Part shown: positions 1 through 35,857 of the stretch, in pieces | How the letters are laid out: the number at the start of each line of letters is the position of its first letter | Numbering within the stretch: position 1 is the first letter of the stretch | Assembly: GCA_026985975.1 (NCBI GenBank) | Contig: JALSPL010000327.1 | Location: 1-35,857, forward strand | DNA from: Anaerolineae bacterium | GTDB taxonomy: Bacteria; Chloroflexota; Anaerolineae; J102 | Direction: 5' to 3' | Length of the DNA: 35,857 nt | Translations under genes and position numbers: made by a program | Notes under the pieces: generated by a model | Told to the model about the DNA's origin: nothing | The model's input: only the letters and a program-made list of their open reading frames with translations | Database searches by the model: none

Positions 1-1307
1 GTCATTTCCAGCACCCGGGCCATGCTGTCGCCGCTGATCAGCTTCAGCAAATGCGCCTCGTACAGCAACTTGGAGAGCCGGGGCGGGCCCAGGATCTCGA
101 AGGCGATGCTCTCCACGCCATGCTCCCGCTGCAAATGTCGCATCCGGGCCAGCGCGCCTTCCCGCAGCACGCCCGCCCGATAGGTCGGCCCCAGCACCGA
201 TTGATCCAGGGCGCTGATGACATCGAAACCGGTATTGCCGCCCTGGATCTCCATGACGATGTAGTGGGCGATCTCCTCGGGCGTCACATACTCCATCTGA
301 TTGAGCGAGGTGATGGTGGAGAACTCCTCCAGGGCGAAGAGGCCGTTCTCGCCCGTGTCCACATACACGTTCTCCAGCACCTCGCCCGTGGGCTGGCCGA
401 AATCGCCTTCGCCGGACAACGCTTCGTCCAGGGGGTAAGCCTCCTCGGGCGGACAATCGTACAACTCGATAGGGCGGCCGCGGCGCTTGATGGGCCCGTA
501 ACCTATCTGCGCCCAGCCGATGGCCGCAGTGGGCTTGATCTCCTTGACCACCTTGCGGGTGGGCGGGGTGCGGGCCAGCAGGAACATGAGCAGGCTGTGC
601 GCGCCCGCCAACGCCGATTTGGAAAGCAGCATGGATGAGGGCTTCTCCTCGCCGTGGGTGTAGGGGATGTTCAGGCCCATGCCGCCGGTGCCGCTGGTGC
701 CCACCTTGAGATAAACCCGCACGCCCTGCCAATGCTCGCCCGAGAACTTCATCACCTCGTTCAGCACCTGGATATGCCGCACCAGATGCGGAATGTAGGT
801 GCGCAGCACGTGCTGCTCGGCCACTTCCAGATGCTTCTGCGGGTCCGAATCGCGCATGGCGTCCAGCAACTCGTGGCTGCTGGCGTAGATATTCTGATAC
901 GCGAACGCGGTGGCCGTGTTGATACAATCGATGATGCCATCCGGTTCGTATTGCCGCACAAAGCGGGCCAGAGTGGCGTTTTTCAGCATATCATCCTTGC
1001 GCTCCCCCACCATCGGTTGCAACAAATCAGAAATCAATTGCTGTCTGATTTCTCCATCCGCCAACATCTCCCCCCAACTCATATCTTTGTACGCCCACCG
1101 CACGAAGATATTGCCCCAACAGGCGCTGATGCGGGCGCCATCGGGCGCTTCTCGGGCCAACAACGCCGCCGTCGCCTCGGCGCTGGCCTGATCGATGGAT
1201 GCAATCACCAGATGTGCTGGCCGATGCGCCAACAGGCGTCGGGAGATAGCTTTGCCGACCTGCCCGGCGCCGCCAAGAATCAAGAATGTACGTCCTTGAA
1301 TTTCCAT
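1..1307 (-). CDS. NAD(P)-binding Rossmann-fold protein of unrecognised family (3' end lies beyond the window start)
   Basis: Absent from the ORF track because no stop lies in the window. The reverse complement from ATG at 1307-1305 reads MEIQGRTFLILGGAGQVGKAISRRLLAHRPAHLVIAS... (GxGxxG dinucleotide-binding fold). GGAGGA Shine-Dalgarno (rc of 1313-1318) sits 5 nt upstream. No minus-strand stop triplets (tta/cta/tca in register) were found where I checked by hand (3-360), and third positions are G/C-rich. The + strand ORFs 51..638 and 654..1328 are its antisense shadow. Confidence 0.75.
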   Translation of the reverse strand, partial: MEIQGRTFLILGGAGQVGKAISRRLLAHRPAHLVIASIDQASAEATAALLAREAPDGARISACWGNIFVRWAYKDMSWGEMLADGEIRQQLISDLLQPMVGERKDDMLKNATLARFVRQYEPDGIIDCINTATAFAYQNIYASSHELLDAMRDSDPQKHLEVAEQHVLRTYIPHLVRHIQVLNEVMKFSGEHWQGVRVYLKVGTSGTGGMGLNIPYTHGEEKPSSMLLSKSALAGAHSLLMFLLARTPPTRKVVKEIKPTAAIGWAQIGYGPIKRRGRPIELYDCPPEEAYPLDEALSGEGDFGQPTGEVLENVYVDTGENGLFALEEFSTITSLNQMEYVTPEEIAHYIVMEIQGGNTGFDVISALDQSVLGPTYRAGVLREGALARMRHLQREHGVESIAFEILGPPRLSKLLYEAHLLKLISGDSMARVLEM

Positions 1308-1646
1308 ATCTGTCCTCCATTGGACTGACTTATTGGGTTGATGATGACATTTCAATCATACCACGATCGCCCCGCCCGCGCACATTCTCCGGCATTCCGA
1401 GGGCGGAAACAGATCCGTTTCAAAATGGGGGCGCGTCCATTTGCGTCCTCAGACCCGGCTGCGTCCACCGATTGAAATCAGGGCCACGGGCCGTTGGCCG
1501 CACATCGATCTGCACCGACGTTTTCCCCAGCTTTTGGACACGATAGAATCGTTCCCGCAGGGGGACGAGCGGCGGAACGCCTCCAGTTCCGAATTCATTC
1601 GGCAAGTTGCCCCCAAATTGAACCACACCCGTCGGGAGCATGAAGT

Positions 1647-1675
1647 TTGACATCGACAGCATTTTATTGCAAAAT
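1647..1675 (+). promoter_or_regulatory. candidate sigma70-type promoter for the FHA gene
   Basis: TTGACA (1647-1652) - 17 nt - CAAAAT (1670-1675). Good -35 but weak -10. Pattern match only. Confidence 0.25.
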
Positions 1676-1686
1676 CAGAATAAGCG

Positions 1687-2232
1687 ATGTTTTCCCCCAC
1701 CTTCATTTCGCGACATCGTTCCCCCATGCCTCATCTCAAACTGACCGCCCAACAAACCGTGCCACTTCAACGCGCGTCCTTCACCATTGGCTCCGATCCC
1801 ACCTGCGATTTGCCGCTCAGCGGGCGAAACGTCTTGCCGCGTCATCTCATCCTGCAATCGCGCGGCGATAGCTGGCAGGCGGCGACGCTGGCGCTACGCG
1901 CCCCGGTCTTCATCAACGACCGCCCGCTGACATCCCTCACCTTGCTGCAGGATGGCGACCGCATTCGGGTGGGCGATGTGACATTCATCTGGAAGGAGCA
2001 ACAGGCGCCCGCCCAGACCGGCCCGTGGAAAGGACTGCTGCTGATCTTTCTGGCGGTGATGACCGCGATGAGCGCCCTGTTAGCCTGGTTCAGCTTCAAT
2101 CATGTACAGCCGCCGCCCCCGCCCATGGCCATCACCACGCCCGCTCCCGAATCGGGCCTGCACCCACTGTTCGAGGGCGTCAGCCCGGAAGGCCATCCGA
2201 TTTACAAGATCACACTGCCGCCGGCGCCCTGA
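1687..2232 (+). CDS. FHA-domain protein with one C-terminal-half transmembrane helix and a Pro-rich tail
   Basis: The ORF translation contains the FHA signature: FTIGSDPTCDLPL..RHLIL...INDRPL...LQDGDRIRVGDVTFIW. A hydrophobic helix (LLLIFLAVMTAMSALLAWF) and a PPPPP tract follow. The ATG at 1726 (MPHLKL...) is an equally plausible start; no clear SD precedes either. Confidence 0.8.
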   Translation: MFSPTFISRHRSPMPHLKLTAQQTVPLQRASFTIGSDPTCDLPLSGRNVLPRHLILQSRGDSWQAATLALRAPVFINDRPLTSLTLLQDGDRIRVGDVTFIWKEQQAPAQTGPWKGLLLIFLAVMTAMSALLAWFSFNHVQPPPPPMAITTPAPESGLHPLFEGVSPEGHPIYKITLPPAP

Positions 2233-2245
2233 TGGCTGTACAGCG

Positions 2246-3694
2246 TCAGGATGACGGTCGGCCGGGCAGCAGTTGCAGAAGCATCTGCACAAAATCAAGA
2301 GAGAGCAGTCGCAGCAAGATGGCGGCTCCCAAATAAAGCGTTGCGGCAGCCGCCGAAGCCGCCAGAGCCAGCAAAAAGTTTGGGGGGACGATATTTCGGG
2401 CCAATAGAAAAGGGATCGCCAGCAGAAAAAGGCAGAGGAGCTTGAGCCAGGGAAATCGCAGGGCGTGACGCACCTGAGCGAAGAGCAGAAGCGCATACAC
2501 ATTCAGGCCAGCGGTCAGCGCCCAGGCTGTGCCCACTGCGCCGTAGCGCGGGGTCATAAACAACGCGCCGCCCCAGAAAACCACAGCGCCCGCCAGGATG
2601 GCCAGCAATTTCACACGCGGGCTCTGGTGCACGGCCGCGGCCACCGTGCCCACGCCCACCAGCACCAACGCCGGCAGCGAAAGCAGCATCACCCGCAACA
2701 CCGTAGCCGCCTCCACATAATCGCCGCCCAGGATAAAGGGCAAAATCCAGTCGGCGGTGTATTGCACGGCGATGACGGCAACGATGGCCAACGCTGCGCC
2801 CCATTGCGTCAGCACTTGCAGCCAGCGCCCCACCCGCTCCTGCTGTCCCCCCTCATGGAATTCGGTGACAGTGGGCAGAAAGGAACGAATCAATTGATCG
2901 ATGATGGTGAAAATCAGAAAGAAAACAGTCAGCGCCAGATCATAAAAAGACACCTGCGCCGATTGACCCGTCATCAATTGCACCATCAGCGTGCCGGTGC
3001 GGAAAAGCAAGATCAGACCCACATTGGTGGCCCAAAAGCCCAATCCCATGCGCAAATAGGGCTTGAGGAAAGAAAGATGCGGCTTCAGCGCCCGCCAACT
3101 GAACCAGTCGCGGGTCCACCACAGGGCCAGCGCCAGATAGATCACTTCATTGGCGGCGTAGGCGGTCATCTGGGCCGTCACGCTCCATTTTCCCGCCAAC
3201 AACACCAGGGGCAACTGCGTCATCAATCGCCACGACAGCTCCATGGCCCATTTGCCCATCTCTTTGCGGGCGTATAGCAGATGAAAACTGCTCCAGGAGA
3301 TGATGTGCAGGCCCGCTGACGCCGCAATCAAGAAAGATGGCCATCCCCGCAGCCAGGGCGCGATCATCGGCCCCACCACCAGCATCAGCGGGATCAGCGA
3401 CAAGGCGATGATGAGACGCAGAATGAAGGCCTGCCCAAAAAGCTCACGCGCTGCGTCCGGCGCTTTTTCCGAAAGGGGAGGAATGTGCCGCCCGAACACC
3501 TCCAACCCGCCCAGATCGCCCACCCACCACAGCAGCAGCGAGATAGACATGGCCAGCGCAAACCGACCATAGTGCTCCGGCCCCATCCATCTGGGAACGA
3601 TAATCGCCCACAACGCCCCTCCCATCAATTGAATGACCTTGTTGAGGGTGATCAAGGAGAGATTGCGGCCCATTTTGCGGGCTTCAACGGTCAT
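2246..3694 (-). CDS. MOP-superfamily polysaccharide/oligosaccharide flippase (Wzx/MurJ-like), polytopic membrane protein
   Basis: About 12-14 hydrophobic helices and a typical N-terminus (RNLSLITLNKVIQLMGGALWAIIVPRWMGPEHYGRFAL). The track ORF 2246..3871 runs through tRNA-Leu and a terminator hairpin (3734-3760). The real start must therefore be ATG 3694 (MTVEARK) or ATG 3673 (MGRNL). Confidence 0.7.
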   Translation of the reverse strand: MTVEARKMGRNLSLITLNKVIQLMGGALWAIIVPRWMGPEHYGRFALAMSISLLLWWVGDLGGLEVFGRHIPPLSEKAPDAARELFGQAFILRLIIALSLIPLMLVVGPMIAPWLRGWPSFLIAASAGLHIISWSSFHLLYARKEMGKWAMELSWRLMTQLPLVLLAGKWSVTAQMTAYAANEVIYLALALWWTRDWFSWRALKPHLSFLKPYLRMGLGFWATNVGLILLFRTGTLMVQLMTGQSAQVSFYDLALTVFFLIFTIIDQLIRSFLPTVTEFHEGGQQERVGRWLQVLTQWGAALAIVAVIAVQYTADWILPFILGGDYVEAATVLRVMLLSLPALVLVGVGTVAAAVHQSPRVKLLAILAGAVVFWGGALFMTPRYGAVGTAWALTAGLNVYALLLFAQVRHALRFPWLKLLCLFLLAIPFLLARNIVPPNFLLALAASAAAATLYLGAAILLRLLSLDFVQMLLQLLPGRPSS

Positions 3695-3733
3695 GGTCTG
3701 AGTCACGGATGAGAAGGAGAGCAGCGCTCCCAC

Positions 3734-3760
3734 AAAAAAGCCCGGCTCGAAAAGCCAGGC
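3734..3760 (-). terminator. Rho-independent terminator after tRNA-Leu
   Basis: The minus strand reads GCCTGGC-ttttcga-GCCGGGC followed by TTTTTT. This is a 7-bp stem (one G-U) plus a U6 tract. Confidence 0.7.
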
Positions 3761-3783
3761 GGTGTACATCGTCAGAAGAAAAG

Positions 3784-3869
<86 letters not shown>

Positions 3870-3906
3870 AATAGGGAACGATGCAGCGCTTTGCGTGGAT
3901 AGCAAA

Positions 3907-3935
3907 ATGATAACAGCCCCGGGCGCGATGGTCAA
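3907..3935 (-). promoter_or_regulatory. sigma70-type promoter for tRNA-Leu
   Basis: On the minus strand: TTGACC (rc of 3930-3935) - 17 nt - TATCAT (rc of 3907-3912). It lies ~38 nt upstream of the mature tRNA 5' end. Confidence 0.55.
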
Positions 3936-3952
3936 GAATAGAGGCCGGGGAC

Positions 3953-3984
3953 AAAAAAGAACGCCAGGAGCAAGCCCGGCGTCC
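3953..3984 (-). terminator. Rho-independent terminator after tRNA-Cys
   Basis: The minus strand reads GGACGCCGGG-cttgct-CCTGGCGTTC followed by TTTTTT. This is a 10-bp stem with two G-U pairs. Confidence 0.7.
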
Positions 3985-3990
3985 GAAAAG

Positions 3991-4062
3991 AGGCGACGGC
4001 GGGATTCGAACCCGCGATGGAGGTTTTGCAGACCTCTGCCTTAACCACTTGGCTACGTCGCC
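3991..4062 (-). tRNA. tRNA-Cys (anticodon GCA), no encoded CCA
   Basis: rc reads GGCGACG-TA-GCCAAGTGGTTAAGGC-A-GAGGT-CTGCAAA-ACCTC-CATC-GCGGG-TTCGAAT-CCCGC-CGTCGCC-T. All stems are complementary, and the U73 discriminator is typical of Cys. Confidence 0.92.
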
Positions 4063-4072
4063 ATACAGGAGT

Positions 4073-4102
4073 ATTTTACGTCAGATTCAGCGTAATTGTC
4101 AA
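4073..4102 (-). promoter_or_regulatory. sigma70-type promoter for tRNA-Cys
   Basis: On the minus strand: TTGACA (rc of 4097-4102) - 18 nt - TAAAAT (rc of 4073-4078). The -10 ends 10 nt before the tRNA 5' end. Confidence 0.6.
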
Positions 4103-4148
4103 AACAAATCCGGCTCAACTGGATCTCACGGGGTCAGTTCAAACTCCT

Positions 4149-4228
4149 GACAAAGATTGACGAATGTTGACGAAAATAGACGAATTTCTTCGTCAACCTT
4201 CGTCCTTTCGTCAATTTTCGTCGGCATC
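4149..4228. repeat. 80-nt phased-hexamer inverted-repeat element, copy A
   Basis: GACGAA occurs at 4159, 4169 and 4179, an exact 10-bp phase. Inverted TTCGTC follows at 4189, 4199, 4207 and 4217. About 80% identical by eye to 11960-12039, in the same orientation. Confidence 0.85.
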
Positions 4229-4347
4229 CTGGATGACAGAGGATTCTGACAAGCTTCACTCCCTGAAATCCAAAAGAGCCACAAATCCCGCATTGCGTCA
4301 AAGACCCCGAAGGCTGTTCGGCCCCGGGGTCCCGGACGCAGGGAGCG

Positions 4348-4377
4348 CAACGCCCGGGGCGCAAAACCCGGGCGTTG
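4348..4377 (-). terminator. GC-rich hairpin downstream of the PPIase gene (putative terminator, no U tract)
   Basis: CAACGCCCGGG (4348-4358) / CCCGGGCGTTG (4367-4377). The 11-bp perfect stem begins 10 nt past the stop codon. Confidence 0.45.
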
Positions 4378-4386
4378 TCATTGTCA

Positions 4387-6003
4387 TCAGGATGCGGGCG
4401 TGGCCGCTGGCTGCTCCGCCGGAGGCGTGGGTTGGGCGGGCTGCTGCTGAAGCTGAATCGACAGATCCCGCACCACCTGTTGCAGATCAGCAGGCAGTGG
4501 CGGAATCATCTCGGGCGTCAGGCTCTTGGTGACGTCGGCGGCGGCCACCTGGGCGCTCAACCAATCGTTGAACGCCTGTTGGCGGCGGGTTTCCATCTCT
4601 TTCTCGTCCACCTGATGCTCGGGATCTTTCTCCTCCACCTGGATGATGGCGTAGCCATCGTTCATCTTGACGGGACCGCCAATCTGGCCCGGATCCAGCG
4701 AGAAGGCGACTTCGTCGAAGGCGTCGCCCATCTGGCCTTTGAACACCCAGCCCAGATCGCCGCCCTTCTCGGCGGTGGCCTCGTCATCAGAGACCTCTTT
4801 GGCCACGGTGGCGAAATCCTCGCCGCCCTCGATGCGGGCCTTGACTTCTTCCGCCTTTTTCAGGGCGTCGGCGTCGGCCTTATCGATGGCGTCCTGATCG
4901 GGCGAACGATCGACGCGAATCAGGATATGACGGGCGCAGACTTGTTCTTGATCGGGCTTGGCGTCGTAAACCTGAATGATGTGATAGCCGAAATCTGTCT
5001 TGACGGGCTGGCTGATTTCACCCTTCTCCAGTGCAAAGGCGGCCTTTTCGAACTCGGGCACCATCTGGCCCTTGCCGAAACAGCCCAGATCACCGCCATT
5101 GGGCGCGCTGCCAGGGTCCTCGGACACTTCTTTGGCCACAGTGGCGAAATCCTCGCCATCATCCACGATACGCTTACGAGCATCCATGATCGCCTTGAGA
5201 GCGTCAGCCTCGCGTTTGACCAGGGGCACTTCCGGCTCGGGCTTGATAAGGATGTAGCGCGCTTTCACGGCCTCGGCCGTTTTGTCGAATTCCAGCGGCG
5301 CGTTCTGTTGCAGTTTATCTTTCATCAAGAAGGTGGCGAAAAGATCGCGAAATTCCTCCTCGGTCAGACTGCCCTTGTTGGCCATGTTCTGTACATAATC
5401 ATTGTAACGTTGCGTGAATTCGTCCTCGGTCATGGCGGGCTTCGTATTGGTCACGGTGTCCGAAGCGCCGGCGTTGGCCTGATCCGCCTCGCGATCATAA
5501 CCGAATTGGCGCTCGATCTCAGCCTGCACTTCTTCGGGCGTGACCGTGGCGTCATATTGCGGCGCCAGTTGATGCACGACAGTCTCTTCGATCATCCTGT
5601 CCAGGACGGTGTAAGCAAGCTGTTGGGGATCGGACAGTTGATTGTAAAGCGGTTGAATGCTGGAAATAAAGGGATTGGGCCCGCCATTCGCAAACTGCTC
5701 GCCAAATTGCAGATATTGGTTGATCTGGGAAACCAGGTTGTCCTGCTCGAAACGCAGACGCCGCTTGAAAGCCTCCTGGGATATCTTATCGCCATTGACA
5801 ACAGCCACCGGTTTGTTGGGCTTGAGCACATATTCATTGATAGCGCCCACTGCGATAAGAATTGCGACCAACGCCAGCACAATGCCCAAACCCAAATAAA
5901 TGCGACGCTGGATTTCCTGCTCGTGGCGGCGACGGCTGGCGTGACGCCGCGGCTGCTCGTGCTTGAGATCGGCAGGCTTTTTCTCTTTCGTCTTTTTTGC
6001 CAT
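4387..6003 (-). CDS. membrane-anchored peptidyl-prolyl cis-trans isomerase with SurA/PpiD-like N-domain and two parvulin (PpiC) domains
   Basis: A basic N-terminus is followed by a TM helix (IYLGLGIVLALVAILIAVGAI). There are two rotamase modules: ARYILIK...GGDLGCFGKGQMVPEFEKAAFAL...FGYHIIQV and ARHILIR...GGDLGWVFKGQMGDAFDEVAFSL...DGYAIIQV. The start is taken at ATG 6003 (MAKKTKEKK) with GAGGT 7 nt upstream. The track start at 6042 would lie inside a terminator hairpin. Confidence 0.85.
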   Translation of the reverse strand: MAKKTKEKKPADLKHEQPRRHASRRRHEQEIQRRIYLGLGIVLALVAILIAVGAINEYVLKPNKPVAVVNGDKISQEAFKRRLRFEQDNLVSQINQYLQFGEQFANGGPNPFISSIQPLYNQLSDPQQLAYTVLDRMIEETVVHQLAPQYDATVTPEEVQAEIERQFGYDREADQANAGASDTVTNTKPAMTEDEFTQRYNDYVQNMANKGSLTEEEFRDLFATFLMKDKLQQNAPLEFDKTAEAVKARYILIKPEPEVPLVKREADALKAIMDARKRIVDDGEDFATVAKEVSEDPGSAPNGGDLGCFGKGQMVPEFEKAAFALEKGEISQPVKTDFGYHIIQVYDAKPDQEQVCARHILIRVDRSPDQDAIDKADADALKKAEEVKARIEGGEDFATVAKEVSDDEATAEKGGDLGWVFKGQMGDAFDEVAFSLDPGQIGGPVKMNDGYAIIQVEEKDPEHQVDEKEMETRRQQAFNDWLSAQVAAADVTKSLTPEMIPPLPADLQQVVRDLSIQLQQQPAQPTPPAEQPAATPAS

Positions 6004-6036
6004 TACTTTTACCTCAACAAGGGGATAAATAAAGCA

Positions 6037-6063
6037 AGGCATAGGAAATCAGCTCCTATGCCT
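6037..6063 (-). terminator. Rho-independent terminator-like hairpin between rpsR and the PPIase gene
   Basis: The minus strand reads AGGCATAGG-agctgattt-CCTATGCCT followed by TGCTTTATTTAT. Confidence 0.5.
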
Positions 6064-6085
6064 CACGCATCTGTCGAAAATCAAT

Positions 6086-6105
6086 GATGATTGGATCCAA
6101 TCATC
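6086..6105. other. perfect 20-bp palindrome GATGATTGGATCCAATCATC just downstream of rpsR
   Basis: Self-complementary over all 20 nt. It is flanked by AAAAA/TTTTT, so it could act as a bidirectional terminator or a protein-binding site. Confidence 0.6.
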
Positions 6106-6132
6106 TTTTTACTACTGGCCGTTTGGCGAGCC

Positions 6133-6507
6133 TCAGGAGCCGAAACGACGGATGTGCTCGGCAGTGTAGGGCAGCAAGGCCAGGAAGCGGGCCCGCTTGA
6201 TGGCGATGGCCAGGCGCCGCTGATGCTTGGCGCAAACGCCGGTGCGGCGACGGCTCAACATTTTGCCGTAAGGGCTGATGTAGGGCAGCAATAGCTCCGG
6301 CTTCTTGTAATCGATGTAATCGGTCTTTTCCACGCAGAACTGGCACACCCTGGCCCGGCGGGTGCGGGATTGGCGGCTGCGGGGAGCGGGACGGGAGCGC
6401 TGCGGCGAATAGGAGCGCCGTGCAGGTGCGGCGGGCGCAGCTTGCTGCTCGGGGGCGGCGGCAGCGGGAGTTTCTTCGGAAATGGGTTGTTTTTGTTCTT
6501 CTGCCAT
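6133..6507 (-). CDS. rpsR: 30S ribosomal protein S18 with ~50-aa Ala/Pro/Arg/Gln-rich N-terminal extension
   Basis: The C-terminal 70 aa carry the S18 signature: CQFCVEKTDYIDYKKPELLLPYISPYGKMLSRRRTGVCAKHQRRLAIAIKRARFLALLPY. GAGGT lies 8 nt upstream of the ATG. The rpsF-ssb-rpsR gene order is conserved. Confidence 0.93.
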   Translation of the reverse strand: MAEEQKQPISEETPAAAAPEQQAAPAAPARRSYSPQRSRPAPRSRQSRTRRARVCQFCVEKTDYIDYKKPELLLPYISPYGKMLSRRRTGVCAKHQRRLAIAIKRARFLALLPYTAEHIRRFGS

Positions 6508-6576
6508 CTGTATTTACCTCGTCAATCAGGTTAAACGCCCGAAAAGGCGCTGTGTTTATCAAAAAATAGTCGTGCG

Positions 6577-6981
6577 TTAGAAGGGAAGATCGGGGCCTTC
6601 ATCCTCATCTGCAAAGGATGAAGCATCCGGGCGCTGGGAGCTGTGGTTACGCTGATCCAGAATGAGCATTTCATTGGCCACAATCTCTGTGCGATAATGC
6701 CGACAGCCGTTTTCATCATCCCAGCTTCGAGACTGCAAATGCCCTTCGACATACACGCGGGAGCCTTTGCGCAGAAACTGGTTGCAGATCTCGGCAAGAT
6801 TATTCCACGAGACCACGTTGAACCACTCGGTCGCTTCGCGACGATCGCCGTCGGAGGTGACCCAGGTGCGGCTGGTGGCGACGCTGAAAGTGGTAACCGG
6901 CTTGCCGCCAGATGTGTAACGCATCTCGGGATCGCGCCCAAGATTGCCGATAATCATCACTTTGTTCAAGCTCCTGGTCAT
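6577..6981 (-). CDS. ssb: single-stranded DNA-binding protein
   Basis: The OB-fold N-terminus reads LNKVMIIGNLGRDPEMRYTSGGKPVTTFSVATSR...WFNVVSWNNLAEIC...GSRVYVEGHLQSRSW. The acidic tail ends in DEGPDLPF. Start is ATG 6981 with GAGGAAGG upstream; the 13 extra codons of the track ORF were rejected. Confidence 0.93.
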   Translation of the reverse strand: MTRSLNKVMIIGNLGRDPEMRYTSGGKPVTTFSVATSRTWVTSDGDRREATEWFNVVSWNNLAEICNQFLRKGSRVYVEGHLQSRSWDDENGCRHYRTEIVANEMLILDQRNHSSQRPDASSFADEDEGPDLPF

Positions 6982-7067
6982 TTTTACCTTCCTCACTAAA
7001 CGCTTGGTTACGAGACCCACTCACTCAACAGCGGGCAATTTAGTGGTCATCTAAAAATAACTTCCCT

Positions 7068-7166
7068 TTCTACGTCATTTCGACGAGCGAAGCGAGGAGA
7101 AATCTCCCCGGTTGCAAGCGTCCCCCCTTCCGCAAGGGGATGTTTTCGCTTCGACATGACGTAAGA
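7068..7166. repeat. nested inverted-repeat (multi-hairpin) element inside the rpsF-ssb spacer
   Basis: The outer arms are TACGTCAT..TCGA..GCGAAGCGA (7071-7095) and TCGCTTCGACATGACGTA (7145-7163). The inner hairpins are GGAG-aaat-CTCC (7096-7107) and CCCCTT-ccgc-AAGGGG (7124-7139). Confidence 0.75.
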
Positions 7167-7212
7167 AAAGTGTGTTGATTTGGGAAAAGGGAGATAATCC
7201 TTAGACGTTCAC

Positions 7213-7503
7213 TTAGCGATCTTGTTTGCGAATAATCAACTGACGGATGATGTCCTCGCTAATGCCCATGGCCCGAGTGAGCTCAGACACTTTGGAGCCA
7301 TCCATTTTGAAATCGAACTGGATGTAGGTGGCTTCCAGTTGTTTTTGGATAGGATAGGCCAACTTGCGTCGTCCCCAGGGAACCGCCTGGATTTCCTCCC
7401 CTCCCAGGGATTGAATGTGCTCTTGCAGCCATTGAGAGGCTTTTTCGACGCCTTCCTCATCCAGATTCGGATGGAAAAGAGTCACCATTTCGTACTCAGT
7501 CAT
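7213..7503 (-). CDS. rpsF: 30S ribosomal protein S6
   Basis: MTEYEMVTLFHPNLDEEG...VPWGRRKLAYPIQKQLEATYIQFDF is a typical S6. Start is ATG 7503 with a GGAG SD (AAAAGGAGAAAAATCT-ATG). The upstream 40 codons of the track ORF are 5'-UTR. Confidence 0.93.
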   Translation of the reverse strand: MTEYEMVTLFHPNLDEEGVEKASQWLQEHIQSLGGEEIQAVPWGRRKLAYPIQKQLEATYIQFDFKMDGSKVSELTRAMGISEDIIRQLIIRKQDR

Positions 7504-7622
7504 AGATTTTTCTCCTTTTCTATGGATTGAATAGTCACAGGTCAACCTCGAAAGCGAGGGGCCCATGACAGAAAAGATTTTCAAGGGAACAGATGTATCC
7601 CTTTTTTCGTGACAACCGAACA

Positions 7623-7652
7623 ATTATGCCACAAAAAAGCGCCCTCTCACAA
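7623..7652 (-). promoter_or_regulatory. candidate promoter of the rpsF-ssb-rpsR operon
   Basis: On the minus strand: TTGTGA (rc 7647-7652) - 18 nt - CATAAT (rc 7623-7628). This would give a ~110-nt leader containing the hairpins GGGA..TCCC and CCTCG-cttt-CGAGG (7547-7560). Confidence 0.4.
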
Positions 7653-7722
7653 ATTCAGATGCGAAAAAATCCCATATCTTCTGAATGGCCGTCGTCAGGG
7701 AGCATGAAAACGGCCGTCCAAA

Positions 7723-7752
7723 TTGCATTTCCGCCCCGATTTCAGTTATAAT
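7723..7752 (+). promoter_or_regulatory. sigma70-type promoter for tRNA-Pro
   Basis: TTGCAT (7723-7728) - 18 nt - TATAAT (7747-7752). The tRNA starts 12 nt after the -10. Confidence 0.65.
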
Positions 7753-7763
7753 ACCGAAGGTAT

Positions 7764-7837
7764 CGGGGCGTGGCGCAGTCCGGTAGCGCGCACGGTTCGG
7801 GTCCGTGAGGTCGGAGGTTCAAGTCCTCTCGCCCCGA
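7764..7837 (+). tRNA. tRNA-Pro (anticodon CGG), no encoded CCA
   Basis: CGGGGCG-TG-GCGC-AGTCCGGTA-GCGC-G-CACGG-TTCGGGT-CCGTG-AGGTC-GGAGG-TTCAAGT-CCTCT-CGCCCCG-A. All four stems pair. Confidence 0.92.
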
Positions 7838-7848
7838 CACATTAACAC

Positions 7849-7881
7849 GGGAGCCATCCATGCGGACGGCTCCCGTTTTTT
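7849..7881 (+). terminator. Rho-independent terminator after tRNA-Pro, shared convergently with the minus-strand membrane-protein gene
   Basis: GGGAGCC (7849-7855) / GGCTCCC (7868-7874) followed by GTTTTTT. Confidence 0.8.
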
Positions 7882-7899
7882 ATCGGCGGCGTGGCGGGC

Positions 7900-10347
7900 T
7901 CAGACGGTTGGCGCGGTGACGGCGGATGACGCATTCACCCGCAGGGAAAGCAATGCAGCCAGACCCAACAGATAAATGACGATAGCCAGGGCCATGACCA
8001 GGGAGAAGCCGATGGTCTGAGCCAGCATCACAGAGAGGATGGAGCCCACCACCGAGGCGAAGCCATTGACGCCCCAGGCCCACGGCGTCAGGGGGTCGTT
8101 CACCCGGGCCACCAGCCGGAAGCCCAGGGGGAAGGGCATGCCCATGAGCAGGCCCAGGGGGGCGATGAGCAGAATGGAGAAGAGGATGCGGGCGGGCGTG
8201 GACCAACCCAGGCCCCATTGCAGCACAGGCGGCAGCATGAAGATGTAGACCGCCATGAGTACGGCCAGCGCCGGAATGATCCAGCGCAGCACGCGACGAG
8301 GATCGGTGTTTTGTGGCGCCAGCTTGCTGGAGAGATAGCTGCCCAGGCCGCTGAAAAGCAGCAATGAGAAGAGCACTACCGATAAGGCAAAAGTGGGATG
8401 TCCCAGGAAGAGGATAAAACGCTGCATCAGGCCGATCTCGATGAAGATGAAGCCCGTGCCCAGGGCCACGAAGTAGAGCAGGAAACGTTTGGCGCCGCGG
8501 GTGTTGAGCCCGTCGCGGCGGAAGCGCCACAAAGGCCAGATGATCAGCGCCGTTGCCAGAATCAGCGCCTGGATGAGCAGGATGGTGAGGGTGAGTTTGC
8601 CGCTGCGGAAGGTGCCGAAGTTAGTCCAGCCGTAATACTCGAAGAAGAATGGCTTGTCGTCATCCGTGGGCGAGACGTCCAGGGGATAGCTGTCATAAAA
8701 AGCCTGCTTATCGTCGGCGTTGAAGAAATCGACGAAGGGGTTGCCCTGGGCGTCCAACATGTCGGGCGCATAGAGCACATCGAAGTAGAGCGGCCCGGTG
8801 ATCTCGCGGATACGGGCGATCTCATCGGCGGTGAAAGGCGCTTTCTTCATGATTACATTGGAGGTGTCGCCCGCCCGCACTACGATGAAATGCTGCGAGG
8901 GATCGGTGACGCCGATCTCGGCAAGGGCGGCGGAGCCGATGGTGACCAAGCGCAGGGGCTGGCCCGGCGGATCGAAATACCAACGCCCGATGGCCAACAT
9001 GCCGTTATCGGAAAGATGGCTGATGTAATCCCGAAACGCGTCCTGGGTGTAGAGATAGTTTTCGGTGAGACTGTAAGCGCCGGCCGCGGCCGCGGCCCAG
9101 GTGTCCACCTGCGAAAACTGGATGACATCGTAAACGTCTTTGGATCGGGCCACGAAGTTGCGGCCCTCGGCCACTCGCACATCCACGTTGGGGATATCGC
9201 TGTAAAGCCCGCCCGAGTATTCCCGATACTGGTTCTGCATGATGCCCACAGTCAGGGGGTTGATCTCGGCGGCGGTGACCCGCTTGGGCCGGTTGTACCA
9301 GGCCACCAGCACGTCGATGCCCCCGCCCGGGCCGATAATCAGCACATTGGGCTTTTCTTGCAGGCGATAAACCAGGCTGCTGGGCAGGGCGTTCACCCAC
9401 TGAATCTCCTCCCGCGTGCCTGTCCAGTGGTTGATGGCGGTCATGGCGGCGGCGTCGATGGTGATGAACTTCTGTTCGGAGAGCGGGCCTTTATAAGCGC
9501 CGCTCAGACCCCAGGCCTGTCCCTTCATCCCCGGTTGCGACATTACATCGATACGGCTGAAAGGCGTCCAGCCGGTAAACTCCAGAGTGACATCGGGAAA
9601 GTCCTGCTTGTCGTAGGCGATGTGCAAGGGTTTGCTGGGTGGAATGTAGAGTCTGAAAATCTTGTCTGCGAAGGGCAGAATGATAGCCATCAGCAACAGT
9701 GTGTAAAGGGCGAGGCTGAGGGGTCGGGACCAGACGCGTCGGGCCTCCGGGCTCACAGCGAAGCTGAAGGCCAGAGCGGCCAGGCCGGCGGCGATGCTGG
9801 CCAGCACCACCACCTGCTGGCCCGAAAAAGCGTAGAGAGCCAGCACCACCAGAAAACTGCCGATGCCGGCGCCGATGAGATCGGAAAAATAGAGTTTGCC
9901 CACATCCTGCGACCACACGGAGAAAGCCCGGCCCAGCGTCAGCCCGGCAAAGAAGAAGGGCACAACGATGACCGCATAGTACAGTCCCATGTACAACACC
10001 AGCTCGATGGTGGCGGCCTGCGGATTCGTCGTGCTGGGCAGCAAGGGTTTCAGGGGATCCAGCGGGATGTGCACCATCACGAAAAAGGCGACGAGGACGC
10101 TGATGCTGTAAAGCAGGGTGCTGCGGGTGAGCTTGGCGTAGATATCACCCTTGAACGCGTCGCGGCGCACGGCCAGCCATGAGCCGCTGGCCCCAAAACC
10201 CAGCAGCGCCGTGCTGATGATCATAAATCCGAATTGATACCACAGCGACACGCTGAAAACACGCGTCAGAGCAATCTCCAGCACCAACGTGCTGAGCGCA
10301 ATGAGAAAAATGCCCAGATAGAGAGGAAGATGGCGTCGGAAGGACAC
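7900..10347 (-). CDS. polytopic membrane protein with central spermidine-synthase-like (class I SAM-dependent) domain
   Basis: N-terminal (~7) and C-terminal (~6) TM helix bundles flank a soluble domain. That domain carries the SAM-binding motif VLIIGPGGGIDV, then AAEINP and DVIQFSQVD, as in SpeE-type aminopropyltransferases. The start is proposed at GTG 10347 (VSFRRHLPLYLG...) with GGAG 6 nt upstream. The track start at 10434 adds 29 non-hydrophobic codons. Confidence 0.75.
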   Translation of the reverse strand: MSFRRHLPLYLGIFLIALSTLVLEIALTRVFSVSLWYQFGFMIISTALLGFGASGSWLAVRRDAFKGDIYAKLTRSTLLYSISVLVAFFVMVHIPLDPLKPLLPSTTNPQAATIELVLYMGLYYAVIVVPFFFAGLTLGRAFSVWSQDVGKLYFSDLIGAGIGSFLVVLALYAFSGQQVVVLASIAAGLAALAFSFAVSPEARRVWSRPLSLALYTLLLMAIILPFADKIFRLYIPPSKPLHIAYDKQDFPDVTLEFTGWTPFSRIDVMSQPGMKGQAWGLSGAYKGPLSEQKFITIDAAAMTAINHWTGTREEIQWVNALPSSLVYRLQEKPNVLIIGPGGGIDVLVAWYNRPKRVTAAEINPLTVGIMQNQYREYSGGLYSDIPNVDVRVAEGRNFVARSKDVYDVIQFSQVDTWAAAAAGAYSLTENYLYTQDAFRDYISHLSDNGMLAIGRWYFDPPGQPLRLVTIGSAALAEIGVTDPSQHFIVVRAGDTSNVIMKKAPFTADEIARIREITGPLYFDVLYAPDMLDAQGNPFVDFFNADDKQAFYDSYPLDVSPTDDDKPFFFEYYGWTNFGTFRSGKLTLTILLIQALILATALIIWPLWRFRRDGLNTRGAKRFLLYFVALGTGFIFIEIGLMQRFILFLGHPTFALSVVLFSLLLFSGLGSYLSSKLAPQNTDPRRVLRWIIPALAVLMAVYIFMLPPVLQWGLGWSTPARILFSILLIAPLGLLMGMPFPLGFRLVARVNDPLTPWAWGVNGFASVVGSILSVMLAQTIGFSLVMALAIVIYLLGLAALLSLRVNASSAVTAPTV

Positions 10348-10370
10348 AGGCGACTCCTGTAAGAAAACAA

Positions 10371-10383
10371 GGTGCAATGCACC
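10371..10383. promoter_or_regulatory. 13-bp perfect palindrome GGTGCA-A-TGCACC upstream of the membrane SpeE-like gene (candidate operator)
   Basis: It lies 24-36 nt upstream of the proposed GTG start. The T7 tract at 10394-10400 (rc) may end the upstream YabN-like transcript. Confidence 0.3.
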
Positions 10384-10467
10384 CTTATGCGAAGATGCAA
10401 AAAAATCGGCGGCCCTGCAAACGCCAGGACACACCGATGGCTATTTTAGACCGGTTAGAGGGGGATG

Positions 10468-11862
10468 TCAATCTCGGGCGTCCAGCCATTGCCGCCATAA
10501 CGCCTCTTTTTCCCGATCATCCAGTTCCAGAAAATCCTGATCCCGGGCCGCGGCCTGCGCCTCCAGCGCCAGCAGCGCCTTGCGCAGGCGAGCCGTCGCG
10601 GCCCGCAGCGCCGCCTCTGCGTCCAGATCCGCCACCTGCGCCAATTCGACCAAGACCAGCAGACGACGGCCCAGCTCTTTCTCGGTCAACGGCTCCGGTT
10701 CGGGCAGGGGATAGCCCACCCGCGAGAGGCGGGAAACGGTGGTTTGGGCCTTGGCCAGCGCTGGCAGCGCCGCGGCGATGCCGTCCAGCAGCGTTTTCTT
10801 CTTCTCAGCCTCACCGTTTTGCTTGCGCTCCTCGCGTTTGATAGCCTCCCAGTTGCGGGCCACATCATCGGCGTTTTGCACGCTGACATCGCCAAAAACG
10901 TGGGGATGACGGCGGATGAGTTTCTCCACCACATGCCGGATCACGTCCGCCAGCTTGAATTCCCCCTCTTCGGTGGCGATCTGCACGTGCAGGGCCACCT
11001 GAATCAGCAGATCGCCCAACTCCTCCTTCAAGGCGTCGCTATCCTCCGCATCCAGCGCATCCAGCACCTCGTAAGTCTCTTCCAGCAGATAAGGACGCAG
11101 ACTCTGATGGGTTTGCTTACGATCCCAGGGGCAGCCGTTTGGCGCCCGCAGATGGGCGATGATCTCCTGTAAATCAGCATAGGTGGCGGCGTAAGACAGG
11201 GGCGGAACCCAGAGCGTGGTCAGATCATCCAGCGCATCGCTCCGATCCAGCTCGTAGAGCGGCATCTGTTGCAGCCGCAAATCAAGCGATCCCGCGCCGG
11301 AGATGAGCGTGACAGGATGATCATCGGGATAGGCGTTCATCAGCGTCAATTTGACATCGCCCGCCAGCAAACGGCTGTAGAGCTGGGGGACCAACAAGCC
11401 CATGCCCTGCGAACCGCGAGGATGATGGGTCTCGGCCAGGGTCTGGGCGTCCACCACTTGCACGCCGCGGATGGGGTCTTCGTTCAGGGCGGCGAAGGTG
11501 GGTTCCAGAAAGCTGACAGCGGGATGGATGGTGACGGGGATATCGAGCGCCGCCGCCTGCTGCCGAATGAGTTGCGGCGTGATCTCGGCCACGGTTGGGT
11601 CGCCGGGCACGGCGTAGATGACGTCGCCCTCACGGCCGCGGGCCACGACATCAGCGGCGATGGCGGCGTAAACCGCAGCGAAATCCTCATGGCTTTCATA
11701 AAGATGATCATAGCTGTGGACGACGGTCTGGCGAGCGACTTCAGCCACGGCGGGGTGCTGGCGGGTGCGCACCCAGATTTCGGATGACGATTTGATGAGG
11801 GACCAGGCTTGCCGGGTGATGAGTTCAGGATCGCCCGGCCCCAGGCCGATGATATGAATCAT
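10468..11862 (-). CDS. YabN-like fusion: N-terminal tetrapyrrole(SAM)-methylase-fold domain + C-terminal MazG nucleoside-triphosphate pyrophosphohydrolase
   Basis: The N-terminus MIHIIGLGPGDPELIT...VIYAVPGDP matches the TP_methylase fold. The MazG core reads CPWDRKQTHQSLRPYLLEETYEVLDAL...LKEELGDLLIQVALH...VVEKLIRRHPHVFG. Confidence 0.85.
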   Translation of the reverse strand: MIHIIGLGPGDPELITRQAWSLIKSSSEIWVRTRQHPAVAEVARQTVVHSYDHLYESHEDFAAVYAAIAADVVARGREGDVIYAVPGDPTVAEITPQLIRQQAAALDIPVTIHPAVSFLEPTFAALNEDPIRGVQVVDAQTLAETHHPRGSQGMGLLVPQLYSRLLAGDVKLTLMNAYPDDHPVTLISGAGSLDLRLQQMPLYELDRSDALDDLTTLWVPPLSYAATYADLQEIIAHLRAPNGCPWDRKQTHQSLRPYLLEETYEVLDALDAEDSDALKEELGDLLIQVALHVQIATEEGEFKLADVIRHVVEKLIRRHPHVFGDVSVQNADDVARNWEAIKREERKQNGEAEKKKTLLDGIAAALPALAKAQTTVSRLSRVGYPLPEPEPLTEKELGRRLLVLVELAQVADLDAEAALRAATARLRKALLALEAQAAARDQDFLELDDREKEALWRQWLDARD

Positions 11863-11959
11863 AACTGCTGCTCACTGTGAATAGAATGACTGGACACTGG
11901 CGTTTTTTGCTTTGAACTCAATTTCAACCCGGAATGTTACTGATAATCTCTTCCCGGGA

Positions 11960-12039
11960 GACAAAAATGGACGAATGTAGACGAAAAGTGACGATTCTTT
12001 TTCGTCAATCTTCGTCCTTTGGTCTATTTTCGTCAGATC
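11960..12039. repeat. 80-nt phased-hexamer inverted-repeat element, copy B
   Basis: GACGAA at 11970 and 11980, and GACGAT at 11990 (10-bp phase). TTCGTC at 12001, 12011 and 12029. It aligns with 4149-4228 with small indels. Confidence 0.85.
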
Positions 12040-12107
12040 ATTGGTAACTGCTAAGGTAGCCTGCCTGAGCGTCATTTGCGCCTTGAGTCGGATACTTTTT
12101 TAGCCAT

Positions 12108-12197
12108 AGCGTCAATCGTAAAACGTCAAACGTCATCATCTTGTATTGAAACGCCTCCTGTGACAGCGCTTTCTGACGTTTGACGCATGACGTTTGA
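12108..12197. repeat. inverted array of tandem heptamers (AACGTCA x2 / TGACGTT-TGACGCA-TGACGTT)
   Basis: CGTCAAACGTCA (12124-12135) is the exact complement of TGACGTTTGACG (12174-12185). The right arm has three heptamers at 12174, 12181 and 12188 (7-bp phase). Confidence 0.8.
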
Positions 12198-12360
12198 AGA
12201 ATTTTTGCAGAAGTCATCATGTTTTTCAATGGCGTACCTGCGCATACGTAAGCAGTCACGATCATTGGATATGATGCGTACGAAGCCAGGCGCAATTTCA
12301 TTTTCGCCAGACTCCAGTAGAATGATTTATCCCGCATTATACGTCAGCTTCGGCGTACAT

Positions 12361-12390
12361 AAAGAAAGGCGGAGCCTTTCGACTCCGCCC
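12361..12390 (-). terminator. Rho-independent terminator after the 1,722-aa surface-protein gene
   Basis: The minus strand reads GGCGGAG-tcgaaagg-CTCCGCC followed by TTTCTTT, about 25 nt past the stop. Confidence 0.75.
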
Positions 12391-12413
12391 TGTACGAGAA
12401 ATGGCGATTGCGC

Positions 12414-15400
12414 TCAATGTGATTCTTGCAACACCCAAAGCTGGTTGGCCAGTTTTGCGCCCACAAAAATCTGACTGCCGGCATCGTCGACAGCGACGCC
12501 AAAGGGGCCCCTGCCCACAGGGATGTTTTTGACGATGACATTGGTGGGAGCGTCCAGCACCGAGACGGAATTGGATTGCATACTGGGAATGAAGACATGT
12601 CCGGTGCGGGCGTCTATGCCAATGCGCCCGGATGCGTCGTCGCCGATATCAGGCAAAGCCACAGTGGCGATACGCTTCAGTCCCCGAGCAGTCACGTTAA
12701 ACACGCCCAGCCTTGCGCCAAAACCAGGCCCGCGATAAGTGACATACAACCGGGCGTTATAGCGATTGTAAGCCAAGGCGTATACCGAACCGACGACATC
12801 CTGCGTGTTGACGCGATAGCTGTCGAGAATGCTCCAGGTGGTGGCCGAGACAACGGTGACGGCATTATGATCGCGTGAGCCGACATAGACGCGATTGTTC
12901 GTTTCATCCACCGCCAGCCCAAACGCCCCGCCTGCTACGCCGATTCCGCGCAGTCGGGTGTCGCTGGCGCCGTCGATCTCCTCCAGGCGGTTGCTGTCGT
13001 GAGCGACGACGTAGATGCGGTTGGAGGTCTGGTTCACTGCGATATAGGTGGGAAAATCTCCGACGCTTATTCTTTTGATGACGCGATTCCCGGCGCCGCC
13101 GATGACCGCGATCTCGTTACTAAGGGGGCAGGCCACATAGATTTTGTTGGTGCGGGCGTTGACAGCCACGCCAAAGGGCCGCTGACACACGGGGATCGTG
13201 GCCACATGGTGATAATCTGTCGCGCTGAGCACCAGAACGTCGCCGCTGTCGCGGTTGGTGATGTAGAGGGAGTTGTTGGCGGCGTTCAAGGCGAGATCGT
13301 TGGGAGTGTTGAGCCCGGAAACGCCAGCATTGTGAGGCGTGATCAAAACCGGTCGCGGCGTGGGCGTGGGCGGAACGGGCGTCGGCGTGGGAGGCGCAGG
13401 CGTAGGCGTGGGGGGAATGGGTGTGGGCGTGGGGGGAACCGGCGTAAATGTCGACGTCGGGTAGGCGGCGCTGACGCCGACGTTGGTGATGATGGGCACC
13501 CAAACCTGGTGGGGCATCCCGGCAGGCGGGCCTGGCGTGGGCGTCGGATCATCAATGGCCCCCTGGAGTTGCAAGGTTCCGCAGCGGGTGTGCACATACA
13601 TGGTGAAATCTTCGCCGGCATGACCGCCCGGATAGGTGTAGACGTAACCGCCGTCCTGTTTATGCCAATAGGGCTGATACAATGTCCACGTCACTGGCCC
13701 GGAGTAGGCTTTGATGGTGAAAGTAGTGGAACGCTGCCAGGGCAAGGCATTTACAGACCACACATGAGCGTCATCCCAGAGCGGAATGCTGTAATCCCGT
13801 CCCCAGATATTGAATTCCAACCGACTGGAAGCGTAGCAACCCTGAGGCAGTACAGGCGTGGGCGTCGGCGTGGGCGTATTGCAGGGACAGCCGGGCGTCG
13901 ACGTGGGCGTCAGCATCGGCGTTGGGGTGGGGGTGCTGGTGGGCGTCCACGAGGGGTTGATGGTGGGAGTGTTGGTGGGCGTCTGCGACGGATTTACCGT
14001 GGGAGTGCTGGTGGGCGTCACGGATGTCTGCCGATTCTTGAAACGCACCTGTGTGCAGTTGCGCCCGCTGAAGACCGTCACTTCAAATCGCTCAGAGGTG
14101 ACCGGCTCCCAGCCGCTCTGCATTTCTTCCCACACCTCCCACTGACCAGGCGCCAATCCCTGGAACTCGAAGTAACCGGAGCCGTCGGTCTGGGTGATGT
14201 ATTCAGGATTGGGATTACCTGCGGGGCGGACATGGATACGCCAGTCGGGCAGTCCGACATGCAAATCATCCACTTTGTAGCCGCTGATGCAGCCGGGCTC
14301 GCCGCTGGGCGGTCCCACCGTCACGACCTCGTCATCACTATCCACCACGGGATTGTTCTCATCATCGAAACCCGAGGTGATGGCGACGTTGGTGTGCGTA
14401 TCGCCCTCGCGACCGCGGACAATCTGTTGGAAGGTGCAGGCGTAGCTGCCGCCAACGGGGATAGTTTGAGGCAAAACGCAGTCCCCCATACCGTTCAAGT
14501 CACCATAAACCGAGTCGGCCAGCGTCAGAATATCGATAGGATCAGCGGGACTGGTGTTGCTGATGGTGATGGTGAAAGAAACCACACCGCCCGGCTCGGG
14601 CACGACGCTGGGGCTGGCGGTTTTCGTCAGCACGATGGTGGGCAGCACATCGGTGATGAAGACGTCGGCGTCGTCATTGGCGCTGACGCCGCTGCCATCA
14701 TCATCTGTGCCCGTAGCTGCCACAATATCGGTTTCCACATCCCCGGCATTGCCGCTAACCGTGGCGGTGAAGTGACATTCATAGGATGCGCCCACAGCCA
14801 GCGTCTGAGGAACCGAGCAGTTTCCCTGCCCGTTCAAATTGCCGTGGATGTCATCCGTCAGGGTTTCGATGGTGACTTCGTCGGCGGGGCTGGTGTTGGT
14901 GATGATGACGCTAAAGGTGACAGGACCGCCCGGTTCCGGCAGGCTGGTGGGATTGGCGGTCTTGGTGAGAACGATGGATGCGGGCACGTCGGTGATGTTG
15001 ACAGTTGCGTCATCGCTGGCGTGGACATCGTTGCCGTCGTCATCAGTGCCGGTCACAATGGCGATATTGGTTTCGCTGTCACCGGCATTACCGGTCACTG
15101 TTGTCGAAAAACTGCATGTGTAGGACGCCCCCGCGGCCAGCGTTTGGCCCACTGCACAGTTGCCGCGACCGTTGAGATTGCCGTAGATGGAGTCGGTGAG
15201 CGTATCGATGGTGATGCTATCGACGGCGCTGGTATTGGTGATGCTGAAGGTGAATGTGACGATGCCGCCCGGTTCGGGCACGCTGGTGGGATTGGCGACT
15301 TTGGTCAACGCCAGTGAGGAGGGTGAATCGATGATGCTGACATGGGCGCTGTCGCTGCTCTGCACCGGATTGTTCAGCGTATCGGCCCCGGACGCCGTCA

Positions 15401-17582
15401 CGATATCCACCTGAAAATCGCCGGGAACGCCAGTGTAGTTGGTGATGAATTCACATTGATAGGCGTGGCCGGCTGCAATGGTCTGGGGAACGGAGCAGGT
15501 GCCCTGTCCGTTCAGATCGCCGTACACATCATCCGTCAGGGTGTCGATGGTGACGGCCCGGCCGCTGGTGCTGGTGTTGGTGATGAGAATCGTAAAGATC
15601 ACCAGGCCGCCCGGCTCTGTCAACTGCACCGGATCGGCGGTTTTGGTCAGTTGGATGGAGGAGACGGGGCTGATGATGTTGACGGTGGCGGTGTCACAGT
15701 CTCCGACGGTGGCGCCGTTTTCATCCGTGCCGATGGCGGTGACGGTGTCCGTCTCGCTATCGCCCGCCACGCCGGTGATATTCTCGGTGAATTGGCATTC
15801 ATAGAAATGACCGGCAGCAATGGTCTGAGGCACAGAACAAGTCCCCTTGCCGTTCAGATCGCCGTAAATGGTGTCGGTCAGCTCGTTGATGGTGATGCCG
15901 TTGACCTGGCTGGTGTTGTTCACCCGTACGGTGAAGGTGACCGGGCCGCCGGGCTCCTCGATGGAAGTCGGATCCGCGGTCTTGGTGACGACCACAGCCG
16001 AAGCCACGCTGGTGATGGTGACAATGGCTGTGCCGTCGCCAGAGACAGGCTCGCCGTCATCATCCGCACCGCTGGCAGTAACGGTGTCGGTGTGACTGTC
16101 ACCGGCGTCACCGCTGACATGGGCCACGAAATTGCAGTCATAGGTCTGACCGGGCTGCAAGGTGAAGGGAACGGCGCAGGTGCCCTGACCATTCAGATCG
16201 CCGAAAACATTATCACTCAGGCTGTCAATGGTGACAGCATCGGCGGTGCTGGTGTTTTCGATATGCACCGAGAAGGTGACATCGCCGCCAGGGACGGGAA
16301 CGGTGGTGGGATTGGCGCCTTTGGTAACGACGATGGAGGAGGAGGCGTTGGTGATGGTCACGGTGGCGTCATCCGAACCACTGAGTGACGCCCCATCATC
16401 ATCCGTGGCGTTGGCGGTCACTGTGTCGGTCTCGACATCGCCATTATTGCCGCTGACCGTGGCGGAGAACTGGCAGGTGTAGCTGCCTCCGGCCGGGATG
16501 GTCTGGGGCACGGCGCAATCGCCCTGACCGTTCAAGTTGCCGTGAATGGAGTCGGAGAGGGTGTTGATGGTGATGCTGTCAGCAGAGCTGGTGTTGTTGA
16601 TCTGCACGGTAAAGGTGACCGGGCCGCCCGGCTCGGGCAGGCTGGCGGGGCTGGCGCTTTTGAGCACCTGCATGGAAGAGGGCGCATTGGTGATGGTCAC
16701 CGTCGCGTCATCCTGTCCGCTCACCTGATTCTGATTGCTGTCGGTTCCCGAAGCTGTCACCACATCGGTTTCAGTATCGCCGGCATTCCCGGAAACGGTA
16801 GCGGTGAATTGACAACTATAACTGCCGCCAGCGGGGATGGTTTGCGGCGTTGCGCAATCGCCCTGACCGTTCAAATCGCCATGAACCGAGTCGTTAAGCG
16901 TATCAATGGTAACGGAGGCTGCCGCACTTTGGTTATCGATGGTGACTGTAAAGGTGACTGTGCCGCCCGGCTCGGGCAGGCTGGTGGGATCTGCAGTTTT
17001 GGTGACGGCGATAGTGGCGGCCTGGGGTGCGTAGCCGAAGTCGGCGTCCAGATATTCGCTGGGTTCAGTGGGCAGATTGACGCCCATGGGAGTGGGGCCA
17101 TAGGTGCCGTCACTGGTGAGATCATAATTCTCCAGCGGACCGCCCGCGTCGAAATTGGTGCTGTCAATTTCAACCCAATAGAAATTAACGCCGTCCAGCT
17201 GATCAAACAGATACCATCCTTGTTCGGTGGCGGGGGTGTCGGGATTGTCTCCCGTCGTCTTTTGGTCAATCAAAGTATCCAGGCTGGGGTTAAAAACGCC
17301 ATCGCCGTCATCCAGCCATAAGTTGACCAGAACGCCATCGATGCCGCTTTCGCCTGCGTCCTGATTACCGTCACGATTGCTGTCCAACCAGACGTAATCA
17401 CCGATAGTGGAGACTCCCAACGGAGAATGAGGCCCGGCCAAGCCGGATCCTGGCTGGGTCTGGGTGACAGCCGCGGTGGGTTGAATCAGCAATGATGCCA
17501 AAGCAACGACAAAAATGACGCTGAGGAGAACAGCTACAACCAGATGAATGCGGCGTTTCGTGTGTGTAGGGGGAATCATCAT
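12414..17582 (-). CDS. large secreted/cell-surface repeat protein: signal-anchor, SdrD-B-like domain, 8 DUF11-like beta-sandwich repeats, Cna-B/prealbumin-like domain, PT linkers, orphan W/Y-rich module, C-terminal YVTN beta-propeller
   Basis: N-terminal hydrophobic segment: IHLVVAVLLSVIFVVALASLL. The SdrD-B-like domain begins GDYVWLDSNRDGNQDAGESGIDGV. Eight ~113-aa units match TKTADPTSLPEPGG.VTFTV.I.NTS....TI..L.D...G.LNGQG.C..PQT...G..Y.C.F. PT linkers include TPTSTPTVNPSQTPTNTP... and PPTPTPIPPTPTPAPPTPTP. YVTN-type blades include LYITNRDSGDVLVL, KIYVACPLSNEIAVI, RIYVVAHDSNRLEEI and RVYVGSRDHNAVTVV. Start is taken at ATG 17582, with AAGGAG 8 nt upstream. The track's GTG 17591 overlaps the upstream stop (GTGA). 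Confidence 0.85.
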   Translation of the reverse strand: MMIPPTHTKRRIHLVVAVLLSVIFVVALASLLIQPTAAVTQTQPGSGLAGPHSPLGVSTIGDYVWLDSNRDGNQDAGESGIDGVLVNLWLDDGDGVFNPSLDTLIDQKTTGDNPDTPATEQGWYLFDQLDGVNFYWVEIDSTNFDAGGPLENYDLTSDGTYGPTPMGVNLPTEPSEYLDADFGYAPQAATIAVTKTADPTSLPEPGGTVTFTVTIDNQSAAASVTIDTLNDSVHGDLNGQGDCATPQTIPAGGSYSCQFTATVSGNAGDTETDVVTASGTDSNQNQVSGQDDATVTITNAPSSMQVLKSASPASLPEPGGPVTFTVQINNTSSADSITINTLSDSIHGNLNGQGDCAVPQTIPAGGSYTCQFSATVSGNNGDVETDTVTANATDDDGASLSGSDDATVTITNASSSIVVTKGANPTTVPVPGGDVTFSVHIENTSTADAVTIDSLSDNVFGDLNGQGTCAVPFTLQPGQTYDCNFVAHVSGDAGDSHTDTVTASGADDDGEPVSGDGTAIVTITSVASAVVVTKTADPTSIEEPGGPVTFTVRVNNTSQVNGITINELTDTIYGDLNGKGTCSVPQTIAAGHFYECQFTENITGVAGDSETDTVTAIGTDENGATVGDCDTATVNIISPVSSIQLTKTADPVQLTEPGGLVIFTILITNTSTSGRAVTIDTLTDDVYGDLNGQGTCSVPQTIAAGHAYQCEFITNYTGVPGDFQVDIVTASGADTLNNPVQSSDSAHVSIIDSPSSLALTKVANPTSVPEPGGIVTFTFSITNTSAVDSITIDTLTDSIYGNLNGRGNCAVGQTLAAGASYTCSFSTTVTGNAGDSETNIAIVTGTDDDGNDVHASDDATVNITDVPASIVLTKTANPTSLPEPGGPVTFSVIITNTSPADEVTIETLTDDIHGNLNGQGNCSVPQTLAVGASYECHFTATVSGNAGDVETDIVAATGTDDDGSGVSANDDADVFITDVLPTIVLTKTASPSVVPEPGGVVSFTITISNTSPADPIDILTLADSVYGDLNGMGDCVLPQTIPVGGSYACTFQQIVRGREGDTHTNVAITSGFDDENNPVVDSDDEVVTVGPPSGEPGCISGYKVDDLHVGLPDWRIHVRPAGNPNPEYITQTDGSGYFEFQGLAPGQWEVWEEMQSGWEPVTSERFEVTVFSGRNCTQVRFKNRQTSVTPTSTPTVNPSQTPTNTPTINPSWTPTSTPTPTPMLTPTSTPGCPCNTPTPTPTPVLPQGCYASSRLEFNIWGRDYSIPLWDDAHVWSVNALPWQRSTTFTIKAYSGPVTWTLYQPYWHKQDGGYVYTYPGGHAGEDFTMYVHTRCGTLQLQGAIDDPTPTPGPPAGMPHQVWVPIITNVGVSAAYPTSTFTPVPPTPTPIPPTPTPAPPTPTPVPPTPTPRPVLITPHNAGVSGLNTPNDLALNAANNSLYITNRDSGDVLVLSATDYHHVATIPVCQRPFGVAVNARTNKIYVACPLSNEIAVIGGAGNRVIKRISVGDFPTYIAVNQTSNRIYVVAHDSNRLEEIDGASDTRLRGIGVAGGAFGLAVDETNNRVYVGSRDHNAVTVVSATTWSILDSYRVNTQDVVGSVYALAYNRYNARLYVTYRGPGFGARLGVFNVTARGLKRIATVALPDIGDDASGRIGIDARTGHVFIPSMQSNSVSVLDAPTNVIVKNIPVGRGPFGVAVDDAGSQIFVGAKLANQLWVLQESH
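14300..17020 (-). repeat. eight tandem coding repeats, period ~339-342 bp (DUF11-like, one Cys pair per unit)
   Basis: The G(D/N)LNG-encoding motif recurs on the + strand near 14490, 14830, 15170, 15508, 15852, 16190, 16528 and 16868. Confidence 0.85.
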
Positions 17583-17587
17583 CGCCT

Positions 17588-20446
17588 TCACTCCTTTACC
17601 ACAAGGGGTAAGAAAATCTGCTGATCGGGCGACAGTGCGTTCACCGGGAGTGAAAGCGCCGGATCGCCCATTAATAAAAAGGTGTCAACTAGATCGAGAT
17701 AACTTTGAGAGGGGGCGTTGGCAGCCAGATAAAGTTTGCCGGCAGTGGCGGCCGCCCCGAGTTCCTGACCAGAACCATGAAAGACGGAAAGGAAAAAGCC
17801 TTTCTCAAGATAATCATGGCCGGAACTGAGACCGTAACCGGTGGGCGCCCAACTGGCAATGGCGCCGTTGTCCGCCAGACGCATGCCAGCTTCGCTGGTG
17901 GATTGATCGCCGCGTGCGGGTTCGATAAAGTAGCCTTCGTTGCAGGTCATGGGTAACATGATGGGAAATTTACGACCATTCTGCATTTGTGATGCAGCCG
18001 TTACATCCCAAATGCGTTCTCTGGCCCAGAAAGTCTTGGCGCCGTGGCCGATGAAACTAACGAAGAGAGCGCCCTGATCATCCAGAACATGCTGCATTTT
18101 CTGCCGACAATCCGGGCCCGAGTTGCAGGTGCGGTCGAGATAAAGCTTGGTGCGAGCGTACTGCCCGGGGATGAGCTTGGTGGCGTTGGTCGGTGGATCG
18201 ATGTAGCCGTCGGCGATGGCGTCGGAGAGTTCGTAGAAATTCCCGCCGCCGCCTTCCAGATTATCGGTGACGAAGAGGATGTTACGGGTCCAGGCGTCAT
18301 CGACCGTGGTGCGCTCATACGTCAGGATTTTATCCACCATGGCCGCGGTTTCAGCCGCTGTGTTGGCGGGCAGACGCCCGATGTGCATGTCTGGCAGAAT
18401 ATCGTCGGCGGTGATGGCAACGAAACGATTATCAGTAGCCGTTTCGCCCAGGGTGGGGTCCACCATGTCCAGATAAGGTGGCAGGAAGGTGTCGGCGCTG
18501 GTGCTGAGATAATGCCTCATGTCATACGTGCCATCCCCCACCAGCAGGACAAAGCTGGGGGCGGGAGGCTGCCAGTGTGCGTAGGCGTAGGCCAAAAAAT
18601 CTCTGATAGCCTCGGCGGACATCATGCCATAGCCGAATTCGTCGTAAACATCCTGCGTGCTGACAGCCATCACCCGATAGCCTTGCGCCGATCGATGGTC
18701 GAGCAGGGGCCTGATGGCCTCACCGAAATCGGGATGGAAGATGACGATGTAGTCTGCGCCATTCTCCGGCGAGGCCAGGGGGACCTTGCCGGTCTCCTTC
18801 TGCTGGATGGCCAATGGTTTCCGGCGCTGGCCTCGGGCCTGGGCCAGGTATTTTCGGGAGGTCGCGGTTGTGTCGCCAAACTGCAATCGATACTGCCCGC
18901 CGCCCATATCCACGGCCTGCCAGCCGGTCAGGCGATGGGTGTGGACAGGATCGCTGATATCGTACAGCTCCAGATCGGAAGAAGTGAAGCCATCCACCTG
19001 ATAGCGCCAGGCTCCAGCCTGTTCGCTGCCGAATTCGAGCCTGTTCTCCCGGGCCAGCAAGATGCGATGGTAGGATAGCTGAATCCAATCTACATAGATC
19101 TGATCGATGGTCTGTCCGGGATCGTCATTCATCAATTCGATACGAACGACGTTGTCGCCAGAGTGCAGATAACTCTGAGAAAAAGAAAAGGTTTTCTCAA
19201 AGACAGTGCGTCCCTGCCAGACGTCATCTTTTATCAAATGTCCGTTCACATACAGACGCAGATGATGTTGGGCGTTTGTATTGCCGCCCAACGCCAGGGC
19301 AATTTCAGCCTGATGGGAACCATATGCCAGGTCTGAAAGCGTCAGCGTGTAATCATAGTGATGGGTTGCTCCCTGCCCATAAACATCAAGACGGCTACCA
19401 TACCAATGATCATAGCCTTTTTCCATGGGAAGCCCGGGAACATAAAACCGGTTCTCCTCGCTGAGAATGCTGGTCTCATAAGAGGTGACAGCAGTTGTAT
19501 TGGGTTGACTGCGGCGATCGCTCATGCGAAGGCCAAATCCATTGCCATAAGTCAGCCAATAGACATTGGCGTCGGTATAGCGGGTGTCGACACCCTGGCC
19601 ATAAAACAAAAGTGCATCTCCCTGATCAAGACGAGAATTCTCCTCTCCGGTTACGGTTATCGCCACTTCTTTTCCAAAATTGAATAATTTCAGGGTGCGG
19701 GGATCTAATGTATCCACCGGCAAGCCTGCATCACGCAGATCCTGATAGCTGAGCTCGTAGACGCCTGGCTTGTCCACCAAGATGCGCCAGGCGGGCGTTG
19801 GCGGCGTCCAGACGCCGATTGCAGGAGAAATGACGTCAGGCTGCGCCCGAAAGGAACGGGCTTCGTCGTAGTTTGCCAACAGTTCCCGGAAGATAGCCTC
19901 ATAGGAGTCAGGTTCGGGGATGCTTGCGCCCGCTTCGCCGCCCTGAAAACGCACATGCACCTGCATTCGCCTGACGAAAAGCGCTTGACCGGTGAGAGGA
20001 TCTTTCTGTACAGCAGGGACTTCCAGGCGTACGATGCGTTGTGAGCGCATGAAGCCCAGATCAATCACCTGCGCTTTGATCATGTCATTGGCGGCCGACT
20101 GAGGAAAGGATGCAGACAACGCGTCGCAGAGCAGGCCGATATCTCCCAATGATTCCGCGTCCAACGGCTGGACGGTGACGGAGACAAGCGCCCGCGGCGG
20201 CGCTCCCAGCAGCAACGAACGCAGGGGCGCAGCGCCATTGCCGAGAACCAGACGCTGACAGGAGACGCCACCCACCTTGTCGGAGACAAGCCGATAGGAA
20301 TCAAAGCTCAGGCGCAAGGTCAGGCCCGTGGCGTCGCTTTGCAGCGCCTGCACAGAGGGGCGTGACGGGCCTTCGGCCTGCGCGGGCGTAAGCTGCAACA
20401 GGGAGAGGAGAAAAAGAGAGATGACAAAAACAACAAATCTTCTCAT
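17588..20446 (-). CDS. secreted family C25 (gingipain/PorU-type) cysteine peptidase
   Basis: Signal peptide: MRRFVVFVISLFLLSLLQLTPAQA/EG. C25-type core: YIVIFHPDF...LVGDGTYD...TDNRFV...MHIGRLP. Catalytic His context: FVSFIGHGAKTFW (His codon ~18044-18046). Catalytic Cys context: IMLPMTCNEGYF (Cys codon ~17942-17944). The protein ends in LMGDPAL. The first ATG is at 20446; the track's TTG is at 20452. Confidence 0.85.
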   Translation of the reverse strand: MRRFVVFVISLFLLSLLQLTPAQAEGPSRPSVQALQSDATGLTLRLSFDSYRLVSDKVGGVSCQRLVLGNGAAPLRSLLLGAPPRALVSVTVQPLDAESLGDIGLLCDALSASFPQSAANDMIKAQVIDLGFMRSQRIVRLEVPAVQKDPLTGQALFVRRMQVHVRFQGGEAGASIPEPDSYEAIFRELLANYDEARSFRAQPDVISPAIGVWTPPTPAWRILVDKPGVYELSYQDLRDAGLPVDTLDPRTLKLFNFGKEVAITVTGEENSRLDQGDALLFYGQGVDTRYTDANVYWLTYGNGFGLRMSDRRSQPNTTAVTSYETSILSEENRFYVPGLPMEKGYDHWYGSRLDVYGQGATHHYDYTLTLSDLAYGSHQAEIALALGGNTNAQHHLRLYVNGHLIKDDVWQGRTVFEKTFSFSQSYLHSGDNVVRIELMNDDPGQTIDQIYVDWIQLSYHRILLARENRLEFGSEQAGAWRYQVDGFTSSDLELYDISDPVHTHRLTGWQAVDMGGGQYRLQFGDTTATSRKYLAQARGQRRKPLAIQQKETGKVPLASPENGADYIVIFHPDFGEAIRPLLDHRSAQGYRVMAVSTQDVYDEFGYGMMSAEAIRDFLAYAYAHWQPPAPSFVLLVGDGTYDMRHYLSTSADTFLPPYLDMVDPTLGETATDNRFVAITADDILPDMHIGRLPANTAAETAAMVDKILTYERTTVDDAWTRNILFVTDNLEGGGGNFYELSDAIADGYIDPPTNATKLIPGQYARTKLYLDRTCNSGPDCRQKMQHVLDDQGALFVSFIGHGAKTFWARERIWDVTAASQMQNGRKFPIMLPMTCNEGYFIEPARGDQSTSEAGMRLADNGAIASWAPTGYGLSSGHDYLEKGFFLSVFHGSGQELGAAATAGKLYLAANAPSQSYLDLVDTFLLMGDPALSLPVNALSPDQQIFLPLVVKE

Positions 20447-20611
20447 GGTCAAGGCGCGGAATTTCAGCGAGCGGGGGGAGATGAAAGCAAAACAGGATGG
20501 GAGCGAAGTCCGACAGCGCCTCTGGGTCGGGCGTCCATCTCCGCCAGCAGCGCAGCGGCGCTGACAAGAAGCGCTCTGAACGCTTTCAAAACGATACCCG
20601 AAATGCGTGGC

Positions 20612-20657
20612 AAATGGGCAGGTTTCGAGTGACTAAGCTCTCGAAACCTGCCCATTT
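20612..20657 (-). terminator. 18-bp perfect hairpin between the giant gene and the C25 peptidase gene (putative terminator/attenuator)
   Basis: AAATGGGCAGGTTTCGAG (20612-20629) / CTCGAAACCTGCCCATTT (20640-20657), with a 10-nt loop. It lies ~30 nt past the giant gene's stop. There is no U tract in the minus orientation. Confidence 0.5.
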
Positions 20658-20688
20658 TCTGTCCCATGGGAGGATTCGCGCACGCCGG

Positions 20689-23600
20689 CTAGCGGTGCGC
20701 TGCTCTCCCACTGCGGATGGTGATCCGGACGCTGCCTTCGTTGACGATGCGGCCATCCATCAGGACCGCCTGCAGGATGTAGCGGTAGACGCCTGGGGCA
20801 AGATCAGCAGCGGTGATGCCGTATTCGCCGCCATGATCCATACCCGACCAGCGAGCCGGAACAAAGGCCTCCTGCACGACTTCAGCCTTTGCGCCCAGGC
20901 CTTCCTGACGCAGCACCTGGAAGCCCAGAATGTTCAACTCGCTGACCGTCTCCCAGTTCAGAGTTACATCCCGATCTTCAACTTCCGCTGAGAAATCGAC
21001 GACAAACAGCCCTGTGGGTTTCAGGATGACCACCGGGGCGTCGCCCGATGTCTGTCCCTGTATGGCGTCCAGGGATTCATCAGGCGGAAGCGGACCGTTG
21101 GGGCCATCGGCATCGGCCATGACGCCTGACGCCGTGGCCGTATTGAGGGTGAGACCGTCGGGCTCGTTGCCGGTATCAGCCAGCGTGGTGAACCAGACCG
21201 TTACGGTGACCGTATCGCCGGGAGCGATGTCGCCCACCTGGGCGGTGAGATCGCTCCAGTCGATCTGGCCGTCATCGTTGTTGTCGTCGGAAGGCGGGTT
21301 GGCGTAATTGCCGTTGGCTCCGTAGCTGAGATAGGTCGTGTCGTAGGTGTCGGTCAGGGGCAGCACGGCCAGCCAACTGCCGCCGGTGTTGGTGATGGCG
21401 ATGGTAAAGCTGATGGGATCGCCCACGCGAATGTCACCCTGGGTGTTCAGCTTCTTGGTCAGCGTGTAGCTGGAAGTGACGTAGAAGCCGAAGTCGATGT
21501 TGGGGTTATTTTCACCCGCTCCGAGCGTCACCGAATAATCATGCGTGGTTTCATCGCCGTCCGAGTCGACGGCGTCATCGCTTCCGACTTTAGCGGGACT
21601 GGGCGTCCAGTTCGCCAGCGGGCCGCCAGCCTGGAAGTTGCTGGCGTCCACGGTAACGGTGTAAACGTCTGCCACCAGGTCGGTGAAGGTGTAAACGCCG
21701 TTGGCGTCGGTGGTGGCGTGCAACGTCACGCCGTCGGTCAGGGTGAGCGCAACGCCCTCGATGCCGGGCTCCCCTGCATCCTGAATGCCATCGTGGTTCT
21801 TATCCCACCAGACCAGATCGCCCAGGCTGCCCAGGTTGGCCGTGGGCACGAAGCCGAAGTCCACGGTCATATTGCCCGAATCATCCCGGTTGCCGTCCTG
21901 ATCGGGACTGCCATCCGCGAAGTTCTCGCCGGTAGGCTCGCCCCCCACGCTCAGGGTGACGACGCCGCTGCGGAATTCGCCGGGATTGGGCTCATCCGCG
22001 ATGTTGGAGTCCGTGTTGTCGTCGGTGTTGGGGTCGGGCTGCTGCACGGCGCTGGGGGTGAAGCCCGCGGGCGGGCTGACCTGGATGATGTAATCGCCGG
22101 GGGGCAGGTTGGCGAAGTTGTAGACGCCGTCCGAGCCGGTGGTGACGGGGTTGATGGGATTGCCGGAGGCGTCTTGGGTGATGGGGTTGCCCGCACCATC
22201 CAGCAGGATGACAGTGGCGCCCTGGATGGGCGGTTCGCCCGCGTCCTGGATGCCGTTGTTGTTGTCATCCTGCCACACCAGGCTGCCCACCGAGACGACC
22301 TCAACGAAACCAAAGTCCACGGTCATGTTGCCGTCGGCGTCGGGGTTGCCGTCCTGGTCGGGGCTGCCATCGGCGAAGAGCTCGCCGGTGGGTTCGCCGC
22401 CCACGGTGAGGGTGACGACGCCGCTGGCGTACACGCCGGGCGTGGGCTCATCAGCGATGTTGGAGTCACTATTATCATCGGTGTTGGGGTCGGCTGTCTG
22501 GGATGGGGTGGGCGCATAGCCCGGGGGCGGGGTCACCTGCACGATGTAATCGCCAGGGGCCAGATTGGTGAAGTGATAGACGCCATCTGTTCCCGTAGTG
22601 ACGTCAGCCACGGGGTTGCCGTCCATATCGGTGGCGGGGCTGCCGTCGCTGAAGAGCAGAGAAACGGTTGCGTTTTCGACGGGCGTCTCGCCTGCATCCT
22701 GAATACCGTTGGCATTCTCATCAAGCCAGACAAGACTGCCCAGAGAAACGGGCTCGATGAAGCCGAAGTCCACGGTCATGTTGCCGTCTGCGTCGGGATT
22801 GCCGTCCTGGTCGGGGCCGCCATCCGCGAAGGTCTCGCCCGTGGGTTCCGCGCCGGGCAGCAGGCTGACGACGCCGCTGCGGTAGACGCCGGCGCTGGGC
22901 TCGGTGGCGATGTTGGAGTCGGCGTTGTCATCATTGTTCGGGTTTGTCACTTGCGGCGACGTGGGGCTGTAACCGGCAGGCGGCGTCACCTCGACCATAT
23001 AGTCCCCGGGGGGCAAATTCACGAAGTGATAGACGCCATCAGGGCCAGTGGTGACATCGGCCACAGGGTTGCCGTTAACGTCATTGACAGGATTGCCGGC
23101 GCTATCCAGCAAACGCACGGTGGCGTTCTCGATGCCGGGCTCGCCCGCATCCTGCACGCCGTTGCCGTTGCTATCCTGCCACACGAAGCTGCCCAGGGAA
23201 ACGGGGCGAATGAAGCCGAAATCCACGGTCATGTTGCCGCTAGCGTCGGGATTGCCATCCTGGTCGGGGCTGCCGTCTGCGAAAAGCTCGCCGGTGGGTT
23301 CGCCGCCTACTGTCAGGGTGACGGAGCCGCTCTCATATTGGCCGGGGCTGGGCTCGGTGGCAATGTTGGAATCGGCGTTGTCGTCATTGTTGGGGTCGGC
23401 CACCTGCGGCGGCGTGGGGATGAAGCCCGCAGGCGGGGTCACCCGCACCCGGTAATCTCCCGGAGCCAGGTTGGTGAAGTGATAGACGCCGTCGGGACCG
23501 GTGGTGACGTCGGCCACGGGATTGCCATCGATGTCGGTGACCGGATTACCCGCTGCATCCACCAGGCTCACCGTGGCGTTCTCCACGCCCGGTTCGCCAT

Positions 23601-26600
23601 CATCCTGCAAACCGTTGGCGTTCAGATCCAGCCACACCAGACTGCCCACCGACACCGGCTCGATGAAGCCGAAGTCCACGGTCATGTTGCCGTCGGCGTC
23701 GGGGTTGCCGTCCTGATCGGGGGAGCCGTCGGCGAAGGTCTCGCCCGTGGGCTCCTGGCCATTCACCAGGGTGACCACGCCGCTGCGGTAGACGCCGGGC
23801 GAGGACTCGGTGGCGATGTTGGAGTCGGCGTTGTCGTCATTGTTGGGGTCGGCCACCTGCGGGGAGGTGGGATTGAGACCCGCGGGCGGGGTCACCTGTA
23901 CGATGTAATCGCCGGGGGCCAGGTTGGTGAAGTGATAGACGCCATCTGTTCCCGTAGTGACGTCAGCCACGGGGTTGCCGTCGATGTCATTGGCGGGCGT
24001 GCCATCAGCATTGAGGAGAGAGACCGTCGCGTTTTCGATGCCCGGTTCACCCACATCCTGCAGACCATTCGCGTTCAGATCCGACCATACCAGGCTGCCC
24101 AGCGACACCGGCTCGATGAAGCCGAAGTCCAAGGTCATGTTGCCGTCGGCGTCGGGGTTGCCATCCTGATCGGGGCCGCCATCGGCGAAGGTTTCGTCGA
24201 CAGGCTCCGTTCCCGGAGACAGGGTGATGAGATCGCTGCGATAGACGCCCGGAGTGGGCTCGGTGGCGATGTTGGAATCCGCGTTGTCATCATTGTTCGG
24301 GTTTGTCACTTGCGGCGATGTGGGACTATAGCCGGCAGGCGGCGTCACCTCGACCATGTAGTCGCCGGGCATCAGGTTGGTGAAATGATAGACGCCATCA
24401 GGGCCGGTGGTGACATCGGCCACAGGGTTGCCGTTAACATCATTGACAGGATTGCCGGCGCTATCCAGCAAATGCACGGTGGCATTCTCGATGCCGGGCT
24501 CGCCCGCATCCTGCACGCCGTTGCCATTGGCGTCGTGCCAGACCAGGCTCCCCAGGGAGACGGGCCGGATAAAGCCGAAGTCCAGAGTCATGTTGCCGTC
24601 GGCGTCAGGATTGCCGTCCTGGTCGGGGGAGCCATCGGCGAAGGTCTCGCCCGTGGGTTCCGCGCCGGGCAGCAGGCTGACGACGCCGCTGCGGTAGACG
24701 CCGGCGCTGGGCTCGGTGGCAATGTTGGAATCCGCATTGTCGTCGGTGTTGGGGTCGGCCACTTGCGGCGGGGTGGGAAGATAGCCCGCAGGGGGCTGCA
24801 CTTCCACCATGTAGTCGCCGGGAGGCAGATTCACGAAGTGATAGATGCCGTCCGGGCCTGTGGTGATCGGGTTGATGGGGTTGCCGTCAACATCCTGGGT
24901 GACGGGAGCGCCGCTGCTGTCAAGCAGGGTGACGGTGGCGCCGTCCACGCCGGGCTCGCCGTCATCTTGCAGGCCGTTGGCGTTGAGATCCAGCCACACC
25001 AGGCTGCCCACCGACACAGGCCGGATGAAGCCGAAGTCCACGGTCATGTTGCCGTCCGCGTCGGGGTTGCCGTCCTGATCGGGGGAGCCGTCGGCGAAGG
25101 TCTCGCCCGTGGGCTCTGTTCCGCCCAACAGGCTGACAATTCCACTGACGTACACGCCGGGGTTGGGCTCGCTGGCGATGTTGGAGTCGGTATTGACATC
25201 GTCATTGGGATTGGTCTGCTGCACGGGAGTGGGACGGAAGCCCGCGGGAGGCTGCACCTGCACCTGATAATCGCCCGGCGGCAGGTTGCTGAAATTGTAG
25301 AGGCCGTCGGCCGCGGTGGTGACCGGGCTGATGGCGTTGCCGTCCAGGTCCTGCGTGACGGGATTGCCAGCGCTATCCAGCAAGGTGACGATCGCCCCCT
25401 CGATAGGCGACTCGCCCACATCCTGCACGCCATCCAGATTGGAATCCAGCCACACCAGGCTGCCGATGGAGACGGGCTGGACGAAGCCGAAGTCCACGGT
25501 CATATTGCCTGAATCGTCACGTTTGCCGTCCTGGTCGGGGCTGCCGTCGGCGAAGGTCTCGCCCGTGGGCTCGCCGCCGATGCTGAGGGTGACAGGGTCG
25601 GAACGATAGACGCCGGGGCTGGTTTCGGCCGCGATGTTGGAATCGGCGTTGTCGTCGTTGTCGGGGTCGGGCGTTTGCGGCGGCGTGGGTTTCATGCCCG
25701 CAGGGGGCTGCACCTGGATGATGTACTCTCCCTGAGGCAAATCGGTGAAATGGTAGACGCCGTCTGCACCGGTGGTGACGGGCGTGATGGCGTTGCCGTT
25801 GATGTCGGTGGTCACGGAGTTGCCCGCGGCGTCCAGCAAGGTGACGGTTGCGCCCTCGATGGGCGGCTCGCCCGCATCCTGGATGCCGTTGGCGTTGTCG
25901 TCGCGCCACACCAGGCTGCCTACAGAGACAGGCAGGGTGAAGCCGAAGTCGATGGTGAGGTCGCTGTTGGCGTTGGACGTCGTCTCTTGCGGGTCCTCGT
26001 CCACGGGCTCCTGGCCCGGGCTGAGGTTGATGGGCGCGCTGCGCACGCCGGCGCCGATGGCGGCTGCGCCGTCGTTGTCGCCGTTGTCATCGGTGTTGTC
26101 CTGATCGTCGCCGCCCTGACCGGGACTGCCATAGGCGTCGGGATAGAGGCCGCCTGCACCGAAGACGTTGCCCGCATCCCAGTTGGAGGCGTCCACCTCG
26201 ACGATGTAATCTCCGGGGGGTAGGCCGCCGAAGTTATAATAGCCGTTGGCGTCGGTGGTGGTGACAATGGGAGCGCCGGCAGCGTCGGTGACCGGATTGC
26301 CAGCGCTGTCCAGCAGGTTGACCAGCACATCCTGGATAGGAGGCTCGCCAGCGTCCTGCACGCCGTTGCCATTTTCATCGAACCACACATAGTTGCCCAG
26401 GCTCATGAGGACGTAGTCCTCGACCTCGCCGTCCAGGGCCAGGCCGTCGGGCCCCAGGATGCCCGGGGGATCATTGGGAGGATCGCTGGCGGTTTCGTAG
26501 CTGGTAAAGCGGAAACGACTGTAGATGGGGTCGAGCGTCGTCGTATTGGCGGGCGCATCGAAGGTGTAAATATGGGATCCGGCGGTGACGGGATAATCCC

Positions 26601-29600
26601 GCATGGCCGTGGGCGAGCCCAGCGCCACGCCATCCACTGCGGTGATCAGAATATCATCCAGTACGCCATCGGCGTCGAAATCGAACCAGCCATGGAGGTA
26701 ACCATCGGCGTTGGCTACAATCTGAACATTGGCGGGCTGGCCGGGGATGATGGGCGTCAGGAAGGTGACGCCATCCTCGTCATCGGTTCCGGATGCGGGA
26801 TTGTCGTCGTCGCCCGTAGCGGCGGCATTGGGTTGACCATCGGGCTCGGCGTCTACTGCCGCCCCCAGGAAGTAGGGGTTCGCCCCCGAGGGAATGAGGT
26901 GACGGGCGCCGTTGTTGGCGGAAAGGGTGGGATAAGGGCCGTCGGGCAGGTCGCCGAACTCGCCATCCACCTGAACCGGGGCGACGTCGTTGTCCGTGTA
27001 CTCACGCTCACGACCAGGAAAATCGCCATCCATGCTGGTCCAGGTAATGACGGCGTTGTTGTCAATAGAGCCGCCCGCATCCAAATCACTGGTGATATCC
27101 GCAGTGTATTCAATGACGTAAGTCGTGCCCAGGGGGATGTCGAAGGAGCCGGTGTCAGGGATGCGCAACACGCCGGTGACAGGATCATAGGACCAGGTAA
27201 GGAGTGACGGCGACATGCTGGTCACCTGCACATTGGTCAATGAAGCGGGCAACGTGTCGGTCATAATCACGCCATAGGCGTCCATAGCGCTGTCCGCAGT
27301 ATGTTCGATGGTCACCCTGTATTTTATCTGACCGCCGGGCCCGATTGGATCGGACTGAGAGATGACTTCCTTGGTGATGTTCAGGAAGGGCTCAATGATA
27401 TTGATGGCGACCGTATCGGTGATCGTTTCGGTTTGCTGATTGTTGGGATTGGTGTATTGCAGCTTGCCGATGTTGTCTCTGACGTCGCCGTTGCTGTTAT
27501 CGGGGATATCCAGCACCCGGGCGATAATCTCGATCAGGAAACTGTTGTTGCCAGCGTTGTTGTCGGCGGTGGTGACGGTGTTTCCGAAATTGAAGGTGAC
27601 ATCGCCGCCGCTGCCGCCGGGTGCGGTGACCGTGGGCGTGGGCAGCGCGCCATTAAAGTCGTCGCCCAGACGCCCGCCGCTGGCCGCGGCCGTGGTGATG
27701 ATCTGGTGGCTTTGGTATTCCAGGCCCAGGGGGAGATCATCCACGACCACCATGTCCAGCGTCGTGCCCTCGGGCAAGGTTACCTTGATGTAGTAGGAGA
27801 TGTCCTCGCCAATGGCGTAGTCGGTGGGGCTGGGATCCAGCTTATCCACCTGTGGAGAGTCGATGGTGATGTCTTCGCTGTCGCTAGGCCCATAGAGTCG
27901 TTCGCCTGTCTCGGCGTCGGTGGCGCCGGGCGTGTCGGAGCCGGTGGGATTGCCCGTGGTGCCGTTAGGGCCGGGCAGGCTGGTATAGGCCAGATCTGCG
28001 GTGTTGGGGATGATCTCCCCGGCGCTGACGCTGGTGCGCACAGTGACGGTGATGAGGATAGTGACCTGATCGCCCGGCTCCAGCTTGTCGATGAGGAGAT
28101 GCACCTCATCAGCCGTGGCGTCGGAGTTGTTGGTGACGGCGGCGTAAGCGGGCGCAGTCCAGGTGACATTGTTGGGGTCGGTGAGGTCCAGGTTGGCGTC
28201 GAGGATGTCATCCACGGCCAGGTCGAAGGCGGTGGATGCGGCGCCGTCATTGGTCAGGGTAAGCTGATAGGTGACTTCATCGCCGGCGTCGATGGGCGGG
28301 AGCGTTGTGACGGTCTTGACGATGCTGACGGCAGGCTCCACCAGGTTGACGGTCACCGGAGCGGAGGTATAGTCGAAGGAGTCAAAGGTGACGCGGAAAC
28401 TGTTATCCAGCGTATCGCCTGCGGCATTCCCGGACACATTGAGCACCAGGGCGTTGAATTCGATAACCACAAACTCTTCATTGTCGTCCTGATCGGAATT
28501 GGTGACCGTGCCCAGAGTGAAGATGGGGTCTACGCCATCAGCAAAAGGCCCGCCCGAGATGGTGAACTCGGTGGAGGTCATGGCGTTGTCGGAAATAAAG
28601 CTCAGTGCGGCGGTGTTGTCATCCAGGAATTGCAGCCCGGCTGGCAGGGTGTCGGTGATTACGAAATTGGTAAGATCGCCCTCGGGAACCGAAACGGTGA
28701 GTTTGTAGCGCACGATCTCGCCGATGGTGAGGTCTGGGTCGGTGGTGTGGGCTTCGGAGGTGGTCACCAGGTTTTTTTCGGGTTTGTTGATGAGCTGCAC
28801 CTGATAGTCCTCCACCTCGCCGTAGTTCACCGCGCCAGTGGGTCCCAGGCCCTGTTTGTAGCTGAGGCGGAAGCGGGCATGGGTGGTGCCGGGCGTGGCG
28901 CCGGCGGGCACGGGGATGTTCAGGGTGAGGACGCCGTCGGTGGTTCCCTGGGCGGCTACGACATCGGCGGCGATCTGTTCCCCGGCGTCATTCCAGTCGC
29001 CATCGCCGTTGAAGTCCAGCCAAGCATTGAGATAGGCGTCGCCCAGAATGATGTTATCGGGTACAGTGACCGTCACATTCCACGTGCTGGTCTCGCCGAT
29101 GACCATGATAGCCGAGGGCAGTTCGGGCGTTCCCAGATATTGGTCAAAGGTCACGCCGTCTTCGTCGTCGGGCGTCTGGTTCTGGTCGTCGCCCCAGGCC
29201 GAAATCTCGGGGAAGCCGTCATCCTCACCATCCACGGTTGCGCCCATATGCAGGTTATTCTTCAACACATGTCGGGCTGCGTCGGCAGGTTCCAGTCCAG
29301 CATTCGCCAGATCTCGGGCGTTGGTGGGATAAAAGTCTGTGGCGTTATCGAAAGGGGCGTCACTGTAGTCTGTGGGGCGATACATGCCGAAATCCCAACT
29401 TCGATCATCCACGTTGCCCGTGAGGGAGATATCAGCAGTCTGGTAATAATCGCCGTAGGTGGCGTCTGTCCCGGGTATCTCCCCATCGCTGTCCAGATTG
29501 TCATCGCCGCCCTGGTTGGGGGGACTGGCCGTATAACCTGATGGCGGGAAAAAGCGAAGATAGTAGTTGCCGTCAGGCAGATCAGTGAATTGATAATAGC

Positions 29601-32600
29601 CGGGTTTGCCGTCTTGATCGGGCCCGGTGATCTTGTAGTCGATGAAAGCGTCGGTGTCTGCATTCCAAAGCTCCACCCGCACGCCATTCACGCCCCAGGC
29701 GGCTTGCTGTTCCACAGGCTGCTGGATGCCGTCATTCTCGATCCCGGCAACGTCCAGCCATGTATAGTCGCCCAGACTGTTACGTCGCAAGGGCGCGACG
29801 CGAATGCCCACTTTGAGGGGCTCGGAGGGAAGCAGTTCCAGATGGTCGGGATCGTTTTGCCCGTCGTTATCCTGGTCGCGGAATTCCACCGCCTTGAAGC
29901 CAAAGGAGTTCCACGCTATCTGGCAGTCGGGGTTGGCGTCGGGATCGAAAGAGTCGTCAGCGGGGGTGAGACAGGAAGGGTCTCCAGGCGCGTCCGCCGG
30001 CGCTGTCATGTGCCAACCGAAGCGCAATGTCTCGTCGGGCTGCAAAACAAGACATTCGTTCACCGTGCCGTCTGTGTTGTAGGTGCAGAAATCGACCTTG
30101 ATGGATTGCACGGACGAGGGATTTTGGGGCAGGGTGGTGCTCCAGTAAGGCTTCTGACAGTTGGGGGGCTCATCCAGGCTGGGAACAAAATCAGGTCGGC
30201 AGGGATTGGACGCCCTGCTGTAGAATACCGTGAAGGGGATGCCGCCAACGAGATCGACCACTTCCTCTTGAAGATTGGGTCGCCATTTACTGAGACGAGG
30301 GGAAAGATCGATAACGCCTGTATCGCCGATGTAAGGCGTGATATCCAGGAAGCTCAAGGCTGTGACGGGTACGTTGCTGTTGTTGATGGTTTGCACCAAA
30401 TAGTCGACCCGTTCGCCGGGCATGGTCAACCCCAGCTTATTGAAGTCGCCGGCATATTGGCCGCCAACGCTCAAGTCATCACAGACTGCGGGATCATTAT
30501 AGGTGTCGCAGTCGATCTCGCCCCGCACCCATTTCTCTGAATCCATAGAAAGGAAGACGCCCACTTCGGTGGTTTCCGTAGCTAGACAACTTTCTTCAAA
30601 TGTGTTGCCATCACCATCCAGATCATTCACATCTACGTATTTATCCGGATCCTGACAAAGAAAAATCTTACGCAGATCGGAGTTGGGGGGATCGTCAGGG
30701 TCGGTGGGGCCGGTCCAGTCCACGATGGTGGCCTCATTGGTGACCGTGCCCGGCGGCGTACCCTTCTTCACCTGCACGGTGAACGTGATATTGGCGTCTT
30801 CGCCCGGCTGGAAGCTGTAGCTGGCATCCACGCCGCAGGTTCCTTCGATGCTGTTAGGATCACAGCCGCCGCCGGTCAGGTCCTGCCAGGTCCAGCGCAG
30901 CAGGGTGCGCCCGGTGCCGTTGTAGTCGGGGATGACCTCGAAGTTGGGGTCGGGCGCGCCCGCGGGCTTGGAGGTGACGGAAGCGCTGCCGGCGACGTAG
31001 TCGAATTCGGGGGGCAGCAGGTCCACCAGCATGGGGTTGTCCAGGGGCAGTTGGGCCACTGCATCATTGTTTAATCCCACGGAAAAGTCAACGAATCCTT
31101 CAGGCAAGACCGATTGACCACCGGAAGTTTTACGTGGTCGGGGGATAGCGCGTTCATCGATGACGCTCACCGCCGAACAGGCGTTGCTTTCCACGCCATT
31201 ATCTGAAGTAAACCCCGTACAGTTCTCAAAAGATTCCGCCGGATATGAGGGTTCGATCGTTGTATCCACCTCAGCGATCACCGTCGATGCCCAAGAGGCG
31301 CCGATAGCCAATGTTCCCAGTTGCCATTGCAAGTCGGTAATCCGGTTGCCGCCTTGCAAATCCAAGGTGGTTGCATCAATCGTACTCTCGGCTGCATAGG
31401 GATTTCCTGGTAGCGGAATCCAATTGCCAGAATCATCAACTTGATAATAACCGTTTACCGCATCACCCGGGGCGCTTGCCGGGCCAATAGTAAGACTAAG
31501 AAGGATGGTTTGAGATGGTAAAGTATCGGTCACGACGACATTGTGCAAATCTTCGTAGCCAGTATTGACGACGCTCACTTCATAAGTGACATCTTCACCG
31601 GGAATTGCTTCCGTTCCTTCGTAGGATGAGGGGCTTGATGATGTTTTCCCACTCTCGCCTGCCGGATAGGGTTCGATCACATCGAAGGGGAGCGTGTCGG
31701 TTAGTATCGCTTCTGTCTGTCCATCGCAATAGTCAGGCAAATTGTTTTGATCTTGGCATCCTTCAGGCGTTCCAATGGTTTCCATGCTGTTCGTCTGTTG
31801 ACCAGCAGGCAACGTATCATACTGAAGTTTAATTTGCCGGGTAAAACATGCACCGACGGTAATATCAGGCAGATTATACCAACTGACTGTGCGCGGGGTC
31901 GCTGTGCTGTCATACACCCAGCATTCTGGATCGCCGGGGCCTGGGGGAGAATTCCCCGGGCATTGACTCCCTTCGGCGTCGACAAATGCGGCATCGTCCG
32001 GAAGATGATCGATCATAGTTGGAGCCGTGTAGTTTACGCCTCCCTCCACATCTGGGCTACAAACTTGTAGATCGAAAGTGGCGGGAAAACCCACCACTGC
32101 CGGCCCACCCGATTTTGCCGCATACATTTCGAATGCGCCGGTAGCCGTGGTCGAAATCGGAGACGTAGCCACACTCACTGCGTTAGACGCGGAGAAGGTG
32201 GCGGTGTTGGTAGCGGTGGTTCCGGGCACCGTTCCAGGAGGAAATCTCACCTGGAACTTGAGGATGCCCGTGCTGCCCGCGGGCAGGGGATCCACAAAGG
32301 TCCAGGTGACGGTGTGCGTGCCAGGATCATAGCCATACGAAGCAACATGCGGAGTCACGGTGAGCGTGTCCGGAACGAATTCCACTTCGGGCGGCAAAGG
32401 ATCTGTGATCACAGCGCCTTCGCAGTCATCACTGATGCTGGCGCAACGATAGTTAAACACGTACTCGAACGGTTCGCCTGACTCCACCTCGGACTTGAAG
32501 GCGGTTTTGGTGAGTTCCAGTTCGGGTCCGCCCTGAGCCGAGACGCTAACCGGCCCTGTTATCATCACGCCCAACGCAACAAGCAAGACGATCAATGGAA

Positions 32601-32673
32601 TCAGGCGAAATGCGACGCTACGAAACGAGGCCCATTGGGGCATTGCCCTAAGAGAACGAATACGTTGTTTCAT
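20689..32673 (-). CDS. giant (3,994 aa) secreted surface/adhesin-like protein: signal peptide, DUF11-type beta-sandwiches, 12 SdrD-B-like domains, two internal GEVED modules, isopeptide/fimbrial-like repeats, C-terminal Ig-like module
   Basis: An uninterrupted 11,985-nt ORF. Signal peptide: FRLIPLIVLLVALGVMITGPVSVSA/QG. DUF11-like units include LELTKTAFKSEVESGEPFEYVF... and EPAVSIVKTVTT..AGDEVTYQLTLTNDG. GEVED motifs are GEVEDYQVQL (~28805-28822) and GEVEDYVLMS (~26410-26431). The repeated unit reads GSLVW.D.N.NG.QD.GEP.I..A.V.LLD..G.....D..GN......T..DG.Y.F.NL.PGDY.V.V.PP.G. ATG is at 32673 with GAAGGAAGAG upstream. Confidence 0.9.
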   Translation of the reverse strand: MKQRIRSLRAMPQWASFRSVAFRLIPLIVLLVALGVMITGPVSVSAQGGPELELTKTAFKSEVESGEPFEYVFNYRCASISDDCEGAVITDPLPPEVEFVPDTLTVTPHVASYGYDPGTHTVTWTFVDPLPAGSTGILKFQVRFPPGTVPGTTATNTATFSASNAVSVATSPISTTATGAFEMYAAKSGGPAVVGFPATFDLQVCSPDVEGGVNYTAPTMIDHLPDDAAFVDAEGSQCPGNSPPGPGDPECWVYDSTATPRTVSWYNLPDITVGACFTRQIKLQYDTLPAGQQTNSMETIGTPEGCQDQNNLPDYCDGQTEAILTDTLPFDVIEPYPAGESGKTSSSPSSYEGTEAIPGEDVTYEVSVVNTGYEDLHNVVVTDTLPSQTILLSLTIGPASAPGDAVNGYYQVDDSGNWIPLPGNPYAAESTIDATTLDLQGGNRITDLQWQLGTLAIGASWASTVIAEVDTTIEPSYPAESFENCTGFTSDNGVESNACSAVSVIDERAIPRPRKTSGGQSVLPEGFVDFSVGLNNDAVAQLPLDNPMLVDLLPPEFDYVAGSASVTSKPAGAPDPNFEVIPDYNGTGRTLLRWTWQDLTGGGCDPNSIEGTCGVDASYSFQPGEDANITFTVQVKKGTPPGTVTNEATIVDWTGPTDPDDPPNSDLRKIFLCQDPDKYVDVNDLDGDGNTFEESCLATETTEVGVFLSMDSEKWVRGEIDCDTYNDPAVCDDLSVGGQYAGDFNKLGLTMPGERVDYLVQTINNSNVPVTALSFLDITPYIGDTGVIDLSPRLSKWRPNLQEEVVDLVGGIPFTVFYSRASNPCRPDFVPSLDEPPNCQKPYWSTTLPQNPSSVQSIKVDFCTYNTDGTVNECLVLQPDETLRFGWHMTAPADAPGDPSCLTPADDSFDPDANPDCQIAWNSFGFKAVEFRDQDNDGQNDPDHLELLPSEPLKVGIRVAPLRRNSLGDYTWLDVAGIENDGIQQPVEQQAAWGVNGVRVELWNADTDAFIDYKITGPDQDGKPGYYQFTDLPDGNYYLRFFPPSGYTASPPNQGGDDNLDSDGEIPGTDATYGDYYQTADISLTGNVDDRSWDFGMYRPTDYSDAPFDNATDFYPTNARDLANAGLEPADAARHVLKNNLHMGATVDGEDDGFPEISAWGDDQNQTPDDEDGVTFDQYLGTPELPSAIMVIGETSTWNVTVTVPDNIILGDAYLNAWLDFNGDGDWNDAGEQIAADVVAAQGTTDGVLTLNIPVPAGATPGTTHARFRLSYKQGLGPTGAVNYGEVEDYQVQLINKPEKNLVTTSEAHTTDPDLTIGEIVRYKLTVSVPEGDLTNFVITDTLPAGLQFLDDNTAALSFISDNAMTSTEFTISGGPFADGVDPIFTLGTVTNSDQDDNEEFVVIEFNALVLNVSGNAAGDTLDNSFRVTFDSFDYTSAPVTVNLVEPAVSIVKTVTTLPPIDAGDEVTYQLTLTNDGAASTAFDLAVDDILDANLDLTDPNNVTWTAPAYAAVTNNSDATADEVHLLIDKLEPGDQVTILITVTVRTSVSAGEIIPNTADLAYTSLPGPNGTTGNPTGSDTPGATDAETGERLYGPSDSEDITIDSPQVDKLDPSPTDYAIGEDISYYIKVTLPEGTTLDMVVVDDLPLGLEYQSHQIITTAAASGGRLGDDFNGALPTPTVTAPGGSGGDVTFNFGNTVTTADNNAGNNSFLIEIIARVLDIPDNSNGDVRDNIGKLQYTNPNNQQTETITDTVAINIIEPFLNITKEVISQSDPIGPGGQIKYRVTIEHTADSAMDAYGVIMTDTLPASLTNVQVTSMSPSLLTWSYDPVTGVLRIPDTGSFDIPLGTTYVIEYTADITSDLDAGGSIDNNAVITWTSMDGDFPGREREYTDNDVAPVQVDGEFGDLPDGPYPTLSANNGARHLIPSGANPYFLGAAVDAEPDGQPNAAATGDDDNPASGTDDEDGVTFLTPIIPGQPANVQIVANADGYLHGWFDFDADGVLDDILITAVDGVALGSPTAMRDYPVTAGSHIYTFDAPANTTTLDPIYSRFRFTSYETASDPPNDPPGILGPDGLALDGEVEDYVLMSLGNYVWFDENGNGVQDAGEPPIQDVLVNLLDSAGNPVTDAAGAPIVTTTDANGYYNFGGLPPGDYIVEVDASNWDAGNVFGAGGLYPDAYGSPGQGGDDQDNTDDNGDNDGAAAIGAGVRSAPINLSPGQEPVDEDPQETTSNANSDLTIDFGFTLPVSVGSLVWRDDNANGIQDAGEPPIEGATVTLLDAAGNSVTTDINGNAITPVTTGADGVYHFTDLPQGEYIIQVQPPAGMKPTPPQTPDPDNDDNADSNIAAETSPGVYRSDPVTLSIGGEPTGETFADGSPDQDGKRDDSGNMTVDFGFVQPVSIGSLVWLDSNLDGVQDVGESPIEGAIVTLLDSAGNPVTQDLDGNAISPVTTAADGLYNFSNLPPGDYQVQVQPPAGFRPTPVQQTNPNDDVNTDSNIASEPNPGVYVSGIVSLLGGTEPTGETFADGSPDQDGNPDADGNMTVDFGFIRPVSVGSLVWLDLNANGLQDDGEPGVDGATVTLLDSSGAPVTQDVDGNPINPITTGPDGIYHFVNLPPGDYMVEVQPPAGYLPTPPQVADPNTDDNADSNIATEPSAGVYRSGVVSLLPGAEPTGETFADGSPDQDGNPDADGNMTLDFGFIRPVSLGSLVWHDANGNGVQDAGEPGIENATVHLLDSAGNPVNDVNGNPVADVTTGPDGVYHFTNLMPGDYMVEVTPPAGYSPTSPQVTNPNNDDNADSNIATEPTPGVYRSDLITLSPGTEPVDETFADGGPDQDGNPDADGNMTLDFGFIEPVSLGSLVWSDLNANGLQDVGEPGIENATVSLLNADGTPANDIDGNPVADVTTGTDGVYHFTNLAPGDYIVQVTPPAGLNPTSPQVADPNNDDNADSNIATESSPGVYRSGVVTLVNGQEPTGETFADGSPDQDGNPDADGNMTVDFGFIEPVSVGSLVWLDLNANGLQDDGEPGVENATVSLVDAAGNPVTDIDGNPVADVTTGPDGVYHFTNLAPGDYRVRVTPPAGFIPTPPQVADPNNDDNADSNIATEPSPGQYESGSVTLTVGGEPTGELFADGSPDQDGNPDASGNMTVDFGFIRPVSLGSFVWQDSNGNGVQDAGEPGIENATVRLLDSAGNPVNDVNGNPVADVTTGPDGVYHFVNLPPGDYMVEVTPPAGYSPTSPQVTNPNNDDNADSNIATEPSAGVYRSGVVSLLPGAEPTGETFADGGPDQDGNPDADGNMTVDFGFIEPVSLGSLVWLDENANGIQDAGETPVENATVSLLFSDGSPATDMDGNPVADVTTGTDGVYHFTNLAPGDYIVQVTPPPGYAPTPSQTADPNTDDNSDSNIADEPTPGVYASGVVTLTVGGEPTGELFADGSPDQDGNPDADGNMTVDFGFVEVVSVGSLVWQDDNNNGIQDAGEPPIQGATVILLDGAGNPITQDASGNPINPVTTGSDGVYNFANLPPGDYIIQVSPPAGFTPSAVQQPDPNTDDNTDSNIADEPNPGEFRSGVVTLSVGGEPTGENFADGSPDQDGNRDDSGNMTVDFGFVPTANLGSLGDLVWWDKNHDGIQDAGEPGIEGVALTLTDGVTLHATTDANGVYTFTDLVADVYTVTVDASNFQAGGPLANWTPSPAKVGSDDAVDSDGDETTHDYSVTLGAGENNPNIDFGFYVTSSYTLTKKLNTQGDIRVGDPISFTIAITNTGGSWLAVLPLTDTYDTTYLSYGANGNYANPPSDDNNDDGQIDWSDLTAQVGDIAPGDTVTVTVWFTTLADTGNEPDGLTLNTATASGVMADADGPNGPLPPDESLDAIQGQTSGDAPVVILKPTGLFVVDFSAEVEDRDVTLNWETVSELNILGFQVLRQEGLGAKAEVVQEAFVPARWSGMDHGGEYGITAADLAPGVYRYILQAVLMDGRIVNEGSVRITIRSGRAAHR
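21481..26405 (-). repeat. tandem coding repeat array: 11 SdrD-B-like units, nine canonical with period ~453-456 bp, organised as a ~1,359-bp (3-unit) higher-order repeat
   Basis: Unit boundaries (VS.GSLVW-encoding motif) lie near 21840, 22290, 22745, 23200, 23655, 24105, 24560, 25015, 25470, 25925 and 26400. 22922-23170 aligns with 24281-24530 at roughly 9 of 10 positions, with perfect runs of 30-40 nt. 22533-22630 aligns with 23893-23990 with a 57-nt perfect run. Confidence 0.9.
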
Positions 32674-33106
32674 AAGATTTCTCTTCCTTCCGAATTATAA
32701 ATGGTGATCATATAAAAATTGTCTCATGATGCAGAGTATTACATGACTGTAAAAAACATCTTGAGATAAAGACTATCAACGAACAGAAAAGTTACGGTCA
32801 CAATTCCCTAATCTGTCATGAAATTTGTTCTCATACGCCTTCCAACCAAGATAAGTATGAAAATGAGGACAACCATCAAGCGGCCACAGCAAATGTATCA
32901 ATGACAAGACGCCGCATTATGCACGATAACCCCAAAAAATTCAAAAGAATGAATAAGCTATTTCATCGCATTGAAGTGCGATTGCCCGTCTGCTCGCCCC
33001 ATGCAACGACATCGATCTCAGTCTTCAAAAACATCGATGAGCTTACTTGCATCGGCAGGCCCGTCAAGGATCTTCCACCGCCCCTCTGTCACGCGTTGAC
33101 GGCAAT
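32674..33106 (-). promoter_or_regulatory. AT-rich 433-bp intergenic island upstream of the giant gene (promoter/5'-leader region, exact elements unresolved)
   Basis: Strikingly low G+C by eye, about one third in the first 60 nt, versus ~60% in the flanks. A TATAAT (rc of ~32693-32698) lies ~20 nt upstream of the ATG, but without a convincing -35. Confidence 0.5.
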
Positions 33107-34186
33107 CTATCGCAGTGTTTTGATATAGGCAATGACAGCGCGTATATCATCTTCCGATAAACGAAAGCCGTAATCTTGATCCATGATGTCGGGATAGCCC
33201 GCCACCTGTTTGGCGCTGGGGCTGACGATGGATTCGTACAGGTAATCGTCGTCGGCCACCACGACGACGCCATCGTCCAGCGTGCGGGTTTGGCCGTAGA
33301 GGCCAAGGAAGGTGGGGCCGTCGGATGCGGTTCCATCCACGGTGTGACAGCCGAAGCATCCGGCGCCGTCGGCCACCATTTTGCCCCACAACGCCTGGTC
33401 TTTCTCCGAGCGTTCGAGGGGCGCAACTTGCAGGGCCGCGTTTTCGGGATGCTCCAGATAGTCGAGCAGGGAGCGAATTTGATTTTCAGAGAGCGCGTAG
33501 GCGAAGGTCTCGGGCATGATGCGGGGGGCGTAGCCGGGGGCCAGATGGTCGTTGGGATTGATGATGGCATTGCGCACGGCGTCCCGGCCCAGGCGAGCGA
33601 CGACGCCGGTCAGTTCGGGCCCCACGACGCCCGCAGCGTTATCGAATGCGTGACAGTCGGCGCAGCCCAGAGGGCCATGGAACAGATAATAACCCAGACC
33701 GGCGCTGCGCTGGTGCAGGCTTTGAGGCCGGGCGAAGGGCGACGGCGTTGGTTCTGCGTCTCGCCAGGTGAGCAAGAAGGCGACCAGGTCATCGATTTGG
33801 GACGGGGTGAGGGGGCCGCCCGCGGTCTGCGCCCAGCCGGGCATTTTGCTGCCGGGCCGGCCGTTGGCGATGGTCGCCATGAGAAAGGAGGGGAGATCGC
33901 CCCGCCAGCCCCGGGCCTGAAGCCGTGGCGGCAGGCGACCGGGATCTTCGCCATGCAAGAGATCAGGAGCGTTCAGGGCCGGACCCACCAACCCTTCGCC
34001 ATGGACGCCATGACACTCGGTGCAGGCGTCCTCATAAAGGACCGCGCCCCGCTCAGCCGCCCGCGCCCGCCAGGCGACGCTGTCGCTGGCCAGACGCTGC
34101 GGCTCGCGCCAAAGCGCGTATCCCAACAGCGCCGCTGCGAGCAGCAATCCCAGGTTGATGAGCAGCAACCGCCGGGTCAGGTTCAC
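33107..34186 (-). CDS. membrane-anchored tri-haem c-type cytochrome (three class-I cytochrome c domains)
   Basis: Three CxxCH motifs: CTECH, CADCH and CFGCH. N-terminal TM helix: LLLINLGLLLAAALLGYAL. The last domain resembles the cytochrome c domain of caa3 oxidase subunit II (GCHTVDGT..GPTFLGLYG...YLYESIVSP...GY). The start is proposed at GTG 34186 with GGGAGGAG upstream, overlapping the cytochrome b stop (GTGA). The 59 upstream codons of the track ORF overlap cytochrome b and were rejected. Confidence 0.85.
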   Translation of the reverse strand: MNLTRRLLLINLGLLLAAALLGYALWREPQRLASDSVAWRARAAERGAVLYEDACTECHGVHGEGLVGPALNAPDLLHGEDPGRLPPRLQARGWRGDLPSFLMATIANGRPGSKMPGWAQTAGGPLTPSQIDDLVAFLLTWRDAEPTPSPFARPQSLHQRSAGLGYYLFHGPLGCADCHAFDNAAGVVGPELTGVVARLGRDAVRNAIINPNDHLAPGYAPRIMPETFAYALSENQIRSLLDYLEHPENAALQVAPLERSEKDQALWGKMVADGAGCFGCHTVDGTASDGPTFLGLYGQTRTLDDGVVVVADDDYLYESIVSPSAKQVAGYPDIMDQDYGFRLSEDDIRAVIAYIKTLR

Positions 34187-35673
34187 GGCTCCTCCCGAAC
34201 GCGATAGGCCGTCTCCAACAGGGCCTCGGAAGATGCGTCCTGAGGTTGATAGCGGATGGCAAGACGTATCCGTTTCACTCCGGGAGAGGTTTTGTCGATA
34301 AGGATGCAGCTTTGAGCGGAGATCGCGGGCAGGCGTGAGGCGTCGGCCGCGAAATCTTGCCACACCCGCCCGAACGGTGTGTGGGGATCAGGCGTCTGGC
34401 CGTCGGTGCAGAAGTTTCCGGACGGCAATGCGTCCCAAGCCAATTGGCGCAGGGGGCCTGATTCGGTTTCGGGCAGATAGCGCAGGGCCAGGGCCCGGGC
34501 GGGCGAGGTCAGATCATGTTGGCGGGGCAGACCCAGCCACGAAAGCCCCAGCAAGGCGACAACGGTCAGGGCGGTCAGACTCAGGGCCAGGGGGCGACGT
34601 CGGGCCTGGCGGTGGGGATTTTGATCCAGATAGGGCAACAACGCCAGCAGCAGGAGACATGCGCCGGGCAAAAGCAAGCCAAAGATGAGCGGGTTTCCCA
34701 GTTTCAGCAGTCCCTGCAACCACAGAAAATACCAGGGCGCAGCGATGTTTGCGGGAGTGTGCGCAGGATCAGCCGGAGCCTGCAATTGGGGTTGCATCCA
34801 GAAGATGGCCAGGGCCAGCAGAGCGGCGGTCACCCACGTCAGGAGCAAAAATTCGTCCCAGGCTACCTCCATGAGGTAATAGCGCCGCGCCTCGACGGGT
34901 GTGGAAATGTCGTTTTCGTGGGCTGTGGTCTCCAACGCCGGGGGCAGCGAGATGCCGTGTCGCACGACTTTGTAGTAGTGCAGGGCCAGCAGCGCCAACG
35001 CCAGGCCGGGCAGCAGAAGGATGTGCAAAATATAGAAACGCAACAGCGTAGCTGCTCCCACGTTTTCTCCCCCCGTCACCAAGCCATAGAGCCAATCGCC
35101 GTCAGGAAAATGATGCAGCAATGCCACGCCCACAGTCACCGCCCAATAGGCCAGTTGATCCCAGAGCAGCAGATAACCGGTGAAGGCCAGCCCCAGCGCC
35201 AGCATGAGCAGACCCGCGCCCGTGAGCCAGGTGAAGCGCCGGGGCGGCTTGTAGGAGGCGGTGAGAAGGGTGCGCAGCAGATGCAAAACCGCGCTGAGAA
35301 TAAAGCCCATCGCGGCCAGGTGATGCAGGTTGTAGAGCAGGCGGCCCATGGAGGCGCCGGCCAGGATAACGCCCATGCTGGCGTAGGCCTGTTCGGGCGT
35401 GGGAACGTACCAGGTCAGCAGGGGCAGGCCCGTGAGCAGGGCGACGACGAAAAAATAGACGCTGAGCCAGCCCAGACGAAAGGTGTAGCCGAAGCGGGTG
35501 ACAGCTCGATGGTAGTAAGAAGGCCGGATGTGCAACCAGAAGCTTTCCTGCTGCGCCCGCTGGCGGGGATTGGGCCGGGACGGCGGTTCTCCCCGCGCCA
35601 TGCGGCGACATTCGGACCAGGAGAGTCCTGCGCACAGACGTTCGACCCAGTCGCGCCATGCTCCCCGACTCAT
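34183..35673 (-). CDS. cytochrome b of a Rieske/cytochrome b complex (fused b6-like + subunit-IV-like domains) with 114-aa soluble C-terminal extension
   Basis: Helix B has H-x13-H (HHLAAMGFILSAVLH). Helix D has H-x14-H (HILLLPGLALALLALH), which is b6/Firmicute-type spacing. The PEWY-equivalent motif is APWYFLWLQ. There are ~7-8 TM helices. ATG 35673 (MSRGAWRDW) overlaps the upstream stop (ATGA). Confidence 0.85.
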   Translation of the reverse strand: MSRGAWRDWVERLCAGLSWSECRRMARGEPPSRPNPRQRAQQESFWLHIRPSYYHRAVTRFGYTFRLGWLSVYFFVVALLTGLPLLTWYVPTPEQAYASMGVILAGASMGRLLYNLHHLAAMGFILSAVLHLLRTLLTASYKPPRRFTWLTGAGLLMLALGLAFTGYLLLWDQLAYWAVTVGVALLHHFPDGDWLYGLVTGGENVGAATLLRFYILHILLLPGLALALLALHYYKVVRHGISLPPALETTAHENDISTPVEARRYYLMEVAWDEFLLLTWVTAALLALAIFWMQPQLQAPADPAHTPANIAAPWYFLWLQGLLKLGNPLIFGLLLPGACLLLLALLPYLDQNPHRQARRRPLALSLTALTVVALLGLSWLGLPRQHDLTSPARALALRYLPETESGPLRQLAWDALPSGNFCTDGQTPDPHTPFGRVWQDFAADASRLPAISAQSCILIDKTSPGVKRIRLAIRYQPQDASSEALLETAYRVREEP

Positions 35674-35857
35674 GCTGTCTCGTCCTCCGGCGCAATGCGG
35701 CGGCCTGCGTTCACCTGATAGCGGTAACCGGGCCCGGTTTTCACCCACAGATGGTCAGGCGTCGTCACATCCACCACCGCACCAGAGGCGTCCAGCACGG
35801 TGACTTGCAGATGATCCAGTCCATGTTCGGCAGGCCCGTGCAGCGTGCGTCCGCGGA
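35670..35857 (-). CDS. Rieske [2Fe-2S] subunit, C-terminal fragment (5' end beyond window)
   Basis: The rc frame reads ..RGRTLHGPAEHGLDHLQVTVLDASGAVVDVTTPDHLWVKTGPGYRYQVNAGRRIAPEDETA*. The G-x4-GPA-x3-L motif normally follows the second cluster-binding box of Rieske proteins. The gene sits directly upstream of and overlaps cytochrome b. The Cys/His boxes themselves are outside the window. Confidence 0.55.
   Translation of the reverse strand, partial: RGRTLHGPAEHGLDHLQVTVLDASGAVVDVTTPDHLWVKTGPGYRYQVNAGRRIAPEDETA

Follow-up and report, generated by a model that had tools for sequence, protein, structure and literature searches.

Three genes in the same orientation occupy a 20-kb block of the window (the whole stretch of DNA analysed here, 35.9 kb), and the open reading frames of 3,994, about 952 and about 1,722 amino acids listed in the initial annotation are all present on the minus strand (Table 1). 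The two outer genes encode very large proteins, giant 1 and giant 2, that are predicted to be exported by the Sec pathway and to be built from Ig-like repeats of the isopeptide type (SdrD_B and DUF11/CLIPPER), and they flank a gene for a predicted secreted cysteine peptidase of family C25. Judged from sequence and gene order, the whole block forms a single conserved cassette for surface proteins in Chloroflexota, of an Anaerolineae/Caldilineales type.

Table 1. Coordinates of the cassette genes and of the features assigned to them.
Feature	Position	Strand	Size or residues	Basis or remark
Giant 1 gene	20689..32673	-	3,994 aa	ORF; Pfam and NCBIfam matches
Giant 1 N-terminal hydrophobic signal/anchor	32536..32673	-	aa 1-46	...GPVSVSA/QGG
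Giant 1 SdrD_B (Cna-B-like) tandem block	21502..26406	-	aa 2090-3724	Pfam and own HMM
Giant 1 Fn3-like stalk domain	20728..20994	-	aa 3894-3982	AF2 and Foldseek
Spacer, giant 1 to peptidase	20447..20688	-	242 nt	
C25 cysteine peptidase gene	17588..20446	-	952 aa from ATG	
Peptidase signal peptide MRRFVVFVISLFLLSLLQLTPAQA	20375..20446	-		Read directly from sequence
Peptidase prodomain region	19847..20359	-	aa 30-200	Foldseek to RgpB and Kgp prodomains
C25 catalytic domain	17648..18751	-	aa 566-933	Profile and alignment
Asp742	18221-18223	-		Aligned with RgpB S1 residue Asp163
Catalytic His801	18044-18046	-		Alignment to RgpB/PorU
Catalytic Cys835	17942-17944	-		Alignment to RgpB/PorU
Peptidase tail motif FLPLVVK	17594..17614	-	aa 945-951	Protein end ...QQIFLPLVVKE, then stop
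Giant 2 gene	12414..17582	-	1,722 aa from ATG	
Eight tandem DUF11/CLIPPER repeats of giant 2	14316..17006	-	aa 196-1092 in 1,725-aa numbering	Pfam DUF11, DUF7507; own HMM
Giant 2 pre-motif domain, ending in VWVPIITN	13476..13838	-	aa 1252-1372	Comparison with orthologues
VWVPIITN motif	13482-13505	-		Variant of peptidase tail motif, without R/K
Giant 2 YncE-like 7-bladed beta-propeller, C-terminal	12429..13301	-		Pfam YNCE, NCBIfam beta-propeller repeats
Terminator-like hairpin	12366..12391	-	11-bp stem	7 G-C pairs, T-rich tail

The peptidase and giant 2 genes had been described as overlapping or abutting, which was taken to argue for co-translation. The GTGA sequence at 17588-17591 is indeed present, and giant 2 read from GTG 17591 would comprise 1,725 amino acids. 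This start is unlikely, and we rejected it, because the sequence AAGGAG (17591-17596) directly abuts GTG 17591 and lies 8 nt upstream of ATG 17582, a spacing appropriate to a Shine-Dalgarno sequence, and because ATG 17582 is the start of giant 2 in public gene calls. The two genes thus probably abut without overlap, 5 nt separating the peptidase stop from the giant 2 start; an operon organisation and possible translational coupling are retained, while a gene overlap is unlikely. The longest open reading frame of the peptidase begins at TTG 20452. Upstream of it, the spacer to giant 1 contains a weak hairpin (20572-20593) and, at approximately 20476-20520, a possible 15-aa remnant of a C25 paralogue (tblastn E = 0.004, a weak match). 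In relatives (L003, L004, L010, L083 and others) a second C25 paralogue, with a stalk domain at its end, takes the place of this spacer. The terminator-like hairpin is strong, starts 23 nt past the giant 2 stop codon and is likely the 3' end of the transcription unit.

The C25 peptidase and its relationship to PorU and gingipains

The match of the central protein to Pfam Peptidase_C25 (PF01364) covers the full model (1-374 of 374; residues 568-935) with E = 2.4e-79 and 267.7 bits, where the cut-off is 23, confirming the family assignment made in the initial annotation. The proposed catalytic dyad was recovered as well: the His of IGHG and the Cys of MTCNEG align with RgpB His211 and Cys244 and with PorU, and neither His801 nor Cys835 varies among the 71 homologues compared. 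By this predicted dyad the enzyme is a catalytically intact C25 peptidase (MEROPS clan CD). Its domain order is signal peptide, gingipain-like prodomain, PorU-like beta-sandwich region, catalytic domain and a disordered tail bearing a sequence motif. In the AF2 model (pLDDT 91, pTM 0.89) the catalytic domain has a caspase-like alpha/beta fold (Foldseek TMt 0.66-0.67 to RgpB 1cvr/4ief, 0.61 to Kgp), followed solely by a disordered tail of approximately 17 aa. The prodomain matched those of RgpB (4ief_A, TMt 0.62) and Kgp (5mun, TMt 0.50) by Foldseek; a Pfam search of the window peptidase itself gave no direct match to the corresponding model PF08126, which is precomputed in homologues at up to 52% identity. 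The prodomain ends in a conserved AR.WR motif, with Arg200 present in 60/71 homologues, and is followed by a variable Pro/Ala linker. At column 742, which aligns with Asp163, the acidic S1 residue that gives RgpB its Arg specificity, the 71 homologues carry D (55), N (14) or E (2).

PorU is the C-terminal signal peptidase and sortase of the Bacteroidota type IX secretion system (T9SS), while the substrates processed by the gingipains of Porphyromonas gingivalis include type V pilins and adhesin polyproteins of the cell surface. In sequence and in predicted fold, PorU is the nearest relative of the window peptidase. Residues 223-938 align to positions 9-735 of the NCBIfam model T9SS_sortase (NF033707) with 282.4 bits, not reaching the equivalog cut-off of 420, and the PorU2 model NF052324 scores 252.5 bits, also short of its cut-off of 450. 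The PorU structure 6za2 was matched by sequence at 7.7e-14, and Foldseek aligned 819 columns to 6za2_B (E = 2.4e-29) with a global TM of 0.40-0.45. Beyond family and dyad, the homology to PorU extends into the N-terminal beta-sandwich region; both enzymes are also genetically tied to diverse passengers with a constant C-terminal module, and both bear a C-terminal element themselves. In contrast to PorU, the window peptidase has a gingipain-type prodomain and lacks a T9SS CTD and a PorV/PorZ/PorQ context, and the module it is paired with is not a beta-sandwich CTD but an Fn3-like domain, a linear motif of 7 residues, or both. Cleavage by PorU has been reported to be sequence-independent (PMC4804311), whereas the motif of the Chloroflexota family is sharply conserved in sequence. 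The likeness to RgpB and Kgp lies in the folds of catalytic domain and prodomain, in the alignment of Asp742 with the S1 residue of RgpB and in the conserved Arg at the prodomain boundary. However, sequence similarity to the gingipains is weak (E about 1e-6), a PorU-type N-terminal region stands instead, and the haemagglutinin/adhesin domains, the Ig-like domain with its CTD and the T9SS of gingipains are missing.

The peptidase, which ends in ...FLPLVVKE, gave no Por_Secre_tail match, and none of PorK/L/M/N, Sov, PorV or PorZ is encoded within the window; for T9SS genes this absence covers the window and the loci of relatives, each with up to 10 kb of flanking sequence. We know of no T9SS in Chloroflexota. 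TIGR04183 CTDs form the ends of the C25 homologues, and of the stalk proteins encoded beside them, in KSB1 and in a MAG labelled 'Cytophagia', scoring 34-43 bits (34 on the enzyme) where the cut-off is 23. In T9SS phyla, a genuine T9SS CTD thus occupies the C-terminal place that is held by the tail motif in Chloroflexota.

The giant proteins and two shared C-terminal elements

Giant 1 comprises DUF11/CLIPPER and GEVED domains, isopeptide-forming fimbrial domains (TIGR04226, 135 bits, NCBIfam) and 12 SdrD_B repeats, and its C-terminal domain is an Fn3-like stalk. Our own HMM resolved the SdrD_B block into 11 units of approximately 151 aa, and Pfam matched it at 2.3e-261 in 12 stretches. As had been noted before, neither giant contains an LPXTG signal, an SLH domain, a lipobox or a C-terminal TM helix: no SLH match and no lipobox Cys were found, the combination of LPXTG, TM helix and basic tail is absent from both, and neither has a C-terminal hydrophobic segment. 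The N-terminal signal/anchor is the sole hydrophobic 19-aa window in giant 1. The sequence LADTG at residue 3831 was rejected as a sortase signal because it is internal to a domain and no TM helix follows.

The C-terminal domain of giant 1 is discrete, conserved and approximately 90 aa long, and is followed by a 12-aa basic tail, RITIRSGRAAHR. AF2 predicts a beta-sandwich (pLDDT 89) for which FnIII domains were the best Foldseek matches (TM 0.71), with no T9SS CTD among the top 50. No Pfam or NCBIfam model, TIGR04183 included, matched the domain even at E = 10 or below. A T9SS-like CTD was dismissed on account of these missing matches, the FnIII-like fold and the separate CTD found in T9SS phyla. 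A C-terminal segment of 116 aa from giant 1 returned no homologues in a word-index search. Among the ORFs of C25 loci, the domain occurs as a single C-terminal copy in 81, on passengers as diverse as M14 carboxypeptidase, fasciclin, beta-propeller, cadherin-like and NosD-like domains; a constant C-terminal domain on diverse passengers is a hallmark of a targeting or anchoring module. It can be followed by the tail motif, by a TM helix with an Arg-rich tail, by a T9SS CTD or by nothing, and in taking alternative terminal elements it resembles the choice-of-anchor domains, PEP-CTERM, MYXO-CTERM and the T9SS CTD. In some proteins it is also tandemly repeated. A profile census matched 65,034 representatives of this Fn3-like superfamily, many of them tandem arrays, and is so swamped by multi-repeat giants that the C-terminal subfamily is not cleanly countable from that number. 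As a tandem-repeatable member of a huge superfamily, the stalk may serve for spacing and not for recognition.

The second element, [FY]LP[LIV][VIL]x[RK], forms the tail of the peptidase and was found on peptidases and on unrelated proteins; no NCBIfam or Pfam model matches it. It lies within the last 16 aa of 70/120 C25 homologues, while in approximately 24 of the others it is an internal loop insertion, sometimes located just before the catalytic domain. Among 65 motif matches in 750 ORFs, 45 end no more than 8 aa from the C-terminus, where the internal match density predicts approximately 0.3. Most tails stop 0-3 residues past the R/K, many exactly at it. The residue at column 742 (D or N) showed no apparent correlation with the R/K of the tail, as P0066 and P0084 combine N with R tails. 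A docked intramolecular strand or pseudo-substrate was not supported for the tail of the window peptidase, since AF2 leaves residues 941-952 disordered. The signals of exosortases, archaeosortases and rhombosortases contain a TM segment, whereas the tail motif has none. Giant 1 of this clade carries the stalk domain and lacks the [FY]LP motif. The initial annotation had overlooked the tail motif of the peptidase, its internal copy in giant 2 and the C-terminal domain of giant 1. As shared C-terminal elements, stalk domain and tail motif are previously undescribed, and a literature search found nothing relevant on C25 or gingipain proteins in Chloroflexi/Anaerolineae, on PorU outside Bacteroidota or on the motif strings.

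Giant 2 begins with a signal/anchor, SdrD_B, eight DUF11/CLIPPER repeats, a prealbumin-like domain and PT linkers; DUF11 has been named the isopeptide-bond domain CLIPPER (PMC12617251). It continues with a Cys-containing pre-motif domain, VWVPIITN, a PT linker and a YncE-like beta-propeller. Orthologues either stop at the motif or run on into linker and propeller: pre-motif domain and motif are internal in L003_3 and L004_4, and close the protein in L010_7, L006_2 and L017_3, where 5-6 aa remain before the end. The propeller is an optional module past the motif, absent in orthologues that end there.

Conservation of the cassette

The proposed pairing of a C25 gene with giant SdrD_B/DUF11 genes held up in relatives, where the order is kept at 41-78% peptidase identity amid differing flanking genes. 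The sequence of stalk giant, C25-stalk paralogue (where present), C25 and DUF11 giant was found in L003, L004, L007, L009, L010, L011, L015, L017, L041, L082 and L083, and C25 paralogues are duplicated inside the cassette in relatives. Tight, directional adjacency of the C25 genes to their neighbours is maintained over a range of 30% to 78% peptidase identity and also between phyla. A stalk domain is encoded at 53/77 C25 loci, in 46 of them in a non-C25 neighbour; many of the remaining 24 have short flanks. Where at least 3 kb of upstream sequence was available, 32 of 51 loci encode a stalk protein no more than 5 kb upstream and in the same orientation, and the gaps between C25 and stalk genes cluster below 500 bp. 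The reverse test, from stalk proteins to C25 genes, could be judged on two of four contigs, those long enough, and gave one positive and one negative: P0121, with about ten stalk copies and the tail, was found independently of C25 and is flanked by two C25 genes, while P0201, a TM-anchored stalk protein, has no C25 gene within 10 kb. M14 carboxypeptidase genes adjoin distant C25 family members at L049 and L037, recalling CPG70, the M14 carboxypeptidase of Porphyromonas gingivalis that trims C-terminal Arg/Lys. The PorU-type peptidase family occurs in no fewer than 568 species-level genomes.

Proposed role of the peptidase and alternatives

The initial annotation had suggested that the peptidase is a dedicated maturase or sortase-like enzyme for the flanking giants. 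The genetic link to the giants is borne out, and is strengthened as a functional link because the Fn3-like domain and the [FY]LP[LIV][VIL]x[RK] motif tie the peptidase to its neighbours; sortase-like transpeptidation is speculative. The putative T9SS-independent, dedicated role in processing or anchoring is well supported genetically. More specifically, we predict, with about an even chance of being right, that the peptidase is the dedicated processing enzyme of the co-encoded giants and does a PorU-like job without a T9SS. The enzyme would be exported as a zymogen and activated by removal of the prodomain at Arg200; Asp742, a putative acidic S1 residue, suggests specificity for Arg/Lys, and the tail motif would hold the enzyme at the cell surface. 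There it would process the co-encoded proteins at their C-terminal modules, in giant 1 at stalk and tail and in giant 2 at the VWVPIITN boundary, where processing would separate the linker and the beta-propeller. Such processing could be plain hydrolysis or be coupled to covalent attachment. Against a processing role, the peptidase carries the tail itself and may be cargo of the route rather than its enzyme; giant 1 lacks the [FY]LP motif, and that of giant 2 lacks the R/K; with 0-3 residues past the R/K in most tails, a cut at this point would leave almost no trace; and the possible spacer function of the stalk, the protein P0201 with no C25 gene near it and the 24/77 loci devoid of a stalk also weigh against it.

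A neighbourhood without functional meaning, in which genes for large secreted proteins and a protease came together by chance, is extremely improbable: the order is kept in dozens of species-level genomes, the neighbours have C-terminal modules in common, and the synteny statistics strongly disfavour it. It is unlikely that the peptidase is itself a fellow cargo, a surface-retained degradative (nutritional) or shedding protease that shares a lineage-specific retention signal and its regulation with the adhesins while a separate factor reads tail and stalk. The presence of the tail on the peptidase as well as on unrelated proteins would agree with this, and the interchangeable elements past the stalk fit anchors that are read by different machineries. 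The gingipain-type prodomain and putative acidic S1 residue likewise suit an ordinary Arg/Lys endopeptidase, and a TM-anchored stalk protein does occur without a nearby C25 gene. However, the tight directional adjacency across the whole range of peptidase identity and across phyla, the maintenance of the cassette as a unit in different genomic contexts and the duplication of C25 paralogues within it speak against this reading; gene order this well preserved is rare under simple co-regulation.

A further alternative is a PorU-like clan CD transpeptidase that cleaves in or after the motif, forms a thioester at Cys835 and transfers the product to an envelope acceptor or another subunit; it would functionally replace sortase/LPXTG for isopeptide-domain adhesins in Chloroflexota. 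We consider this quite unlikely. In its favour are the closeness to PorU in sequence and fold, the sortase-substrate-type domains of the giants (TIGR04226) in the absence of LPXTG, the disordered, exposed and linear nature of the C-terminal motif, its occurrence where homologues from T9SS phyla have their T9SS CTD, and the position of the giant 2 motif at a module boundary where orthologues end. C-terminal transpeptidation is performed by the clan CD enzymes GPI transamidase, legumain-type ligases and PorU. The cassette also resembles the sortase/LPXTG anchoring and pilus systems of monoderm bacteria in its candidate cargo domains (Cna-B/SdrD_B, SpaA-like and isopeptide-forming fimbrial), in a short motif with Pro that lies at the C-terminus or close to it and in a dedicated cysteine enzyme encoded alongside; it differs in the caspase-like fold of the enzyme, unrelated to the sortase beta-barrel, in the motif sequence and in having no TM helix and basic tail after the motif in the window. 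Against transpeptidation, many tails end exactly at R/K and so provide no leaving group, and most have no more than 3 residues past the R/K, an awkward position for cleavage followed by ligation. Where the motif is an internal loop before the catalytic domain, cleavage and ligation would sever the enzyme. No PorZ or PorV equivalent that could serve as acceptor-delivery partner is evident within the window, and giant 1 has no motif.

To our knowledge, the display and retention of large surface proteins by Chloroflexota is essentially uncharted, and the type of their envelope is debated. Sortase/LPXTG, SLH domains and the T9SS CTD do not account for the giants of this cassette. It is conceivable, if unlikely, that Chloroflexota and a few other lineages possess an unrecognised, T9SS-independent sorting system in which the tail, usually preceded by at least one Fn3-like stalk domain, is the signal, the giants are the cargo, and C25 is the sortase that would cleave the cargo and covalently anchor or polymerise it. 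The PorU-type family, consistently linked to proteins with two C-terminal elements not covered by existing models, offers a testable candidate for a new route of sorting or processing. This family places the PorU/gingipain scaffold outside type IX secretion and bears on the evolution of the T9SS attachment machinery, and profile models of stalk and tail would help to annotate thousands of secreted proteins that are listed as "hypothetical" in metagenomes.

A C25 peptidase between two giant repeat proteins

The cassette consists of the genes for an SdrD_B/DUF11 repeat protein (giant 1), a C25 peptidase and a DUF11/beta-propeller protein (giant 2), which are co-directional as the initial annotation had proposed. 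The possible overlap it had suggested between the peptidase stop and the giant 2 start was not upheld. GTGA is indeed present at 17588-17591; however, AAGGAG directly abuts this GTG and lies 8 nt upstream of an ATG at 17582, the giant 2 start in public gene calls, indicating that the two genes are 5 nt apart without overlap. The cassette is flanked by housekeeping genes (MazG/methylase, rpsF-ssb-rpsR, a PpiC-type isomerase, a flippase, cytochromes b and c), and a 550-nt stretch of lower G+C down to the MazG-fusion gene contains no convincing ORF. GC skew is positive along the entire cassette; G+C is 0.64-0.65 over the SdrD_B repeat block of giant 1 (21000-27000) and falls to 0.51-0.55 at the 5' end of this gene and upstream (30000-33000).

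Features of the cassette and its surroundings in the window
Feature	Position	Strand	Description
Giant 1 gene	20689-32673	minus	ORF, 3,994 aa
Peptidase gene	17588-20446	minus	ORF, 952 aa from its ATG
Giant 2 gene	12414-17582	minus	ORF, 1,722 aa from its ATG
Strong terminator-like hairpin	12366-12391	minus	just 3' of giant 2; 11-bp stem, 7 G-C pairs, T-rich tail
Polytopic membrane protein	7900-10434		844 aa, no Pfam match
Typical rpsF-ssb-rpsR ribosomal-protein cluster	6133-7623	minus	downstream of the cassette
Large PpiC/SurA-like isomerase	4387-6042		with the downstream rpsF-ssb-rpsR cluster

The peptidase matched Pfam Peptidase_C25 over its full length (2.4e-79). The catalytic residues of RgpB and PorU aligned with His801 (IGHG) and Cys835 (MTCNEG), both invariant in 71 of 71 aligned homologues, and all three C25 family features tested were present. 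The earlier family assignment and its His/Cys dyad are thus confirmed, and the enzyme is predicted from its sequence to be catalytically competent. The best NCBIfam matches were PorU (282 bits, cut-off 420) and PorU2 (252 bits, cut-off 450), with alignments covering residues 223 to 938, well past the catalytic domain. An AlphaFold2 model based on an alignment of 71 sequences (pLDDT 91, pTM 0.89) found latent PorU (6za2) as best PDB match (E = 2.4e-29, 819 columns), followed by the catalytic domains and, separately, the prodomains of RgpB and Kgp. Together, these matches indicate the order signal peptide, gingipain-like prodomain, PorU-like beta-sandwiches, catalytic domain and a disordered tail of about 12 residues. 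The prodomain ends in a conserved AR.WR, with Arg200 occurring in 60 of the 71 sequences. Asp742 (D in 55/71) aligns with the RgpB S1 residue Asp163, which is compatible with Arg/Lys specificity but no proof of it.

Giant 1 has a single hydrophobic segment, at its N-terminus, and contains DUF11 domains, also named CLIPPER (PMC12617251), as well as GEVED and isopeptide-type fimbrial domains and 12 SdrD_B repeats. Giant 2 comprises a hydrophobic N-terminal segment, one SdrD_B, eight DUF11 repeats and Pro/Thr linkers, and ends in a YncE-like beta-propeller. As had been noted before, neither protein has an LPXTG followed by a TM helix, an SLH domain, a lipobox or a C-terminal TM helix.

Conservation of the cassette across genomes

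A protein search returned 148 relatives of the peptidase; the few with source names belong to Anaerolineae, Caldilineaceae or Chloroflexota. Scanning one genome per GTDB species yielded at least 568 loci, nearly all in Chloroflexota, the few others being from Brocadiaceae, Pirellulales, KSB1, Omnitrophota and a MAG labelled 'Cytophagia'. For the relatives, sequence was read to flanks of up to 10 kb, and ORFs were obtained by simple longest-ORF and greedy calling, which is reliable for the large genes discussed here and not for small ones. At 41-78% peptidase identity the gene order was SdrD_B/DUF11 giant, often a second C25 paralogue, C25 peptidase and DUF11/SdrD_B giant, as given by our own ORF calls and, independently, by Pfam-annotated public gene calls. 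The genes beyond the cassette vary from locus to locus. The adjacency of peptidase and giants is therefore conserved, and the differing outer genes indicate that the cassette has been inherited or moved as one unit.

The second C25 paralogue is not present in the window, where its place in relatives corresponds to the 242 nt that separate giant 1 from the peptidase (20447-20688). A weak 15-aa tblastn match (E = 0.004) to the C-terminus of the relatives' paralogue occurs at approximately 20476-20520, and the gap may hold a deletion remnant of this gene. In a more distant clade of Anaerolineaceae type, with peptidases at 30-38% identity, the stalk-domain protein (see below) and the C25 gene are separated by three genes, which encode a signal peptidase I of the SipW/archaeal type (TIGR02228, 57 bits), a radical SAM/SPASM protein and a P-loop protein related to HprK (loci L034, L046, L057, L058, L075, L076, L060, L065, L044 and L030; e.g. 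L046:6132-9241). PqqD occurs in locus L086. The genes resemble a set for peptide or protein maturation, which the window lacks.

Two shared C-terminal elements

The last ~100 residues of giant 1 form a discrete domain without Pfam or NCBIfam match, and strong representatives of this stalk domain matched no such model either. An HMM made from the giant 1 domain detected a single copy per ORF in 81 ORFs of about 80 loci, nearly always with 3-30 residues left to the C-terminus; neighbours of the C25 gene account for about 57 of these ORFs and C25 paralogues for about 24. The domain occurs in 53 of 77 C25 loci (in a non-C25 neighbour in 46), and where enough upstream sequence was available, 32 of 51 loci have an upstream stalk protein on the same strand. 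Intergenic gaps cluster below 500 bp. The passengers are diverse, including M14 carboxypeptidases, fasciclin, beta-propellers, cadherin-like and NosD-like domains and repeat giants. The predicted fold is a beta-sandwich nearest FnIII (pLDDT 89; TM 0.71 to Ihog FN3), and on these grounds identity with the T9SS CTD was rejected. In a profile census, the domain fell into a very large Fn3-like superfamily (65,034 representatives), and tandem copies were also seen. It is therefore regarded as a specifically C25-associated element and not as a unique fold, and our interpretation is a stalk close to the membrane or wall.

The element following the stalk varies: the linear tail motif described below, a TM helix with an Arg-rich tail, an RRPxFRPxIPE tail, a T9SS CTD, or nothing. 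The second tail type, R-R-P-x-[FY]-R-P-x-[IML]-P-[EQ], as in the terminal IRRPLFRPNIPE, is distinct from the [FY]LP[LIV] tail and ends the ORFs L063_0, L073_0, L077_1, L078_6 and L079_0. In some tiny proteins of 160-170 aa, a single stalk domain is preceded by a signal peptide and followed by a TM helix with an Arg-rich tail; the tiny or TM-anchored type comprises L016_0, L016_1, L039_1, L050_1, L050_9, L051_2 and P0201, the last within a Wzy/Wzz polysaccharide locus (L087). M14 zinc carboxypeptidases with a C-terminal stalk adjoin C25 genes at L049:3-2033 and L037:7027-9042, recalling the pairing of gingipains with the CPG70 carboxypeptidase in P. gingivalis. A conserved P-T-[AG]-[VL] directly precedes the stalk in C25 paralogues and neighbours (e.g. 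CIPTAVRIASF), its counterpart in giant 1 being KPTG (aa 3882-3885); it may mark the domain boundary or be a site of processing.

Most Chloroflexota peptidase homologues end in x-[QRK]-[LIV]-[FY]-L-P-[LIV]-[VLI]-x-[RK] and 0-3 further residues. This tail is C-terminal in 70 of 120 homologues, and in about 24 tail-less ones the motif instead forms an inserted loop immediately ahead of the catalytic domain, indicating that it is near-universal in the family and flexible in position. Among 750 locus ORFs, 45 of 65 matches to the core [FY]LP[LIV][VIL]x[RK] lie within 8 residues of the C-terminus, where ~0.3 would be expected from the internal density; non-C25 proteins account for nine of the 45. 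In giant 2, the variant HQVWVPIITNVG (residues 1361-1372) ends a conserved Cys-containing domain and is followed by a PT linker and the beta-propeller. The giant 2 orthologues L003_3 and L004_4 are built in the same way, those at L010_7, L006_2 and L017_3 terminate 5-6 residues past the same domain and motif, and more distant downstream giants have YLPIV-type motifs at this boundary. In the loci from KSB1 and 'Cytophagia', a genuine TIGR04183 CTD (34-43 bits, cut-off 23) forms the C-terminus of the C25 homologue as well as that of the adjacent stalk protein, indicating that the tail motif holds the place of the recognised sorting domain of T9SS organisms.

Proposed function and relation to known systems

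The cassette combines a peptidase of PorU-like and gingipain-like architecture with conserved linkage and two shared C-terminal elements. The peptidase would be exported as a zymogen, activated at Arg200, kept in place through its tail, and would process the co-encoded proteins at their C-terminal modules. We consider the chances of such dedicated processing about even; this part of the earlier maturase or sortase-like proposal stands better than the other. Sortase-like transpeptidation, the stronger claim, would agree with the homology to PorU and with the giants being made of domains like those of sortase substrates, but it appears unlikely, as many tails stop exactly at R/K without a leaving group, the motif is an internal loop in some homologues, and giant 1 of the window's clade has the stalk and lacks the motif.

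The main rival holds that the peptidase is merely another cargo with the same retention signal. The enzyme itself bears the tail, and the TM-anchored stalk protein P0201 has no C25 gene within 10 kb. This explanation is nevertheless rather unlikely in view of the tight, directional synteny over deep divergence; moreover, in one reverse test, P0121, a protein with about ten stalk copies found independently of C25, proved to have C25 genes on both sides.

Dedicated processing would bring the peptidase closest to PorU (PMC4560394, PMC4804311) in its probable role, and its activation is probably most like that of the gingipains. It is no PorU equivalog, scoring below cut-off, and has no T9SS CTD; nor is its architecture that of a gingipain. 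Public records name its relatives only "C25 family cysteine peptidase" or "hypothetical protein", no Pfam or NCBIfam model covers the stalk domain or the tail, and the literature searched described neither the motif nor the family in Chloroflexota. That the cassette is a genuinely new sorting system seems improbable. Judged from the window and from the relatives' flanks (up to 10 kb), we classify it as a putative PorU-like C-terminal processing module outside T9SS.
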